This document shows, one piece after another, positions 1 to 33,261 of a DNA stretch of 33,261 bases. The notes under the pieces were generated by a model. It had not been told where the DNA came from. It ran no database searches and worked only from the letters and a program-made list of their open reading frames with translations. How positions within the stretch are numbered: the first letter of the stretch is position 1; each line of letters opens with the position of its first letter. The translations under genes were made by a program, and so were the position numbers. The DNA lies in the UHGV virus genome UHGV-0185745, one strand, 5' to 3'. This DNA comes from a virus.

Positions 1-219
1 TTACATCCACATAATTTGCTGCCCTGACGGCAACGGGTGCGGCCTCACGGCGTGGACTTCTCCCGGCTTCACGATGTATCGCTGTACCGACTCATAAGTG
101 ATGAACGTGGCGCTGCAATTCACGTTCTGGCACTGGTGATAACGCTCTTTTGTCGTGTCAGTGATATAGCGACTTGTACGCGCATGTGCGGCATGCTGGC
201 ATAAAGGACAATGAAACAT
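1..219 (-). CDS. ogr: Late transcription activator Ogr (C4 zinc-finger), 72 aa
   Basis: ORF MFHCPLCQHAAHARTSRYITDTTKERYHQCQNVNCSATF... with CxxC...CxxxxC zinc finger; ATG at 219..217; terminal position next to D as in P2. Track ORF 1..282 extends 21 codons upstream of this ATG. Confidence 0.9.
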   Translation of the reverse strand: MFHCPLCQHAAHARTSRYITDTTKERYHQCQNVNCSATFITYESVQRYIVKPGEVHAVRPHPLPSGQQIMWM

Positions 220-300
220 CGCGAGCACCTCTTCCGGTTTTGTTGATGGTGCCATTTTAGTTAATTTATCCTTATAAAACAAACAGATAAAATAAAAACA

Positions 301-1464
301 TCACTCATCATCTTCTGTTTCGTACTCCACATCAGAAAGCCTGACCTCAAGCTCCAAGGACGTCGTGAAGCCGCTATTATTCAGAAAATGTGTCACCTTA
401 GTGATTGTCCAGTCCTGCTCGTCTATGACGCGCTTAAAGCCTGATACTTTGACCGGCGTTTCCGTGTAAATATCTGCACGACCGGTAGCCAGGATGATGG
501 AGAACTCCGCAACGCCCCGTTGCAGTTTATCCCACTTCGCCTGAGCGGCGCGCATGGCCTGCGCTTTCGTGGCATATACCGTGGTCAGGGCAAAAACGTT
601 ATCAGCCTCACCGGCCATGTATTCACCTTCGCGCGCTTCCGGTACTTTAGGCGCTTTCTTCTGCCTGACCGGTTTCGCTTTCGGGTGCTCCAGTGCGCGC
701 AGGTGTTTTTCTTTCTTTTTGCGTTTCAGTTTTACCTTCTGCTTTTGCGGTTTCGGGTCTTTGGTGTGTAACCACTTTGCTGTTACGCCGGTATAGGCTC
801 CACGGTCAGCAATCGCAAAATGATGGCGGTCGCCGTCACTGCGGGTGATGGTAATCTGCGGGATTTTTTTACCGCTGGCCGTCACCCCCTGCCCCGCTTT
901 GAGAAACAACAGTTTTCCCATTTTTACCGACACCTCACCGCCGTTGCGTTCTGCAAGACGGGTCAGGAATTTCGCATCAGATTCCTGCGACTGGTCGATG
1001 TGCGGGATTTTAATTCCGGCCAGTGACGGAGCGACACTGGCTTCCAGCTTGTTACGGGAGGCTATCGCCTCAACAATCGCACCGAGCGTGGTGTCATGCC
1101 AGGAGCCTTCACGGCGGGAATTGAGCGCCCCGCGGAAATCTGCACTCCGGGCGCGGATGGTGACCACATCCGGCGCGCCCCGGTGTTCGACCTCATCAAC
1201 GGTGAATTTCCCTTTGCATACCAGGGCAAAACCTTTCCAGCCGATATACACCGTCAGGACAGCGCCACGAACCGGCAGCCCGACCTGCCCGTCGGCATCG
1301 TTCAGTTCAATATCAAGCTGGTCAGCCTCAAAGCCCCGGTTATCCGTCAGGGTCATGCTCATCAGACGGTCACTGATATTGCCGGTAATATCCCTGCTGT
1401 CGAGCATCAGCATGTAATCCGGCGTCAGCGTACTGCCTGCATCAAATGTCAGCGCATCCAGCAT
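301..1464 (-). CDS. D: Tail protein D (baseplate hub-like, late control gene D), 387 aa
   Basis: Length and position identical to P2 gpD; follows U; stop/start overlap with U (TGATG). Confidence 0.88.
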   Translation of the reverse strand: MLDALTFDAGSTLTPDYMLMLDSRDITGNISDRLMSMTLTDNRGFEADQLDIELNDADGQVGLPVRGAVLTVYIGWKGFALVCKGKFTVDEVEHRGAPDVVTIRARSADFRGALNSRREGSWHDTTLGAIVEAIASRNKLEASVAPSLAGIKIPHIDQSQESDAKFLTRLAERNGGEVSVKMGKLLFLKAGQGVTASGKKIPQITITRSDGDRHHFAIADRGAYTGVTAKWLHTKDPKPQKQKVKLKRKKKEKHLRALEHPKAKPVRQKKAPKVPEAREGEYMAGEADNVFALTTVYATKAQAMRAAQAKWDKLQRGVAEFSIILATGRADIYTETPVKVSGFKRVIDEQDWTITKVTHFLNNSGFTTSLELEVRLSDVEYETEDDE

Positions 1465-1943
1465 TATCCCGCCCCCGTCATACCCGTGAATCTGGTCGCC
1501 ATACTGCCAGCCTTACCGATGAGCGATTCCGCCTGTTTACCGATATCGCCATAAAGCGCGGCCAGTGATTCATCAACGCGGGTGAGCGACAGCGTAAAAT
1601 CAATTTTCCGGGGTGTGCCGTCTGCAAAGAAAATACTCCCTGTTTCACTCACCCTGCTGATGACATACATGCCGTAAATCATGCCGGTGCCATCCAGCAA
1701 CGGCCACGCCCGGCCTTCCTCTGCCATCAGCCTGAGCGTGGTCATCGTCAGCTTCCCGCCGGTCAGTTCGGGATAAAGCACACCGGCAAGCGTCATGTTT
1801 TCCTCACCCACACCGAGAAACTGATAGGCATCCCGTTTACCGATACGGGAATTTGACGGCCAGCGATAATCTGATTCACGCTGCATGGTCTGGTGTGGCA
1901 GCGTCTGGCGCATAAAAACAAACATACCTAACGCGAGCATCAT
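1464..1943 (-). CDS. U: Tail protein U, 159 aa
   Basis: Synteny T-U-D and P2-like length. Confidence 0.85.
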   Translation of the reverse strand: MMLALGMFVFMRQTLPHQTMQRESDYRWPSNSRIGKRDAYQFLGVGEENMTLAGVLYPELTGGKLTMTTLRLMAEEGRAWPLLDGTGMIYGMYVISRVSETGSIFFADGTPRKIDFTLSLTRVDESLAALYGDIGKQAESLIGKAGSMATRFTGMTGAG

Positions 1944-1957
1944 TTTTCGTCACCTCC

Positions 1958-4405
1958 TTAACCGTCATGCATCATGCTGGCACGGGCGCGCGCACGTTTA
2001 TCCCGCTCGTATTTTTCGAGCGCATCCTGTAACTGGCGGTCAAGCTGTGTCCCCGGCGCAGTACCACCCGTCAGGCTGATGTGATATTCGTTTTTACTCT
2101 GGTCTACATAAGAGCGGCCAGCCGGTGCCGTGACCGGCTGATAAGCCTGATAGCCTGCATAAGAGCTGGTCGCCGGAATATAACCACCGGTGCTATACGT
2201 GACGGCATTAGTCCTTGCGGCGGTCTGGTCGAGTGTGTCTGACTCTTTGTTGATAACACCGAGTTTTTCCAGTACCCAGTCAATACCACTGCGCAGTTTG
2301 TTGAACGCATTAAGCGGCAGCATCAACGCGTCAGCCAGTGCCTGCCCGAACATGACGCCCGTATCACGGCAACGGTTCAGGGTGTCCTGGGTGGCTTTGA
2401 CCGGGGCAATCAAGTTTTTAAACCACTGCCACGCGGCCTGTAACTTTTCACCCAGCCAGTCAAACAGCGGCTTAAGTGGCGTGAACAGTTCCCCCACCGG
2501 CGCAAATGCTGCTTTCAGCCCTTCAACCACACCGCCAAAGAATGCGCTGACAGGCTCCCAGTATTTACGGATAAGCAACGCCCCGGCGACAATGGCGGCC
2601 ACCACGGCCACAACCGGCCAGCTAATCGCCCCGATGGCCGTCATAACGGCACTGCCGACCGTCGTGAAGATTGCCCCCATTGCGCCTGCTGCCGCGATAA
2701 TGGCATTGATGCCGGTGATAACCGGCCAGGCTACGAGGCCAATGGCACCGATGATGCCAGTAAGCGCCAGTGCGCCACCGGCAATGAGACCAATGGTTGA
2801 CGCCAGTGATTTGTTTTTCTGTATCCAGCCGTCGAGTTTTAACACATACTTTGTGGCCGTCTGCGTGAGCTTACGCAGCGCGCCTTCCTGCTGGTCAAAC
2901 AGGTCAGTCCCCACCGCCTCATAAGCGGACTGAAACTCCTTAAAGTCACCGCCGAGGTTGTCCTGCATGATATTTACCAGCTCGGCGGTCTTCCCGTCTG
3001 AGGCTTTAAACGCAGCGGTCAGTTTGTCCAGCTTTCCGGTTGAGGCGGCAGTCATCAGCACAGCGGCGGCTGAGCTGGCCTCCTCCCCGAAAATGGTTTT
3101 CATGTATTCAGCCTGCTGGGCAGTACCGAGCCGGTTTTTCTCAAAACTGGCCTGCATTTCTTTCAGAATGGTAAATACTGGTCGGGTATTCCCCTTGCTG
3201 TCTGAGGTTTTCACGCCAAGCTCTTTGAGTGCATCCCATGCTTTTCCCGTCGGTGCCTGCAGGCGACTTAACACGGCACGGCTTCCCGTCCCCGCCATTG
3301 AGCCTGTGATTTTTGCATCATGCAGCGCCCCGACCATTGCGGCGGTTTCTTCAATGCTGACACCGGCATTTTTTGCCACAGGTGCGGCATAGGTCAGCGC
3401 ATCGCTCATGCCGTCAAAATCGGCGGCGGTTTTGTTCATCGTCATGGAGAGAACATCCCCGATATGAGCGACCTTATCGTTTGAAAGCTGAAAGGCAGAT
3501 TTCATCCCCATCAGCAGGGCGGCGTTTTCTTCCATCGTGCGACGGTTTGCCAGTGCCATATTCAGCGTGACCGGCGTTGCCGCCTGAATAGCCGCAGCAT
3601 CTCCACCCGCTTTCGCAATGATAATCTGTGCACCGGCTGCATCATCTGCCGAGGCGGCGGTATTGTCGCCGAGCTGGCGCGCCTGCTTGCGGAGTGCGGT
3701 CATTTCGGCAGAGTCTTTTGCCACTCCCAGCACGGCCTGCAATTCTGAGTTTTTCTGCGCAAACTCATAACCGGGCATCAGCAGCTTAACTCCGGCCAGC
3801 GTTCCCGCCGCCGCAATCCCCACACCGGCAGCGCCCACCGAGGCCATATTTCCGGCCAGTTCCTTTCCGGCCTGATCACGCTGTTTTACTGCGTTAAGTT
3901 TTGCCTGTTGCGCACTGACACGTGCCAGCGCATCACGCTGACGGTTAAGCTGTGTGGTGGTTTCGCTGATACGGTTTTTCAGCCCTCGTTCATCATGCGC
4001 CAGATTACGGGTATTAATACCCGCCTGACTCAGTTCCTGACGCTGGCGCTGTACCGACAATCTCAGGCTGTTATATTTCGCCTGTAACTCAGACGCATTT
4101 TTACGCGCGGCTTCCATTGCCTTTGCCTGTGCATTTGTCGGTCGTTCAGTATTTTTAAACTGGACAGCCAGAGCTGCGGCTTCCTGTCTGGCTTTTTTCA
4201 ACTCCTGACCAGTCACGGCGAGCTGTGCACTGGTCTTGCGAAATTCCTCAATACGGGATGCCTGACCGTTCAGCTCGCGCAGTGATTTTTGTGTTTCCCG
4301 GATATCCCCCGACAGCGACTTGCTCGCTGTGCGGATGGATTTAAACGGGCGGGATGCCTGGTCAACAGCCCTGAGCAATACCTGTAATTTTACATTGTTA
4401 CTCAT
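1958..4405 (-). CDS. T: Tail tape measure protein T, 815 aa
   Basis: 815-aa Ala/Gln-rich protein with coiled-coil N-terminus and hydrophobic glycine-rich segments; located after E/E' as in P2. Confidence 0.9.
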   Translation of the reverse strand: MSNNVKLQVLLRAVDQASRPFKSIRTASKSLSGDIRETQKSLRELNGQASRIEEFRKTSAQLAVTGQELKKARQEAAALAVQFKNTERPTNAQAKAMEAARKNASELQAKYNSLRLSVQRQRQELSQAGINTRNLAHDERGLKNRISETTTQLNRQRDALARVSAQQAKLNAVKQRDQAGKELAGNMASVGAAGVGIAAAGTLAGVKLLMPGYEFAQKNSELQAVLGVAKDSAEMTALRKQARQLGDNTAASADDAAGAQIIIAKAGGDAAAIQAATPVTLNMALANRRTMEENAALLMGMKSAFQLSNDKVAHIGDVLSMTMNKTAADFDGMSDALTYAAPVAKNAGVSIEETAAMVGALHDAKITGSMAGTGSRAVLSRLQAPTGKAWDALKELGVKTSDSKGNTRPVFTILKEMQASFEKNRLGTAQQAEYMKTIFGEEASSAAAVLMTAASTGKLDKLTAAFKASDGKTAELVNIMQDNLGGDFKEFQSAYEAVGTDLFDQQEGALRKLTQTATKYVLKLDGWIQKNKSLASTIGLIAGGALALTGIIGAIGLVAWPVITGINAIIAAAGAMGAIFTTVGSAVMTAIGAISWPVVAVVAAIVAGALLIRKYWEPVSAFFGGVVEGLKAAFAPVGELFTPLKPLFDWLGEKLQAAWQWFKNLIAPVKATQDTLNRCRDTGVMFGQALADALMLPLNAFNKLRSGIDWVLEKLGVINKESDTLDQTAARTNAVTYSTGGYIPATSSYAGYQAYQPVTAPAGRSYVDQSKNEYHISLTGGTAPGTQLDRQLQDALEKYERDKRARARASMMHDG

Positions 4406-4825
4406 TCGTGTTTCCGCTTCGCCGGAGCGCCTTTTCGCGCCATGTGATGAGTTCGGTCAGGCTCATGGGATACAGTTCTGATGGCGGCCAGTGAAATATC
4501 ACTGCCACATCCGCCATCAGGTCATCGACCGACAGATTTTTCGGAAACGTCACTGCACCGAGTTCGGCGACAAAAAACCGACCACCTTACCGGCCAGCGC
4601 CACAAGGTCAGGCAGTTCCAGCGCGGCGACTTCCTGCTCGGTCAGCATCGGTGCCGTCATGCGCGGCAGCACCTTAATCAGTGCATCGACTTCGGAGTTT
4701 GCAACCGCAGCCAGACTGACACCGCGCAGCGTCCCGGCATTGGGTTTCATCAGCGTGACCTGTTCGATAACCTGCTCACCACGTTTGACCGGATTTTCCA
4801 GGGTAATGACATTTTCTTTGTTCAT
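4398..4825 (-). CDS. E+E': E+E' frameshift fusion product, 142 aa predicted (-1 frameshift at T_TTT_TTG)
   Basis: Minus-strand GGT TTT TTG at 4579..4571; shifting -1 after TTG opens a 57-codon extension ending at TAA 4400..4398; 85+57=142 aa, the size of the P2 E+E' product; E' overlaps the T start (ATG 4405). Confidence 0.7.
4550..4825 (-). CDS. E: Tail assembly chaperone E, 91 aa (zero-frame product)
   Basis: 91-aa ORF immediately upstream of T; contains slippery heptamer near its 3' end. Confidence 0.85.
   Translation of the reverse strand: MNKENVITLENPVKRGEQVIEQVTLMKPNAGTLRGVSLAAVANSEVDALIKVLPRMTAPMLTEQEVAALELPDLVALAGKVVGFLSPNSVQ
4571..4577 (-). other. Programmed -1 ribosomal frameshift slippery site (T TTT TTG)
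   Basis: X_XXY_YYZ heptamer in E reading frame; analogous to lambda G/GT tail chaperone frameshift. Confidence 0.65.
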
Positions 4826-4881
4826 GGTTTTCTCACTTCTGAATCAGGGTTAACCGGTCAGCCTGGCTGACCGTATGAAAA

Positions 4882-5400
4882 TCACAGGCCGATATTTCGG
4901 CGGTGTTGCTCCAGCCGGTCGACGCCGTTCACCTTCTCAATCATGTTGATGGTGTCGATTTCGACCAGCTCCTTACCGTCCATCGTCAGCCGGAAATAAG
5001 TACAAATCACCGGGAGTTTCGATTCGGTATCCTCTCCCTGTTTACCCTCTCCGGTGTCGACTTCTTTCTGACGCCCACGCATGACCACTTCGACGGCCAC
5101 CGTTTCGCCGGTATCGTCGCGCTGGTAAGAACCAGCAAAACGAATCGGTACGGCATCAGCACTGGTTGCAGCGTAAAGCTCCCAGATAACCGAATCCGGG
5201 AATCCACCGAGCGACCACTCCATTGACAGCGCATCATCATCAAGGCCGAGGTCTACCGGTGCGCTGCCGTTCATTCCCGCACCGCGATAATTTTCGAGCT
5301 TACGGGTCAGTTTTGGCAGCGTGACGGAATTTGCAACGCCCTGATAGCTGTAGCCGTTCAGAAAGACATTCATGTATTTGAGTTTGCGCGGCATTGCCAT
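4882..5400 (-). CDS. FII: Tail tube protein FII, 172 aa
   Basis: Synteny FI-FII-E and P2-like length. Confidence 0.88.
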   Translation of the reverse strand: MAMPRKLKYMNVFLNGYSYQGVANSVTLPKLTRKLENYRGAGMNGSAPVDLGLDDDALSMEWSLGGFPDSVIWELYAATSADAVPIRFAGSYQRDDTGETVAVEVVMRGRQKEVDTGEGKQGEDTESKLPVICTYFRLTMDGKELVEIDTINMIEKVNGVDRLEQHRRNIGL

Positions 5401-5412
5401 CGGTCAGGCTCC

Positions 5413-6603
5413 TTAATTGCTGTTAACCGAGGTGACCAGATTTGCCAGGTATTTATCGGTGATACGCTGGCGCAGGGTCAGGTTTTCGAGAGGAGGCGCC
5501 GGGGTATAGTCGTAGTCGATATACAGTTTTCCGGCCTTGAGGGTTTCCGCATCGTTGGATTCTTCGCTGAACCAGCATGTGCCATCCACGATATAACCGT
5601 TGCTTTTCAGTTCGCGGAATTTGGCATTGATGCCGTCAACGATGTCGCGAATCAGCGTTGCGGTGATGGGCTTGTCCACCGCCCACATGTGCGCCTCAGC
5701 CATCGTGTCGGCCAGCACCTGCGCGGTGCGGGTGTAGTTTTCAAAGAGGAACAGCGGGTCATCAGAGCAGGTACGGTTACCCCAGAAGCGGAAACCGTCA
5801 CGGCGAATCAGCGTTGTGACACCTGACTCGTTCAGCAGGTCAGCATCGGTGCCGGACTCCTGCAAATCCCAGAATACGGACGCACTGATGCCGGTAACAC
5901 CGTTTACCCCGACGTTGGACAGCGTTTTATGCCAGCCCTGCTCCTGGTCGATTCTGGCACGCAGACCCAGCGCACGGGCGGTGGCATACGCGGTGGCGGT
6001 GGTACTGGTGACCGTATCCCATGCGAGGAAATCCGGCCAGATGACCATCAGCTCACGCTGGCTGAAATTCTGGCGGTAGGCTTTCACCTCGGAAATGGTT
6101 TTACAGCCCCATGCGCTGATATACCCGAAAGCGCGCAGCTTCTGGCAGACTGATGCCAGTGCAACAGCCACCTCTTTGGTGTCCAGTCCCGGCACACCGA
6201 GAATACGCGGTTTAACACCGGTTACCGACTCTGCCGCCAGCAGGGCTTTCAGTCCGGTATACTGACCGTTTTCGTCAGTGGTGCCGATGATATTGGAAAC
6301 GGTCTGCGCGAGTTTCGTTTCTTCGTCGTCGCCGGTGCCGTCTTCCACACGCACGACAACGGTGACCGGTTTTGACTGGTCAGCGATGGCCTGCAGCGAC
6401 GCCGCCAGCGTGCCTTTTTTACCGGCCTTTGCAATTGCGCTCTGCACATTGGTAATCAGCACAGGTTTATTGAGGGGGAAGGTTTCCGCATCCGCATCGC
6501 TGGCCGTGCAGACCATGCCGACAATGGCAGTGGATACAGTGGAAATGACGCGGGTGCCGTCGTTAATCTCCAGCACCTGCACGCCGTGATGATAGTCACT
6601 CAT
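5413..6603 (-). CDS. FI: Contractile tail sheath protein FI, 396 aa
   Basis: 396-aa ORF preceding FII; P2-like length and position. Confidence 0.9.
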   Translation of the reverse strand: MSDYHHGVQVLEINDGTRVISTVSTAIVGMVCTASDADAETFPLNKPVLITNVQSAIAKAGKKGTLAASLQAIADQSKPVTVVVRVEDGTGDDEETKLAQTVSNIIGTTDENGQYTGLKALLAAESVTGVKPRILGVPGLDTKEVAVALASVCQKLRAFGYISAWGCKTISEVKAYRQNFSQRELMVIWPDFLAWDTVTSTTATAYATARALGLRARIDQEQGWHKTLSNVGVNGVTGISASVFWDLQESGTDADLLNESGVTTLIRRDGFRFWGNRTCSDDPLFLFENYTRTAQVLADTMAEAHMWAVDKPITATLIRDIVDGINAKFRELKSNGYIVDGTCWFSEESNDAETLKAGKLYIDYDYTPAPPLENLTLRQRITDKYLANLVTSVNSN

Positions 6604-6700
6604 CCGTTTAACTCCGTGGTTAATGGGTGCAACTATTTTCTGTTGTGCAGAGCATGAGACGCTATTTGACCTGGCTGGTCAGTGGATGAAACAACAGATA

Positions 6701-6726
6701 AAGAAAAGGCGAGCAATCAGCCCGCC
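6701..6726 (-). terminator. Possible intrinsic terminator insulating the cargo island from the FI late operon
   Basis: Minus-strand GGCGGG-CUGAUU-GCUCGCC hairpin (one G-U) followed by UUUUCUUUAUCUGUUGUUU. Confidence 0.3.
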
Positions 6727-6945
6727 TGCCTTGATTTGTACTCTCTCAGTTTCCAACTGACAAATTACGTAACCAAAACTCTGTCAAATCTGACAGTCTG
6801 CTTTGAGCGAAAAACAGGTATTGAGATACATAATAAATCATCTCAATTTTCAACTTTTCTGCCACTTAACATCTTGAGTAGTAAATAGTACAAAACTATC
6901 TACTGCCGAAGGGCTCTAGGAAGTATGGTTTCTGCACAATAAGAC

Positions 6946-7089
6946 TTATATCGGCTCACGGGGAGCCAAAAGATATTCATTGCCTAGAATTTGCAGATGA
7001 GGTGGTAATCTGTACTGGGGCGGTACTGCAACAGCTATGTATATTTCCACTGCGGTAATCTGTACCAGCAGGTAGAAGCTGTTATACAT
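6946..7089 (-). CDS. Candidate small ORF, 47 aa, hydrophobic N-terminus (MYNSFYLLVQITAVEIYIAVAVPPQY...)
   Basis: ATG 7089..7087 preceded by AGGGGCGGUG; not in the ORF track (<60 aa); overlaps an inverted repeat that could sequester its RBS. A 12-bp direct repeat falls in two different frames inside it, which argues against coding. Confidence 0.25.
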   Translation of the reverse strand: MYNSFYLLVQITAVEIYIAVAVPPQYRLPPHLQILGNEYLLAPREPI

Positions 7090-7125
7090 CACCGCCCCTG
7101 TAGTGCTAATCCGGAGATAGCACTA
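7017..7125. repeat. Structured non-coding element: 8-bp inverted repeat GGGGCGGT(7017-7024)/ACCGCCCC(7091-7098), 12-bp direct repeat GGTAATCTGTAC (7004-7015, 7054-7065), and 8-bp stem hairpin TAGTGCTA/TAGCACTA (7101-7108/7118-7125)
   Basis: Read directly from the sequence; located 50-170 nt downstream of the TOPRIM-like gene stop. Confidence 0.5.
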
Positions 7126-7177
7126 CTCTCATCAAGGCTTGTTCTTCCATAAACCGCAATAGGTGTTAGTTTTAGCC

Positions 7178-8035
7178 TTAATGTAAAATTAACAATTGAT
7201 TCAGACGCTTATGTAATTTTGTGGTTCTAAATGTATGATGATCGTAACTCATACGCATATAACTATCTATCTCATCCAGACGCATGTTCTTATTTACAGA
7301 TATATCAGTTTCATACATCATTTTTAATATACATGTAAAGTCATGACCATTGCATATAGAAAAATGATCTGGCGACATTAATTCTAATTTACGCATTTCA
7401 TTATATAAATTTTTCGCATTAAAATCCTTATCAGTACGACTCCTGCTAAGCACATGATTTATATATTTGGTTTCATCAACTACAACATCTGTCCTGTTAA
7501 TACTTACAAAATTCCTGTAATTCATTCCTTTGAAATTAAGATTGCTATGTGTAAGATAATTGTACCATTTGAGAAGTCCGATTTTATAGCATGCACAAAG
7601 GATGTTCATCTTTACATCCTGACAGAATATATCGGCCAATTCCCCTTGAATTAATTTTCTATCTGTATGTGACATAATGAATTTATCAACCGCACCACCT
7701 TTTACTAACATCATTTCAAGGTCATGAGCATCAGTATAAAAAATCCCCTCGTGATTTATTCCGCTTAACTCATCAAAGTCCGCGTCACATACACCATACA
7801 CAGCATTATTACCTGCACGACGTAATTGACTAACAGCCAATATTACTTCACGTTTTCCATTTTCAGGTGATTCATAAATGATTCTATTATCAAGCCGATA
7901 TGCATTGAAAAATCGGATATCTGAAATGCCCTCAACCACAATCAATATACAACGTTGATACATTTCATTTCTGAATAAAAGCATCATACTACTCAACCAA
8001 TCATCTTCGCGAACAGCATTGCGTAATGACATCAT
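7178..8035 (-). CDS. TOPRIM-like (OLD-family/DUF4435-like) putative nuclease, 285 aa; AriB-like partner of upstream ATPase
   Basis: Conserved Glu in ILIVVEGISD (E35) and DxD in YGVCDADFDE (D84, D86) about 50 aa later, the TOPRIM pattern; ATG abuts the stop of the ATPase gene (TAAATG); AT-rich. Confidence 0.6.
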   Translation of the reverse strand: MMSLRNAVREDDWLSSMMLLFRNEMYQRCILIVVEGISDIRFFNAYRLDNRIIYESPENGKREVILAVSQLRRAGNNAVYGVCDADFDELSGINHEGIFYTDAHDLEMMLVKGGAVDKFIMSHTDRKLIQGELADIFCQDVKMNILCACYKIGLLKWYNYLTHSNLNFKGMNYRNFVSINRTDVVVDETKYINHVLSRSRTDKDFNAKNLYNEMRKLELMSPDHFSICNGHDFTCILKMMYETDISVNKNMRLDEIDSYMRMSYDHHTFRTTKLHKRLNQLLILH

Positions 8036-9280
8036 TTACTCGTTTCCTTCTGAAAGCTGTTGGCTTTCATTTCTATTTCTAATCATTTCATATAGATCGT
8101 ATGTTAATTCCCAATTCTTACTAATTACTTGTGGTGAATGAGTAGCAATAATGACCTTTTCATACTTGTTAATCTTTTGTATTTTTTTGAGAGAATCCAA
8201 GAAAGTTTGTTGCCAGGCGACATGTAATGATATTTCTGGCTCGTCTATAAGAATTACTTTTTGTGAAACAAAATCGAAAATCAAATTAAAAAGAAGAACT
8301 ATTTGGTTCTGTTCACCTGATGAAAGCAAATTACGATCAATAACATCGCCATTGTGACTTTTGAAATAAAATCCGTTATCTCTATCAATCATCACTTTTT
8401 TAAAAGCTAAAACCTTTTCTTTCAAAATTGATTCAAATAAATCAATTTTTTGATGTAATGTCTGAAACGGTGACAATTTTCCAAGGGCATCTTCAATATA
8501 TAGATCCAACACACTTAGATATTCATTGCTACTATAAAAACTTGTGCTTTTTTGAGGCATTAGCTCGTTATCAGCCTGAATAAGGCCATAACGCATATAA
8601 TGTCGACGTTTATCTTGAATACCATTTAAGCGATCTTGAATATTTTCTGATGAAAATCGTTTTGATTGCTCTAAACGCTCAAATAATCGAATAGGAAATG
8701 TAGCGTCTAATTTTTGTGATAATGCAGCGGAATCATCTTGTGCATTTTTCATTAAATATTTTAATTTTCTAGCACATAAGTCAATGACTGTTTCATCAAC
8801 AGCTTTGACTTGTAATCGATCTGCACATATAAAAGATACGTCTTCTTTCGATGTAATATGACTTAACACATCCGAAGATAATGGTTTATCAGTTCGTAAT
8901 TTTTGTTTTGGTTTAACATCCCCCCTATGCAAGCTTACATAAAATAACTCTTCCATAATAGATTCATCTGTCTGTAACTTGAGTCTTTCTTCCGTTCTGT
9001 TTCCTGAGCTATTATCCAGATGATTCAATATTAAACCATCTTTATTGGTGTCATGAGTAATTGAAACAGAGCCACCTTGAAAATCAATTTTAATAAAATC
9101 AAAATTAAGTTTACAGAGAGCATTTAATTCATTTGTAAGAATACTATTGATGATTTTAAGAATCATTGTCTTACCATATCCATTTGGACCAGTAAGCATA
9201 GTAATTTCATTGTTATCCAAGGGAATTTCATAATCAAGGAGACCAAATAGTTTTTTTACTTTTAAATGTATCAATTTCAT
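8036..9280 (-). CDS. ABC-type ATPase (SMC/RecF/OLD-like; AAA_15/AAA_21-type), 414 aa; AriA-like
   Basis: Walker A GPNGYGKT (9167..9190), ABC signature LSSGEQ (aa 319-324), Walker B VILIDEPE (aa 342-349), H-loop IIATHSP; good RBS GAGG 6 nt upstream of ATG 9280. Confidence 0.7.
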   Translation of the reverse strand: MKLIHLKVKKLFGLLDYEIPLDNNEITMLTGPNGYGKTMILKIINSILTNELNALCKLNFDFIKIDFQGGSVSITHDTNKDGLILNHLDNSSGNRTEERLKLQTDESIMEELFYVSLHRGDVKPKQKLRTDKPLSSDVLSHITSKEDVSFICADRLQVKAVDETVIDLCARKLKYLMKNAQDDSAALSQKLDATFPIRLFERLEQSKRFSSENIQDRLNGIQDKRRHYMRYGLIQADNELMPQKSTSFYSSNEYLSVLDLYIEDALGKLSPFQTLHQKIDLFESILKEKVLAFKKVMIDRDNGFYFKSHNGDVIDRNLLSSGEQNQIVLLFNLIFDFVSQKVILIDEPEISLHVAWQQTFLDSLKKIQKINKYEKVIIATHSPQVISKNWELTYDLYEMIRNRNESQQLSEGNE

Positions 9281-9300
9281 ATCAACCTCGCAGACGATGA

Positions 9301-9306
9301 ATTATA
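9301..9306 (-). promoter_or_regulatory. Candidate -10 hexamer (TATAAT) for the ATPase/TOPRIM operon
   Basis: Perfect TATAAT on minus strand 20 nt upstream of the ATPase ATG; -35 is weak. Confidence 0.35.
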
Positions 9307-9772
9307 ACCATTTATTACATGGCGCATATGAAATGCAATATATCATTGTCATGAGTTGCATTTCAAACATATGCCCCAACATCAATGCTAAATCCGTGAT
9401 TAAAATTAATAAACTCCTGGTTTTTGCAAATAATTTCTTGCCCTAATAGTTTGGAAATACCTCTTTTAAATTTATAGTGAATAATATTACGCCCATTTAG
9501 TTCTCTCTTTGCAGAACTGAACATGTCGGGAGCTACTGTGTGGAGAAACACTGAAACGATCGTTAGTGAATATTTGCACACTGGTGATAGTACTAAACAG
9601 CCCTTTGGTCATGTCCGAAAAATAGTGACTCGTACAACATGATCGATGTGATAGCATTTATGACAGTGAAACATAACAATCACCTTTGAACATTTTCCAT
9701 ACGTGCATTATACCTATTAAATCTAAACAAAACAAATAGATATAAAATATTCATCCGCGTATCTTCATGCTC

Positions 9773-9975
9773 TCATATACCACATACGGGAGCCTTAACA
9801 TCAAGTACTAAGCACGTCGTGAAGCTGTTTCCGTTAAGACGACTTTGCACTACTTGACTGATTAGCCATGCCTGCTTGTCTATCACACATTTAAAGTTTT
9901 TCATCGCTAACGTAGTTAGTCCATTCCCTTGAATGGCGTTTTACCAGTCTATATATGACAAATATCGTACTTTTT
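9773..9975 (-). pseudogene. Decayed 3' fragment of a gpD-like tail gene (last ~40 codons intact as a 43-codon ORF 9773..9904; upstream part frameshifted/stop-interrupted)
   Basis: Minus-strand translation MKNFKCVIDKQAWLISQVVQSRLNGNSFTTCLVLDVKAPVCGI aligns without gaps to the gpD C-terminus in this window (GFKRVIDEQDWTITKVTHFLNNSGFTTSLELEVRLSDV...); DNA also matches (ACGTCGTGAAGC, CTGCT(T/C)GTCTAT, TTAAAG); upstream codons read TGKTPFKG vs gpD TETPVKVSGF in a shifted frame. Confidence 0.55.
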
Positions 9976-10310
9976 CCACATTCAGTCCAATTCATTCACC
10001 GCTCCCGATTCACCTACAACACCCTCTCAACGACGTTCTCTGTACCTGTAATACCGGCGCAAATTGCGTCGAAAATGTCGTTCTGCATCGCATAAACCTT
10101 CATCAGATTTGGCCTACAATGCAGCGAATAGTCTGAAATTAAAAACCGATGATGATGGACTGTACTGTTCATGCAAGTCTGGTCGCTCTGTGCCTCATCA
10201 AGGAATGAATAATGATCTTGGCGACGTCTACTCTTGGCACAGAGCGGACTGTCAGATTAGTTTTTACTCTGTTCCATAGATGAGTAATCTCACACCAGAT
10301 CTAATACAAT

Positions 10311-10889
10311 TTATTGCGGCATTTCCGGCCATTCTATATCCGGAGCATCTTCCGGCTGAACGCGATTCAGTAACACACGGTATTTTTTCCAGTGTGTCAG
10401 GCTTAACTTTTCTTCCTCGGTAGCCATATCTAAATCGACAGCATCCTGCAGCGTGGCAATGATTTCACCTGCATATGCAATCTGCTCTTTCTTCTGAGAC
10501 TCCGCCGCTCTGACAAGCGCATCACGCTCTGCATTCTCATCATTCACCCACGCATTTCCGTTCCATTTCTGATAATCCCCCTCCGGGGAAATGGCTGTCA
10601 CGTCTGGAGGTAATGCGCCAAGTTCAGAAATATAAATGGCTGCTCCCGTTTTCGTTTCGTAGACAGTCTTTCCGCGATGATCTTCCATCAACTCCCATTT
10701 CATTTCATCTGCATTGAAAACGGCAGCAAAACCCGCCGGAATATCAGGTGGTGCAATATCTGTACTGTTTGCAGGCAGGCCAGTATACGGCGGAATATAT
10801 GCATCACTTTCGCCAATAAACTCATTGGTTCCATCAAGTAAATTGAAAACGCGGATAGTTTGTGCTTCTGCACTCATTCTGAAAGCCAT
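10311..10889 (-). CDS. G: Tail fiber assembly protein G, 192 aa
   Basis: Immediately downstream of H with 1-nt stop/start overlap; tail-fiber chaperone position. Confidence 0.82.
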
Positions 10890-13507
10890 TATGCAAGCCT
10901 CACAATATAGTTAAATGCAATGTTTTTGACGGTGTTTTCGGTATTACCAGTAGCATTTACGGTAATGGAATGCCCGTGTGAGCCAATAGCAACAGTGTGT
11001 GAATGTGCACCAATACCAACAGTATGGTTATGTGCTCCAATGTCGACTGTATGTGCATGATTGCCTGATGAACTTGTAGTCGTAGCACCTTTATCACTTC
11101 GCGGAACACCATAATCTGCACCGCCTGATTGCACGCTCACAGCAAAACCGACGGTATGTGTATGATTGCCAGAAGTATTGGTTGATTTTGTGCCGTGGTT
11201 AAACGTACTGACTGTTTTTGTCCCGTAATCAAATGAACTGGTCGTTTTCGTTCCTAAGTCCGTACTTGACGCACTGGCGCTGTGAGTATGCGATTTAATC
11301 CCGTCCTGTTCCTGTGACAATACGGCACGCCCACTGGCGGGTTTGCCCTTGATTGTCCAGCCGCGCATATCAGGAATAACACCAGAAGGATAGGCAATAG
11401 CCAGTTTCGGATATGCAGCCTTATCAAACGTCTGCCCCTGCATGATCGCATAGCCTGCAGGTGGTGTATCTGATGGCCACGGCAGCGGAACACCTGGCGG
11501 AAACGCTTCAATATTTGCCGAGCCGTCAAATTTTACGCCGTTAATTGTCCTTGGCGTTTTCAGCTTTGTAGCTGTAGCCGCATTGCCGGACAGTTCGCCT
11601 GAAATACCGGCGCTGAAGGTTTGTTTCGCCGCCCATGTCTGAGCTTCGTCGATAATTGGCACACGTCTTGTCGTGATCGTGCGGCTTCCCGGATTTCCTG
11701 AAATACGCACCATAAAAAAGCGGTAATTCGCTTTACTTACAGTGCTGCGCCATACATGCATTGAGCGCCCCGTACCGGAATCATCACTCGGACCAACTGC
11801 GATGTTTATCAGGTTGCCATCAATGACGCCCCAGTCCATACCGTCGGGAATGTTGGTCATGTTATCAAGCCGCACGGTTATCAGACTGCCCGGCACAAAA
11901 TCGTAGGTCTGCCAGTCCAGACTGGATAGTTTTGCCACTGCGCCACCGATGCCCAGATTCAGAGGCAACGAAAAGGAGTTATATACTTCTCGCCATTCGG
12001 TCCATTTGCTCCCGGCGTAGACGCGCTCAAAAGTGCGTCCCTGTGTAGTTTCTGATTTCCCTGTGGTTGTGTAACGCTGCCAGACAGACACACCATCAAA
12101 ACGTCTGATTACTTCCAGTATCCCAAGTAGTGTCGCGCCAACGGTGTCCAGCATCGGACCGTTTGTTGCCTTTCCTGTAACACTGTAAATACCGGGGTCG
12201 GTTAGAACATTTAAATCACCTTCGTAATAACGACTCTCTGACTGATGACCGACTCTTAACCACGGTTCCCACTGCGGATTTGATGCATCCCAGCTTGCCG
12301 CAAGGCAGCGGACATACATATTTCCACGGCGAGTGGTATAACGTTGCGTTCTTCCATAATTTCCGCCTTCGAGGATCTCAAGCATCCCCTGAGCAAAGCC
12401 GCCTTCCTCTGGATAATTGCGTTCATATGAAGCTATAGCCGAGCTACTGTTACGCCATAAACCAAGATGTTCGGCGGCTCCAAGCGTATTCAGGTCTATA
12501 GTCGTACTCAAAGGGCGGGTAGCTGATTGAGTGTGACGCCATATGCCCCACGGACCATCAGAGCCATTCCACTTATTGGCGAGTCTGCGTATGTATACAT
12601 TGCCGTCTCTCGTGGTGAAGCGTTGCGTACCTGCAAAATTGCCGGCAGCAAAAACCTCAAGCACACCGACAGCATTATCTTCCGGGAAATTTTTCTCCAG
12701 TGTTGCGTTAGTTGAGGTAGCTTTAGACCAGATCCCCAGATAAGCCTTAACGGGACCAAATGTATTCAGATCAGCATCAAGCGGCATTTCGCCATTGTTT
12801 TTCATAAACGTCAGGCTGGTAACGCCAACATTGTCCAGAAAAGCACCCTTATCTGGAATATCGCCACCGTTCTGGTCTTTCTGCATACGTTTTTCAGCAT
12901 TGTCATAGGCTGCTTTTACTGCCTTTGGCGTCGCTGCCAGCTTTTCACTGGTGCTGTTTGTTGCACTGCTTAACTGAGTAAAACCTTTTTCTGTCAGCGT
13001 GGCGTCAGGATGGCGGCGGGACTGCTCATGCTCTGCGATTTTGTCATCGACGTAATCCTGCGTCGCCATCACTGTGCTGGCATCAATACTCAGCTCAACG
13101 GACGCCACATTGCTGAGAATAATAACCATGCGGCAGGTCTGCGCACGTCCGGAGCCTTCAGCCAGTTCTGGTTTATAGCTTTCTGCCATGTTGGATACCG
13201 CAATCAGTGTTCCGGCATCGTCATACAGACCAAGCTCACGCATCCAGAAGCCGCCCACTTCGGGCGGTACAACCAGTTCAGCCACGATATAGTTTTTATT
13301 CTTGTTATCCACGCTGACTTTATTCAGAGCGTGACGCCAGACCTCATGCACCAGTTTCGTCTGACCGGCATCCGGCACCGGCAATTTGCCATTACCGTCA
13401 CCCACGGCCATTGCAGACAGGGTTACTTTTTTCCCGCCTGGGACAGTGGCGGCTGCCAGCTTCGCGGCTCCGGCAGTAGTGATAACGGTTTTAAATTTCG
13501 TGCTCAT
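10889..13507 (-). CDS. H: Tail fiber protein H, 872 aa (mosaic; longer than P2 H)
   Basis: Large ORF after baseplate gene I with a Gly/Ala-rich N-terminus, three ~90-aa internal repeats and His-rich C-terminal HxH repeats typical of fiber tips. Confidence 0.88.
10958..11293 (-). repeat. His-rich short tandem repeats at H C-terminus (GxHxHTV[GD]IG units; GTKxxSxF units)
   Basis: Protein [42 protein letters not shown]; DNA shows ~21-bp repeated units near 10960-11060. Confidence 0.5.
11978..12775 (-). repeat. Three tandem ~90-aa coding repeats within H (DLNT[FL]G...LE[VI]...QR[FY]TT...[VY][IV]R...W)
   Basis: aa ~245-510 of H show three related units; coordinates approximate. Confidence 0.5.
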
Positions 13508-13517
13508 TGTTTCTCAC

Positions 13518-14048
13518 TTATCCGGGATAAACAGTAATAACGTCACCATCACAGACCACACCGCCTGTATACAAACAGCCGGGAATGTCCTGGATAATGT
13601 TCAGACCGATAAGGTGGCGACTTGCGGGTTTGGCATCGGCAATCAGCCGTTCCATTTCCAGATACATCTCCTCCGTGATGCCGCTTTCCAGTACGCCGAT
13701 ATCAAGGCGGAAGGTTCCGGGCGGGTCGTTTGTCTCCCACCATTCCTTTACGTTAATGAGATAGCCGAGCGGCTCCACCACACGCCGGATTGCACCTATA
13801 GTGCCTTTATGACAGTGGATGAAATAGGCATCGCGGATAACGGCGCGTTTTGTCGCTTCCGGCCACTTTTCATCCCACCTGTCGACCGAAAACGCCCACG
13901 CCAGCCACGGCAGCAGATTTGCCGGACAGGTGTCCGGGTTCCACAGCTCACGAATACTGACCGGCGTTTTTTCAATTTCCACACAGGCTTTTGCGGCGGC
14001 GACTTCAAGCGGTGATGAGCCGGTCGGCAGCAGTCGCGAATCACTCAT
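13518..14048 (-). CDS. I: Baseplate assembly protein I, 176 aa
   Basis: P2 synteny (J-I-H) and identical length. Confidence 0.88.
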   Translation of the reverse strand: MSDSRLLPTGSSPLEVAAAKACVEIEKTPVSIRELWNPDTCPANLLPWLAWAFSVDRWDEKWPEATKRAVIRDAYFIHCHKGTIGAIRRVVEPLGYLINVKEWWETNDPPGTFRLDIGVLESGITEEMYLEMERLIADAKPASRHLIGLNIIQDIPGCLYTGGVVCDGDVITVYPG

Positions 14049-14949
14049 CCGAGCCTCCGGTCACGACGCTGTATTCGGTACAGAAAGACGCCTGCGTGCT
14101 GTTAAGCACGATATCGGCCAGCGGTGCAGCCAGTTCGACACGCTGCACGCCTTCCACATGCAAAGCGGCATAAATGGCAGACAGACGGATGTCGCGCCCC
14201 AGCCGGTGCTGTGCCGTGATGTACGCTTCCAGTTTTTTCACGGCAGCAGCGCGGATGGGTTCGCTTTCGGGACCAGGGTAAAGGTAAAGCGTGGCGTTTA
14301 TCTGGTATTCAACGATGGCGGCAGACTGCACGGTCACGCGGTCGGCCACCGGCCTGACGTCCTCGCCATTAAGGGCGTTACGCACCACCGCCAGCAGGTC
14401 TTCGGATGCCACACCGTTATTTTCACGTGACAGCACAGAGATGGTGACACAGGCAGGAGACGGACTGGTGACAGAGATATCCGCGACACGCCCGTCGGCA
14501 CTGCGACCATGATACTGATAGGCTCCCACCGACCCGGCGACGCTTAAACCTTCAAACGCCTGCTGAATACGCAGACGATAATCGGTGTCAGACTCCATCA
14601 CTGCCGGTGTCGGCGGGATGGTCGAATCATCTGCCGGGGTGATAGTCAGGCGCGTGGTGTTGTAATTGGCACCAATCACATCAAGGTCATTACCGGCGGC
14701 ACAGGCCAGCATCACCGCCCGTGCGGCCTCATTCACACGCTGACGCCAGATAAGCTCACGATAAGCATTTTCCTCCAGCAGTTTGACGAGAGGCTCAGAT
14801 TCCAGCGTCAGGGTACGGGCGACCGCCTCCTGCTGGTCTTCCGGGTAAAGGGAAATCAGTGTCGCCTTGCGTTCGGCAAGAATGGTTTCAAAGTCCAGCT
14901 CCTCGACCACATCCGGTGCGGGTAGCTGGTTCAGGTCGATAATCGGCAT
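14041..14949 (-). CDS. J: Baseplate protein J (gp6-like), 302 aa
   Basis: P2 synteny W-J-I and identical length. Confidence 0.88.
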   Translation of the reverse strand: MPIIDLNQLPAPDVVEELDFETILAERKATLISLYPEDQQEAVARTLTLESEPLVKLLEENAYRELIWRQRVNEAARAVMLACAAGNDLDVIGANYNTTRLTITPADDSTIPPTPAVMESDTDYRLRIQQAFEGLSVAGSVGAYQYHGRSADGRVADISVTSPSPACVTISVLSRENNGVASEDLLAVVRNALNGEDVRPVADRVTVQSAAIVEYQINATLYLYPGPESEPIRAAAVKKLEAYITAQHRLGRDIRLSAIYAALHVEGVQRVELAAPLADIVLNSTQASFCTEYSVVTGGSDE

Positions 14950-14953
14950 GGTT

Positions 14954-15301
14954 TCAACTCACAGGGATGGTTAACGAAAGTGGCTGGCCGGTGTCGTTGT
15001 GCTGGCCGGTTAACGTAACTGTCATTCGCCCGTCAAAACTGCGCGCCGTAGTGACGGATGACAGGGTGACGCGGGGTTCCCATTTCAGCACCGCCATGTA
15101 ACAGGCGACCTTAATCTGCAACTCAAGCGCCGGAGTCTGCGGCTGGTCAATCATTGACGCCAGCAACGAGCCGTAATCACGACGCATCACCCGTGAGCCG
15201 ACCGGTGTGCGCAGGATATCGCCGATACTCTGGCCGATATGCTCAAGGTCAGTGACCGTCAGGCCATCACTGCGATTCATTCCGAGATAACGCGCTGTCA
15301 T
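14954..15301 (-). CDS. W: Baseplate wedge protein W (gp25-like), 115 aa
   Basis: P2 synteny and length; 4-nt overlap with V. Confidence 0.88.
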   Translation of the reverse strand: MTARYLGMNRSDGLTVTDLEHIGQSIGDILRTPVGSRVMRRDYGSLLASMIDQPQTPALELQIKVACYMAVLKWEPRVTLSSVTTARSFDGRMTVTLTGQHNDTGQPLSLTIPVS

Positions 15302-15933
15302 AAAGGACTCCCGGTTGTGCCGCCGCTGTCGCCGGGGTGTTTATGGGTATGCAGTACCTTACCGTTTGATGAGAGTTCACCGCCGGTGTGTTCAATGTTG
15401 CCGCGCATCATCCCGCCCTTCTGCACTTCCAGCGTGCCGGTAATCAGCCTGTTGGTGCAGACCACCTCCGGTGTGTCCAGGGTGACGCGGGTTGATGCTT
15501 TCACCATAACCACCGGCACCGTGGCAGTAACAGAATCAGAAGCCGTCACGCTGGCCGTTTTAATTCCGCTTACCGTGAGCGCACTGGTTTCAGGTTCATA
15601 CTCAATCACCGCCCCGTCAGGGAAACGGATATGCAGGGCATCCGCCGACGCAGACGGTGCGGGGTTATCGCCGGAATAAATCCCCGGCAGAACGAACGCC
15701 GTGTCGAGTTCACCGCCCACGGCCAGAATCAGCACCTGTTCCCCCACGGAAGGTGCCCACCATGTGCGCGAACGACCGGCGCGATGGGTCAGCCACTGAA
15801 GCCAGTCGGTGCACATGCCGCCGGTCTGCACTCGGCAGCGACCGGCGTTAAGGTCGGTTTCGACGATAATGCCGGGGCGTATCATGTTGCGCAGTGCGCG
15901 CGCGAGTTCCTGGATATTTGCGAGAGTGTTCAT
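15298..15933 (-). CDS. V: Baseplate spike protein V, 211 aa
   Basis: P2 synteny S-V-W and length. Confidence 0.88.
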   Translation of the reverse strand: MNTLANIQELARALRNMIRPGIIVETDLNAGRCRVQTGGMCTDWLQWLTHRAGRSRTWWAPSVGEQVLILAVGGELDTAFVLPGIYSGDNPAPSASADALHIRFPDGAVIEYEPETSALTVSGIKTASVTASDSVTATVPVVMVKASTRVTLDTPEVVCTNRLITGTLEVQKGGMMRGNIEHTGGELSSNGKVLHTHKHPGDSGGTTGSPL

Positions 15934-15999
15934 AACGGGAAGGATGCCGCCGGGTCATACCGGCGGCAATGTGACGATGAGGTGTCGGGAATGGCACAA

Positions 16000-16452
16000 C
16001 TAACGGTCGAGGTGAGCCAGGATAATCTCTTCAATCATCTGCACATCCTCACCGGTAAAGCCGAGCAGAGGGCGCGCCGGATAATCAATTTTCTTACCGT
16101 CTTTCCGGTTTTCTTCCGACAGACCGAACTGATGCACACTGGCGATTTTCGGTGACTTCCCGCCGTAAAACTCCATTGATGCCTGCTCCGGGCTGGCGCG
16201 GATATGCAAAAAACGACTGGTGATAAGTTTCGCAAACATTTTTCGCTTAACACGACCGGTCTTTTTTCTGGCGCTCTGCTGCTGGCGTGGCGCATAGGGT
16301 GTGCCATCCGGGGCTTTCTGTGCCATCACCCGACGCTGCTGACTCTGCCGCAGACGTTTCGCCAGTTCGGCGCTCAGTCGCCGACGCCCTGACGGTGACA
16401 GCGATTCAATCAGTCCGGCCAGCCGGTCTTCAAAACGCTTAAACTCATTCAT
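16000..16452 (-). CDS. S: Tail completion protein S, 150 aa
   Basis: P2 synteny R-S-V and length; 8-nt overlap with R. Confidence 0.85.
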   Translation of the reverse strand: MNEFKRFEDRLAGLIESLSPSGRRRLSAELAKRLRQSQQRRVMAQKAPDGTPYAPRQQQSARKKTGRVKRKMFAKLITSRFLHIRASPEQASMEFYGGKSPKIASVHQFGLSEENRKDGKKIDYPARPLLGFTGEDVQMIEEIILAHLDR

Positions 16453-16912
16453 CCCACTTGCTCACCAGTTCGCCATTGATATAAAGCTCCATCGGGCGGG
16501 TGACCGGCTCCGGCGGCGGAGGTTCCGGGATATTCTTCACATACAGCGCACCGTCAACCTCACTGACCAGCGTGCGCTCGGTCAGCATCAGGCTGATACT
16601 GATATCAAAGCTGCTGTCATTGTTGATGTCTGCATAAAATGTGAAGCCTTTTTTCTGGCCTTCGTCGGTGGTCATGATGTCGGGCTGATTTTCCCGCAGC
16701 CACGCCAGCACCGGCACGATGAGCAGGTCAAAATCACCGGTAAAGTCGGTCACAATCACATTGAGCGTGTAACGCTTTTCGAATGACAACGACGCAGCCA
16801 GTGTGGAGGCAATACTCCCGTTATCCACGAATATCCGCAGCATATCGGGGTTAGTTTTCAGCACCGTGACGGCATCAGTCAGCGCCCTGCGCAGGCTGTC
16901 GGGTTTGAGCAT
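16445..16912 (-). CDS. R: Tail completion protein R, 155 aa
   Basis: P2 synteny and length. Confidence 0.85.
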   Translation of the reverse strand: MLKPDSLRRALTDAVTVLKTNPDMLRIFVDNGSIASTLAASLSFEKRYTLNVIVTDFTGDFDLLIVPVLAWLRENQPDIMTTDEGQKKGFTFYADINNDSSFDISISLMLTERTLVSEVDGALYVKNIPEPPPPEPVTRPMELYINGELVSKWDE

Positions 16913-17165
16913 CGTTTTCGTCCTGACACTGTTTAATCATTTTTACCTGACTGGCACAACGTGCCAGCGCGTTCTCAAGCTGCCGGATATCGGCACTTAA
17001 ATCGCCGTTCGTCTGCGGCTCACTGCCCGGCATCGGGCAAAGGCTCACTTTCGGGCAGGCGTTGGCGACAATCACTGGCGTCGGTGCAGGCGGGGCGCTG
17101 GTGCAACCGGCGCACAGCATCAGGCAGGTCAGCGCCGTACCAGCGGCGAAAATCTTCGTTTTCAT
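16875..17165 (-). CDS. lysC: o-spanin LysC (outer-membrane lipoprotein), 96 aa, nested out-of-frame in lysB 3' end and extending past it
   Basis: Internal ATG (17165..17163) of track ORF 16875..17282 gives MKTKIFAAGTALTCLMLCAGC: signal peptide plus lipobox L-C-A-G-C. Confidence 0.72.
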   Translation of the reverse strand: MKTKIFAAGTALTCLMLCAGCTSAPPAPTPVIVANACPKVSLCPMPGSEPQTNGDLSADIRQLENALARCASQVKMIKQCQDENDAQTRQPAQGAD

Positions 17166-17445
17166 TGAGTAACCTCGTGATGGTTTTCTCGCGCTGTGCT
17201 TCACGCTTCGCGGCGTTCTCCAGTTCCTGACGCAGTGCCACCTGCGCCATCTCGTTTTTGTCTGCTCTGGTGAGGGCAACATGAAGCTGATTTTTCAGCA
17301 TGGTGATGGTCGTCTGCTGTTCACTGGCGACGTTATTCGCCCTGTCCAGCGAGGCGCGCAGGCTGTCATTTTTGTGTTTCACCAGAAACAGACCGGCCAC
17401 CGCCAGCGATAACAACACGACCAGCACAATCATCAGCTTTGACAT
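17020..17445 (-). CDS. lysB: i-spanin LysB, 141 aa
   Basis: N-terminal TMD (LMIVLVVLLSLAVAGLFLV) followed by coiled-coil region; P2 length. Confidence 0.8.
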   Translation of the reverse strand: MSKLMIVLVVLLSLAVAGLFLVKHKNDSLRASLDRANNVASEQQTTITMLKNQLHVALTRADKNEMAQVALRQELENAAKREAQREKTITRLLNENEDFRRWYGADLPDAVRRLHQRPACTDASDCRQRLPESEPLPDAGQ

Positions 17446-17858
17446 GGTTCCCGCCCCTCAAAACGCTGACGACAGGCCGTATGTATCAGCCGGAAAAACA
17501 GCGACGCCACGAGATAAATCAGCGCGGTAAAAATCCACCCGGCAGCAATCAGCGAGATAAACGTCGCCACCATCACCACCAGAGCCGCTGCCCGCCTGCG
17601 CCACGGCACCGGCTGCAAAAACAGCGACGTGACAATCTTCACGGCCAGCGATTCCGGCGGCAGCTCCCGCCCGTAGCGTTCAAGTACATACTCCGTGGCA
17701 TACACGCCGACACCACCGGCAACCACACAAATAACCGTCGCCAGAATCGCCCAGGCAGCGACAAAACTGACGGCTACGCTCTGCGGGTAAATCAGGGACA
17801 GTGCCAGCATCAGCGCCAGCGACACGTTCAGCATCAGTGAAAGGGATAATTTCTTCAT
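17433..17858 (-). CDS. lysA: LysA, multi-TMD lysis regulator (putative antiholin), 141 aa
   Basis: Four hydrophobic segments; position between K and lysB. Confidence 0.78.
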   Translation of the reverse strand: MKKLSLSLMLNVSLALMLALSLIYPQSVAVSFVAAWAILATVICVVAGGVGVYATEYVLERYGRELPPESLAVKIVTSLFLQPVPWRRRAAALVVMVATFISLIAAGWIFTALIYLVASLFFRLIHTACRQRFEGREPCQS

Positions 17859-17872
17859 GGTGTTTACTCCGT

Positions 17873-18370
17873 TTAAGCCGGTACGCCGCCAGCGGTACGC
17901 CAGACGGTGACCAGTTTTTCCAGTGAATGCTCACGCTGACCGTAACCGGCTCCCGGCAGGGACGCCCAGATATTGCGACAGCGTGAAATGGCGCGTTCAA
18001 TGCGTCCCGCCCGGATGTCATCCAGTGCACCGCGTTCGCGGATCAACTGAATGGCGAGCCTGTCCTGTGACAACGGACTGAAATCCGGCAGGGCAAGCTG
18101 TTTGCGGTAATGCGGCCAGAACAGGTAAAGCTGCTGATAGCGACCGGAGGCCGTGGATTTTTCACCGCGACGGTTAAACACCTTCGCCGGTCGGCCATGT
18201 GCGAACGGGTGGTCACTGTAGTCGGTGAAGATTTCCGGCCTCCCGTCCAGTCCGGTGACTATCACGTCATAGCCACGGTTTTTCGTCAGCGGATGATTCG
18301 CCGTCCCTTCGGACACGGCCAGCATGTCGAGAAAGGCGGCGATATTCTGGTGCGTGTTAATTACCGGCAT
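17873..18370 (-). CDS. K: Endolysin K (lysozyme-like), 165 aa
   Basis: Position between holin Y and lysA; LAVSEGT motif with catalytic-type Glu; P2 length. Confidence 0.85.
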   Translation of the reverse strand: MPVINTHQNIAAFLDMLAVSEGTANHPLTKNRGYDVIVTGLDGRPEIFTDYSDHPFAHGRPAKVFNRRGEKSTASGRYQQLYLFWPHYRKQLALPDFSPLSQDRLAIQLIRERGALDDIRAGRIERAISRCRNIWASLPGAGYGQREHSLEKLVTVWRTAGGVPA

Positions 18371-18651
18371 TACGGTTTCCCCCTGCCCTTAAAACGGCGC
18401 TGAATGGCAATCTCAATCACCTGATAACCGGCGATACCCAGCATGGAGCCGATGCCGCACACCGCAGGCAGTGACAGGTCAGGAAACTGCACCAGAACAA
18501 CACCGGCAACCATCGAGACAAAACCACCGAGCAACATGCGCCCGATAAACAGACGCGGGGTGATGGGTTCACCACCGGCAAGCACCTTGCCGACAACAAT
18601 CAGCACCCCAATCATGAAAAGCGACAGGACGCTTTTTTCTTCTGCTGTCAT
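18370..18651 (-). CDS. Y: Holin Y, 93 aa
   Basis: Small protein with hydrophobic TMDs and charged C-terminus directly upstream of the endolysin. Confidence 0.85.
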   Translation of the reverse strand: MTAEEKSVLSLFMIGVLIVVGKVLAGGEPITPRLFIGRMLLGGFVSMVAGVVLVQFPDLSLPAVCGIGSMLGIAGYQVIEIAIQRRFKGRGKP

Positions 18652-18654
18652 GCG

Positions 18655-18858
18655 TTACTCCCACAGATTGACAGTTTCAGCCACGGGCGCGGTCTGAACG
18701 TCGGGCAGTTCGACGGCGGTGCCGTGCGGCAGCACCGCACCCAGTTCAGCCAGTCCCGGATTTGCGGCGAGCACGGTCTCAACCACGCCCTCAGTGCGCC
18801 CGTAATACCGGACACAGATGGCGTCGAGCGTGTCGCCCTGTAGCGCAAAGGTCTTCAT
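18655..18858 (-). CDS. X: Tail protein X (LysM-like), 67 aa
   Basis: ATG at 18858..18856 (MKTFALQGDTLDAICVRYYG...); the track ORF is N-terminally extended; start overlaps L stop by 1 nt. Confidence 0.8.
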   Translation of the reverse strand: MKTFALQGDTLDAICVRYYGRTEGVVETVLAANPGLAELGAVLPHGTAVELPDVQTAPVAETVNLWE

Positions 18859-19367
18859 CAGATTTGACTCACGATGCAGCGCGGCTTGTCCTGGATGCGC
18901 GCCACTGCCCAGCGCATATCCCGCCACAGCTCATCAATGGTGCTGTCAATGCTGTCGGCCTTCTTGTCGCCTTTCGCACTGGCATCCACGCCGCGATAAC
19001 GCTCATAAAGCGATGCGGTCGCCATCGCACACACGGCGCGCTCGTAGTAAAAAACTTTGATGCTTTCACCGTCGATGTCGTCCGCCGGGACGTCCGCCAG
19101 ACGCGTAAAACCGGCAGCAATTTTCTGTTCGCGGTACTCGTACAGCTCCGCATTCGTCTCCGCCATGCCTGACTTGATGGCCTCACGCAGACGGGCGGGG
19201 GCGACGGTCTGCTCAAGGCGCATACGTTCCCGGACGCGCTTCGGGTCGATATCGGGAAAAAAGAACGTGTTTTTAATCACCGGCTCGTCGCCTGCTGGTT
19301 GCGGGATGACCACCGTACCCTCACCGGATACAGGAGCCTCCTTTCGCGGAATAATCAGCGTCATCAT
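18858..19367 (-). CDS. L: Head completion/stabilization protein L, 169 aa
   Basis: ATG at 19367 (MMTLIIP...), P2 length 169 aa; track ORF extended 20 codons upstream. Confidence 0.82.
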   Translation of the reverse strand: MMTLIIPRKEAPVSGEGTVVIPQPAGDEPVIKNTFFFPDIDPKRVRERMRLEQTVAPARLREAIKSGMAETNAELYEYREQKIAAGFTRLADVPADDIDGESIKVFYYERAVCAMATASLYERYRGVDASAKGDKKADSIDSTIDELWRDMRWAVARIQDKPRCIVSQI

Positions 19368-19466
19368 GACTACCTCTGAAAAGTCGGGCGGTGGACGCCG
19401 GTGCAGTGTCAGGTGATTCACCCTCACTGACCGGCGTGCCGCCCTGGCGCGGGGCGCATTCGGTTG

Positions 19467-20210
19467 TTAACTGGCTTTCTTTTTCGGGCGTCCACGTTTT
19501 GCCGGTGTCGCACTCCGGGTCTTACGCGGGGCGCGGGTGGCCGCTTTTGGCTGTGGCTCCGGCTTCGGTTTCAGTTCCCGCTCCAGTCGTTCAATCTCTT
19601 TTTTGACGCCTGCCTGACAGTCGAGCTGTGTCGCACGTTGCAGGTGCGCCAGCGCACCGGCGGCATCACCAGCGTCACGCAGAAACAGACCGGTGATTTT
19701 GTGCAGCTTTGCGCGCACTTCATCAGGCATGTCAGCCGTGGCGGTCAGTTCAAGGGTCTCCGTCAGCAGGCGGGTATCCACAGACTCACCGGCAGCGTGA
19801 GCGCGCATGGCCGCGAGCGCCACCTCCTCGGTGAACATGTACGGCGGGGTGCGGCGGTGTTTACCCGGCATGGTCAGACCGTATTTCAGGGCATAACGGG
19901 CAATCTCCAGCGCACCGGCAATATCGCCGGTATCCAGACGCCACAGCATGACCGTCATCAGAATGTCATCCTGTGCACCTTTGCCCTGCTCCAGCACGCC
20001 GTTCACCCACGGCAACCAGAACGGCAGCAGTTCGCGTTTTTTCGCGGCCTTCAGCTCTTTTGAATAAATCGCTTTCAGTGTGCGCTGGTCTGCGGCCAGC
20101 TTGACCAGCATCTGCTCATAGACAGTTGCATGTCGCAGCGGGGCGGCTTCCCGCTGCGCGGTCATCGCTGCCGAGACCCGCATCATGTGGCGCTGTGCGG
20201 GACTCGTCAT
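19467..20210 (-). CDS. M: Terminase small (endonuclease) subunit M, 247 aa
   Basis: P2 synteny N-M-L and length; basic Lys/Arg/Pro-rich C-terminal tail. Confidence 0.85.
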   Translation of the reverse strand: MTSPAQRHMMRVSAAMTAQREAAPLRHATVYEQMLVKLAADQRTLKAIYSKELKAAKKRELLPFWLPWVNGVLEQGKGAQDDILMTVMLWRLDTGDIAGALEIARYALKYGLTMPGKHRRTPPYMFTEEVALAAMRAHAAGESVDTRLLTETLELTATADMPDEVRAKLHKITGLFLRDAGDAAGALAHLQRATQLDCQAGVKKEIERLERELKPKPEPQPKAATRAPRKTRSATPAKRGRPKKKAS

Positions 20211-20213
20211 CGG

Positions 20214-21287
20214 TTACGCTCCCGGCTCTGCGGTCGCCTTAGCCGGTGTGGAGAAATCACCGACCTTAATTTTTTCCACCAGACAACCGGCGGCATAGTC
20301 TTCCACCACGTAATCAATGTTCATTGACTCGTAGTTCTCCACGCGGTCGAGTTTCGGGTTTTCCACAATCACGCGGCGATGGCTGTCATCCATGTAGTAG
20401 ATGGACAGGTTTTCCAGCTTCGTGATGAGCATCGCATCCGCCGGGAAGTACGGGACGCGTACCGCCGGCAGGTTACCGATGCGTTTCTGGCTGATGATGA
20501 CGTCAGCGGCCAGCATTTCGCTGTTGTCCTGCTCCCTGTTGACGATGGGGAAATACTTGTCCGCCAGTAGCTGACGCCCCACAATCACCACAAGGTCAGG
20601 GTCTTCCTGATACCACGGCTCAATCAGGTTGTTGGTCGCATCCATCACCAGTGCATCGAGGCTGGCATAATCACCGCCCTTACCCACGCGGATGACCTCA
20701 GAGGTCGTGTGACCTTCCTCGTCAGTGACCTTGCTCATCACGCGCGCCGGGGCTTCATTGCGGTATTTCTGCAGCCAGCCGACCGCCACATCCTGCAGCA
20801 TCGGATTGCTGCTGCGGTCAGAGGTTTCGGCACGCCTCACGCCGTTAAAACCGGCCATGATTAAATCAAGGGACTGGCGTTTGATAATGGCGTTACGGAC
20901 ACGGAGCTGGAAATCCTGATAACGCGCCCACAGGTCCAGCGTTTTGTAGCGGATATAAAAATCGAAGTTAATCTGGTCGCATTCGTACTTGTTTGACGCC
21001 AGCTTCGAGAAGTCCTTCGGCTGACGTTCGGTGCCACCGGCGGTGTCGGTGGTGCTGGCGATGGAGCCGGTGACACCAATACCAATTTTTTCCCCTTTCA
21101 TTTCGCTGACCGGCACAATGTTGATGCGGGTCAGAAAGTCAGAGGACTCCTGCATGGTGTTCATCAGGGTCTGGGTGACCGACGGTTCAACGGTGAATTT
21201 TTTCGACACATCACCGGCGTCGATGCCGTTCAGTTCGGCAACACGGGACAGGTAGGCATTAAATTTAAAGCGGGTTTCCTGGCGCAT
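20214..21287 (-). CDS. N: Major capsid protein N, 357 aa
   Basis: P2 synteny O-N-M and length. Confidence 0.9.
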   Translation of the reverse strand: MRQETRFKFNAYLSRVAELNGIDAGDVSKKFTVEPSVTQTLMNTMQESSDFLTRINIVPVSEMKGEKIGIGVTGSIASTTDTAGGTERQPKDFSKLASNKYECDQINFDFYIRYKTLDLWARYQDFQLRVRNAIIKRQSLDLIMAGFNGVRRAETSDRSSNPMLQDVAVGWLQKYRNEAPARVMSKVTDEEGHTTSEVIRVGKGGDYASLDALVMDATNNLIEPWYQEDPDLVVIVGRQLLADKYFPIVNREQDNSEMLAADVIISQKRIGNLPAVRVPYFPADAMLITKLENLSIYYMDDSHRRVIVENPKLDRVENYESMNIDYVVEDYAAGCLVEKIKVGDFSTPAKATAEPGA

Positions 21288-21345
21288 AGTTTTTCCTGAA
21301 ATTAAGGGTTAATCGTGAAGGTTTTCCCGGACTGACTGACGCCGG

Positions 21346-22200
21346 TCAGCAGTTCGTCATCAGGGCGTCACCGCCACCGCCGGTGGCCTTGCTGCGGCGC
21401 TGCTGGGTCAGACTTTCGGTGTGGTCGAGACTGTTTTTCAGGCGGGTGAATGCCTGGCTGGTTTCATCCGCCCTGTCAGTCACCTCCTGCTTAAGTGCGG
21501 AAAAGGCGGTTTCCACCTCAGCGAGGCGCTGCTCAGTGGCGCTCAGTTTTTCCTGCACATGTTCAGCAACAGCGGTCACCGCTTCATGCACGTCATTCAG
21601 ACGGGCGTCATCGCTGGCCTGTTTGCGGCCAAAAATGGATTTCACCTTTTCGGTCAGGGCGGTGAACACGGTTTCAGGCAGGTCTTCAAATTCCAGCTCA
21701 ACGGGCGTTGCCACTGAAATCAGGTTTTCAGGGCTTAATTTGAAGCGGTTCAGAGGGTTGTGTTTTGCCGTGCGGCAGAATTCCAGGTATTCCGTGCCGA
21801 GGCTTGCCGGGTCATCGGTGACGGCCAGCCCCACCAGATAACATTTGCCGGTGTTGGCAAAGTTCGGCTGAATTTCCATTGAGGTGTAGACCTTCTGCGC
21901 GGCCTTGTTCATCGCGATAAGGTCATCGGTCGGGGTGATTTTCGCAAACAGCGCCCATTTGCCTTTCAGCGCCGAATCATCGTCAATCTTTTCGGCCTTC
22001 AGTTCGGCCACATCGCCATAACGTTTAAAAATACCGTCAGGCAGGATGCCGCGCAGATGTTCCAGGTTAATGCGGCAACCATAGACACGCGGGTCAAAGG
22101 TTTCGGCCATTTCCTGAATATCCTGCGCACTGATGACACGCCCGTCACAGGTGTCACCCTCAACGCCGATACGAAAGAATTTTGAGACTTTTTTTGCCAT
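21346..22200 (-). CDS. O: Capsid scaffolding protein O, 284 aa
   Basis: ATG at 22200 (MAKKVSKFFRIGVEGDTCDGR...), P2 length; track ORF extended upstream. Confidence 0.85.
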   Translation of the reverse strand: MAKKVSKFFRIGVEGDTCDGRVISAQDIQEMAETFDPRVYGCRINLEHLRGILPDGIFKRYGDVAELKAEKIDDDSALKGKWALFAKITPTDDLIAMNKAAQKVYTSMEIQPNFANTGKCYLVGLAVTDDPASLGTEYLEFCRTAKHNPLNRFKLSPENLISVATPVELEFEDLPETVFTALTEKVKSIFGRKQASDDARLNDVHEAVTAVAEHVQEKLSATEQRLAEVETAFSALKQEVTDRADETSQAFTRLKNSLDHTESLTQQRRSKATGGGGDALMTNC

Positions 22201-22373
22201 TGTCAGGAGTCCTGAATAGTGATTAGAGGAGTCACATGTCGGCATCAGTTTCCCGACGATGCGCATCCTCCGCCATCAGTCCCGGATGGCTTATCACTGA
22301 CACAACAGCACCTTAGCGAATCGCGGGGCGCGACTCAGTAGCCTTGCCGTGTATTCATCACGGCGAGGTATTC
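22201..22373. promoter_or_regulatory. Divergent late-promoter region between O and P (expected Ogr-dependent P_O/P_P)
   Basis: 173-bp gap between divergently transcribed late operons; by P2 organisation. No perfect TGT-N12-ACA dyad found, only partial (TGG-N12-ACA at 22287-22304). Confidence 0.4.
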
Positions 22374-24146
22374 ATGACCATCACCACAGACACCACTCTT
22401 TTACACGACCCGCGTCGTCAGGCGGCGCTGCTGTACTGGCAGGGGTTTTCCGTGCCGCAGATTGCCGCCATGTTGCAGATGAAACGCCCGACGGTGCAGA
22501 GCTGGAAACAGCGCGACGGCTGGGACAGCGTTGCTCCCATCAGCCGTGTCGAAATGAGTCTGGAAGCGCGGCTGACCCAGCTCATCATAAAACCGCAGAA
22601 AACCGGCGGTGACTTCAAGGAAATTGACCTGCTCGGACGCCAGATTGAACGACTGGCACGGGTAAACCGCTACAACCAGACCGGCAACGAGGCAGACCTT
22701 AATCCGAACATCGCTAACCGCAACAAAGGCGGGCGGCGCAAACCGAAAAAGAATTTTTTCAGTGACGAGGCCATCGAAAAGCTGGAGCAGATTTTCTTTG
22801 AGCAGTCTTTCGACTATCAGTTGCACTGGTATCGCGCCGGGCTTGAGCACCGCATCCGCGATATCCTGAAATCCCGCCAGATTGGCGCGACGTTTTATTT
22901 TTCCCGCGAGGCGCTGCTGCGCGCCCTGAAAACCGGCCATAACCAGATTTTTCTGTCGGCCAGTAAAACGCAGGCGTATGTATTCCGTGAATACATCATC
23001 GCCTTTGCCCGTCTGGTTGACGTTGACCTGACCGGTGACCCGATTGTCCTGGGCAATAACGGCGCAAAACTGATTTTTCTCGGCACCAACTCCAACACCG
23101 CACAGAGCCATAACGGCGACCTGTACGTCGATGAGATTTTCTGGATCCCGAATTTTCAGGTACTGCGTAAGGTGGCATCAGGTATGGCCTCACAGAGTCA
23201 CCTGCGCTCGACCTATTTCTCCACCCCGTCCACGCTGGCGCACGACGCCTACCCGTTCTGGTCGGGTGAACTGTTCAACCGGGGACGCGCCAGCGCCGCC
23301 GAACGCGTGGAAATCGACGTCAGTCATAACGCCCTTGCCAGAGGTCTTCTCTGTGCGGACGGCCAGTGGCGGCAGATTGTCACCATTGAGGACGCCCTGA
23401 AAGGTGGCTGCACACTGTTCGACATTGAGCAGCTCAAACGTGAAAACAGCGCCGACGATTTTAAAAACCTGTTCATGTGTGAATTTGTTGACGACAAGGC
23501 GTCGGTGTTCCCGTTCGAGGAGCTGCAACGCTGCATGGTCGACACACTGGAAGAATGGGAAGACTACGCACCGTTTGCCGCCAATCCGTTCGGCTCCCGT
23601 CCGGTATGGATTGGTTACGACCCGTCACACCGTGGCGACAGTGCCGGATGCGTGGTGCTGGCACCGCCGGTGGTGGCCGGTGGCAAATTCAGAATACTTG
23701 AGCGTCACCAGTGGAAAGGCATGGACTTTGCCACCCAGGCGGAATCCATCCGCAAACTCACCGAAAAATATAACGTTGAATACATCGGGATTGATGCCAC
23801 CGGCCTCGGTGTCGGTGTGTTCCAGCTCGTGCGCTCGTTCTATCCCGCCGCGCGCGATATCCGCTACACGCCGGAAATGAAAACCGCAATGGTGCTCAAG
23901 GCAAAAGACGTTATCCGCCGTGGCTGTCTGGAATATGACGTCAGCGCCACCGACATCACCAGCTCGTTTATGGCTATCCGCAAGACCATGACCAGCAGCG
24001 GACGCAGCGCCACCTATGAGGCCAGCCGCAGCGAGGAAGCCAGCCACGCCGACCTCGCCTGGGCGACCATGCACGCCCTGTTAAATGAGCCACTCACCGC
24101 CGGTATCAGCACCCCGCTGACATCCACCATTCTGGAGTTTTACTGA
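22374..24146 (+). CDS. P: Terminase large (ATPase) subunit P, 590 aa
   Basis: ATG 22374 with GAGG 5 nt upstream (the track ORF starts at an upstream TTG); 590 aa as in P2; stop overlaps the Q start (ATGA). Confidence 0.9.
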   Translation: MTITTDTTLLHDPRRQAALLYWQGFSVPQIAAMLQMKRPTVQSWKQRDGWDSVAPISRVEMSLEARLTQLIIKPQKTGGDFKEIDLLGRQIERLARVNRYNQTGNEADLNPNIANRNKGGRRKPKKNFFSDEAIEKLEQIFFEQSFDYQLHWYRAGLEHRIRDILKSRQIGATFYFSREALLRALKTGHNQIFLSASKTQAYVFREYIIAFARLVDVDLTGDPIVLGNNGAKLIFLGTNSNTAQSHNGDLYVDEIFWIPNFQVLRKVASGMASQSHLRSTYFSTPSTLAHDAYPFWSGELFNRGRASAAERVEIDVSHNALARGLLCADGQWRQIVTIEDALKGGCTLFDIEQLKRENSADDFKNLFMCEFVDDKASVFPFEELQRCMVDTLEEWEDYAPFAANPFGSRPVWIGYDPSHRGDSAGCVVLAPPVVAGGKFRILERHQWKGMDFATQAESIRKLTEKYNVEYIGIDATGLGVGVFQLVRSFYPAARDIRYTPEMKTAMVLKAKDVIRRGCLEYDVSATDITSSFMAIRKTMTSSGRSATYEASRSEEASHADLAWATMHALLNEPLTAGISTPLTSTILEFY

Positions 24147-25180
24147 TGAGCAAGAAAAAAGGGAAAACACCGCGACCTGCGGCAAAAAAAATGACTGCCA
24201 GCGCCCCGAAAATGGAGGCATTCACCTTTGGTGAGCCGGTACCGGTACTCGACCGCCGTGACATTCTGGATTACGTCGAATGCATCAGTAACGGCAGATG
24301 GTATGAGCCACCGGTCAGCTTTACCGGTCTGGCAAAAAGCCTGCGTGCCGCCGTGCATCACAGCTCGCCGATTTACGTCAAACGCAATATTCTGGCCTCG
24401 ACATTTATCCCGCATCCGTGGCTTTCACAACAGGATTTCAGCCGCTTTGTGCTGGATTTTCTGGTGTTCGGTAATGCGTTTCTGGAAAAGCGTTACAGCA
24501 CCACCGGTAAGGTCATCAGGCTGGAAACCTCACCGGCAAAATATACCCGCCGTGGCGTGGAAGAGGATGTTTACTGGTGGGTGCCGTCCTTCAACGAGCC
24601 GACAGCCTTCGCGCCCGGCTCCGTGTTTCACCTGCTGGAGCCGGATATTAATCAGGAGTTGTACGGCCTGCCGGAATATCTCAGCGCCCTTAACTCTGCC
24701 TGGCTGAATGAGTCGGCCACGCTGTTCCGCCGCAAGTATTACGAAAATGGCGCACATGCCGGATACATCATGTACGTCACCGATGCCGTGCAGGATCGCA
24801 ACGATATCGAAATGCTTCGCGAAAACATGGTGAAGTCGAAAGGCCGCAATAACTTTAAAAATCTGTTTCTCTATGCCCCACAGGGGAAAGCCGACGGTAT
24901 TAAAATTATCCCCCTCAGTGAAGTGGCAACGAAGGACGATTTTTTTAATATCAAAAAAGCCAGCGCCGCTGACCTGCTGGACGCGCACCGCATCCCCTTT
25001 CAGTTGATGGGCGGCAAGCCGGAGAACGTCGGATCGCTGGGTGATATTGAGAAAGTGGCAAAGGTCTTTGTCCGCAATGAGCTTATCCCGTTACAGGACA
25101 GGATTCGGGAAATAAACGGCTGGCTCGGTCAGGAGGTCATCCGCTTTAAAAACTACTCACTGGACACTGACAACGGCTGA
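24146..25180 (+). CDS. Q: Portal protein Q, 344 aa
   Basis: P2 synteny P-Q-cos and length. Confidence 0.9.
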   Translation: MSKKKGKTPRPAAKKMTASAPKMEAFTFGEPVPVLDRRDILDYVECISNGRWYEPPVSFTGLAKSLRAAVHHSSPIYVKRNILASTFIPHPWLSQQDFSRFVLDFLVFGNAFLEKRYSTTGKVIRLETSPAKYTRRGVEEDVYWWVPSFNEPTAFAPGSVFHLLEPDINQELYGLPEYLSALNSAWLNESATLFRRKYYENGAHAGYIMYVTDAVQDRNDIEMLRENMVKSKGRNNFKNLFLYAPQGKADGIKIIPLSEVATKDDFFNIKKASAADLLDAHRIPFQLMGGKPENVGSLGDIEKVAKVFVRNELIPLQDRIREINGWLGQEVIRFKNYSLDTDNG

Positions 25181-25185
25181 ACATC

Positions 25186-25207
25186 GCCGCCTGCGGGCGG
25201 CTTTTTT
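25186..25207 (+). terminator. Intrinsic terminator after Q
   Basis: GCCGCC-TGCG-GGCGGC stem-loop followed by TTTTTT, 6 nt after the Q stop. Confidence 0.65.
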
Positions 25208-25349
25208 ACACCCCGTCATCACGCCCTCACACGCTCACCTCCACGCAAAACAGCCCGCAGACACACCAGCGCCCCGGCACACAATCTAAACGCCATCACG
25301 ACGCGCTCAGACGCTGAAAAAATAAAATCAGCACCACCGCCAGCGCGCA

Positions 25350-25368
25350 GTGCTTTCCCCGCCTCGCC
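25350..25368. other. cos site (19-nt cohesive-end sequence of P2 type)
   Basis: GTGCTTTCCCCGCCTCGCC is the reverse complement of the P2 cohesive end GGCGAGGCGGGGAAAGCAC as I recall it; located ~170 bp after Q, as in P2. Confidence 0.75.
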
Positions 25369-25641
25369 CGCCCGCTTCATGTTGCGGTTTTAATGCAAGT
25401 GCATAAACACGTCGAAACAGCACCAGTATTGGCGTAGTTGGCAAAGGGCATGAAATCAAAACACATGCAATTTAATGCAATAACGTCAGTATTACCAAGG
25501 ACAACAGAAACTAAGGTAATATCGCATAAAAAACCGACGAATCATGTCGTAGATTCAACTTTATCAGGCAGTTTTCACCGGTAGTACACAATTAAGTCTG
25601 ACGTCTTGTTCCTATTGAGTAGATTAAGATCTCGAATCTTC

Positions 25642-25670
25642 TTGACACTGATGCGCTCATCCTTATTCTG
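25642..25670 (+). promoter_or_regulatory. Candidate sigma70 promoter for the SIR2-like gene (TTGACA-N16-TATTCT)
   Basis: Perfect -35 TTGACA at 25642-25647; weak -10; ~95 nt upstream of the ATG. Confidence 0.3.
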
Positions 25671-25762
25671 CCAAAACATATGTCGCTTTTTGAAAGTCTG
25701 TTTGAAGTTTTATCTGCTATTTGGTTGTATAGAGATAACGATGATCAACTTCGAGAATTAAT

Positions 25763-27244
25763 ATGGAAATCAAAGAATTTGTCAGCCAGTACAAAAACCA
25801 CCCAGTTCTTTTTATAGGCACAGGTTTTAGTCTAAGATATCTGCAAAACTCATTCAGTTGGGATGGGTTATTGATGAAAATTGCCGTTGATTTAACTGGC
25901 AACCCTGAATTTTATTATGATCTTAAATCGGAAAGTATTGAAGGTGACGAATACAGATACGACATTCTTGCAACAAAATTAGAGAATATCTTCAATAAGA
26001 AACTCGCCGAAGACAGAAACGGAAAGTTTGAAAGCATCAATGATATTTTCTACGAGAACATGAGTCATGGAAAAAAACTTAGCCGATTCAAAATATACCT
26101 AACATCAATATTAAAAGACTCACCTCTCAAAGAAGATTTAAGAGATGAAATTAACAGCTTAATAAAAACAAGAAAGAATATTGGCTCAATTATTACTACC
26201 AATTACGATCAACTTATCGAAAATTTATTCGATTTCTCTCCGCTTATTGGCAACAATATATTGCTAAGCAATCCATATGGCTCGGTATATAAAATACACG
26301 GTTGTGTTAGTGACCCCAATAACATAATCATAACATCTGATGATTATAATAACTTTAATGACAAATATGAGTTAATACGTGCTCAACTATTATCTATATT
26401 CATTCACAACCCCATTATTTTTTTAGGATATAGCATCAGCGACAAGAATATTAAATACCTCCTGCAGACAATATTTTCATATGTAGATCTAAATACTGAA
26501 CTAGCAAAAAAAATAAAAGACAACTTTCTCCTTGTTGAATATGATGAGGGGAACATGTCTACAACTATTTCTGAACATGATATTAACATTGAAGGTTTAT
26601 CCATTATAAGAATTAACAAAATCAAAACAGACAATTACAAAGCCGTTTACGATGCCATATCTAATTTAATTCTCCCTGTTTCCGCAATGGATATAAGAAA
26701 AGTACAAAAAGTCTGGAATACAATAAAAAGTGGCGGTGAAATCAAGGTAAAAATCACGGAAAACCTCGATGAATTACGGAATGAAGAAATGGTAATCGCT
26801 GTAGGCTCAGAAAGAACTGTTACCTACGAATACCAGACAAAATCTGAAATGATTCAAAATTACTTTAAAATTGTCGATGAAGCTAACGCACAACTCATTG
26901 CACTTTTGAATAAACAAACTATCACAAATCATGAGCACTTTCCAATTTACGCATTTAGTTCTGTATGCCCTGAATTAGAAAACGTTCAGCTATACAAAGA
27001 CAGACAATTGGATAAGATAATAAATCAACTCACTAGAATTAAAGCGTGCAAATGTGATGCAACAACAATAGATGAGATATTAGAAACAACAAAAGAATAT
27101 AAAGTAGCCAATACAATCATGTATTGTGTACTTAATGACACAATTTCCTTAGCACAACTCAGAAAATATCTTATCTCTATATCACACAAAATAGATACTC
27201 ATTACCGTAAATTATTGTGCCTGTATGATTTTCTATCATACTAA
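25763..27244 (+). CDS. SIR2-like domain protein (putative NAD+-hydrolysing defence effector), 493 aa; C-terminal ~250 aa of unknown function
   Basis: N-terminal Rossmann-type VLFIGTGFS (aa 15-23), IITTNYDQLIE (N147, D149), KIHGC (H179), FLGYSISD (aa 220-227): the pattern I associate with SIR2_2-type domains of ThsA/DSR proteins; strongly AT-rich; sits at the P2 tin/old slot. Confidence 0.5.
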   Translation: MEIKEFVSQYKNHPVLFIGTGFSLRYLQNSFSWDGLLMKIAVDLTGNPEFYYDLKSESIEGDEYRYDILATKLENIFNKKLAEDRNGKFESINDIFYENMSHGKKLSRFKIYLTSILKDSPLKEDLRDEINSLIKTRKNIGSIITTNYDQLIENLFDFSPLIGNNILLSNPYGSVYKIHGCVSDPNNIIITSDDYNNFNDKYELIRAQLLSIFIHNPIIFLGYSISDKNIKYLLQTIFSYVDLNTELAKKIKDNFLLVEYDEGNMSTTISEHDINIEGLSIIRINKIKTDNYKAVYDAISNLILPVSAMDIRKVQKVWNTIKSGGEIKVKITENLDELRNEEMVIAVGSERTVTYEYQTKSEMIQNYFKIVDEANAQLIALLNKQTITNHEHFPIYAFSSVCPELENVQLYKDRQLDKIINQLTRIKACKCDATTIDEILETTKEYKVANTIMYCVLNDTISLAQLRKYLISISHKIDTHYRKLLCLYDFLSY

Positions 27245-27259
27245 GCATAAAAATATATA

Positions 27260-27290
27260 AACCGTCAGAATGAACTGACGGTTTATATTT
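27260..27290. terminator. Bidirectional intrinsic terminator between convergent SIR2-like gene and A
   Basis: AACCGTCAG-AATGAA-CTGACGGTT hairpin flanked by an A-tract upstream and TATATTT downstream. Confidence 0.55.
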
Positions 27291-27356
27291 ATTACATAGC
27301 CCCATATGTACAGAACGCTATTCCCCTTATTCACAACTAATAAAAACCGAAGATTC

Positions 27357-29654
27357 TCAGTAATGTTCACTACTGAACGCCATAAAGTTGGAGAATCCCG
27401 GCCACTCATCAGCGACCGGATACGTGAATTTTTTCCCGTCATAATTTACGGTCGCGCCACACGCCAGCGCCTCAAGCTCCCATCGCTGCGGCCTGATACC
27501 GTTCTGAGCAAGGTCAACGCGGATACGGGTGATTTGCAATCGTTCAGACCGGGTCAGTCTGGCCGATGGTGCAATTTCATGCGGTTTTAACGGGCTTCCG
27601 TTTCTTTGCTGACGATTTGGCGTTCTCAGCCCGTGTTTTAATGCGCCCCTGAGCGCCTTCACGACCTCCGGCTCATTCCATTCGATAACACCGTCATCAA
27701 CCAGATTAAGCACTGCTGCGGCGTGCTCAGAGGGTGTGGGAGCCGGTAACGAAGTATCACCACCGGTGACCTTTCCACAGTTATTGACAGGACTCCGAGG
27801 CGCGGCGATGCCGCTTTTTAAAGTCAAAGGCTCCACGACCGGAACTTTCGGAACAATGCGCCAGTCCGTCGTTCTGGTGATATGAATATGACGCGCGCCG
27901 AGATGCGGCGCGTAAATGCCGACCACTCTCTCGACTTCTTCCTCGTACTCGTTAACTTCATCCGACGGGCTACGGGCGACTCTGACAGTCTGGCAATTGC
28001 GCGGAACATTTGCCCCACCCTGCGCACTGATATACAACGCAAAATCGCCACTGTCTGCGGCGGCGCGTGCAGCCTCGACGCGCTCGTCAAACTCATCAGC
28101 AATGCTGACGCCGCGAGGCAATTTACGTAGTTCACGGTAAGCCCCCATTGTCGGCAGGCCAACCGTTTTAAATTGCGGGATGCGCCACGTTGACGCCCAT
28201 GCGGTAACAGCCGCCGCTGTGTCTTTCAGCGGCCTGCCGGTATCGTTATCGAGCTGACCATCCAGTGCATAGCCGTCGATGTTTTTTGAAATGTATTTCG
28301 CGATATACCCCGCAGCACCGCCCCGGTTAAGGTGTTTTGCCTGAAAACGGTTTCGCGCGGCTCCTCTTTCGCCGCCATCCTCTTTGAGCGCATAGCGACG
28401 CATGATTTCGATAATCTGGTTACGCTGGCGCGGATTACAAAAAAGCATCATATGCCAGTGCGGCGTTCCGTCGTGGTGTGGCTCGACGACACGCAAACCG
28501 TAGACCTGTAAATCATTATCCTTGAATGCCGTGCGCATCAGGCTCCAGATATGGCAGAGATAACGCTGCGCATCCTTTGGATTAAATGCCTCATCGTTCC
28601 AGCCGTGATTTAGCTGGACGGTTTTACTTTCGCCTTTTCCGACCTGACGTGTCGGGTGATACTTTGACGGCGCGGTCAGCGTGATAAACATCCCCACATC
28701 ACCCTCTGCTGCGGCGTAACGCTCAATACCGGCAATGGTGTTCATCAGCTCCATCCGGCGAATTTCAGGATTAGAAATACTGCCCATCACCTTACTGATA
28801 AGGTCGATGCGCTCGCCGGTTTCCCTGTTTTCAAGGTCACACGATTTAAGAAATTCCAGATTTGCCTGGCGGCGCGCACGCACATCACGAATGGCGTGTT
28901 TACTGGCATAAGGAGAACGGTCTTTATTGACCTCCCCGACAGCTATCAGTAACGCTTCATGCCAGCGCATACGCTGGCCTTTAAGCTGATGAGTCCACCA
29001 CTCATCGTTAAACAGACGGGCAATGGCAGAATATGCCTGCCTCGTGGTCATCTGTCCTTTACGGTATTTTTTCCAGTAAAGCGGGGAAATATTGAAAGCA
29101 CGTGCAGCGCCAGCAACATGACCATACAGATGCGCCTGCGCCTCATCCGTAAACAGCGATTCTTTTTCGCCATGCGCATCCACCCAGGCATCGCAGAGTT
29201 CCTCATACATCATGAAAAGCTGCGATGAGATACGGGCGGCAAACTTTTTCAGCTCCTTGTCATTCATCCCCGGCAGACGCGCATAGTGGTCACGCTCAGC
29301 CAGAAACAGCATCGACGCTTCGGTGTTCATTTCATGGCGCTGATTCACACGCTCAATGCGCGGCCATAAACGACGCTGAAAAGTGGATGTGAGAAAATAA
29401 AACCCGTGCACCGGGCTTTTATTGCGCCGGATGTAGTCATAGCGTGAAGTAAACAGCGAGCGCAAAAAGTAAGGCAGGCGGTTAATCGTGGATAAAACAC
29501 CTTGCACCTGACGCATCTCGTCACGTGTAAGAGGTCTTTCGCGCCAGACAGCCTCGCGTGGCGCGTTCCATGCATAAGCACCGGTAAACGCCTTACCGGT
29601 GCCTGCGGCAAATGCTGACGGAGGGACAAAACGCCCGGAGGCTTTAACGGCCAT
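27357..29654 (-). CDS. A: Replication initiation protein A (rolling-circle HUH nickase), ~765 aa
   Basis: HUH-like motif PHWHMML and tyrosine pair AGYIAKYISK; ATG at 29654 (MAVKASG...); the track ORF starts at an upstream TTG (29696). Confidence 0.9.
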   Translation of the reverse strand: MAVKASGRFVPPSAFAAGTGKAFTGAYAWNAPREAVWRERPLTRDEMRQVQGVLSTINRLPYFLRSLFTSRYDYIRRNKSPVHGFYFLTSTFQRRLWPRIERVNQRHEMNTEASMLFLAERDHYARLPGMNDKELKKFAARISSQLFMMYEELCDAWVDAHGEKESLFTDEAQAHLYGHVAGAARAFNISPLYWKKYRKGQMTTRQAYSAIARLFNDEWWTHQLKGQRMRWHEALLIAVGEVNKDRSPYASKHAIRDVRARRQANLEFLKSCDLENRETGERIDLISKVMGSISNPEIRRMELMNTIAGIERYAAAEGDVGMFITLTAPSKYHPTRQVGKGESKTVQLNHGWNDEAFNPKDAQRYLCHIWSLMRTAFKDNDLQVYGLRVVEPHHDGTPHWHMMLFCNPRQRNQIIEIMRRYALKEDGGERGAARNRFQAKHLNRGGAAGYIAKYISKNIDGYALDGQLDNDTGRPLKDTAAAVTAWASTWRIPQFKTVGLPTMGAYRELRKLPRGVSIADEFDERVEAARAAADSGDFALYISAQGGANVPRNCQTVRVARSPSDEVNEYEEEVERVVGIYAPHLGARHIHITRTTDWRIVPKVPVVEPLTLKSGIAAPRSPVNNCGKVTGGDTSLPAPTPSEHAAAVLNLVDDGVIEWNEPEVVKALRGALKHGLRTPNRQQRNGSPLKPHEIAPSARLTRSERLQITRIRVDLAQNGIRPQRWELEALACGATVNYDGKKFTYPVADEWPGFSNFMAFSSEHY

Positions 29655-29919
29655 ATGAGCCAAAAGCCTCTGAACAACGCTTGCTGAGTTGCTCAACCTG
29701 CGCGTTTAAATCAGCAAAAGATTTTGCGCTTCCGGTCAGAATATCGTGATGCATCAGGCCGGAAACGAGCTGGCTTAATTTCGGGTAATAACCAACCACC
29801 GCCAGCCATTCCTGACCGGCGTTTTTACCGCTTTCCGCTCTCTTTTTCTCGTGGAGAATAAACTGAAAGCTGTCACTGGTAACGACATAACGTTCGCCAA
29901 TTTCAATACGAATACTCAT
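29644..29919 (-). CDS. Hypothetical early protein, 91 aa
   Basis: ORF in the early operon between B and A; ATG start; overlaps A start. Confidence 0.5.
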   Translation of the reverse strand: MSIRIEIGERYVVTSDSFQFILHEKKRAESGKNAGQEWLAVVGYYPKLSQLVSGLMHHDILTGSAKSFADLNAQVEQLSKRCSEAFGSYGR

Positions 29920-30140
29920 GCCATTCTCCGGTAATGTTTGTTTTTTGCTTCAAAGACTGACTGACAGGAAACACAACGCGTGGCTGACGGATAAGCCGCA
30001 CGACGGGCAGCAGGTATTGGTGCGTCACACTCTTCGCAAACCAGCGCAGAAGCACCGCAATGTTTTACCCTTGCCGCGTTAATCTGGCGCTCCAGTAATT
30101 CAGCCTGTTGTTCCTGAATAAAATCCACGTTGTCCGGCAT
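29916..30140 (-). CDS. TraR/DksA-family C4 zinc-finger protein, 74 aa
   Basis: CEECDAPIP...CVSCQ four-Cys motif; typical small early-operon gene of P2-like phages. Confidence 0.6.
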   Translation of the reverse strand: MPDNVDFIQEQQAELLERQINAARVKHCGASALVCEECDAPIPAARRAAYPSATRCVSCQSVFEAKNKHYRRMA

Positions 30141-30142
30141 TA

Positions 30143-30442
30143 TCAGCTCCTTTTATCGTTAAGTTTCCTGGATACATCAGCGCAATAGCTGGCAAGTTCT
30201 GTCGTTAATTTTGTCAGTTCATCCACGGAGGAAATTTGCTTGTGGAATACAGCGCGTTTAACAAGTAAATTGACCACATCAGACAGGAGGTTTAATTCAT
30301 TCTGATAAATCGCGATTACAGATTCAGTTATGTCGCGTTTTTCTTTATCAAGACAAAGTTGAATAAGAGACAAATCGCCATTTTCCATAACGGCGATTTT
30401 TAAGGCGTTATTCAGTAATACAACTGAATAAGAACAGGACAT
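30143..30442 (-). CDS. Hypothetical early protein (99 aa from ATG 30442; alternative ATG 30388 gives 81 aa)
   Basis: ORF with coupled stop/start to the upstream gene; start uncertain. Confidence 0.45.
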   Translation of the reverse strand: MSCSYSVVLLNNALKIAVMENGDLSLIQLCLDKEKRDITESVIAIYQNELNLLSDVVNLLVKRAVFHKQISSVDELTKLTTELASYCADVSRKLNDKRS

Positions 30443-30666
30443 CAAAGCACCTCCCCGCGAGACAATCCGATATTGTGAAATTTTTCCGACTCCTGACTGA
30501 GCAGTTCGACTATCTCCACGCGGGATAACTCCGCCTTTGTGATATGGCGAATCATGGCGTCAAGATGAGAAGAAAAGCGCGTCGCAGCGTCGGCCTGTGC
30601 TTCGGTTCTGGCCTGTTGCAGCAGTAATGCGTATTTACCGCACTGATTTTCAGAAACTGTATGCAT
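30442..30666 (-). CDS. Hypothetical early protein, 74 aa
   Basis: ORF directly downstream of B in the same operon. Confidence 0.5.
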
Positions 30667-30729
30667 GACTTTCTCCAGGCAAAAAGAAGCCCCGCACGAT
30701 TAAGTGCGTTAAAAACTCTGGTTAATTAT

Positions 30730-31230
30730 TTAATGCAGATATTGCTCTGGTTTTACCGACGTCAGAATTGTCGGTGCATACTCAAACAGGCTGAATAATT
30801 CACGTAATGCACGGAATAAAGCATCACGCCAGTAACATGACTCTTCATTAATTCGCCAGTATGGCTGGTTGAATTCTTTTTCAGTCAATCCGGCATGCAT
30901 AAATAAAGTACGACGCTGACTGACTGTTAAAAAACTAATATATGCATACTCACTTGCGCCAACCTGACGGCGTTTTGAGAATGCCCCACGCAATTCATCA
31001 ATTGCGCAAACCAGTCGTTCACGTTCGACGTCGTTCATTTCTTCAAAACGCATCGTTGCGTGACGCTGTTTTAACTGCGCATGGAAGCAAACCGTTAGCC
31101 GTTCACGTTCCATCATCTGATTATAATAATCGCATGTCTCCTGCCAGCGAGGGACGGCCAGATGCTTACCAATTATCCGGCGCATAGTTGCTGGCTGTTT
31201 TTCAACGAGATTGAGCGTCATCACTGTCAT
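30730..31230 (-). CDS. B: Replication protein B (helicase-loader-like), 166 aa
   Basis: ATG 31230 with GGAGG 8 nt upstream (MTVMTLNLVEKQ...), 166 aa as in P2 B. Confidence 0.85.
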   Translation of the reverse strand: MTVMTLNLVEKQPATMRRIIGKHLAVPRWQETCDYYNQMMERERLTVCFHAQLKQRHATMRFEEMNDVERERLVCAIDELRGAFSKRRQVGASEYAYISFLTVSQRRTLFMHAGLTEKEFNQPYWRINEESCYWRDALFRALRELFSLFEYAPTILTSVKPEQYLH

Positions 31231-31517
31231 TTCCATACCCTCCGGCTTTTCAGAAAGGTCAGAGCCTTTTTTAACGGACTCTGTTTTTTGGTGCGGATAA
31301 TGATTCCCTTGCGTCCCTTCCCGTGGGTGATGGTAAAGTCAATCGCCCTGGGGCTTTCGTTACGCAATAACTGAGCAATACAACGAGGCTCGTTCATCCT
31401 TTCCACCTTAAGCCGCACGGCCATGTCTTGATTTGCTGTAACTAATGCGATTTTTCCAGTCATGCCATTCTGTCGGAGCTTCATCAACCAGTTGGGCTGC
31501 GTACTTGTCCCACTCAC
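31227..31517 (-). CDS. Hypothetical small early protein (start uncertain; 78 aa if ATG 31463)
   Basis: ORF between cox-like gene and B; stop overlaps the B start (ATGA). Confidence 0.4.
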   Translation of the reverse strand: MSGTSTQPNWLMKLRQNGMTGKIALVTANQDMAVRLKVERMNEPRCIAQLLRNESPRAIDFTITHGKGRKGIIIRTKKQSPLKKALTFLKSRRVWK

Positions 31518-31779
31518 GGCGATTAATCCATAATTCAGCTTTCCCTCTTGGTTTTAATGGGTCTGTCATGTAGAAGGCTGGCAGCTTTCCTGCTTTAGCC
31601 ATTTCAGCCACCGCGCGTGGTGTCTTACCGATGTAAAGAGCAAAACCTTCTTTCGACAGCAAATCAGATGGGCGCTCTGAAATCTGAATGCTTTTACGTT
31701 TGGCTTCATTTTCGAAACTTGCCTCATCGCTAGTTGGACAAGAAATTTCTACATTTGTCGTCACTTTGCTATCCTCCAT
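31408..31779 (-). CDS. cox: Cox/Apl-like HTH regulator (excisionase / early-promoter switch protein), up to 123 aa
   Basis: First gene of the early operon, divergent from the repressor; HTH-like FALYIGKTPRAVAEMAKAGKLP; no SD upstream of ATG 31779, so the start is uncertain. Confidence 0.55.
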   Translation of the reverse strand: MEDSKVTTNVEISCPTSDEASFENEAKRKSIQISERPSDLLSKEGFALYIGKTPRAVAEMAKAGKLPAFYMTDPLKPRGKAELWINRREWDKYAAQLVDEAPTEWHDWKNRISYSKSRHGRAA

Positions 31780-31872
31780 AAGATTTGCGATTCACCAACT
31801 GGAGCCATCTAGAGCCTTTTTGAGTGAATCACAAATTACCAAGTAGCAATATAATTGGAGATTAGCAAAATT
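31780..31872. promoter_or_regulatory. Immunity switch region between cox-like gene and C (early/repressor promoters and operators)
   Basis: Short gap between divergent regulators; TATAAT at 31850-31855; similar half-sites GATTCACCAA / GAATCACAAA. Confidence 0.45.
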
Positions 31873-32172
31873 ATGTCAAGTGAACAAAGTGAGAAACTAA
31901 AGCTCATCCGTGAATCCGAACGCCTTAAAACTAAGGAACTTGCTGAATTAATTGGAATTAATTACTACACATATCATGGATATGAATCAGGAAAATCAAA
32001 AATGCCTATGGAAGCAGGTATGAAGCTGTTTAAGCATCCACGCTTTCGCAAGTATCGTGACTGGTTCATGTTTGATGAAACAGATCCAGCAGCTGGACAA
32101 ATAGCCCCGGCTCTCGCACACATTGGGCAAGACTCAACAACCTTGCACCACTCAGACCAGAAGACTGGCTGA
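31873..32172 (+). CDS. C: Immunity repressor C, 99 aa
   Basis: ATG 31873 preceded by GGAG; HTH LAELIGINYYTYHGYESG; gene immediately upstream of int; the track ORF starts at an upstream TTG. Confidence 0.75.
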   Translation: MSSEQSEKLKLIRESERLKTKELAELIGINYYTYHGYESGKSKMPMEAGMKLFKHPRFRKYRDWFMFDETDPAAGQIAPALAHIGQDSTTLHHSDQKTG

Positions 32173-32265
32173 CGATTTATTCAGCATATGTGTGTAGTAA
32201 ATGTACGAAAGAAAATTGCATTAATTTTCAAGTAGTAGAAGTAAACAGCGTCATCGGAGGGCTTT

Positions 32266-33261
32266 ATGTCTATTAAAAAGCTCGATGATGGTCGTTATGA
32301 AGTGGACGTCAGACCGCAGGGTGCAGATGGAAAACGTATCAGGCGGAAATTTAAAACTAAAGGTGAAGCTCAGGCATTCGAACGTCATGTACTGGTTAAC
32401 TACCACAACAAAGAGTGGTTGGAGAAACCAGCCGACCGCCGAACTCTTACAGAGTTGTTAGGTAGATGGTGGATATATCACGGAAAATCACATGAGCGTG
32501 GAGATATTGAACGGGGGCGTTTAACGACAATAATCGCCAAATTTGCAGAGATGGGAGTGTCCAGAGCTGACCAGCTAACAAAGAAAACGATAACTGATTA
32601 TCGCGTTGTAATGATGAACGATGGTCTAAAACCAGCCAGCGTAAATCGACATCTGGCAATAATGAGCGGGATGTTCACCAAGTTAATTGACGCCGGTGAA
32701 TACCACTCCCACAACCCGTTCCGTGAGATTAAACGGTTACGTGAAGCTGTTACGGAAATGGCTTTTTTGTCCAGTGAAGAGATTACGCGGCTGTTATCCA
32801 TGCTTGATGGTGATGAATTAAATGCAACTCTGGTCTGCCTTTCTACTGGTGGACGCTGGAGTGAAGTGTCTAATTTAAAAGCTGAACACATCATTAACCA
32901 GATGGTTACGTTTATGAAAACTAAAAACGGAAAACGCAGGACAATTCCCGTTTCGCAGGACCTGATTAAACGGATCAAGACCAAAAATTCAGGCAGGCTT
33001 TTTAATGCCAGTTACTACAAAGTGCGTAACGCTCTCAGGGAAGTAAAACCCGATTTACCTGACGGACAAGCAGTACATGTTTTGAGGCATACATTTGCCA
33101 CACATTTTATAATGAATGGAGGTAACATAATCACATTGCAGCGCATCCTGGGTCATTCTAATATTCAGCAAACTATGACCTACGCACACTTTGCACCGGA
33201 TTTCTTACAAGATGCTGTGACTCTTAACCCGGTGTCAGGAATGTCCATAATGCGTCCATAA
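32266..33261 (+). CDS. int: Tyrosine integrase, 331 aa
   Basis: C-terminal catalytic signature HVLRHTFATHFIMNGGNIITLQRILGHSNIQQTMTYAHF (R...HxxR...Y); GGAGGG RBS; terminal position. Confidence 0.9.
   Translation: MSIKKLDDGRYEVDVRPQGADGKRIRRKFKTKGEAQAFERHVLVNYHNKEWLEKPADRRTLTELLGRWWIYHGKSHERGDIERGRLTTIIAKFAEMGVSRADQLTKKTITDYRVVMMNDGLKPASVNRHLAIMSGMFTKLIDAGEYHSHNPFREIKRLREAVTEMAFLSSEEITRLLSMLDGDELNATLVCLSTGGRWSEVSNLKAEHIINQMVTFMKTKNGKRRTIPVSQDLIKRIKTKNSGRLFNASYYKVRNALREVKPDLPDGQAVHVLRHTFATHFIMNGGNIITLQRILGHSNIQQTMTYAHFAPDFLQDAVTLNPVSGMSIMRP

Follow-up and report, generated by a model that had tools for sequence, protein, structure and literature searches.

Organization of the prophage

The stretch of DNA analysed here (the window; all 33,261 nt of UHGV virus genome UHGV-0185745) carries the essential genes of phage P2 together with two islands, one holding the adjacent genes ariA and ariB (the PARIS genes) and the other a single SIR2 gene (Table 1). 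The window is confirmed as a P2-like (Peduovirus) prophage of Escherichia coli, in reversed orientation relative to the P2 map. By blastn it is collinear with P2 (NC_001895) over 1-6813, 10231-10334, 12902-15933, 15998-25368 and 27391-31411, at 92-97% nucleotide identity; the cos region (25350-25397) is also covered, and the P2 cosL and cosR alignments meet at cos. All 42 P2 proteins were used as tblastn queries against the window: Q, P, O, N, M, L, X, Y, K, lysA, lysB, lysC, R, S, V, W, J, I, FI, FII, E, T, U, D, ogr, orf78, B, orf80, orf82, orf83 and A are found at full length with 92-100% amino acid identity, and orf81, also at full length, with 88%. fun(Z), tin and old, which a preliminary description of this DNA had reported as missing, have no match at E<=1e-3 in this search, and neither have orf91 and orf30 (the orf30 slot is vacant at 15934-15997). 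The same description had called the element a complete P2-type prophage; this holds for all essential genes, but its complete P2 gene map has to be narrowed, as orf30 and orf91 are missing and the H/G and int/C/cox genes are heterologous. Backbone lengths are P2-like for most genes, the exceptions being H, G and cox.

Besides P2, the closest relatives are the isolated Peduoviruses P24A7b, P24E6b, D8, 11W, 12W and PhiR44_1, which share gene order, cos and the essential genes (92-100% amino acid identity); isolated viable Peduoviruses align with the first 25 kb of the window at 96-97% nucleotide identity, covering 81-82% of these 25 kb. P2 differs from the window in carrying fun(Z) in the first slot, where the window has PARIS, old, tin and orf91 in the second, where the window has SIR2, and orf30, which is absent here. 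It also differs in the C-terminus of H and in G (the specificity part of H/G has partial matches to tail fibres of other Peduoviruses), and in its integration sites. The int, C and cox genes form an immunity and integration module different from that of P2; the stretch 31408..33261 is 99.8% identical at the nucleotide level to P24E6b, D8, 11W and 12W.

As previously described, the window begins at the ogr stop (ogr match 219->4, stop at 3-1) and ends at the int stop, which is included in the int gene. The att cores, however, which had been expected immediately outside, lie 114-126 bp past position 1 and 91-103 bp past 33261. E. coli NZ_CP182365.1 differs from the window by a single mismatch, and in it the prophage sits between pflB and pflA, in the 5' end of pflA. 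The core of 13 bp, GTCAGTTATTGGT, is present on both sides and falls within the first codons of pflA; the attP of phage P24E6b, recombined exactly at this core, gives the observed attL and attR. pflA receives a new 5' end from the phage.

Table 1. Features of the window (coordinates as in the window; aa, amino acids)
Feature	Position	Strand	Evidence and remarks
Late tail block: ogr, D, U, T, E'/E, FII, FI	1..6603	-	P2 tblastn 95-100% aa, full length; RefSeq annotation of near-identical genome agrees
ogr	1-219	-	late tail block
D	301-1464	-	late tail block
U	1464-1943	-	late tail block
T	1958-4405	-	late tail block
E' / E	4398-4553 / 4550-4825	-	late tail block
FII	4882-5400	-	late tail block
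FI	5413-6603	-	late tail block
Inverted-repeat arm A, Z/fun slot	6787..6811	.	repeat pair 25 nt, 84% complementary; P2 homology stops at 6813
LysR-family regulator relic, 3' part	6892..7163	-	in-frame stops; tblastn with LysR protein of plasmid NZ_CP010207.1, 60-71% aa
ariB, DUF4435/TOPRIM nuclease	7178..8035	-	285 aa, WP_001531545; Pfam DUF4435 89 bits; PADLOC AriB 2.6e-21
ariA, ABC ATPase	8036..9280	-	414 aa, WP_001531543; Pfam AAA_15 73, AAA_21 62 bits; PADLOC AriA 1.9e-25
Sigma-70-like promoter, best match 5' of ariA	9337..9366	-	TTGAAA-18-TG-TATATT; 10/12 consensus, extended -10; pattern match only
Relics of divergent P2-family right end (D', ogr-like, X')	9600..10103	-	blastn to P2 23816-24111 and 6486-6590
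ogr-like DNA	9600-9793	-	blastn to P2
D' C-terminus	9794-9916	-	blastx D 44%
X' N-terminus	10008-10103	-	blastx X 55%
Inverted-repeat arm B, Z/fun slot	10234..10258	.	same repeat pair; P2 homology restarts at 10231
G, tail-fibre assembly	10311-10889	-	39% aa to P2 G over C-terminal part; 192 vs 175 aa in P2
H, tail fibre	10889-13507	-	aligns with P2 H at aa 1-207 only (84%); 872 vs 669 aa in P2
Baseplate/lysis/head: I, J, W, V, S, R, lysC, lysB, lysA, K, Y, X, L, M, N, O	13518..22200	-	tblastn 92-100% aa, full length
P, terminase	22374-24146	+	99% aa to P2 P
Q, portal	24146-25180	+	99% aa to P2 Q
cos, 19-nt P2 cohesive-end sequence	25350..25368	.	identical to the reverse complement of GGCGAGGCGGGGAAAGCAC
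Sigma-70-like promoter, best match 5' of SIR2 gene	25642..25669	+	TTGACA-16-TATTCT; 10/12 consensus; pattern match only
SIR2_2 protein, single gene	25763..27244	+	493 aa, WP_021514374; N-terminal SIR2 NADase-type domain, family-specific C-terminal domain (~aa 303-493)
Hairpin between convergent SIR2 and A genes	27250..27293	.	19-nt inverted repeat, 89% complementary, 6-nt loop; terminator-like site
Early/replication block: A, orf83, orf82, orf81, orf80, B, orf78	27357..31397	-	tblastn 88-100% aa; blastn 27391-31411
A	27357-29654	-	early/replication block
B	30730-31230	-	early/replication block
orf78	31230-31397	-	early/replication block
cox	31408-31779	-	35% aa to P2; 123 vs 91 aa in P2
C	31873-32172	+	50% aa to P2
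int	32266-33261	+	53% aa to P2

Cargo of the two slots

Island 1 (6814-10230) and island 2 (25398-27390) have GC contents of 0.345 and 0.330, respectively, against 0.536 in the window outside the islands. Both fall outside the P2 blastn blocks and are thus not backbone, which bears out the preliminary reading of AT-rich cargo, different from that of P2, in both slots. Each island has promoter-like and terminator-like signals of its own (consensus matches; shuffled sequence gives promoter matches at least as often), and the hairpin downstream of the SIR2 gene is likely to be a bidirectional terminator.

The protein encoded in island 2 has SIR2_2 as its profile domain and matches the PADLOC model PDC-S25 over its full length (E=6.4e-157). 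Table S5A of Rousset 2022 ('SIR2_2') gives the identical protein, with no structural difference, among the cargo of the P2 gpA-Q hotspot. Its catalytic Asn147 (TTNYD) and His179 (KIHG) are invariant in 29 homologues. The structural neighbours of its model, which is of middling quality (pLDDT 74; confidence is low near the catalytic His and at residues 306-356), are all defence NADases, and the nearest proteins by profile and fold (DSR2, Thoeris ThsA, KomC of Kongming and Avs5) share the SIR2_2-type domain, the Asn/His pair and an effector-plus-sensor layout. There are also differences: DSR2 is larger (~1,000 aa) and contains helical repeats, the profile of ThsA covers the SIR2 part only (with no SLOG match, and no TIR partner in the window), and Avs5 has a STAND NTPase that is missing here. 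The C-terminal domain had no recognisable relative in our searches and is confined to the protein's own family.

These observations make island 2 a candidate whose SIR2 protein is of defence type, and a defence role is likely. A different role (e.g. prophage stabilisation as an addiction-type toxin, control of NAD metabolism or of protein ADP-ribosylation in the host, or counter-defence) is unlikely, though it deserves the most weight among the alternatives. No experimental test of PDC-S25 was found in the literature, a July 2026 preprint still terms it a 'phage defense candidate', and it stands as a computational candidate only; Rousset 2022 puts another single SIR2 protein, found in the P4 hotspot, in Table S2B ('additional tested systems'), whereas its verified systems are in Table S2A. 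About one-quarter of P2 hotspot cargo is non-defence, e.g. partition systems and toxins (PMC9122126). Homologues of the gene stand alone: in Klebsiella, E. coli O21, Firmicutes and Nitrosospira they are found in prophages of other types and in mobile islands, and the genes beside them are unrelated. In the prophages of Klebsiella and E. coli O21 the gene lies within the replication module, between the genes for a ssDNA-binding protein and DNA polymerase A, a position that could suit a benefit to the phage, but a homologue is also found in non-phage mobile islands beside a reverse-transcriptase-type defence gene, and no antitoxin-like partner is kept across contexts. The defence reading is further favoured by the nearest relatives in sequence and structure, and by an AT-rich, sporadic gene in a documented defence hotspot.

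In island 1 the stop of ariA abuts the start of ariB (a TAA-ATG junction). The two genes are adjacent and co-oriented, and all three Pfam scores exceed the thresholds of the PARIS rule of Rousset 2022 (32 bits for AAA_15, 27 for AAA_21 and 27 for DUF4435). The motifs of AriA are intact (Walker A G31-T38, signature LSSGE at 319, Walker B ILIDEPE at 343), and its best sequence match in the PDB is AriA (8UX9_B, 4.7e-11). In AriB, residues E35, D39, D84, D86, D102, D105 and E107 are invariant, and the spacing of E35-x3-D39 and D84-x-D86 equals that of E26/D30 and D88/E90, the TOPRIM residues in AriB from E. coli B185. Its AlphaFold2 model (pLDDT 88) has solved AriB chains as the top Foldseek matches (8V46_D and 8UX9_A, E=3e-7, TM 0.56), the next match being at E=0.29. 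The B185 system (8UX9, 8V46) likewise pairs adjacent genes for an ABC ATPase (AAA_15/AAA_21) and a DUF4435/TOPRIM protein on a mobile viral element, and shares the ATPase motifs, the TOPRIM acidic residues and the AriB fold; unlike the system described here, in the P2 fun(Z) slot, it sits in a P4-satellite hotspot, identity in the structural alignment is 11-12%, and its AriA is 50 aa longer.

It is supported by these profiles and folds that island 1 holds the recognised defence system PARIS. We consider it improbable that the pair is some other OLD-like combination of ABC ATPase and TOPRIM protein (AbiL-like, or Septu-like by its ATPase), with DNA rather than tRNA as a possible target. AriA scores about equally against the PADLOC profiles of Septu PtuA and of AriA, and an AbiLi profile also matches; the assignment is decided by the partner gene, which encodes a DUF4435 protein, not an HNH PtuB. 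AriA has 414 aa against 464 aa in B185, AriB gave no match to the tested O42 AriB by pairwise BLASTP and none to the PDB by phmmer, and PARIS itself comprises 11 divergent clades with poorly conserved trigger-binding pores. Against this stand the agreement with the published PARIS rule, the top PDB match of the ATPase, and the full-length match of the AriB model to solved AriB and to nothing else significantly.

Island 1 is bounded by inverted repeats, whose motif has two copies in the whole window against 0 expected by chance; arm A is the counterpart of the repeat that the P2-EC67 record (AJ512685) names 'right inverted repeat'. In the Z/fun ('TO') regions of P2-EC58 (AJ512683) and P2-EC67 the same motif is found and homology to the backbone is lost at the repeats, but the cargo of the window differs, consisting of PARIS and gene relics. 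A prophage remnant of Morganella that is not of P2 type carries the cassette too; homology between the two copies stops at position 10264 of the window, the outer edge of arm B. The D'/X' relics have a stop within the blastx matches.

Distribution and proposed role

In a search of 50,697 phage genomes, neither island is covered by any record over >12% of its length. Among 5,426 complete E. coli genomes, island 1 is found in 13 and island 2 in five. The two slots assort independently: PARIS occurs with HEPN in ST131 strain 751, and DUF5677 cargo occurs with SIR2 in OZ039653.

It is improbable that we are dealing with a cryptic, grounded prophage whose cargo genes are decaying passengers: P2-type prophages are not known to be SOS-inducible, a sister prophage in ST131 has ISEc12 within gene D, and island 1 contains the relics lysR', D', ogr' and X', but these relics are confined to non-coding parts of the cassette (some are common to the Morganella copy), all essential P2 ORFs are full length at 92-100% identity, cos and the att sites are intact, and none of the three cargo genes (ariA, ariB and SIR2) is interrupted or has lost its catalytic motifs.

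Both positions are, as the preliminary description stated, recognised anti-phage hotspots: the gpA-Q (old/tin) slot in Rousset 2022 (PMC9122126), and both the gpA-Q and fun slots in Vassallo 2022 (PMC9519451). Its expectation, drawn from this context, that both islands are defence cargo is supported for island 1 and likely to be right for island 2. We are rather confident that this is an intact P2-family prophage at pflA whose two non-essential slots carry lysogenic-conversion genes, most likely protecting the lysogen from other phages. The tyrosine integrase would insert the phage at the 13-bp core in pflA. If the cargo is expressed in the lysogen, as we infer, the AriA scaffold from the first slot (between FI and G, the fun/Z place of P2) would, by homology, sequester AriB until a foreign phage protein binds; the released nuclease would then cut host tRNA, so that translation stops and the infection is aborted, as in the PARIS mechanism of Burman 2024 (PMC11464382). 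For the second slot (between cos/Q and A, the place of old, tin and orf91 in P2), the most probable course is that the C-terminal domain of the SIR2 protein would sense an infection cue, a step proposed purely by analogy because this domain has no recognisable relative; the cue would turn on NAD+ hydrolysis and starve the infected cell, as with DSR2 and ThsA and their SIR2 effectors. Cargo of this kind in the two slots is what the literature on P2 hotspots would lead one to expect.

Backbone of the prophage

The window is a P2-family (Peduovirus) prophage in the orientation opposite to the standard P2 map. Its first 25 kb matched 238 phage records by megablast, the best matches being the isolated Peduoviruses P24A7b, PhiR44_1, P24E6b, D8 and 12W (81–82% coverage, 96–97% identity); from the intact ORFs and this 96–97% identity to isolated phages we infer that the prophage could produce infectious particles. 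Blastn against P2 (NC_001895) gave collinear blocks at 1–6813, 10231–10334, 12902–15933, 15998–25368 and 27391–31411 and a cos overlap at 25350–25397; the exact 19-nt cohesive-end sequence of P2 lies at 25350–25368, a P2-type cos beside Q. The ogr match runs from 219 to 4 (the ogr stop codon is therefore bases 3–1) and the int ORF closes with its own stop at 33261, the two ends that the preliminary description had read from the sequence. Alignment to P2, which that description had suggested for delimiting the cargo, placed breaks at 6813/10231 and 25397/27391, and these fix the limits of two islands: island 1, between FI and G (the fun(Z) slot of P2), and island 2, between cos/Q and A (the slot of old, tin and orf91). 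GC content is 0.345 in island 1 (6814–10230) and 0.330 in island 2 (25398–27390) versus 0.536 in the remainder of the window.

Out of 42 annotated P2 proteins, 37 were recovered in the window by tblastn, and the essential genes (the specificity part of H/G excepted) are 92–100% identical to those of P2. Full-length matches at 92–100% amino acid identity were found for Q, P, O, N, M, L, X, Y, K, lysA, lysB, lysC, R, S, V, W, J, I, FI, FII, E, T, U, D, ogr, orf78, B, orf80, orf82, orf83 and A, and a full-length match at 88% for orf81. The collinear blocks, the ogr and int ends, the cos and the low GC of the islands therefore confirm the earlier observation of a complete P2-type prophage with AT-rich DNA in both slots. 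Two of its statements need adjusting: backbone lengths are P2-like for most proteins, but H has 872 aa (versus 669 in P2), G 192 (versus 175) and cox 123 (versus 91); and Z/fun and tin/old are indeed absent, but the list was short, as tblastn found no match in the window for orf30 or orf91 either. Identity to P2 is 53% for int, 50% for C and 35% for cox, and the int/C/cox module is 99.8% identical to that of phages P24E6b, D8, 11W and 12W; judged by these comparisons, the lysogeny module is of an immunity/integration type different from that of P2.

The alignment of tail fibre H to P2 H is limited to the N-terminal 207 aa (84%), and G is 39% identical to P2 G over its C-terminal part. Between 10311 and 12901, G and the C-terminal two-thirds of H have been exchanged in comparison with P2, with just partial matches to fibres of other Peduovirus and Yersinia phages, which implies a different receptor specificity. 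At the orf30 position of P2, between genes S and V, the window has 64 bp and no gene (15934–15997), which makes this the third site at which one of the two phages has a non-essential gene that the other lacks.

Integration at pflA

Five complete E. coli genomes match both islands at 100%. In E. coli NZ_CP182365.1 (3076625–3109885) the prophage differs from the window by a single base, at position 14070, and is located between pflB and pflA. As both att sites fall outside the window, they were read in this near-identical genome, where extending the sequence beyond both ends located a 13-bp att core and the pflA integration site. The core, a direct repeat (GTCAGTTATTGGT), was expected immediately outside the window; it is outside, but lies 114–126 bp to the left of position 1 and 91–103 bp to the right of 33261 (attL at 3500–3512 and attR at 36977–36989 of the extracted host locus, L002). 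In the free phage P24E6b, attP is the interval between ogr and int. This sequence matches the int-side junction without a difference as far as the end of the core, and the ogr-side junction equally well starting at the core; the 13-bp core is therefore the crossover site, and the integrated state, with attL and attR, can be derived from attP × attB.

The core overlies codons 2–5 of pflA (MSVIG). On its phage side, attP supplies an ATG and 19 codons in frame with pflA, and the lysogen therefore encodes a 265-aa PflA starting MSNLTNCNTTENTATAGAAK-SVIGRIH. The int stop is 31 nt upstream of this new ATG (36918 of L002), so that pflA may be read from the phage C–int operon. The prophage thus rebuilds the 5' end of a core anaerobic-metabolism gene, which could affect host physiology; as far as the literature can be searched, the functional consequence of the replacement has not been established elsewhere.

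Features of the two cargo islands (window coordinates)
Feature	Coordinates	Strand	Remarks
Inverted-repeat arms, island 1	6787–6811 and 10234–10258		25 nt
Terminator-like hairpin, island 1	6727–6707		downstream; consensus match only
LysR-family 3' fragment	6892–7163	-	downstream of ariB; 60–71% aa identity to plasmid LysR, in-frame stops
AriB	7178–8035	-	285 aa; DUF4435
AriA ATPase	8036–9280	-	414 aa; abuts ariB at a TAA-ATG junction
Sigma-70-like site, ariA	9366–9337	-	upstream; consensus match only
gpD C-terminal relic and ogr-like DNA	9600–9916	-	divergent P2-family; between ariA and G
gpX N-terminal relic	10008–10103	-	between ariA and G; common to the Morganella cassette
Sigma-70-like site, SIR2 gene	25642–25669	+	upstream; consensus match only
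SIR2_2 protein WP_021514374	25763–27244	+	493 aa; sole gene of island 2
Terminator-like hairpin, SIR2 gene	27250–27293		downstream; consensus match only

A PARIS gene pair in island 1

The detection rule for PARIS, a two-gene defence system of an ABC ATPase (AriA) and a TOPRIM nuclease (AriB), calls for an AAA_15 (at least 32 bits) or AAA_21 (at least 27 bits) ATPase adjacent to a DUF4435 protein (at least 27 bits) (Rousset 2022, PMC9122126), and it recognises the gene pair of island 1 with all scores above these thresholds: AAA_15 73 bits and AAA_21 62.4 bits for AriA, DUF4435 89 bits for AriB. The PADLOC models of both proteins match as well. The best PDB sequence match of AriA is the AriA of the PARIS complex (8UX9_B, 4.7e-11), and its ATPase motifs are intact (Walker A GPNGYGKT at 31–38, signature LSSGE at 319 and Walker B ILIDEPE at 343); in the AriA of the E. 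coli B185 system, K39 and E393 are essential.

AriB has no pairwise BLASTP match to the AriB of O42 (an experimentally tested system) and no phmmer match in the PDB, because its sequence is too diverged, and NCBIfam has no model for it. Its likely kinship with solved or tested AriB proteins is drawn from profiles and predicted fold only: the AlphaFold model (21 homologues as input, pLDDT 88) matched 8V46_D and 8UX9_A in the PDB by Foldseek (E=3e-7, probability 1.00, TM 0.53–0.57), with no further match below E=0.29. Seven acidic residues are invariant in the 21 homologues (E35, D39, D84, D86, D102, D105 and E107). The TOPRIM acidic residues of B185 AriB are E26, D30, D88, E90 and E122, and the spacing of the first four is reproduced by E35, D39, D84 and D86, an equivalence taken from motif spacing, not from residue-level superposition. 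On the DUF4435 and ATPase profile scores, the AriB fold and this residue spacing, we file island 1 as a PARIS system.

In B185 PARIS, AriB is sequestered by an AriA hexamer, a phage protein is recognised in an ATP-dependent manner, AriB is freed, and the AriB dimer cuts tRNA-Lys; the 6:3 complex (AriA6:AriB3), the release of AriB by a trigger, the cutting of tRNA and protection from phage are established for the B185 system only (Burman 2024, PMC11464382). By analogy with that system alone, AriA and AriB of island 1 would act in the same way.

Outside ariA and ariB, island 1 is non-coding debris. A structured RNA downstream of ariB (6900–7177, minus strand, fold z=-5.5) was considered and rejected: the region has no Rfam match even at E<=1, and what it contains is the decayed 3' part of a LysR-family gene, interrupted by in-frame stops. 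About 125 bp of this end of the island (6841–6965) recur as a 74%-identical copy close to IS elements, where no feature is annotated, in about 170 E. coli chromosomes (e.g. NZ_CP029574.1 at 2032947).

Phage T5 escapes PARIS by means of a tRNA, and for this reason we searched for tRNA genes; the search found no tRNA gene or known RNA gene.

A repeat-bounded cassette in the fun(Z) slot

Island 1 is bounded by a 25-nt inverted repeat, and the breaks of P2 homology (6813 and 10231) coincide with the inner edges of its arms. The motif AATCYGRYAGNNNGCTNTGNGC occurs twice in the window, at the two arms (0 expected by chance), and also within the features annotated as 'left' and 'right inverted repeat' in the Z-region record of P2-EC67. 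The same ariAB pair was found in a prophage remnant of Morganella morganii (84% nucleotide identity over 2.9 kb). The flanks there are unrelated, with umuDC at one end and genes for a Hin-type invertase and tail fibres at the opposite end. The remnant also has the motif pair (3799–3820 and 7225–7246 of L015, the Morganella locus), and homology to the window stops at the outer edges of the arms (10264 and 6784). With P2 homology ending at the inner and Morganella homology at the outer edges, the segment from arm to arm looks like a discrete exchangeable cassette; as far as can be searched, a repeat-bounded fun-slot cassette common to a non-P2 prophage has not been established elsewhere. The same PARIS subtype (AriB 76% identity) is found in P2-like prophages of Klebsiella in the other of the two P2 slots, flanked by gpA and the portal gene, without the inverted-repeat arms and with homology confined to the coding region.

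A single-gene SIR2 candidate in island 2

WP_021514374 carries a SIR2_2 domain (79.6 bits) and matches PDC-S25, a phage defence candidate family of PADLOC, over its full length (E=6.4e-157, residues 2–493 on profile positions 13–514 of 517). The SIR2 catalytic residues N147 (in TTNYD) and H179 (in KIHG) are invariant in 29 homologues with identity down to 54%; the AlphaFold model is moderate (pLDDT 74), and NCBIfam has no model for the protein. Its C-terminal part (aa 303–493) has no significant Pfam, PDB or fold match. A search with this domain by itself against 1.84 billion representative proteins gave 95 proteins, and every full-length match is ~500 aa long and has the domain in the corresponding place; no other architecture was seen among the representatives.

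The homologues are stand-alone genes, with unrelated neighbours and no conserved partner in six contexts. For example, in prophages of Klebsiella and E. coli O21 the gene lies between a ssDNA-binding gene and DNA polymerase A, in a Firmicutes island it neighbours a large reverse transcriptase, and in Nitrosospira it is found among transposases. After the E. coli O21 homologue (83% identical) come DNA polymerase A and then a CAP12-PCTIR_TIR protein (9691–10449 of that locus, L017); the Klebsiella version of this prophage lacks the CAP12-PCTIR_TIR gene, which is therefore likely to be cargo in its own right.

The SIR2 systems of two earlier studies are different from this protein: that of Vassallo 2022 (PMC9519451), PD-T7-2, is a two-gene system of SIR2 and a HerA-like protein and so not WP_021514374, and the single SIR2 cloned by Rousset 2022 (pFR88, from the P4 hotspot) is a different protein, placed in Table S2B ('additional tested systems') outside the verified systems (PMC9122126). 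DSR2, a protein of ~1,000 aa whose C-terminal sensor is a long stretch of helical repeats, is rejected on architecture: the protein here has 493 aa, and the similarity is confined to the SIR2 domain (profile stretch 138–235, global TM 0.3). Thoeris ThsA is likewise rejected on architecture: ThsA profiles and PDB chains align to residues ~116–301, the SIR2 part only, with no SLOG domain, and island 2, a single gene between cos and A, has no adjacent TIR-domain ThsB. A TIR gene lies near a single SIR2 homologue only and is not a conserved neighbour.

Rousset 2022 includes WP_021514374 itself among the cargo of the P2 gpA–Q hotspot, under the label 'SIR2_2' (Table S5A; PMC9122126). Searches of the available literature for experiments on PDC-S25 or on any SIR2 acting alone found nothing relevant, and no report of an anti-phage phenotype or of NAD+ depletion for the family; a 2026 preprint still terms the family a 'phage defense candidate', and its function is, as far as can be searched, not established elsewhere. 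The most likely mechanism, by analogy, is that the C-terminal domain would trigger NAD+ depletion. We regard the following proposal as evenly balanced between right and wrong: the PDC-S25 SIR2 would be a genuine single-gene abortive-infection system whose private C-terminal domain is a new kind of infection sensor gating a SIR2 NADase, and, as an independent point, new contents may enter the fun(Z) slot when a discrete cassette is exchanged that is bounded by 22–25-nt inverted repeats and able to reside in non-P2 prophages.

Distribution and assortment of the cargo

Neither island was found in 50,697 phage records. Among 5,426 complete E. coli genomes, island 1 is present in 13 and island 2 in 5; the conserved slot flanks are present in 970 and 2,152 of these genomes, respectively. 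The two slots assort independently. For example, a prophage in ST131 strain 751 has the same pflA site and the same PARIS cassette, but its slot 2 encodes a HEPN protein, and an ISEc12 insertion lies in its gene D. In another example, a sister prophage at the same pflA site in OZ039653 combines the SIR2 gene in slot 2 with a slot 1 that encodes a DUF5677 protein and a truncated tyrosine recombinase; the PARIS cassette of this genome is in a second prophage elsewhere.

Both positions had been called recognised defence hotspots, and they are published as such: the gpA–Q slot by Rousset 2022 (PMC9122126), the gpA–Q and fun slots by Vassallo 2022 (PMC9519451). PARIS is an already characterised defence system. 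What was read in the locus is therefore correct, and the phenomenon is a known one. The locus is already present in public catalogues, and the interpretation of the islands as defence cargo is supported. It is a clean natural case of the published rule that P2-like prophages hold exchangeable anti-phage cargo at two fixed slots, and therefore adds little that is new.

The main value of the locus lies in the candidate SIR2 family and the cassette boundaries. PDC-S25 is a widely distributed single-gene SIR2 candidate family, and the member found here is short, easily cloned and beside a well-understood phage backbone. For the fun(Z) slot, boundaries at base-pair resolution and a repeat motif are now given, and the occurrence of its cassette in a Morganella prophage too makes the mechanism of exchange testable.

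Follow-up and report, generated by a model that had tools for sequence, protein, structure and literature searches.

A divergent PARIS-type gene pair as probable defence cargo in the Z/fun slot of an Escherichia coli P2-like prophage

In this study, we analysed a stretch of 33,261 nucleotides (virus genome UHGV-0185745, here called the window) and found it to be an entire P2-like prophage of E. coli. The identical sequence occurs in a RefSeq genome, where the prophage is integrated beside pflB and its genes follow the order ogrK, gene D, tail, lysis and head genes, and replication gene. Two genes (Table 1) lie between the tail-fibre assembly gene G (10889..10311), with H likewise upstream of the pair, and the sheath gene FI (6603..5413) downstream of it, which is the site where P2 carries Z/fun. 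The GC content drops to 0.29–0.35 across 7001–9500, compared to about 0.55 in the phage backbone. An AT-rich pair at the Z/fun site of P2, with a 414-aa reading frame whose TAA stop abuts the ATG of a 285-aa frame, had been described in the original prediction, and both the placement and the TAAATG junction could be read directly (gagTAAATGatg). The abutting stop and start codons suggest translational coupling. Purine-rich ribosome-binding sequences precede both starts, with GAAGGA upstream of the ariB-like ATG and GAGG (9289-9286) upstream of the ariA-like ATG. The candidate promoter is the best-scoring site in the region, a consensus match only, with 10 of 12 matching positions and an extended -10 TG, while the region overall displays fewer promoter-like sites than shuffled sequence. 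A terminator-like hairpin with an 8-bp stem (6 GC pairs), followed by TTTCTTTATC, lies downstream of ariB in conserved P2 backbone, and the end of the operon transcript could possibly be located here. Just downstream of ariB, two further elements were spotted by eye, both of marginal significance: a perfect 9-bp hairpin (GTAGTGCTA...TAGCACTAC; 7100-7126, minus strand) without a T-run, and two copies of GTACAGATTACC placed 50 nt apart (7054-7065 and 7004-7015, minus strand), the latter in a stretch common to Morganella and absent from Klebsiella.

Table 1. Positions of the genes and sequence elements in and around the Z/fun-slot island (window coordinates).
Feature	Position	Strand	Description
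Terminator-like hairpin and T-run	6707..6727	(-)	Pattern scan, consensus match only
Right-hand inverted-repeat arm	6787..6811		Repeat I1; 84% complementary to 10234-10258
Foreign island in Z/fun slot	6818..10223		About 3.4 kb; P2-EC67 Z-region homology ends at 6817 and 10224
ariB-like gene	7178..8035	(-)	285-aa DUF4435/TOPRIM nuclease; predicted effector
TAAATG junction	8033..8038	(-)	ariA stop abuts ariB start; read directly
ariA-like gene	8036..9280	(-)	414-aa ABC/SMC-type ATPase; predicted sensor and sequestering subunit
Candidate sigma-70 promoter for the operon	9337..9366	(-)	TTGAAA and TG-TATATT with an 18-nt spacer; about 57 nt ahead of the ariA start codon
Non-coding relic	10004..10264	(-)	Resembles a tail-X region fragment of another phage; by homology
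Left-hand inverted-repeat arm	10234..10258		Repeat I1; within 'left inverted repeat' annotated in AJ512685

The island is foreign to the phage backbone, and P2-like phage records match its flanks only. The cargo lies between two inverted-repeat arms of 25 nt each. The P2-EC67 Z-region record (AJ512685) annotates a 'right inverted repeat' that contains the right-hand arm, and the core of its 'left inverted repeat' is matched without a mismatch by the first 20 bases of the left-hand arm. From 10264 down to 6784 the window is homologous (77–84%) to a single Morganella block, with 10003-9622 as the part that does not align, and in this block the module is preceded by a DNA invertase together with tail-X and lysozyme reading frames in truncated form. 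The 20 bases of the left arm recur with 2 of 20 mismatches at the start of the block, and a weaker copy with 5 of 20 mismatches is located near its end, which hints that cassettes may be exchanged at the inverted repeats. From the homology to the Morganella block it follows that part of the unannotated spacer of about 1 kb upstream of ariA is relic DNA. The relic, which RefSeq leaves unannotated as part of the spacer 9281-10310, shares 77% identity with Morganella L012 4793-5070, a segment that runs into a truncated tail-X-like reading frame. About 120 bp of the relic (approximately 10004-10126) match, at about 80% identity, the junction of the L and X genes in other E. coli P2-like prophages. 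Judged by these homologies, the relic seems to have arrived together with the cassette. A scan of the island against Rfam returned noise only, and neither a retron reverse transcriptase nor a retron non-coding RNA was found near the pair.

The 414-aa protein displays Walker A at G31-PNGYGKT38 (with K37), the signature at L319-SSGEQ324, the Walker B and catalytic residues D346-E347 and the H-loop at H381, so that the full ABC ATPase motif set listed in the original prediction is present, as is the long insert it had noted, with about 280 residues between Walker A and signature. None of these motifs varies in 24 homologs, the most distant of which share 36% identity. Among Pfam models, AAA_15 scores 73 bits (cut-off 32.1) and AAA_21 62.4 bits (cut-off 27), and among PADLOC models AriA (PDLC04164) matches at 1.9e-25, with the PtuA models close by at 1.5e-24 and further matches to the AbiLi (weak, 4e-12), GajA and ATPase-Toprim models. 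Since ATPase HMMs alone do not discriminate AriA from PtuA, folds were compared. A profile built from the 24 homologs and searched against the PDB found AriA of the PARIS cryo-EM structure as best match (5.4e-23, both halves aligned) and PtuA next (1.4e-12). AriA was also first in the fold search, at 18% identity to AriA of the B185 system, and the nucleotide-binding site is intact, with K37 corresponding to K39 of B185 AriA, a residue that the B185 system requires.

Residues 61-150 of the ATPase, located between Walker A lobe and helical region, are hypervariable in sequence and length, with an entropy of 2.2–2.8 bits compared to 0.25–0.5 at the motifs, and the segment aligned to residues 100-135 ranges from 16 to 59 residues in the homologs. 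The position of the B185 pore loop (R116, R119) falls within this part, whose variability follows the pattern that would be expected of a diversifying sensor surface. The idea that the disordered loop at residues 107-127 forms a basic pore loop comparable to B185 R116/R119 and conserved among the homologs was examined and rejected, since in the homologs the net charge ranges from -5 to +2 and the length from 16 to 59 residues, so that we claim hypervariability alone.

In the 285-aa protein, the TOPRIM-type glutamate and DxD reported in the original prediction were found as E35-G36 and D84-A-D86, both invariant in 18 homologs; E35, D39, D84, D86 and E107 are invariant in the nuclease family. 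The protein scores 89 bits against DUF4435 (cut-off 27), confirming the profile similarity on which the TOPRIM assignment depended, and its sole PADLOC family is AriB (PDLC02983, 2.6e-21). The predicted structure is confident (pLDDT 90.9), and its Foldseek search against the PDB gave two significant matches only, both of them AriB chains (8e-8 and 2e-7; TM about 0.55; 12% identity). With 231 residues aligned, compared to stretches of about 125–140 residues with OLD nucleases, the modelled protein shares the full-length fold of AriB, so that it is predicted to have the whole two-domain AriB architecture, which comprises the TOPRIM domain and the remainder of DUF4435, the part that mediates dimerisation. 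B185 AriB holds a two-metal acidic site consisting of E26, D30, D88, E90 and E122 (PMC11464382), and its E26A and E90A mutations each abolish defence (PMC11464382, PMC10802264). We aligned the B185 and O42 AriB sequences, taken from Rousset Table S2, with the nuclease family by MAFFT (ten sequences in total), a residue mapping at about 15% identity that is supported by the fold match and not by alignment statistics. In this alignment E35, G36, D39, D84 and E107 are invariant in all ten sequences, and the B185 residues E26, G27, D30, D88, E90 and E122 are placed at E35, G36, D39, D84, D86 and E107, respectively. By alignment and model, the nuclease thus has a predicted complete two-metal acidic site.

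Sequence searches gave no direct link between the nuclease and a validated AriB, neither by phmmer nor with the 18-sequence family profile against the PDB, and BLASTP found no significant pairwise similarity to O42 AriB. In hhalign, the family was aligned to B185 AriB in a wrong register (probability 1.3%) and to O42 AriB at a probability of 1.6%, which is not significant, although the TOPRIM core (VEG, GK, DxD) fell into the correct register. Membership in AriB therefore rests on Pfam and PADLOC HMMs together with the predicted folds. The two validated AriBs of B185 and O42 are only distant homologs of each other (PMC9122126), and sequence similarity to a validated AriB can consequently not be considered a strict requirement of the family.

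The published detection rule for PARIS asks for adjacent genes with at least 32 bits for AAA_15 or at least 27 bits for AAA_21, together with at least 27 bits for DUF4435 (Rousset et al., PMC9122126). The pair is recognised by this original MacSyFinder rule, with abutting genes and the bit scores given above, as well as by the PADLOC models of both AriA and AriB. Every testable feature that defines PARIS was found here, except for direct sequence similarity to a validated AriB. The location agrees with this reading, since Z/fun is, next to old/tin, a described defence-cargo hotspot (Rousset 2022, PMC9122126; bioRxiv 10.1101/2024.10.15.618418). We therefore consider it likely, as the original prediction of a PARIS-like module had it, that the cargo of the Z/fun slot belongs to the PARIS family (AriA/AriB) and operates by a broadly PARIS-like mechanism.

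Other defence systems that combine an ABC ATPase with a TOPRIM protein (OLD-, Gabija-, AbiL- or Septu/retron-PtuA-like) could resemble PARIS superficially while acting on DNA. The ABC ATPase is common to all of them, which is reflected in the close scores of PtuA and AriA and in the additional AbiLi, GajA and ATPase-Toprim matches of the 414-aa protein, and the TOPRIM nucleases of OLD and GajA indeed cut DNA (PMC11464382). However, the decision falls with the partner protein, which in PADLOC matches AriB and no AbiLii-, PtuB/HNH- or GajB-type partner, and with the folds, where the PARIS subunits rank far above PtuA, GajA and OLD in both searches and the full-length AriB fold is aligned over more residues than the OLD stretch. 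Labels taken from these systems were rejected one after another on the same grounds. A Gabija assignment is countered by the missing GajB helicase and a Septu assignment by the missing PtuB HNH nuclease, since the island contains neither a helicase nor an HNH gene and the partner is a DUF4435 TOPRIM protein in both cases. The 'AbiL-type' label of the original prediction had to be dropped, given the weak AbiLi match of the 414-aa protein and the lack of any PADLOC match to an AbiLii-type partner. Its description as 'split OLD-like' holds as far as the shared domains are concerned, since class 1/2 OLD nucleases (P2 Old, Thermus scotoductus OLD 6P74, Burkholderia OLD 6NK8) likewise combine an ABC ATPase with a TOPRIM domain. 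P2 Old has a role in phage exclusion. An OLD label would however need a single polypeptide, whereas two reading frames separated by a stop are present here, and OLD ranks far below the PARIS subunits. Altogether, a DNA-acting system of this kind is a very unlikely explanation of the pair.

Within PARIS, the closest solved relatives are AriA for the ATPase and AriB for the DUF4435/TOPRIM protein, both from the B185 system ('PARIS-2', PDB 8UX9, 8V45-8V49), which is encoded by a P4 satellite in the P4 psu-int hotspot, in contrast to the P2 Z/fun slot occupied here. Identity to B185 amounts to 18% for AriA and 12% for AriB, the latter without a link in sequence searches, and both proteins are shorter in the window, with 414 compared to 464 aa for AriA (PDB chain length) and 285 compared to 307 aa for AriB. 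Somewhat smaller proteins had been taken in the original prediction as a possible sign of a distinct subtype; the size difference stands, but the gap is small and the architecture is the same, so that a divergent lineage describes the pair better. Residues R28 and R31 of B185 AriB, which bind AriA, are not conserved and correspond to I37 and I40, and consequently the AriA–AriB interface must have co-evolved differently here. In addition, the hypervariable ATPase insert is unrelated to that of B185 AriA. PARIS-1 of E. coli O42 (Rousset et al. 2022) displays the same AAA_15/AAA_21 plus DUF4435 architecture, and since no significant similarity to O42 was obtained either in the pairwise comparison or in hhalign, the pair can be regarded as a third lineage, separate from B185 and O42. 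NCBIfam holds no specific family for either protein, and PHROGs places them in the 'unknown function' families 7507 and 20954 only. RefSeq accessions and sequences of the lineage were absent from the papers searched and from the Rousset supplements, the supplements being covered in part, so that absence from the latter is weak evidence that the lineage had not been named or tested earlier.

The order of ATPase and DUF4435 gene and the tight junction are kept in five further genera in differing genomic settings, down to 33–40% identity. The orthologous pairs are 84% (Morganella), 76% (Klebsiella), 37–38% (Kosakonia), 37% (Yersinia phage) and 33–34% (Haemophilus) identical to the pair described here, with genes that abut in Morganella, overlap by 4 nt in Klebsiella, by 1 nt in the Yersinia phage and by 11 nt in Haemophilus, and are separated by a 2-nt gap in Kosakonia. 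Klebsiella shares only these two reading frames and not the flanks, so that the module can be considered to consist of just the two genes. In Klebsiella P2-like prophages, the same lineage occupies the other classical hotspot, with the portal gene and replication gene A as its neighbours (L008 5757-7861), and the assembly collection lists it in over 2,600 index blocks. The Yersinia phage vB_YenM_31.17 (Peduoviridae) carries the pair between immunity repressor and integrase (L015 3230-5379), where its record labels the genes 'ATPase' and 'hypothetical protein'. Taken together, the finds at Z/fun, between gpA and portal and between repressor and integrase place one PARIS lineage in three variable slots of the P2 family, in addition to plain chromosomal sites.

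[quoted passage not shown] On the other hand, deletion of either PARIS gene is non-toxic and abolishes defence, and both tested PARIS systems protect against phages (Rousset et al., PMC9122126). The slot typically carries defence cargo (bioRxiv 10.1101/2024.10.15.618418), and the ATPase motifs for trigger-dependent release, which would be superfluous for a simple antitoxin, are invariant. We regard addiction as the main function as very unlikely. It is highly improbable that the pair consists of horizontally acquired DNA that is decaying and no longer functional: the island does hold obvious relic DNA and about 1 kb of unannotated spacer and is found, in identical form, in just 13 of 5,426 complete E. 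coli genomes (including O25b:H4-ST131 strains), but both reading frames are intact and 99.9–100% identical across these 13 genomes, dN/dS relative to Morganella (dS unsaturated) amounts to 0.25 (ariA) and 0.19 (ariB), all catalytic motifs are invariant, the structure models are confident, and a promoter-like site as well as ribosome-binding sites accompany the genes.

No internal stops were found in the orthologs, and both genes are intact, tightly coupled and under purifying selection. The presence of the island in 13 E. coli genomes, where the genes are annotated as 'AAA family ATPase' and 'DUF4435 domain-containing protein' only, and the conservation of the pair across genera show that it is not a chance pattern.

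For the PARIS reading, we propose a model by analogy with the B185 system (PMC11464382, PMC10802264, PMC12409363), in which the ATPase would oligomerise and keep the nuclease sequestered and inactive. In PARIS, an AriA hexamer sequesters AriB in an A6B3 complex, and phage proteins such as Ocr or Ptr1/2 act as activators, leading to growth arrest and tRNA cleavage. Binding of a protein from an infecting phage to the ATPase would lead to an ATP-dependent rearrangement that frees the nuclease, which could then dimerise and cut RNA, most likely specific tRNAs, in the anticodon stem. Translation would consequently stop and the infection abort, protecting the population of lysogens and the prophage itself from competing phages. 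Phage trigger and RNA target may differ from Ocr/Ptr and tRNA-Lys/Thr/Asn. In a more tentative extension of this model, which we consider possible though doubtful, the pair would form a compact, functionally distinct PARIS branch, in which the insert at residues 61-150 senses a class of proteins other than Ocr/Ptr, AriB cuts RNAs other than tRNA-Lys/Thr/Asn, and the cassette moves as a unit among the three P2-family slots, possibly by recombination at the Z/fun inverted repeats.

The pair most likely represents a deeply divergent PARIS lineage, and both the system type and the P2 hotspots have been described before; it therefore adds no new principle and would not surprise a specialist. Its value lies in serving as a point of comparison with B185 for the variation of trigger and RNA target within PARIS. 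Relatives are very common in assemblies of Klebsiella pneumoniae, the exact island is present in some clinical E. coli ST131 strains, and PARIS-type cargo can alter the response of these pathogens to therapeutic phages.

It should be added that a second AT-rich island (25763-27244, plus strand) occupies the other classical P2 hotspot of the prophage, with replication gene A (27357-29696) on one side and the portal gene (24146-25180) on the other. Its product, a SIR2-family protein of 493 aa, matches the PADLOC candidate system PDC-S25 (6.4e-157) and also ThsA-type SIR2 models (7e-20). With this SIR2 candidate defence gene occupying the other hotspot, both slots of the prophage carry defence-type cargo.

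What the first reader, a model, noticed from the sequence alone, without database searches (positions are those of the whole stretch)
9773..9975. Decayed duplicate of the 3' end of tail gene D inside the cargo island
Seen: a 43-codon minus-strand ORF (9904..9773) translates to MKNFKCVIDKQAWLISQVVQSRLNGNSFTTCLVLDVKAPVCGI. This aligns colinearly, with 17 of 36 identities, to the C-terminus of the gpD encoded at 301-1464 in this same window, and the nucleotide sequences share 12-mer matches. Upstream, homology continues in a shifted frame with a stop, so it is a pseudogene fragment. Inference: a recombination scar suggesting the island was acquired from, or exchanged with, a locus lying downstream of a D-like gene in another P2-family element. 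Alternatively the intact 43-codon piece is kept as a small protein.
Basis: seen in the sequence. Interest (0 to 1): 0.6.

Follow-up and report, generated by a model that had tools for sequence, protein, structure and literature searches.

The report
Dead tail-gene relic beside PARIS cassette
The 43-codon ORF is a dead leftover of a tail gene from a different P2-type phage, one of several gene relics in front of a PARIS anti-phage cassette; it is an ordinary pseudogene, but it suggests where the cassette once sat.

Summary
ORF 9904-9773 matches the C-terminus of the resident gpD: 17/37 identities, BLASTP E 5e-8, and 0 of 2000 shuffles reach the score. Reading the minus strand, the order is: L' (last ~7 codons), X' (first ~36-39 codons), 'D (last ~48-60 codons), a D-ogr spacer, a broken ogr', then ariA-ariB (PARIS).

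This mosaic is not a local duplicate. It is closer to the D-ogr of Enterobacter phage ENT4 than to the resident copy. It also travels with close PARIS relatives (80-91% AriA identity) in non-P2 contexts: an Escherichia island, Kluyvera, Erwinia, and a Mu-like prophage in Morganella. Each of these keeps a different subset of the tiles.

The 43-aa ORF is not maintained. It lacks a start codon and carries a shared stop in Kluyvera and Erwinia. Against the nearest relative it shows 6 nonsynonymous and 3 synonymous codon changes. Its divergence is about that of fourfold-degenerate sites in ariAB.

Best reading: an inert pseudogene scar, showing that this PARIS lineage probably once lay just downstream of ogr in a P2-like phage. 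Possibly the spacer's ogr-type promoter is reused for ariAB, because a deletion in Kluyvera and Erwinia places it about 50 nt from ariA. Modest interest.

The parts
10234..10258 (.). Left arm of the 25-nt inverted repeat that bounds the cargo of the P2 'Z region' (between tail genes G and FI).
   Evidence: the repeat finder pair I1, 84% complementary to 6787-6811. Both arms are present in P2 and in P2-like prophages with other cargo. GenBank AJ512683 annotates left and right inverted repeats at this locus.
10127..10233 (-). Conserved leader of the cassette, function unknown. It contains an 11-bp perfect inverted repeat, CGCTCTGTGCC 10184-10194 / GGCACAGAGCG 10236-10246.
   Evidence: Homologous in the Morganella loci (10264->10004 at 77%), in L020 (10232->10128) and in Kluyvera (10285->10235). 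The repeat was read directly from the sequence.
10104..10126 (-). L': the last ~7 codons of a head-completion gene L homologue, ending in the TGATG stop/start overlap with X.
   Evidence: blastn 10025-10126 vs 18777-18881, 74%, E 1.8e-11, with the alignment shown. The Morganella and L020 copies keep 14 more nt of L. No L homology is detectable further upstream.
9995..10103 (-). X': the first ~36-39 codons of a tail gene X homologue, with a premature stop at 10016-10014.
   Evidence: tblastx to the resident X N-terminus, E 7.5e-5. 79% over 132 nt to the L/X junction of another E. coli P2-like prophage, E 1e-23. The Morganella orthologue hits Pfam Phage_tail_X positions 1-39/60.
9773..9956 (-). 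'D: remnant of the last ~48 (robust, 9773-9907) to ~60 (weak) codons of a gpD baseplate-hub gene, including its stop codon. This is the finding.
   Evidence: Orthologous copies occur upstream of ariA in L006/L040, Kluyvera and Erwinia. The closest intact relative is the ENT4 D C-terminus.
9773..9904 (-). The 43-codon ORF read from the 'D remnant. It is not a maintained gene.
   Evidence: Translation. Versus L006 there are 3 synonymous and 6 nonsynonymous codon differences. There is no ATG, and a TAG at codon 11 is shared in Kluyvera and Erwinia. No SD sequence lies upstream.
9675..9772 (-). D-ogr intergenic spacer carrying an ogr-type sigma-70 promoter-like element: -35 TTGTTT 9735-9730, 17-nt spacer, -10 TATAAT 9712-9707.
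   Evidence: The TTGnnn-17-TAnAAT element sits at the same alignment columns in the authentic D-ogr spacers of the resident prophage and ENT4, and in all four scar copies. That it is a promoter is inference; its score is below the threshold of the consensus scanner.
9487..9674 (-). ogr': pseudogene of the Ogr late-gene activator. ATG at 9674-9672, TAA at 9489-9487. It carries an 8-nt insertion, a 1-nt deletion, and 29- and 16-nt deletions.
   Evidence: The Morganella copies keep a more complete 3' half (Ogr residues 27-71, E 7e-11). A reconstructed Ogr' matches Ogr homologues over 99% of its length, best 62.7% to ENT4.
9337..9366 (-). Proximal promoter-like site for ariA: TTGAAA-18-TATATT with a TG extension, 10/12 matches, 57 nt upstream of the ariA ATG.
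   Evidence: The equivalent site is found in Morganella. The region is conserved in the Salmonella copies and deleted in Kluyvera and Erwinia.
8036..9280 (-). ariA, the PARIS ABC-type ATPase (414 aa).
   Evidence: PADLOC AriA E 1.9e-25; Pfam AAA_15 and AAA_21.
7178..8035 (-). ariB, the PARIS DUF4435/TOPRIM effector (285 aa).
   Evidence: PADLOC AriB E 2.6e-21; Pfam DUF4435 E 5e-25.
6818..7177 (-). Conserved non-coding tail of the cassette downstream of ariB, function unknown.
   Evidence: It aligns with the L006, Morganella, Erwinia and Kluyvera copies. No Rfam family or tRNA was found.
6787..6811 (.). Right arm of the inverted repeat bounding the Z-region cargo.
   Evidence: Also found in Morganella (both arms), and in L040 beyond an extra nSTAND gene.
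6707..6727 (-). Intrinsic terminator hairpin that follows gene G directly in the empty-site phage STYP1. Here the whole cassette lies between the G stop codon and this terminator.
   Evidence: Terminator scan; STYP1 sequence.

Best explanation
The ORF at 9904-9773 is an inert pseudogene remnant of the 3' end of a gpD gene. It belongs to a roughly 650-bp mosaic of P2-type gene relics: the L' tail, the X' head, the 'D tail, the D-ogr spacer and a broken ogr'. This mosaic forms the upstream arm of a mobile PARIS (ariA-ariB) cassette.

Shown:
- The relics are colinear with authentic P2 gene junctions.
- They come from a P2-like lineage other than the resident prophage.
- They were already present in the common ancestor of a PARIS clade now found in E. 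coli P2-like prophages, an Escherichia chromosomal island, Kluyvera, Erwinia and a Mu-like prophage of Morganella.
- They evolve at about the neutral rate, and the ORF is not conserved.

Inferred:
- This PARIS lineage once lay immediately downstream of ogr, at the D-ogr-att end of a P2-like (pro)phage.
- That genome was deleted between X and D, and the remnant plus PARIS ended up inside the inverted-repeat-bounded Z-region cassette between tail genes G and FI.
- From there it has spread, losing different tiles in different lineages.

The 'D piece itself does nothing. It persists because it sits between retained parts of the cassette and has not yet been deleted in this lineage.
For: 1. Homology is real.
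2. Colinear extension through the D stop, the spacer and into ogr (9600-9896 ~ 144-439), plus a separate L/X junction piece (10025-10126 ~ 18777-18881).
3. The same arm lies upstream of close ariA homologues:
   - L006/L040: 92.7% identity over 10066->6790.
   - Kluyvera and Erwinia: 9945->9703 at 71-74%.
   - Morganella: 10264->10004 and 9621->6784.
   - L020: leader plus L' only.
   - Salmonella: cut by an IS at 9368.
4. Morganella keeps ogr segments that are deleted in E. coli, and E. coli keeps the ogr 5' half and 'D that are absent in Morganella. Both therefore derive from an ancestor with a complete 'D-ogr.
5. Donor lineage: the Erwinia 'D is 79% identical in nt to ENT4 but 66% to the resident. 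The reconstructed Ogr' is 62.7% identical to ENT4 Ogr. The K-12 PR-X remnant and the resident are 96% alike but only ~69% to the scar.
6. Neutral evolution: 'D divergence from L006, Erwinia and Kluyvera is 7, 26 and 33%. Fourfold-site divergence of ariAB is 12.5, 21 and 24%.
7. ORF43 shows a 6:3 nonsynonymous:synonymous ratio, a shared stop and a missing start in Kluyvera and Erwinia, and no SD.
8. Five other Z-region cargos contain no P2 gene fragments, so the scar is specific to this cassette lineage.
Against: - No genome was found with an intact D-ogr-ariAB arrangement, so the 'once downstream of ogr' step is inferred from adjacency only. None of the roughly a dozen distinct contexts examined has it, and two scans of species-representative genomes returned nothing.
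- The X'/'D junction could reflect two independent captures rather than one deletion.
- The neutrality test rests on ~130 sites and three comparisons.
- A block inside 'D (9883-9868) is unusually conserved, 14 of 15 columns among the four copies, which is unexplained.
- No expression data were available.
Confidence: 0.8

Rival explanations
1. Partial exaptation. The scar is retained because the D-ogr spacer next to the 'D remnant still carries the ogr promoter, which now transcribes ariA-ariB. The 'D coding remnant is then upstream promoter context or a passenger. This extends the best explanation rather than excluding it.
For: - A TTGnnn-17-TAnAAT element occupies the same columns in the authentic D-ogr spacers (resident, ENT4) and in all scar copies. 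The -10 is consensus TATAAT in E. coli.
- In Kluyvera and Erwinia, a deletion (window 9703->9323) removed ogr' and the proximal promoter. It fused this element so that its -10 lies about 52 nt from the ariA start. The strict scanner finds no other consensus promoter upstream of ariA there.
- ogr of the P2-like prophage BTP5 is transcribed in all conditions tested in the lysogen (PMC7067206).
- No terminator is predicted between the element and ariA.
Against: - The promoter block is only slightly more conserved than the 'D remnant (77-82% vs 67-74%), roughly the neutral level.
- The Morganella, Salmonella and L020 copies lack the element and use the proximal TTGAAA-18-TATGAT/TATATT site.
- The -35 is weak (3/6).
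- No TSS data were available, and the P2 ogr-promoter mapping papers could not be read here.
Confidence: 0.35
2. ORF43 is a genuine small protein gene, a domesticated gpD C-terminal peptide kept by selection.
For: An intact 43-codon ORF with an ATG is present in E. coli and in the L006/L040 copy.
Against: - Kluyvera and Erwinia share a TAG at codon 11 and lack the ATG. Erwinia has a second stop.
- 6 nonsynonymous against 3 synonymous codon changes between the two intact copies.
- No Shine-Dalgarno sequence.
- Divergence is about neutral.
Confidence: 0.03
3. A local duplication: the fragment was copied from this prophage's own D gene into the island and then decayed.
For: It shares strand and orientation with the resident D, and the homology is significant.
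Against: - Only 66% nt identity to the resident copy, and the less decayed orthologues are closer to ENT4 (79%).
- The scar occurs with PARIS in genomes and contexts that contain no P2 backbone.
- The 13 E. coli genomes with this island are 99.8-100% identical across it, which leaves no time for such decay in situ.
Confidence: 0.04
4. Chance or low-complexity similarity.
For: None beyond the short length of the match.
Against: - E 5e-8, 0 of 2000 shuffles, DNA z 12.2.
- Colinear continuation into ogr.
- Independent matches of orthologous copies to the ENT4 D C-terminus.
Confidence: 0.01

Closest known systems
Cryptic prophage PR-X of E. coli K-12 (yegZ pseudogene + ogrK)
   Same: It is also a remnant of the right end of a P2-type prophage, consisting of a C-terminal gpD fragment (yegZ, 219 nt) followed by the spacer and ogr (annotation).
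   Different: - PR-X lies at a chromosomal site, whereas this scar is inside a cargo cassette of an otherwise complete P2-like prophage.
- PR-X keeps an intact ogrK, whereas here ogr is broken.
- PR-X is 96% identical to the resident D-ogr; the scar is only ~69% identical to PR-X.
- The scar is fused upstream to an L'X' fragment and downstream to PARIS.
Z-region (Z/fun) moron cassettes of P2-like coliphages bounded by inverted repeats (Nilsson, Karlsson & Haggard-Ljungquist 2004, Mol Biol Evol 21:1; GenBank AJ512676-AJ512685)
   Same: Same insertion point between G and FI, same flanking inverted repeats, low G+C cargo, and different cargo in different phages.
   Different: - The cargo here is PARIS plus a string of P2 gene relics.
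- Five other Z cargos checked contain no such relics.
- The paper itself could not be read here. The comparison rests on the GenBank annotations, the sequences, and its citation in PMC6379469.
PARIS (AriA/AriB) defence systems in P2/P4 hotspots (Rousset et al. 2022, PMC9122126; Burman et al. 2024, PMC11464382)
   Same: A two-gene ariA (ABC ATPase) - ariB (DUF4435/TOPRIM) operon carried by a P2-like prophage.
   Different: - Rousset et al. describe the P2 hotspot next to cos (the tin/old side) and the P4 psu-int hotspot. This copy is in the G-FI Z region.
- That paper contains no occurrence of 'ogr', 'pseudogene' or 'remnant'.

Membership tests
gpD / Phage_GPD (PF05954) baseplate hub gene | Sequence homology to gpD | tested here: met
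   17/37 identity to resident D residues 340-375, E 5e-8. Orthologous copies match ENT4 D residues ~339-389.
gpD / Phage_GPD (PF05954) baseplate hub gene | Full-length open reading frame (~385 aa) able to encode the hub protein | tested here: not met
   Only the last ~48-60 codons remain. The upstream part is frame-shifted or absent, and orthologues carry stops. It is therefore a pseudogene fragment, not a member gene.
Ogr/Delta zinc-finger late activator (PF04606) | Four-cysteine zinc finger (CxxC ... CxxxxC) in an intact ~72-aa ORF | tested here: not met
   The first CxxC (CHKC) and the YHQC motif are recognisable. The frame is broken by an 8-nt insertion, a 1-nt deletion, and 29- and 16-nt deletions. 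A stop follows YHQCANIH.
Ogr/Delta zinc-finger late activator (PF04606) | Position immediately downstream of D with a ~75-100-nt spacer | tested here: met
   The 'D stop is at 9773 and the ogr' ATG at 9674, colinear with the resident 301/219 and with ENT4.
gpX / Phage_tail_X (PF05489) | Homology to the X N-terminus preceded by the L stop/X start overlap | tested here: met
   The Morganella orthologue hits Pfam E 1.9e-5 at positions 1-39/60. The gene is truncated after about codon 39, so it is a fragment only.
PARIS defence system | Adjacent ariA (ABC/AAA_15-AAA_21 ATPase) and ariB (DUF4435/TOPRIM) genes | tested here: met
   PADLOC AriA 1.9e-25 and AriB 2.6e-21. The genes abut at 8035/8036.
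PARIS defence system | Anti-phage activity triggered by anti-restriction proteins; tRNA cleavage by AriB | not testable with these tools
   Known for other PARIS systems (PMC9122126, PMC11464382).
P2 Z-region inverted-repeat-bounded cassette | Inserted between tail-fibre assembly gene G and sheath gene FI, flanked by inverted repeats that are absent from an empty site | tested here: met
   Arms at 6787-6811 and 10234-10258. The same arms occur in P2 and three other P2-like prophages. They are annotated in AJ512683. The empty site in STYP1 lacks both arms.
Functional small-protein gene (ORF43) | ORF, start codon and ribosome-binding site conserved among orthologues, with purifying selection | tested here: not met

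The most novel reading that the evidence does not exclude
This PARIS lineage entered the P2-phage world at the ogr-att end of a prophage, for example by aberrant excision that captured adjacent host DNA, and was transcribed from the lysogen-active ogr promoter. The ogr promoter has travelled with the cassette ever since and still drives ariAB. In Kluyvera and Erwinia it would be the only promoter. If so, the scar is a domesticated phage regulatory region, and it gives a traceable route by which chromosomal defence genes become phage morons and then move between inverted-repeat-bounded cassettes in P2-like, Mu-like and chromosomal sites.
Probability: 0.3. Interest if true: 0.45.

Novelty: new member of a known kind. 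Interest (0 to 1): 0.3.

Why it matters
The 'D remnant itself matters little. It is junk DNA and should not be annotated as a gene.

Its value is as a historical marker. Together with the L'X' and ogr' relics it shows three things:
- One PARIS cassette lineage has moved as a unit between P2-like prophages, a Mu-like prophage and chromosomal islands of at least five enterobacterial genera.
- The cassette carried pieces of a former phage host with it.
- It probably once sat downstream of ogr.

This offers a concrete, testable example of how defence cassettes are shuffled among prophage hotspots, and of a phage promoter that may have been reused for a defence operon.

Tried and rejected
- Scans of species-representative genomes with AriA peptides and with a scar-specific DNA pattern found nothing. 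The viral and metagenome scans returned only the E. coli-type and L006-type copies.
- I looked for an intact D-ogr-ariAB arrangement in the contexts of 10 AriA homologues. None has it. More distant PARIS relatives (66-72% identity), found in ICEs, P4-like elements and the P2 tin/old hotspot, carry no scar.
- I tested whether the leader 10127-10310 is further L-gene remnant. No frame scored z>2.3.
- Rfam and tRNA searches of the island found nothing meaningful.
- I tested whether K-12 PR-X is the donor. It is only ~69% identical to the scar.
- I considered the inverted-repeat arms as Gin/Hin/Cin-type invertase sites, because an invertase gene neighbours the Morganella copy. I rejected this from memory of the gix/hix/cix consensus (AAACC..GGTTT core), which the arms lack. 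This was not formally tested.
- I considered an antisense or decoy role against the resident D-ogr mRNA. The scar is in the sense orientation and shares no exact match longer than about 12 nt, so I rejected it.
- The P2 ogr-promoter mapping paper and Nilsson et al. 2004 could not be retrieved.

Full report
SETTING

The window is an almost complete P2-like prophage with its late genes on the minus strand:
- ogr 1-219, D 301-1464, U, T, E, FII, FI 5413-6603.
- A low-G+C island (29-38% against ~55%).
- G 10311-10889, H, and so on to X 18655-18858 and L 18858-19427, and int at the far end.

The island holds a 414-aa AAA_15/AAA_21 ATPase and a 285-aa DUF4435 protein. These match the PADLOC AriA and AriB models, so it is a PARIS system. 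In P2 and other P2-like prophages the backbone homology stops at 6810-6817 and resumes at 10224-10231, with unrelated cargo in between. This is the variable 'Z region' between G and FI.

CHECKING THE OBSERVATION

The 43-codon ORF translates as stated. Its match to the resident gpD C-terminus is significant:
- 17/37 identities, E 5e-8.
- Score 74 against a shuffle mean of 23 and maximum of 40, with 0 of 2000 shuffles reaching it.
- DNA-level z of 12.2, with an exact 12-mer.

The upstream shifted-frame continuation is weak alone (z 1.6) but is supported by orthologous copies.

Comparing the island with the rest of the window gave two colinear matches.
- 9600-9896 matches 144-439 (66% over 302 nt). 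This runs from the D 3' end through the D stop and the D-ogr spacer into the first ~30 codons of ogr (MFHCHKCYHIDH against MFHCPLCQHAAH).
- 10025-10126 matches 18777-18881 (74% over 105 nt). This covers the last codons of L, the TGATG stop/start overlap, and the first ~36-39 codons of X.

Alignment with relatives shows that ogr' runs from 9674 to a TAA at 9489-9487. It carries an 8-nt insertion, a 1-nt deletion, and 29- and 16-nt deletions.

The region upstream of ariA is therefore a string of P2-type relics, all in the backbone orientation: L'-X'-'D-spacer-ogr'-ariA-ariB.

THE SCAR BELONGS TO THE CASSETTE, NOT TO THIS PROPHAGE

In complete E. coli genomes the island occurs in 13 strains and is 99.8-100% identical, which is uninformative. 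AriA homologues at 80-91% identity exist elsewhere, and their contexts were fetched.

- L006/L040, an Escherichia chromosomal island next to a two-partner-secretion haemolysin locus: it matches window 10066->6790 at 92.7%, with X' (part), 'D and ogr' all present.
- Kluyvera (an AlpA-type island) and Erwinia (chromosome, next to SIR2-HerA): they carry 'D plus the spacer (9945->9703, 71-74%), joined directly to the ariA leader (9323->).
- Morganella (a Mu-like prophage, after the tail-fibre invertase): it carries the leader, a longer L', X' (Pfam Phage_tail_X 1-39/60), an N-terminal lysozyme fragment, and then the ogr 3' half (residues 27-71, E 7e-11). This half is more complete than in E. coli.
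- L020: it keeps only the leader and L'. The Salmonella copies are cut by an IS at 9368.

E. coli retains tiles that Morganella lacks, and the reverse is also true. The common ancestor of this PARIS clade must therefore have carried the full L'X'-'D-ogr arm.

More distant PARIS relatives (66-72%), in ICEs, P4-like elements and the P2 tin/old hotspot, have no scar. Five other Z-region cargos contain no P2 gene fragments.

DONOR LINEAGE

A reconstructed Ogr' matches Ogr homologues over 99% of its length. The best match is Enterobacter phage ENT4 at 62.7%.

The ENT4 D C-terminus (GFKRVIDEQAWVISRVVHYLNGNGYTTGLELEV...) resembles the scar copies more than the resident D does. The Erwinia arm is 79% identical in nt to ENT4 and 66% to the resident.

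The K-12 remnant PR-X (yegZ + ogrK) is 96% identical to the resident D-ogr but ~69% to the scar.

It is not a duplicate of the resident gene.

IS ANYTHING SELECTED?

- 'D divergence between E. coli and L006, Erwinia and Kluyvera is 7, 26 and 33%. Fourfold-degenerate divergence of ariAB is 12.5, 21 and 24%. These are about equal.
- ORF43 differs from the L006 copy at 9 codons, 6 of them nonsynonymous.
- Kluyvera and Erwinia lack the ATG and share a TAG at codon 11. Erwinia has a second stop.
- No Shine-Dalgarno sequence precedes the ATG.

The small-protein alternative is rejected. The 'D remnant behaves as neutral DNA.

A POSSIBLE REUSED PART

In the authentic D-ogr spacers of the resident prophage and ENT4, a TTGnnn-17-TAAAAT element lies ~35-40 nt before the ogr ATG. 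The scar copies keep it in the same columns: E. coli has TTGTTT-17-TATAAT at 9735-9707, and Kluyvera and Erwinia have TTGTTT-17-TAGAAT.

In Kluyvera and Erwinia a ~380-nt deletion removed ogr' and the proximal promoter. It placed this element about 52 nt from the ariA start, and the strict scanner finds no other consensus promoter upstream of ariA there.

E. coli, Morganella and Salmonella also have a good proximal site: TTGAAA-18-TATATT/TATGAT with a TG extension. In the P2-like prophage BTP5, ogr is transcribed in all conditions tested in the lysogen (PMC7067206).

I therefore consider reuse of the ogr promoter for ariAB plausible (about 0.35). Conservation of the block is barely above neutral, and no TSS data were available. 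That P2 ogr has its own mapped promoter is my recollection of Birkeland et al. 1991, which I could not read.

HOW THE CASSETTE IS PACKAGED

A 25-nt inverted repeat (6787-6811 / 10234-10258) brackets the cargo. It is present in P2 and in P2-like prophages with other cargo, and it is annotated as left and right inverted repeats in AJ512683 and its sister records. Salmonella phage STYP1 lacks both arms: there, G is followed directly by the terminator hairpin, which in this window lies at 6727-6707.

The Morganella copies carry both arms. L040 carries the right arm beyond an extra nSTAND gene. Arm-like sequences flank PARIS plus an AAA_13 gene in a Dickeya ICE.

Homology of the non-P2 copies ends within a few to ~30 nt outside the arms. 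This fits the inverted-repeat-bounded Z-region unit being what moves. As far as I recall, that is what Nilsson et al. 2004 proposed from such repeats; the citation is in PMC6379469 and the paper was not readable.

MODEL

Shown:
- A real, colinear, neutral mosaic of P2 gene relics.
- It is ancestral to a PARIS clade that spans several genera and element types.

Inferred:
1. PARIS lay just downstream of ogr in an ENT4-like P2 phage.
2. A deletion joined X codon ~39 to D codon ~330-340.
3. The remnant plus PARIS came to lie inside a Z-region cassette.
4. The cassette spread, and lineage-specific deletions or replacements trimmed the arm.

Steps 1-3 lack a living intermediate.

VERDICT

The feature is an ordinary pseudogene scar with some value as an evolutionary tracer, and it has a testable side-hypothesis of promoter reuse. 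Interest 0.3. It is a new member of a known kind: a prophage remnant or moron scar, comparable to yegZ-ogrK.

Noticed in passing
window 6787-6811 and 10234-10258; L014 7044-7066 and 10470-10492; L029 9833-9855 and 15046-15068; L040 8235-8257: A 25-nt inverted repeat brackets the whole cargo island. The same arms bracket PARIS cassettes outside P2: both arms in a Mu-like prophage of Morganella; degenerate arms around PARIS plus an AAA_13 gene in a Dickeya ICE; and the right arm after an extra nSTAND gene in an Escherichia island. The empty-site phage STYP1 lacks the arms. This suggests the IR-bounded unit itself is mobile. The IRs are annotated in GenBank AJ5126xx records from 2004.
   Followed up: partly
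window 25500-27500 (ORF 25763-27244, +): A second low-G+C island at the tin/old-type hotspot between portal gene Q and replication gene A. It encodes a 493-aa SIR2-like protein that matches PADLOC candidate system PDC-S25 (E 6e-157).
   Followed up: no
window 6818-7177: About 360 nt downstream of ariB are conserved with the L006, Morganella, Erwinia and Kluyvera cassettes. There is no conserved ORF, Rfam family or tRNA. The function is unknown; it could be a 3' UTR, a small RNA or a recombination arm.
   Followed up: partly
window 10127-10233: A conserved leader lies between the left IR arm and L', shared with the Morganella and L020 copies. It contains an 11-bp perfect inverted repeat (10184-10194 / 10236-10246) with a 41-nt loop that overlaps the IR arm. 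No homology to gene L or to any P2 protein was detected.
   Followed up: partly
L015 vs L017 (Morganella morganii), 3776-12725: In two Morganella genomes, the block [invertase - X' - lysozyme fragment - PARIS] and the invertible tail-fibre segment (fibre tips plus two assembly genes) occur in swapped order. This implies rearrangement around the invertase region that also moves the defence cassette.
   Followed up: no
window 9868-9883: Inside the otherwise neutrally evolving 'D remnant, a block (ATAGACAAGCAGGCATGGCTAATCAG) is conserved in 14 of 15 columns among the four scar copies. This is more than the surrounding sequence and is unexplained.
   Followed up: no
L014 7386-7757: In Morganella, the place of 'D plus the ogr 5' half is taken by a truncated lysozyme gene (Pfam Phage_lysozyme positions 10-87 of 125). 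It shows no detectable similarity to the resident P2-type K lysozyme. It is another captured phage gene fragment in the same arm.
   Followed up: partly

Follow-up and report, generated by a model that had tools for sequence, protein, structure and literature searches.

Studies of H and G of P2 and of stf and tfa of lambda established in the early 1990s that phage fiber tips are transferred horizontally along with their chaperones. Fiber tips decide which bacteria a phage, an engineered phage, or a pyocin can attack. In T4, the needle of gp37 holds seven irons, the receptor-binding residues map to a tip subdomain, and it is the gp37 tip that binds OmpC and LPS (PMC6957217). A T4- and lambda-based RBP family, in which the tip and a gp38-like chaperone form a cassette, was described by Magaziner & Salmond 2022, with assembly proteins of 184–207 aa (PMC9659904). 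Knob domains are represented by the R-type pyocin fibers (PDB 6CL5/6CL6/6CU2; Buth et al. 2018, PMC6116203), which carry two knobs followed by a shaft and a lectin foot. Within Peduovirus, the closest gpH/gpG systems include those of P2 (AF063097), L-413C, vB_YpM_22, and P24A7b. All of the modules and the exchange process discussed below have already been described, and the locus reported here falls within well-known phage mosaicism, leaving current understanding unchanged.

We analyzed the H–G locus of UHGV-0185745, using positions in the whole 33,261-nt stretch of DNA (hereafter, the window). Gene H is an intact ORF (10889..13507) encoding an 872-aa tail fiber protein, which matched PHROG tail fiber families with E values down to 5e-257; like every feature of H and G described below, it lies on the minus strand. 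Its stop codon (10889–10891) is overlapped by the start codon of gene G (10311..10889), which encodes a tail fiber assembly chaperone of 192 aa. The gene order, taken from the ORFs and from an identical locus annotated by RefSeq, is V-W-J-I-H-G and identical to that of P2. H thus occupies the Peduovirus gpH position, after the baseplate genes V-W-J-I and before the assembly gene G, and shares this operon position with P2 H. The prophage is P2-like and adjoins pflB in E. coli, and the identical H protein is present on about 300 contigs. An initial annotation of this DNA gave P2 H as about 200 aa shorter and P2 G as shorter too. Both statements were accurate: P2 H has 669 aa and P2 G 175 aa, differences of 203 and 17 aa, respectively. 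We consider it highly probable that H is the homotrimeric tail fiber of a P2-like (Peduovirus) prophage, built from exchangeable modules that were swapped by recombination. Judged from its sequence, H consists of five parts: a P2-type anchor, three tandem knobs, a domain here called D4, a linker, and a collar with a needle.

The P2-type anchor spans aa 1–~210. It begins with the tail-collar fiber domain characteristic of Peduovirus gpH (Pfam PF12571, E 6e-57; aa 1–151; 13055..13507), which presumably attaches the fiber to the baseplate. A single Phage_fiber_2 repeat (PF03406, E 2.3e-21; aa 170–210; 12878..13000) follows and is the last segment held in common with P2 H, which has two such stretches; these residues also match Mu fiber S (5YVQ, 8JU3). 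Identity to P2 H was 73–93% over aa 1–~205 (76–93% over aa 1–180) and 16% or less beyond aa ~210, where P2 H continues with an unrelated distal part of the Gp34_trimer type. The domain-level alignment that the initial annotation had suggested hence revealed no full-length colinear identity, with homology stopping near aa 205–210. H belongs to the Peduovirus gpH family by position and anchor, but not to the distal type of P2 H. We also rejected the notion of H as P2 H plus an insert, since only aa 1–~205 are P2-like and the other ~660 aa are unrelated. These ~660 aa distal to the anchor correspond to modules of T-even gp37.

At the distal end, aa 663–872 (10892..11521) form a gp37-type collar (D10) and needle (D11), as indicated by Pfam Collar (PF07484), the solved T4 gp37 tip (PDB 2XGF), and the Stf of the lambdoid phage Chlobot (PP925838). 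The alignment of H aa ~653–872 with 2XGF (E 2.6e-77; 63% identity, 146 of 231 aligned columns) includes both the collar and the returning C-terminal strand; in its final 21 aa, one position differs from T4, and a C-terminal 15-residue segment is conserved between H and T4 gp37. HxH motifs occur at aa 740, 782, 817, 826, 835, and 844, and the region (aa 740–846; 10970..11290) is predicted to provide Fe(II) sites from its alignment with the seven motifs of T4. The run of HxH motifs had been likened to metal-binding fiber tips, and this likeness proved to be homology: the six motifs are placed as described and correspond to the T4 gp37 needle. Six of the seven T4 motifs are conserved in position, whereas H has no counterpart of the T4 H915/H917 site, which is lost together with 3 aa of the outgoing and 5 aa of the returning strand. 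Because one T4 iron site is missing, the geometry of the H needle is not identical to that of 2XGF.

Collar, six HxH motifs, and C-terminal strand are thus shared with T4, but divergence is concentrated in the receptor-specificity subdomain. This hypervariable tip subdomain (aa 785–812; 11072..11155), which is equivalent to T4 gp37 932–959 and is predicted to contact the receptor, showed 16–23% identity to T4 and P24A7b within a needle otherwise 90–100% identical, and it is unrelated to the T4 subdomain. At the nucleotide level, identity to T4 was only 55–85% in the conserved needle blocks, and the comparisons carry no direction or age of exchange. Matches to the needle came from 641 records, T4 and lambda orf-314 (Stf, with orf-194 as Tfa) among them; lambda orf-314 is 58% identical to the H C-terminus. 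The Chlobot Stf C-terminus was 95% identical to H aa 667–872, with one substitution in the tip subdomain relative to H aa 785–812. However, Chlobot Stf is a siphovirus side fiber of 1107 aa and H a myovirus baseplate fiber, and the rest of the fiber differs. Likewise, the gp37-type tip is borne by a P2-type fiber in H but by the T-even long tail fiber in T4.

Directly downstream, G matched the chaperone family Caudo_TAP (PF02413) over aa 72–192 (E 5e-40), as Tfa and gp38-type proteins do, with a variable N-terminal half and a conserved C-terminal half. Over its full length, G showed 28% identity to a gp38 (E 3e-18), but the two halves differ in affinity: the N-terminal half was 35% identical to gp38 and 18% to P2 G, whereas the C-terminal half was 47% identical to P2 G and 23% to gp38. 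T4 gp38 thus resembles the N-half only, the C-half being P2-G-like instead. G was 98% identical to that of P24A7b and 66% identical to Chlobot Tfa, with the first ~58 aa nearly identical in the latter case. A chaperone that suits its tip should show such a half-and-half composition, which also fits the modular Tfa model outlined in PMC9608196 (citing North et al. 2019). At 192 aa, G also falls inside the length range of the assembly proteins in the T4- and lambda-based family.

G might instead stay on the mature fiber tip and contribute to, or even determine, receptor binding, like Mu Tfa or otherwise like the gp38 adhesins of the T2/S16 type. Mu and Ur-lambda Tfa, which belong to the same Caudo_TAP family as G, are reported in mature virions, where they aid host recognition (PMC9608196). 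We regard this reading as unlikely, although it is the strongest of the alternatives considered here. The N-half of G resembles the gp38 of T4, which does not become part of the virion (PMC9608196), and binding of OmpC and LPS in T4 is done by the gp37 tip itself (PMC6957217). Furthermore, aa 72–192 of G match a chaperone family, and the T2-type gp38 adhesin is described as unrelated in the gene 38 note of the T4 record. We therefore continue to treat G as a putative chaperone for the tip of H.

Between anchor and linker, the shaft comprises three knobs and D4. Knob 1 (aa 244–332; 12512..12778) and knob 2 (aa 333–428; 12224..12511), which rest on the same evidence, are readily aligned: although BLASTP of H against itself gave the diagonal only, the Smith–Waterman score between R1 (aa ~245–330) and R2 (aa ~337–422) was 191, against 26.5 ± 4.6 in shuffles (z = 35.8). 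R3 (aa ~431–516), in contrast, reached a pairwise z of only about 2 against R1 or R2 in the same comparison with shuffles. The significance in self-alignment on which the initial annotation had staked its repeats thus held for the first pair and failed for the third copy. Profile–profile comparison with hhalign nevertheless paired R1 with R3 (probability 85.6%, E 5.6e-6) and R2 with R3 (64.5%), the motifs DLN...G.LEV...QR.TT...W..W are common to R1–R3, and a five-strand pattern is repeated in R3 in the AlphaFold model at a pLDDT of about 80, the model being of a single chain although the protein must be trimeric. Because profile match, motifs, and modeled strands agree, we interpret R3 as a divergent third copy of the knob fold, namely knob 3 (aa 429–512; 11972..12223). 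H thus appears to have two obvious knobs and a divergent third one, in line with the triplicated internal domain originally proposed, knobs 1 and 2 by sequence and knob 3 by profile and predicted fold.

The repeats have the properties of pyocin-type knobs, i.e., tandem antiparallel beta-sheets of ~85–95 aa with five to six strands, structurally similar to Knob1/2 of the R1/R2 pyocins. However, sequence identity to the R-type pyocin knobs was only about 15–17%, H has three knobs rather than two, and D4 and a gp37 needle come after them where the pyocins have a shaft and lectin foot. D4 (aa 513–628; 11624..11971) is a conserved, beta-rich domain that is colinear with the knobs in T6-type gp37. 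Searches of D4 against Pfam, NCBIfam, and PDB sequences returned no match, its pLDDT in the AF2 model was 31–60 (low confidence), and its homologs are so conserved (93% identity) that the alignment is shallow. The knobs plus D4 were found in 228 phage records, Peduovirus and T-even alike, and the same block is part of the distal half-fiber gp37 in T6-type phages. Knob 3 is the most variable knob, with a mean identity among homologs of 70.7% versus 92.9% for D4. In fact, P2SIDE7 (NC_070906) is nucleotide-identical on both flanks but differs over window positions ~11907–12212 (~310 nt), suggesting that knob 3 was exchanged on its own in this relative.

The initial annotation also raised the possibility that the repeats allow length variation, which would make the knobs a present-day device in which unequal recombination adds or removes beads and tunes fiber length. 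In the wider and more distant family, the knob profile indeed matches one to six times per protein: among the best 150 cluster representatives, 35, 50, 41, 15, 7, and 2 proteins had 1, 2, 3, 4, 5, and 6 knob matches, respectively, which shows that the number of copies has shifted over evolutionary time. In H itself, the three copies share 52–57% DNA identity and a longest common word of 8 nt, which leaves homologous recombination nothing to act on, and a search for direct DNA repeats within gene H found none. The arrangement is also kept by relatives: 222 of the 228 phage matches are colinear over the three knobs and D4, and all of the close Peduovirus relatives align to H aa 1–673 as a single ungapped piece. 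Length variation is accordingly unsupported for H, and we consider it very improbable as a present-day function of these knobs.

What does vary among relatives is the combination of modules. At the DNA level, followed in the direction of transcription, identity to vB_YpM_22 fell from at least 95% to about 40% at window position ~11560; P24A7b showed the reciprocal switch, with 41–86% identity rising at ~11560 to at least 95%, a level that held through G. Correspondingly, vB_YpM_22 H is about 100% identical over aa 1–650 but ends in another kind of tip (gp37_C, PF12604) and is paired with a G of the P2 type, whereas P24A7b H has the same full-length architecture at 77% identity, though its knobs have diverged and its tip subdomain is not the same. 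Both switches fall within a conserved linker of 34 residues (aa 629–662; 11522..11623), which in T-even gp37 is located upstream of the knob module. The linker is, as far as these alignments indicate, the site of the shaft/tip recombination junction. This reciprocal switch bears out the earlier proposal of a mosaic fiber whose host-range module, the tip plus G, was exchanged by recombination.

The mosaic appearance could also stem from the choice of P2 as the reference, H being simply the vertically inherited fiber of another Peduovirus lineage. About 30 isolated Peduoviruses have the same H aa 1–650 and about 300 contigs carry the exact H protein, and because of this the shaft is a common and stable Peduovirus allele. 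Vertical inheritance without exchange is nonetheless very improbable in view of the abrupt changes between otherwise near-identical genomes at ~11560, seen with vB_YpM_22 and reciprocally with P24A7b, of the ~310-nt patch limited to knob 3 that differs from NC_070906, and of the tip subdomain, which is common to the lambdoid siphovirus Chlobot (95%) and not to P24A7b. Generation of tip variability in place, rather than by exchange between phages, is hardly credible despite the sharp bounds of the hypervariable patch (aa ~785–812) inside a conserved needle: an invertible tail-fiber segment (Mu G/P1 C type) was rejected because the H–G region (9200–13600) contained no inverted repeats flanking the tip, a diversity-generating retroelement was rejected because the window held no second copy of the patch that could act as a template, the genes downstream of G are PARIS genes and not alternative tip or chaperone genes, and neither an invertase nor a reverse transcriptase is annotated by RefSeq in the 28-kb stretch covering the window up to ~26100.

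Returning to exchange between phages, we propose the following model. Residues 1–150/210, conserved with P2 gpH, would anchor the fiber to the baseplate, the three tandem knobs with D4, a block also present in T6-type gp37, make up the shaft, and the linker connects this shaft to a T4 gp37/lambda Stf-type collar and needle. Each of the three chains contributes six HxH motifs, which together are predicted to bind six buried Fe(II) ions and thereby stiffen the needle, and the 28-aa tip subdomain at the far end of the needle would contact the receptor, by analogy with T4 an outer-membrane porin and/or an LPS core sugar. G would serve as the matching Tfa/gp38-type chaperone, its variable N-half fitting the tip type and its conserved C-half driving trimerization. 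In this model, homologous recombination at conserved sequences, i.e., the linker, domain boundaries, and needle flanks, has moved three units independently of one another among P2-like, T-even, and lambda-like phages, namely knob 3, the tip subdomain, and the tip together with G, presumably altering host range.

More tentatively, H might hold two independently swappable specificity determinants, namely knob 3, possibly glycan-binding as proposed for pyocin Knob2, and a porin/LPS-type tip, each flanked by conserved recombination handles. Such an arrangement could let a temperate P2-like phage re-assort the recognition of primary and of secondary receptors separately, from T-even and lambdoid pools, and the six-iron needle would then represent a distinct, shorter structural class of gp37 tip. 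In this locus, the cut-and-rejoin points of natural exchange map downstream of the anchor, on either side of knob 3, in the linker, and on either side of the 28-aa tip subdomain, and one and the same tip is seen to serve both a myovirus of the P2 type and a siphovirus of the lambda type. These points may guide host-range engineering as well as the annotation of prophage fibers labeled only as "phage tail protein".

A terminator scan downstream of G, where PARIS genes are located, found none. Separately, the window contains a direct repeat of 67 nt (75%) at 10060–10126 and 18815–18881.

We analyzed tail fiber gene H of the P2-like Escherichia coli prophage, whose insertion site is adjoined by pflB. 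Several complete genomes contained the 10000–14100 stretch unchanged, and at least 80% of this stretch was present in 96 of 5,426 genomes. The minus strand encodes V-W-J-I, followed by H (10889–13507, 872 aa) and then by G (10311–10889, 192 aa), the tail fiber assembly chaperone; both lengths agree with the initial annotation. Their phage P2 counterparts have 669 and 175 aa, respectively. The exact H sequence occurred on approximately 300 public contigs, with "phage tail protein" as its sole annotation. Despite these contigs, it formed a 90%-identity cluster by itself, whereas the cluster of G had 456 members, which fits a picture of H alleles that diverge through the exchange of whole modules and not through point changes. 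H was 73–93% identical to canonical P2 H up to aa ~210 and at most 16% identical beyond. H is therefore not P2 H with an insertion; the two have nothing in common except the anchor and a single Phage_fiber_2 repeat.

The internal part of H contains three tandem knob domains. Knob 1 (aa ~245–330) and knob 2 (aa ~337–422) were clearly similar (z = 35.8; Smith-Waterman, 500 shuffles), whereas knob 3 (aa ~431–516) scored only ~2 against either. Profiles built from homologues related knobs 1 and 2 with 99.8% probability, knobs 1 and 3 with 85.6% (E = 5.6e-6), and knobs 2 and 3 with 64.5%, and revealed no relation of any knob to D4, the conserved domain at aa 513–628. All three knobs have the motifs DLN...G.LEV...QR.TT...W..W in common. 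In an AlphaFold2 model of aa 215–661 (30-sequence input alignment), they appeared as successive units sharing a five-strand pattern (pLDDT ~80), while aa 514–654 were poorly predicted. We regard knob 3 as a third copy because of its profile similarity, common motifs, and modeled strand pattern. Structural matches of the knobs included phi812 receptor-binding proteins, phage K gp144, T4 gp34, and the R1 pyocin fiber 6CL5 (Foldseek, E = 4e-6), overlapping several knob-like structures of Buth et al., namely R pyocin fibers, phi11 gp45 (5EFV), phage K gp144 (5M9F), and T4 gp34 (PMC6116203). Close homologues carry the NCBI name "pyocin knob domain-containing protein". Therefore, the triplicated internal domain previously noted is real, its third copy being divergent. 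Conservation among homologues was 71–79% for the knobs and 93% for D4.

The accompanying suggestion that these repeats allow length variation was not supported for this gene. The three copies have 52–57% DNA identity with a longest shared word of 8 nt, no direct DNA repeats were found within the H gene, and relatives were uniformly colinear. Copy number varied only across the distant family: among the best 150 of 445 cluster representatives retrieved by the knob profile (E ≤ 0.001), 35, 50, 41, 15, 7, and 2 proteins had one to six knob matches, respectively.

The C-terminal part of H (aa 653–872) matched the T4 gp37 tip structure 2XGF with 63% identity (E = 2.6e-77), with a conserved collar and one difference in the final 21 aa. 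The T4 needle binds seven buried irons through HxH motifs at 883, 915, 929, 966, 980, 989, and 998 (PMC6957217). H has six (740, 782, 817, 826, 835, and 844). The HxH run, which the initial annotation likened to metal-binding fiber tips, lies in a segment homologous to the iron needle and is predicted to act likewise. At the position of T4 H915-x-H917, H has a single His, and this loss is accompanied by short deletions in both the outgoing and returning strands. The six-motif form also occurs in H of the Peduovirus P24A7b and in gp37 of Tequatrovirus Lv5cm. The sole strongly divergent stretch of the needle, aa ~785–812, is the counterpart of T4 subdomain 932–959, to which LPS- and OmpC-binding residues map (PMC6957217).

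Three knobs plus D4 were found in 228 phage records, 222 of them with a colinear full-length match; approximately 30 were Peduoviruses and approximately 196 were T-even gp37s (e.g., T6, RB3, and RB33; 57–60% identity). The needle was present in 641 records, T4 gp37 and lambda orf-314 among them. Thus, the distal ~650 aa of H consist of modules from which T-even distal half-fibers and lambdoid side fibers are also built.

The exchange proposed in the initial annotation was supported by recombination boundaries in the DNA. The shaft (aa 1–650) was ~100% identical to that of Yersinia phage vB_YpM_22 and 85–97% identical to those of ~30 other Peduoviruses. Past this point, these phages have another tip (gp37_C, PF12604) together with a P2-type G. 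Nucleotide identity to vB_YpM_22 was at least 95% down to ~11740 and 85% to ~11560; between ~11560 and the end of G, it was ~40%. The opposite trend held for P24A7b, with 41–86% upstream of ~11560 and at least 95% from there to 10311, except in a patch at ~11080–11200. This shaft/tip junction falls in a conserved linker with a 28-residue motif. A 23-residue linker motif (11522–11590, minus strand) follows D4 in H and precedes the knob module in T-even gp37 (Lv5cm, L006, aa 68–106; JK23, P0106, aa 63–106); it appears to be a portable junction sequence next to modules. In addition, the P2-like phage NC_070906 ("P2" isolate P2SIDE7) diverged from the window only in a ~310-nt patch (~11907–12212, minus strand), with nucleotide identity on either side. 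This patch extends from exactly the DLN motif of knob 3 to LDWQTYDF, and knob 3 thus behaves as its own cassette. The tip (aa 667–872), including the hypervariable subdomain, was 95% identical to the side tail fiber of Escherichia phage Chlobot, a lambda-like siphovirus with the layout J-lom-stf-tfa-int, with one substitution in the predicted receptor-contact subdomain. In the Chlobot locus (PP925838, 1298–5190), the side tail fiber has 1107 aa, with the H-like tip at its end. The locus thus combines a shaft of the vB_YpM_22 type with a tip subdomain like that of Chlobot, whereas the needle flank and G are of the P24A7b type. Two other sources of variation, an invertible segment and a diversity-generating retroelement, were rejected, as no suitable repeats were found and no invertase or reverse transcriptase is listed in the RefSeq annotation of the stretch ending at ~26100.

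G contains a Caudo_TAP domain (E = 5e-40) and was 98% identical to P24A7b G. The first 125 aa of G were closer to T4 gp38 (35% identity) than to P2 G (18%), and the reverse held for the C-terminal 67 aa (23% and 47%, respectively). G matched Lv5cm gp38 over its full length (28% identity, E = 3e-18) and Chlobot Tfa with 66% identity, nearly identically over the first ~58 aa. Tfa proteins are described as modular, with a variable fiber-binding N-terminal domain and a conserved trimerizing C-terminal domain (PMC9608196, summarizing North et al. 2019). In the "T4- and lambda-based RBP family", a gp38-like gene (184–207 aa) directly downstream travels with the final ~215 aa of the fiber (PMC9659904). 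These features of G fit both descriptions.

H is very probably a trimer in which the P2-type N-terminus would attach the fiber to the baseplate, a beaded shaft would be formed by the knobs and D4, six Fe(II) ions, each held by HxH of three chains, would keep the needle rigid, the 28-aa tip subdomain would bind the receptor, and G would fold the needle. Beyond the homologies and breakpoints observed in H, we infer from T4 and related systems that the needle binds iron, that the tip contacts a receptor, that folding depends on the chaperone, and that host range is affected. All components and the exchange process are already documented, and the isolated phage P24A7b has the same overall architecture (77% identity). 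The modest interest lies in the unusually clean breakpoints, including the single-knob cassette, and in the occurrence of the same predicted receptor-binding tip in both a myovirus of the P2 type and a siphovirus of the lambda type.

The interval from G to the tail sheath gene (5413–6603), occupied in P2 by fun(Z), contains a PARIS-like defense pair (7178–9280, minus strand). The pair consists of an AriA-type AAA ATPase (8036–9280; PADLOC AriA, E = 1.9e-25) and an AriB/DUF4435 protein (7178–8035; PADLOC AriB, E = 2.6e-21), within a low-GC island (~6600–10300; 31–35% vs. ~55% in phage genes). The ~1 kb between AriA and G (9300–10310) contained only small ORFs (67–72 aa), and a simple scan of it found no terminator-like site. 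A 67-nt direct repeat (75% identity) links non-coding 10060–10126, downstream of G, with 18815–18881 inside the late gene region; it could be the relic of a gene or a coincidence. A 493-aa SIR2-family protein (25763–27244, plus strand; PADLOC PDC-S25, E = 6e-157; Pfam SIR2_2) is encoded immediately after the portal gene, in another low-GC cargo island of the prophage (~25300–27400).

Follow-up and report, generated by a model that had tools for sequence, protein, structure and literature searches.

Identity and organization of the lysB/lysC locus

At positions 16875-17445 of the window, which is the whole 33,261-nt stretch of UHGV virus genome UHGV-0185745, two open reading frames share part of their DNA in different frames, raising the question of whether they encode the inner- and outer-membrane subunits of a phage spanin and, if so, in which genetic arrangement. 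The first-pass annotation read them as the i-spanin/o-spanin arrangement of phage P2, and this assignment holds: the 2.3-kb lysis region shares 97% DNA identity with phage P2 and with many Peduovirus genomes, the gene geometry is the same and the equivalog models for both proteins are passed. In the P2 record lysB occupies 7922-8347 and lysC 8202-8492, and the gene lengths, the 280-nt offset and the overlaps of 146 nt and 38 nt are all the same as those found here. LysB is identical to P2 LysB at 135 of 141 residues (96%) and LysC to P2 LysC at 91 of 96 (95%); the six amino-acid changes in the former and five in the latter spare the transmembrane core, the lipobox, the cysteines and the first prolines. 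Also shared with P2 are the gene order Y-K-lysA-lysB-lysC-R, protein lengths of 141 and 96 residues, the +1 frame with both overlaps, the LCAGC lipobox, four periplasmic cysteines in LysC and two in LysB, and an internal hairpin.

Family models give the same picture. LysB matches the TIGR03495 phage_LysB equivalog over residues 7-140 (176.2 bits, cutoff 92.75, E = 3.7e-52) and the Rz-like spanin family PHROG 89 (E = 1.3e-61), and LysC matches the NF038368 P2_Rz1 equivalog (127.6 bits, cutoff 27, E = 1.5e-37), the Pfam LysC family PF23793 (63.9 bits, cutoff 27, E = 1.3e-17) and PHROG 456, again an Rz-like spanin. A search of the PDB with the LysB and LysC sequences returned no solved relatives. 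Queried as a 571-nt sequence, the region is present in 1609 of 5426 complete E. coli genomes (~30%), five of them at 100% identity, and RefSeq names the genes lysB and lysC in the 100%-identical genomes. We conclude with high confidence that the region belongs to a P2-like (Peduovirus) prophage and carries its two-component spanin genes, lysB and lysC. P2 lysB/lysC is the type example of an overlapped two-component spanin and is listed as experimentally tested (PMC6139136; PMC3556154). The pair is therefore already known and nothing new is encoded here; as a textbook, RefSeq-named P2 overlapped spanin pair, the locus has little discovery value.

Here all genes are read from the minus strand. 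The 141-residue i-spanin (inner-membrane spanin subunit) gene lysB spans 17020-17445, as defined by its ORF and translation, P2 identity, TIGR03495 and PHROG 89. The 96-residue o-spanin (outer-membrane lipoprotein subunit) gene lysC, placed by P2 identity, NF038368, PF23793 and PHROG 456, spans 16875-17165. Its ATG at 17165 lies 280 nt inside lysB, an offset that puts lysC in the +1 frame relative to lysB; the 146 nt at 17020-17165 thus encode both the C-terminus of LysB and the N-terminus of LysC. Past the lysB stop at 17020, lysC continues for 145 nt to 16875. The limits given in the first-pass annotation coincide exactly with the lysB start and the lysC stop on this strand, and the internal ATG in another frame and the run beyond the lysB stop, which it also reported, are both as described. 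The word "nested" in its title is not accurate, and its own text had lysC running past the lysB stop. Overlapped and embedded spanin classes are defined in PMC3556154 and PMC6139136, and the gene belongs to the first: lysC, out of frame with lysB, opens within that gene and closes 145 nt past its stop, which is not the embedded arrangement of the lambda Rz/Rz1 type. The RefSeq note on lysC likewise describes it as "substantially overlapping although not fully embedded".

The 3' end of lysC overlaps the start of the tail-completion gene R (16445-16912, minus strand; PF06891, E = 3.1e-45) by 38 nt (16875-16912), as in P2. Holin, endolysin and lysA lie directly upstream of lysB/lysC, and the tail-completion genes R and S lie downstream. 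The upstream remainder of the lysis cassette (17433-18651, minus strand), recognized from Pfam, PHROG and P2 annotation, comprises holin Y (18370-18651; PF04550 holin, E = 2.6e-42), endolysin K (17873-18370; PHROG and P2 annotation) and LysA (17433-17858; PHROG and P2 annotation), and lysA runs 13 nt into the start of lysB. PHROG matches among these upstream genes are to PHROG 90, an endolysin family, and PHROG 162. PHROGs labels LysA as "endolysin"; the protein has four hydrophobic segments and belongs to the NCBIfam DNZ54_00345 family, and the label looks like an annotation carry-over. The true endolysin K, assigned to GH104 in RefSeq, gave no Pfam match at E <= 0.01.

Topology of LysB and proposed function of the pair

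The N-terminus of LysB reads MSKLMIVLVVLLSLAVAGLFLVKHKN... and contains a transmembrane helix at residues 4-22, LMIVLVVLLSLAVAGLFLV (17380-17436, minus strand), which is the top 19-residue Kyte-Doolittle window with a mean of 3.1. A Kyte-Doolittle scan of LysB found no second hydrophobic segment. Since residues 4-22 are the sole strongly hydrophobic stretch, the earlier description of LysB as a protein with an N-terminal transmembrane domain is supported. The predicted topology places a long, charged periplasmic domain after the helix, with two cysteines in the periplasm; SpaninDB has the periplasmic domain of P2 LysB begin at K23 (PMC6139136).

For comparison with relatives we used 12 Peduoviridae sequences, namely the window and 11 other loci, in which LysC identity runs from 95% down to ~37% and the phage hosts belong to eight genera (Escherichia, Salmonella, Klebsiella, Erwinia, Yersinia, Burkholderia, Pseudomonas and Aeromonas). 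In all 12, the N-terminus of the i-spanin includes a hydrophobic window with a Kyte-Doolittle mean of at least 1.87, and cysteines in LysB are found, among the 12, only in the enterobacterial P2/186 group.

In lambda Rz/Rz1, as in the present pair, an inner-membrane protein with an N-terminal transmembrane domain is combined with a small outer-membrane lipoprotein that is rich in proline and read from the +1 frame, and both genes follow those for holin and endolysin. The lambda pair differs in that Rz1 lies wholly inside Rz, whereas here lysC passes the lysB stop, and in that Rz1 is shorter than LysC and has one periplasmic cysteine against four. There is no significant sequence similarity to lambda Rz/Rz1, and LysB matches other Rz-like PHROGs weakly. 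The LysB/LysC mechanism was derived from the Rz/Rz1 model (PMC6139136), so that membrane fusion, established for lambda Rz/Rz1, would be carried over to P2 by analogy. Both proteins are made from a single late transcript, that of the P2 O operon, and translation of lysC begins at its own Shine-Dalgarno sequence and ATG. On the Rz/Rz1 model, LysB would be held in the inner membrane by its anchor and reach into the periplasm. LysC would undergo export, lipidation on Cys21 and cleavage by signal peptidase II, and sorting would bring it to the inner leaflet of the outer membrane. The subunits would bind one another across the periplasm, passing through the meshes of the peptidoglycan. Once holin Y and endolysin K have destroyed the peptidoglycan, the complexes would be free to collapse; this collapse would fuse the two membranes and so take away the last obstacle to the release of phage. 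By analogy with lambda and T4, intermolecular disulfides are probably needed. A literature search on P2 complementation found nothing.

Lysis-timing regulation, with no role in disrupting the outer membrane, would be another function for lysB and lysC. In the P2 GenBank record, lysB carries the description "nonessential; affects timing of lysis" and lysC the description "regulation of lysis". PMC3556154, with reference to Markov et al. 2004, states that proline mutants of lysC bring about early lysis when the peptidoglycan of the cells is weakened. Kongari et al., however, treat P2 as an experimentally tested spanin system. The topology, the gene arrangement and the family models are also of the spanin type, and timing effects are compatible with spanin function. 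Nor does non-essentiality set the pair apart, being likewise the phenotype of lambda Rz/Rz1 in shaken cultures without divalent cations. We thus consider it very unlikely that LysB and LysC are regulators of timing rather than outer-membrane disruptors, and retain the spanin function.

Start codon of lysC

A GAGG Shine-Dalgarno sequence (17173-17176, minus strand) lies 7 nt upstream of the ATG at 17165, within the lysB codons for a conserved TRLL motif, and the surrounding acGAGGttac is kept in enterobacterial relatives. In seven relatives, in-frame stop codons occur 0-4 codons upstream of Met1, which marks 17165 as the real start of lysC. The longer mechanical ORF of 135 residues, opening at an ATG at 17282 (39 codons upstream), was rejected: it has no Shine-Dalgarno sequence and is closed by stops in relatives.

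A later start, at Met16, would give an 81-residue protein beginning MLCAGC... that has no signal peptide and would not be a lipoprotein. This is the start adopted by RefSeq/PGAP for WP_205729784.1, from a genome 100% identical to the window here, and the Pfam LysC model begins at residue 16 too. Against it, Met16 is not conserved, L or T standing there in relatives, whereas residues 1-15, which form the n- and h-regions of the signal peptide, are conserved and include an invariant G9 and L15. The GAGG is spaced 7 nt from Met1 and the upstream stops of the seven relatives stand immediately ahead of it; moreover, the NCBIfam model alignment begins at LysC residue 4, and both P2 GenBank and SpaninDB use Met1. 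The Met16 start was therefore rejected on the conservation of residues 1-15, the Shine-Dalgarno sequence and the upstream stops, and we regard a LysC lacking its signal peptide as extremely improbable.

Other phage records start lysC even later, giving proteins of 52 residues in SW9, EtG and MHG7 and of 38 residues in 500465-1, with starts at the lysB end or just after it. The locus is of some practical use to annotators: in the RefSeq protein for this exact sequence and in several deposited phage records, the start chosen for lysC lies too far downstream, and the signal peptide is lost.

Signal peptide and lipobox of LysC

The N-terminus of LysC reads MKTKIFAAGTALTCLMLCAGCTSAPPAPTPVIV..., with the signal and predicted cleavage site MKTKIFAAGTALTCLMLCAG↓CTSAPP... 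From the translation, the predicted signal peptide comprises residues 1-20 (17106-17165, minus strand), in which a basic n-region with K2 and K4 precedes a hydrophobic core (h-region Kyte-Doolittle 1.8-2.1) and a glycine occupies position -1. The lipobox L-C-A-G-C lies at 17103-17117, with the predicted lipidated Cys21 at 17103-17105. Position +2 of the mature protein is Thr and not Asp, the latter being the Lol avoidance signal, which under the Lol rule is consistent with sorting to the outer membrane. The mature N-terminus is proline-rich (8 prolines among the first 30 residues), and mature LysC has four more cysteines beyond Cys21. For this sequence type, Kongari et al. and SpaninDB give a lipobox "LCAG", a 20-residue signal and four periplasmic cysteines (PMC6139136).

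The first-pass annotation called this lipobox clear, and here its claim stands only in part: the lipobox is present and carries an invariant Cys21, but LCAGC matches neither of the strict patterns applied (PROSITE PS00013-type and [LVI][ASTVI][GAS]C), because a cysteine occupies position -3, where Leu, Val or Ile is usual. The six sequences of the P2/186 group, with LCAGC or LCVGC, all fail the strict patterns likewise. Among the other six of the 12 (TLSGC, LLSGC, LLAGC and (T/M)LCAC), every one passes the PROSITE-type pattern at the aligned Cys21, and four pass the classic [LVI][ASTVI][GAS]C pattern, the two Burkholderia (T/M)LCAC sequences failing it. Failure of LCAGC under strict patterns was not taken as a refutation, given that the aligned cysteine of relatives passes and that SpaninDB assigns LCAG↓C. 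The lipoboxes of o-spanins are often off consensus, and a deviant AWAC has been verified experimentally (PMC6139136). Cys18 was considered as the lipidated residue (LMLC) and rejected: this would put Leu at position -1, and relatives do not conserve Cys18. A literature search for a direct demonstration of P2 LysC lipidation did not find one.

The enterobacterial P2/186 group without exception carries the cysteine at -3 (LCAG↓C or, among 186-like phages, LCVG↓C). That it is functional rather than tolerated noise seems very unlikely, if conceivable; were it so, it might slow processing by Lgt/LspA and thereby tune when active spanin accumulates. Alternatively, it could do no more than reflect a constraint from the overlapping lysB codons, which encode part of the conserved ...RPAC... 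region. Whichever explains it, LysB and LysC would remain an ordinary spanin pair.

There is a practical consequence for prediction. Pattern-based lipobox rules miss the LysC family, so automated lipoprotein and spanin finders can give false negatives; where the first-pass annotation would have taken the lack of a predicted signal peptidase II site as evidence against the pair, such a false negative is possible with pattern-based tools.

Conservation and dual coding of the overlap

The architecture is conserved throughout the 12 Peduoviridae sequences: in every one the o-spanin gene begins within that of the i-spanin, in the +1 frame, the two sharing 146-176 nt, and the o-spanin signal peptide ends at an invariant Cys21 preceded always by G or A at -1. 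Position +2 is T, G, N or S and never Asp. Three more o-spanin cysteines are invariant across the 12, and the fourth is absent only in phiCTX. Phage 186/Eganvirus, Fels-2, phiCTX, phiE12-2 and KS14 thus share with the present pair the overlapped +1 architecture, the position of Cys21, NGDL and the cysteine pattern, while these other Peduoviridae differ in the lipobox (LCVGC, TLSGC, LLAGC or (T/M)LCAC) and in the length of the overlap, within the range of 146-176 nt.

Substitutions were compared between single- and double-coding DNA using relatives ~72% identical to the window (SW9, EtG, a 186-like phage and Kp4886-2). In lysB-only DNA nucleotide identity amounts to 0.57-0.59, with third-position differences of 50-55 of 93, and in lysC-only DNA to 0.67-0.72, with third-position differences of 20-21 of 36. 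In the lysB/lysC overlap, identity rises to 0.80-0.87, and the differences at lysB third positions are 7-12 of 49. Substitutions are in excess at third positions in the single-coding parts but no longer so in the overlap, which is the most conserved DNA of the locus; this is the pattern expected if both frames are under selection.

How far the signal alone would distinguish lysC from chance was assessed with a relaxed lipoprotein-signal rule, consisting of a start codon, at least one early K or R, no acidic residue, a hydrophobic core and [GAS]C. Over the six frames of the window, this rule returned 2 candidates against 0.99 +/- 0.94 in first-order Markov simulations, so a lipoprotein signal is not significant by itself (2 observed against ~1 expected by chance). 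Long alternative-frame ORFs (>100 aa) are frequent in this region as well. The significance of lysC rests on its position, its family matches and its conservation, and not on the sequence feature alone. That the +1 ORF is an unexpressed chance open frame in GC-rich DNA, as the frequency of ORFs above 100 aa in alternative frames and the roughly one lipoprotein-like start expected per window might suggest, has a negligible probability and is ruled out by conservation: the ORF, its signal peptide, the lipidated cysteine and the periplasmic cysteines are kept down to ~37% identity across eight host genera, the overlap is constrained in two frames, and curated family models match LysC.

Two further matches to the relaxed rule were seen. 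One is the second candidate in the window, a 59-aa ORF at 617-796 (plus strand) with the lipoprotein-like start …FCLTGFAFG↓C, within a stretch that aligns with the P2 tail-gene operon; about one relaxed-rule match per window is expected by chance. The other is the N-terminus of the LysB homologue of Burkholderia phage phiE12-2 (MNLSRLMPWLALLALIALVASCQHGR), which satisfies the rule at VAS↓C and may be a chance match or a transmembrane domain mimicking a lipobox.

The hairpin within lysC, GCUGGCAC-GUU-GUGCCAGU (16950-16968, minus strand), matches the P2 "putative transcription attenuator" at 8399-8417. Its fold has a free energy of -22.3 kcal/mol and a z of -2.2, and it lacks a downstream U run. 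A terminator scan at the position of the P2 attenuator detected nothing.

The surrounding prophage

The window as a whole is an ordinary P2-like E. coli prophage, shown in reverse orientation, whose cargo has been exchanged at the loci that usually vary. It extends from ogr, at position 1, as far as int, and the cos junction falls near 25350-25397. The stretch at the P2 Z/fun locus (7178-9280, minus strand) has no P2 similarity and holds instead a two-gene pair made up of a 414-aa AAA_15 ATPase (PADLOC AriA, E = 1.9e-25; also PtuA-like) and a 285-aa DUF4435 protein (AriB, E = 2.6e-21). From these matches, it is predicted to be a PARIS-like pair for anti-phage defence, at a site known as a cargo hotspot in P2. 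In place of old and tin, the P2 old/tin locus (25763-27244, plus strand) encodes a 493-aa SIR2-like protein, with matches to Pfam SIR2_2 (E = 3.2e-22) and to the PADLOC candidate system PDC-S25 (E = 6.4e-157).

P2 orf30 (786 nt, non-essential) is absent, and 64 nt with no P2 match lie between S and V (15934-15997). In the tail-fibre gene H region, the distal part (10335-12901) has no P2 match, and a Caudo_TAP tail-fibre assembly gene at 10311-10889 (minus strand; E = 5e-40) differs from P2 G; together, the gene H and tail-fibre assembly region looks like a swapped host-range module. Finally, the immunity/integrase end of the window (31412-33261) has 66-70% identity to P2 C/int or no match, and this low identity points to a prophage that probably has another immunity type and another attachment site than P2.

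What the first reader, a model, noticed from the sequence alone, without database searches (positions are those of the whole stretch)
25763..27244. Single-gene SIR2-like protein with an unassigned C-terminal half in the tin/old cargo slot: candidate novel NAD+-depleting defence effector
Seen in sequence: one 493-aa ORF occupies the whole AT-rich island between cos and replication gene A, bracketed by a TTGACA promoter candidate and a strong hairpin terminator. Its N-terminal ~230 aa carry VLFIGTGFS, TTNYD and KIHG motifs in the order and spacing I associate with SIR2-type NADase domains of ThsA and DSR proteins. The C-terminal ~250 aa show no motif I recognise (a few Cys: CPELENV, KACKCD). Established: SIR2-domain proteins in Thoeris, DSR1/DSR2, SIR2-HerA and SIR2-pAgo defend by NAD+ depletion, and this locus is where P2 carries tin and old. 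Inference: a stand-alone effector plus sensor. There is no TIR (ThsB) or HerA partner in the island, and it is about half the size of DSR proteins, so it does not fit the described SIR2 systems I know.
Basis: partly seen in the sequence, partly recalled or inferred. Interest (0 to 1): 0.85.

Follow-up and report, generated by a model that had tools for sequence, protein, structure and literature searches.

The report
Single-gene SIR2 defence candidate in P2 prophage
A P2-like prophage carries, in its known variable defence slot, one self-contained gene for an immune-type SIR2 (NAD+-cleaving) enzyme fused to an uncharacterised helical tail; databases already list it as an untested anti-phage candidate (PADLOC PDC-S25), so it is a sensible target for experiments, not a discovery.

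Summary
A 493-aa ORF (25763..27244, +) fills a 31-37% GC island between P2 cos (25350-25368) and gene A. It is variable cargo: the flanks occur in 2156 of 5426 complete E. coli genomes, the island in 5.

The gene always moves alone, through several prophage types, IS-flanked chromosomal sites and Firmicute phages, with no conserved partner.

It is not unrecorded. It matches PADLOC candidate PDC-S25 full length (E 6e-157) and phrog_2695, and this exact protein (WP_021514374) is listed in Rousset et al. 2022's table of P2 hotspot cargo. I found no experimental test.

Most likely it is a one-protein abortive-infection NADase with a built-in sensor. The fold is well supported; the defence role and NAD+ depletion are inferred.

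The parts
25350..25368 (.). P2-type cos cohesive-end sequence; left boundary landmark of the cargo slot
   Evidence: Exact match to GTGCTTTCCCCGCCTCGCC, the reverse complement of the P2/P4 cos core that is visible in the cloned sequences of Rousset 2022 Table S2.
25410..27386 (.). AT-rich cargo island, about 2 kb, absent from other P2-like phages
   Evidence: GC 0.31-0.37. P2-family phage records align only to the outer ~200 bp and ~310 bp of the query 25200-27700. The full island is in 5 of 5426 complete E. coli genomes, the flanks in 2156. Boundaries are approximate.
25642..25669 (+).
   Evidence: 10 of 12 matches. Not enriched over shuffles, and the -35 is not conserved in the closest homologue's locus. 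Function uncertain.
25716..25734 (+). Conserved 19-nt upstream element GCTATTTGGTTGTATAGAG, 28-46 nt before the ATG
   Evidence: Nearly invariant in three different genomic contexts (window, L018, L021) while the surrounding DNA diverges. Role unknown; it could be a core promoter or operator, or a 5'-UTR element.
25763..27244 (+). SIR2-family gene, 493 aa (RefSeq WP_021514374), PADLOC PDC-S25 / phrog_2695
25763..26662 (+). SIR2 (SIR2_2, immune-type) catalytic domain, aa 1-300. It carries the G19/G21/S23 NAD-binding loop, N147, D149 and H179. It has a helical insert (aa 24-140) in place of the sirtuin zinc ribbon.
26663..26830 (+). Conserved family-specific segment, aa 301-356 (LPVSAMDIRKVQ...GG...), low structural confidence
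   Evidence: 71% mean identity across A1, as conserved as the SIR2 core, yet pLDDT below 50 for 306-356 in both models. Inferred to be a flexible or interface element.
26831..27241 (+). All-alpha C-terminal domain, aa 357-493, with no known relative; inferred sensor or regulatory domain
26993..27202 (+). Hypervariable patch, aa 411-480, within the helical domain
   Evidence: Mean pairwise identity 31% against 64% for aa 1-410. Example P0007: 86/91/50/85% by region. DNA homology to other loci drops out here and resumes for the last ~50 nt.
27255..27288 (.). Symmetric 14-bp hairpin between the convergent SIR2 gene and gene A; probable bidirectional terminator that travels with the cargo
   Evidence: -19 kcal/mol, z -6.75. 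Scored as terminator-like. Conserved with a compensatory stem change in L018. DNA shared with L018 ends exactly at 27288.

Best explanation
The gene encodes a self-contained, prophage-borne anti-phage protein of the SIR2 NADase kind.

Proposed mechanism:
- The lysogen expresses it from the P2 tin/old cargo slot. It is oriented like old, convergent with gene A.
- The N-terminal SIR2 domain (aa 1-300) is kept inactive in uninfected cells.
- The C-terminal helical domain, through its fast-evolving 411-480 surface, recognises a product of a competing phage.
- Recognition triggers a conformational change or assembly. This probably involves the two highly conserved but structurally uncertain segments 159-175 and 306-356, by analogy with the filament or oligomer activation of ThsA, KomC, Avs5 and FAM118B.
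- The activated SIR2 domain hydrolyses NAD+ through N147 and H179, which stops phage replication (abortive infection).

Shown here: the fold, the catalytic residues, single-gene mobility, cargo status, and faster divergence of the C-terminal patch.

Inferred: the defence role, NAD+ depletion, the sensor function and oligomeric activation.
For: 1. Enzyme identity.
- Pfam SIR2_2 E 3e-22.
- A PDB profile search hits only immune SIR2s: DSR2 1e-10, ThsA 1.6e-9, KomC 5.5e-7.
- N147 and H179 align to DSR2 N133 and H171. They are invariant in 62 close relatives and 115 distant ones.
- There is no zinc-ribbon cysteine set.

2. Defence association.
- Full-length match to PADLOC PDC-S25, E 6e-157. That family was nominated because members are embedded in BREX, DISARM or type I RM loci.
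- The slot is the experimentally established P2 defence hotspot.
- The exact protein is listed among that hotspot's cargo.

3. Autonomy.
- The neighbours differ in every context: P2 slot; an Enc34/PolA prophage-like element in E. coli O21 and Klebsiella; the lambdoid P-nin slot in Cronobacter; IS-flanked chromosome in Aeromonas and Nitrosospira; a Firmicute mobile element beside a reverse transcriptase.
- It sits in the lysin-integrase moron slot of Lactococcus phage BK5-T and beside the lysis genes of Bacillus prophage phBC6A51.
- 79 IMG/VR viral loci encode relatives.
- A relative only 46% identical sits in the same slot of another P2-like phage in the opposite orientation.
- DNA shared with the closest homologue covers just 111 nt upstream, the ORF and the hairpin.

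4. Sensor-like tail.
- aa 411-480 average 31% pairwise identity against 64% elsewhere, in a confidently folded helical domain.

5. Precedent.
- Single-protein SIR2 defences exist: DSR2, and 'sole-Sir2' with NADase activity and T2/T4 protection.
Against: - I found no experiment on this family. PDC candidates are explicitly untested.
- A related stand-alone SIR2 from the P4 hotspot (pFR88, 31% identical over the SIR2 domain) appears only among Rousset's 'additional tested systems' (Table S2B), not among the validated systems of Table S2A. By inference it gave no protection against their 8 phages.
- The fast evolution of aa 411-480 could be relaxed constraint rather than diversifying selection. 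dN/dS could not decide because synonymous sites are saturated.
- The C-terminal domain resembles no known sensor.
- SIR2 folds can also ADP-ribosylate or deacylate, and sequence cannot separate these chemistries.
- Oligomeric activation is argued only by analogy.
Confidence: 0.6

Rival explanations
1. It is an NAD+-dependent protein- or nucleic-acid-modifying enzyme (ADP-ribosyltransferase or deacylase) that the prophage uses to alter a host or phage target. This would be lysogenic conversion or a targeted block, not bulk NAD+ depletion.
Confidence: 0.13
2. It is an orphan, ThsA-like effector that waits for a small-molecule signal made in trans by a host or co-resident system, such as a TIR protein. 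It would not sense phage directly.
For: The SIR2 domain is close to ThsA and KomC, both signal-activated. In the E. coli O21 element a CAP12-PCTIR TIR protein lies two genes downstream of the 83%-identical homologue.
Against: There is no SLOG or Macro domain: the tail is all-alpha with no match to ThsA beyond residue 301. The TIR neighbour is absent from the Klebsiella version of the same element and from every other context. A hypervariable tail is not expected for a conserved small-molecule pocket.
Confidence: 0.1
3. It has no anti-phage role. It is a selfish or addiction-type toxin, or a decaying passenger gene, that happens to ride in variable slots of mobile elements.
For: No phenotype is known. 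The related P4-hotspot SIR2 is absent from Rousset's validated list. It is rare in E. coli: 5 of 5426 complete genomes.
Against: Purifying selection is strong: amino-acid identity is 83% while synonymous sites are saturated. Catalytic residues are invariant over 115 divergent clusters. There are 255 representative clusters at E below 1e-30 with the same length and architecture. Temperate phages of distant phyla have captured it repeatedly.
Confidence: 0.1
4. It is an ordinary housekeeping sirtuin deacetylase.
For: Only the shared SIR2 superfamily fold.
Against: It matches Pfam SIR2_2, not the classical SIR2 family. It lacks the zinc ribbon. It is accessory and horizontally mobile. Classical sirtuins are only distant structural neighbours.
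Confidence: 0.02

Closest known systems
PADLOC phage-defence candidate PDC-S25 (Payne et al. 2024 preprint, 10.1101/2024.01.29.577857) = phrog_2695
   Same: Same family over the full length: PDLC04968 E 6e-157, residues 2-493 against profile positions 13-514 of 517; phrog_2695 E 2e-155. Single gene.
   Different: Nothing differs; this is the family it belongs to. The family is only a computational candidate, with no tested function or mechanism.
DSR2 (defence-associated sirtuin 2, Bacillus subtilis)
   Same: One protein with an N-terminal SIR2 NADase carrying the same Asn and His, followed by a helical C-terminal region. DSR2's C-terminal region senses a phage protein (the tail tube), and NAD+ depletion aborts infection (PMC10973363).
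   Different: DSR2 is about 1000 aa. Similarity is confined to SIR2 residues 139-236. The 137-aa helical domain here has no detectable relation to the DSR2 C-terminal domain. PADLOC DSR models do not match beyond a weak Dsr1 SIR2 hit, E 1e-5.
ThsA of type I Thoeris; KomC of Kongming
   Different: Both need partner genes that make a signal (ThsB TIR; KomA/B). ThsA also has a SLOG signal-binding domain. Here there is no partner and no SLOG.
sole-Sir2 (CRISPR-supervised immune systems preprint, 10.1101/2024.12.27.630466)
   Same: A small (~440 aa) stand-alone SIR2 protein with demonstrated NAD+-to-ADPR activity. A homologue protects against T2 and T4.
   Different: The domain order is reversed: its SIR2 is C-terminal and the unknown part N-terminal.
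pFR88 single-gene SIR2 from the P4 satellite hotspot (Rousset et al. 2022, Table S2B)
   Same: A stand-alone SIR2 in the sister cos-adjacent hotspot. It is 31% identical over residues 2-300, including the PxIGxxIL...KIHGC block.
   Different: Its C-terminal region is unrelated. It is listed only among the 'additional tested systems', not the validated ones.
AbiH (Lactococcus single-gene abortive-infection protein with a predicted sirtuin-like fold)
   Same: A single-gene phage-resistance determinant predicted to be SIR2-like (PMC13064643).
   Different: No Pfam AbiH match at E up to 1, so it is a different family.

Membership tests
SIR2_2 / immune-type SIR2 ('SIRim') superfamily | Significant match to the Pfam SIR2_2 profile | tested here: met
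   79.6 bits against a gathering cut-off of 24.5, E 3.2e-22, residues 142-239.
SIR2_2 / immune-type SIR2 ('SIRim') superfamily | SIR2 Rossmann-type fold nearer to antiphage NADases than to classical sirtuins | tested here: met
SIR2_2 / immune-type SIR2 ('SIRim') superfamily | Catalytic Asn and His, and the glycine-rich NAD-binding loop | tested here: met
   N147 and H179 align with DSR2 N133 and H171. G19, G21, N147, K177, H179 and G180 are 100% conserved in 115 relatives clustered at 50% identity or less.
SIR2_2 / immune-type SIR2 ('SIRim') superfamily | NAD+ glycohydrolase activity | not testable with these tools
   Needs purified protein or NAD+ measurements in cells.
PADLOC PDC-S25 candidate family | Full-length match to the family HMM, as a single gene | tested here: met
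   PDLC04968 E 6.4e-157, residues 2-493 against positions 13-514 of 517. Both halves match separately: E 7e-116 and 8e-36.
PADLOC PDC-S25 candidate family | Anti-phage activity | not testable with these tools
   The source preprint calls its 145 PDCs untested. The only paper held that mentions PDC-S25 merely lists it in a genome.
P2 tin/old (gpQ-cos-gpA) defence hotspot cargo (Rousset et al. 2022) | Located between portal gene Q / cos and replication gene A, with variable occupancy among P2-like phages | tested here: met
   Q at 24146..25180, cos at 25350-25368, A at 27357..29696. The island is in 5 complete E. coli genomes and the flanks in 2156. WP_021514374 is listed as a 'SIR2_2' arrangement in Table S5A.
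Thoeris | Adjacent ThsB (TIR) gene | tested here: not met
   The island holds one ORF. The only other AT-rich island in the window holds PARIS genes. No conserved TIR neighbour in 10 other contexts.
Thoeris | ThsA C-terminal SLOG (or Macro) signal-binding domain | tested here: not met
DSR1 / DSR2 | Protein of ~1000 aa or more, with a family-specific middle and C-terminal sensor region | tested here: not met
   493 aa. DSR2 similarity is limited to residues 139-236. Dsr1 HMM scores E 1.3e-5 on the SIR2 part only.
SIR2-HerA (Nezha) and SIR2-APAZ/pAgo | Partner HerA or short Argonaute gene in the operon | tested here: not met
   No second gene in the island. No such neighbour in any related context.
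AbiH | Match to the Pfam AbiH profile | tested here: not met
   Only SIR2_2, and a non-significant Big_3, reported at E up to 1.
sole-Sir2 | ~440 aa with a C-terminal SIR2 domain and an N-terminal unknown domain | tested here: not met
   Here SIR2 is N-terminal, the opposite of the published description. Sequence homology could not be tested because no sequence was held.

The most novel reading that the evidence does not exclude
The 137-aa helical tail, with its hypervariable 411-480 surface, is a new compact class of direct phage-protein sensor. It would gate a SIR2 NADase through the two ultra-conserved flexible segments (159-175 and 306-356), probably by triggered oligomerisation. That would make this the smallest self-sufficient sensor-plus-SIR2 immune protein, with allele-specific phage recognition that temperate phages of several phyla use against rivals.
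Probability: 0.3. Interest if true: 0.55.

Novelty: new variant of a known kind. Interest (0 to 1): 0.4.

Why it matters
If the prediction holds, a 493-aa single protein would combine phage sensing and NAD+ depletion. That is half the size of DSR2 and needs no partner, which makes it a tractable model for how SIR2 immune effectors are switched on.

The fast-evolving 70-residue patch offers a direct handle for mapping recognition specificity, by swapping alleles and selecting phage escape mutants.

It would also turn an untested database candidate (PDC-S25) into a validated system, improving defence annotation in Enterobacterales, Aeromonas, Vibrio and Firmicute prophages.

The prophage also carries PARIS in its second cargo slot. 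It is therefore a natural case of two abortive-infection systems delivered by one temperate phage.

The gain is incremental: single-protein SIR2 NADase defence and P2 hotspot cargo are both established concepts.

Tried and rejected
1. dN/dS on aa 411-480 against the rest, by Nei-Gojobori against four homologues. Synonymous sites are saturated (pS 0.72-0.94), so positive selection cannot be separated from relaxed constraint.
2. Test for cassette swapping of the variable patch. No pair has a variable region more similar than its backbone (correlation 0.76). Fast divergence is shown; exchange is not.
3. Search for the C-terminal 194 aa in other domain architectures. Only fragments of the same family were returned, with no fusions to other effectors. 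Ten distant relatives show no Pfam domain in their tails, apart from one Lsr2 DNA-binding domain.
5. Rfam scan of the island for a regulatory RNA. Only one sub-threshold chance hit.
6. The -35 is not conserved.
7. Literature searches for PDC-S25, the accession, phrog_2695 and stand-alone SIR2 defence. No functional study of this family turned up. The cold-seep study tested other PDCs, not S25.
8. Considered and rejected as family assignments: Thoeris, DSR, SIR2-HerA, SIR2-pAgo, AbiH and housekeeping sirtuin (see the membership tests).

Full report
**Observation.**
The ORF is as described: 25763..27244 on the + strand, 493 aa, ATG start. It lies in an island where GC falls to 0.31-0.37, against 0.51-0.59 in the flanks. 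On the left are the terminase and portal genes (portal 24146..25180) and the P2 cos core GTGCTTTCCCCGCCTCGCC at 25350-25368. On the right is replication gene A, convergent, at 27357..29696.

A 14-bp symmetric hairpin at 27255-27288 folds at -19 kcal/mol, z = -6.75. The TTGACA-N16-TATTCT site at 25642-25669 exists, but promoter-like sites are not enriched in this AT-rich DNA (10 found, 8.9 expected).

**Cargo, not backbone.**
Megablast of 25200-27700 against phage records matched P2-family phages only at the two ends of the query. In 5426 complete E. coli genomes the flanks occur in 2156 and the full island in 5, all 100% identical and annotated 'SIR2 family protein'. The same slot elsewhere holds DUF3850/ASCH genes, Panacea-domain genes and others. 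This is the cos-adjacent hotspot between gpA and gpQ that Rousset et al. 2022 described and partly validated. The identical protein, WP_021514374, appears as a single-gene 'SIR2_2' arrangement in their Table S5A. It was not among the systems they cloned. The only SIR2 they tested came from the P4 hotspot (pFR88). It is 31% identical to this protein over the SIR2 domain, has an unrelated tail, and sits in their list of additional, non-validated systems.

**What the protein is.**
- Sequence profiles. Pfam SIR2_2 scores 79.6 bits, E 3e-22. PADLOC gives a full-length match to candidate family PDC-S25 (E 6.4e-157) and partial matches to ThsA confined to residues 127-301. PHROGs gives phrog_2695, function unknown, full length. 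NCBIfam gives nothing useful.
- Solved structures. A family profile searched against PDB sequences hits only immune SIR2 proteins, and only through residues ~136-301: DSR2 1e-10, ThsA, KomC, FAM118B. In that alignment TTNYD and KIHG pair with DSR2 N133 and H171, the residue mutated in the deposited inactive structures.
- Predicted structure. An AlphaFold2 model from 62 homologues (pLDDT 76, pTM 0.74) shows a SIR2 fold over 1-300 and a helical domain over 357-493. Two stretches have low confidence: 159-175 and 306-356.
- No zinc ribbon. There is no cysteine in the 24-140 insert.

**Family and conservation.**
The family is large and uniform. There are 1736 hits in the 90%-clustered database, full length, ~495-510 aa, across Enterobacterales, Aeromonas, Vibrio, Nitrosospira and Firmicutes. 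There are 255 clusters at 50% identity with E below 1e-30, nearly all 490-560 aa. Across 115 such representatives the NAD-binding and catalytic residues are 100% conserved. The tail keeps anchor residues P394 (97%) and D489 (92%), so the two-domain architecture defines the family.

Among 62 closer relatives, the two segments with the lowest model confidence (159-175 and 301-340) are among the most conserved: 89% and ~77% identity to the query. Residues 411-480 are the least conserved, at 25-34%. Region by region, P0007 is 86/91/50/85% identical and P0014 against P0015 is 90% against 40%. Mean pairwise identity is 31% in the patch and 64% elsewhere. Synonymous sites are saturated, so dN/dS cannot say whether this is diversifying selection. 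I found no sign of cassette exchange.

**It moves alone.**
- E. coli O21 and Klebsiella: between an Enc34-type ssDNA-binding gene and a DNA polymerase A gene in an integrase-bearing, phage-like element.
- Cronobacter: between lambda-P-like and nin genes of a lambdoid prophage.
- Aeromonas and Nitrosospira: next to IS elements among housekeeping genes.
- Firmicutes: in a recombinase-rich element beside a large reverse transcriptase.
- Salmonella: near integrases.
- Lactococcus phage BK5-T: between lysin and integrase, with its own annotated promoter and terminators.
- Bacillus prophage phBC6A51: beside the lysis genes.
- IMG/VR: 79 viral loci hold relatives.
- Four of those loci have P2-type Q and/or A genes. 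They include a 46%-identical allele inserted in the opposite orientation in another P2-like phage, together with an unrelated 310-aa ORF.

No neighbour is conserved. DNA similarity to the closest homologue's locus (91% aa) spans exactly 25652-27288, that is 111 nt upstream, the ORF and the hairpin. The hairpin carries a compensatory stem change. Rfam finds no known RNA in the island.

**Mechanism.**
The best-supported reading is a one-protein abortive-infection system. An immune-type SIR2 NADase would be held inactive until the helical tail detects a competing phage. It would then be activated, probably by assembly, as in ThsA, KomC, Avs5 and FAM118B, whose solved structures in the hit lists are helical filaments.

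The enzyme class and its autonomy are shown. The defence role rests on association:
- the hotspot itself;
- the 'guilt-by-embedding' nomination of PDC-S25;
- repeated capture by temperate phages.

NAD+ depletion, the sensor role and oligomeric activation are inferences. Published precedents for single-protein SIR2 defence are DSR2 and the reversed-order 'sole-Sir2', which cleaves NAD+ and whose homologue blocks T2 and T4. Rival readings are a modifying enzyme, an orphan signal-responsive effector, and a non-defence passenger. They are weighed separately in this report and are less likely.

**Comparison and novelty.**
It is a member of the SIR2_2 immune clade and of PADLOC's PDC-S25. It is not a Thoeris, DSR, SIR2-HerA, SIR2-pAgo or AbiH member, because defining features were tested and not met.

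It works most like DSR2 (effector plus fused sensor), but it is half the size and its tail is unrelated to any characterised domain. The family is already catalogued as a candidate, and this exact locus is tabulated in the P2 hotspot survey. What remains open is experimental: function, trigger and activation. I found no study of it.

I rate it a new variant of a known kind, of moderate interest.

**Also seen.**
The prophage's second AT-rich island (about 6650-10200) carries an AriA-like ATPase and a DUF4435/AriB gene, which is a PARIS system.

Noticed in passing
window 7178-9280 (- strand), within the AT-rich island at about 6650-10200: The second P2 cargo slot (Z/fun position, between tail sheath and tail-fibre assembly genes) holds two genes. 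One is a 414-aa AAA_15/AAA_21 ATPase (PADLOC AriA, E 2e-25). The other is a 285-aa DUF4435 protein (AriB, E 2.5e-21). Together they form a PARIS anti-phage system, so this prophage carries two defence cargos.
   Followed up: partly
window 25716-25734: A 19-nt element GCTATTTGGTTGTATAGAG lies 28-46 nt upstream of the ATG. It is nearly invariant in three unrelated genomic contexts while the surrounding DNA diverges. It contains a short CTAT/ATAG inverted repeat. It could be the real core promoter, an operator or a 5'-UTR signal.
   Followed up: partly
window 26237-26287 (aa 159-175) and 26678-26830 (aa 306-356): The two segments with the lowest AlphaFold confidence (pLDDT below 50) are among the most conserved parts of the protein (89% and ~75% identity across 62 homologues). 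This pattern suggests flexible elements that become ordered only in an oligomer or activated state.
   Followed up: no
L054 4001-5512 (IMG/VR UViG_2651870175_000004): Another P2-like phage (gpA 83%, gpQ 76% identical) carries a 503-aa member of the same SIR2 family, only 46% identical, in the same gpA-gpQ slot but in the opposite orientation. Next to it is a 310-aa ORF with HNH-like Cys/His motifs. This looks like an independent acquisition.
   Followed up: partly
L011 9691-10449 (E. coli O21 contig AARYPC010000026.1): In the Enc34/PolA-type element that carries the 83%-identical homologue, a CAP12-PCTIR TIR-domain protein lies two genes downstream, after the DNA polymerase gene. It is absent from the otherwise similar Klebsiella element, so it is probably a separate cargo rather than a partner.
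   Followed up: partly
protein P0201 (579 aa), residues 542-576: One distant family member ends in an Lsr2 DNA-binding domain (Pfam E 2.5e-7). This hints that some relatives are tethered to DNA.
   Followed up: no
window 25763-27241 compared with L011, L012, L001: Synonymous differences are saturated (pS 0.8-0.9) between genes whose proteins are still 70-84% identical. This indicates old divergence under strong purifying selection despite the gene's patchy, mobile distribution.
   Followed up: no
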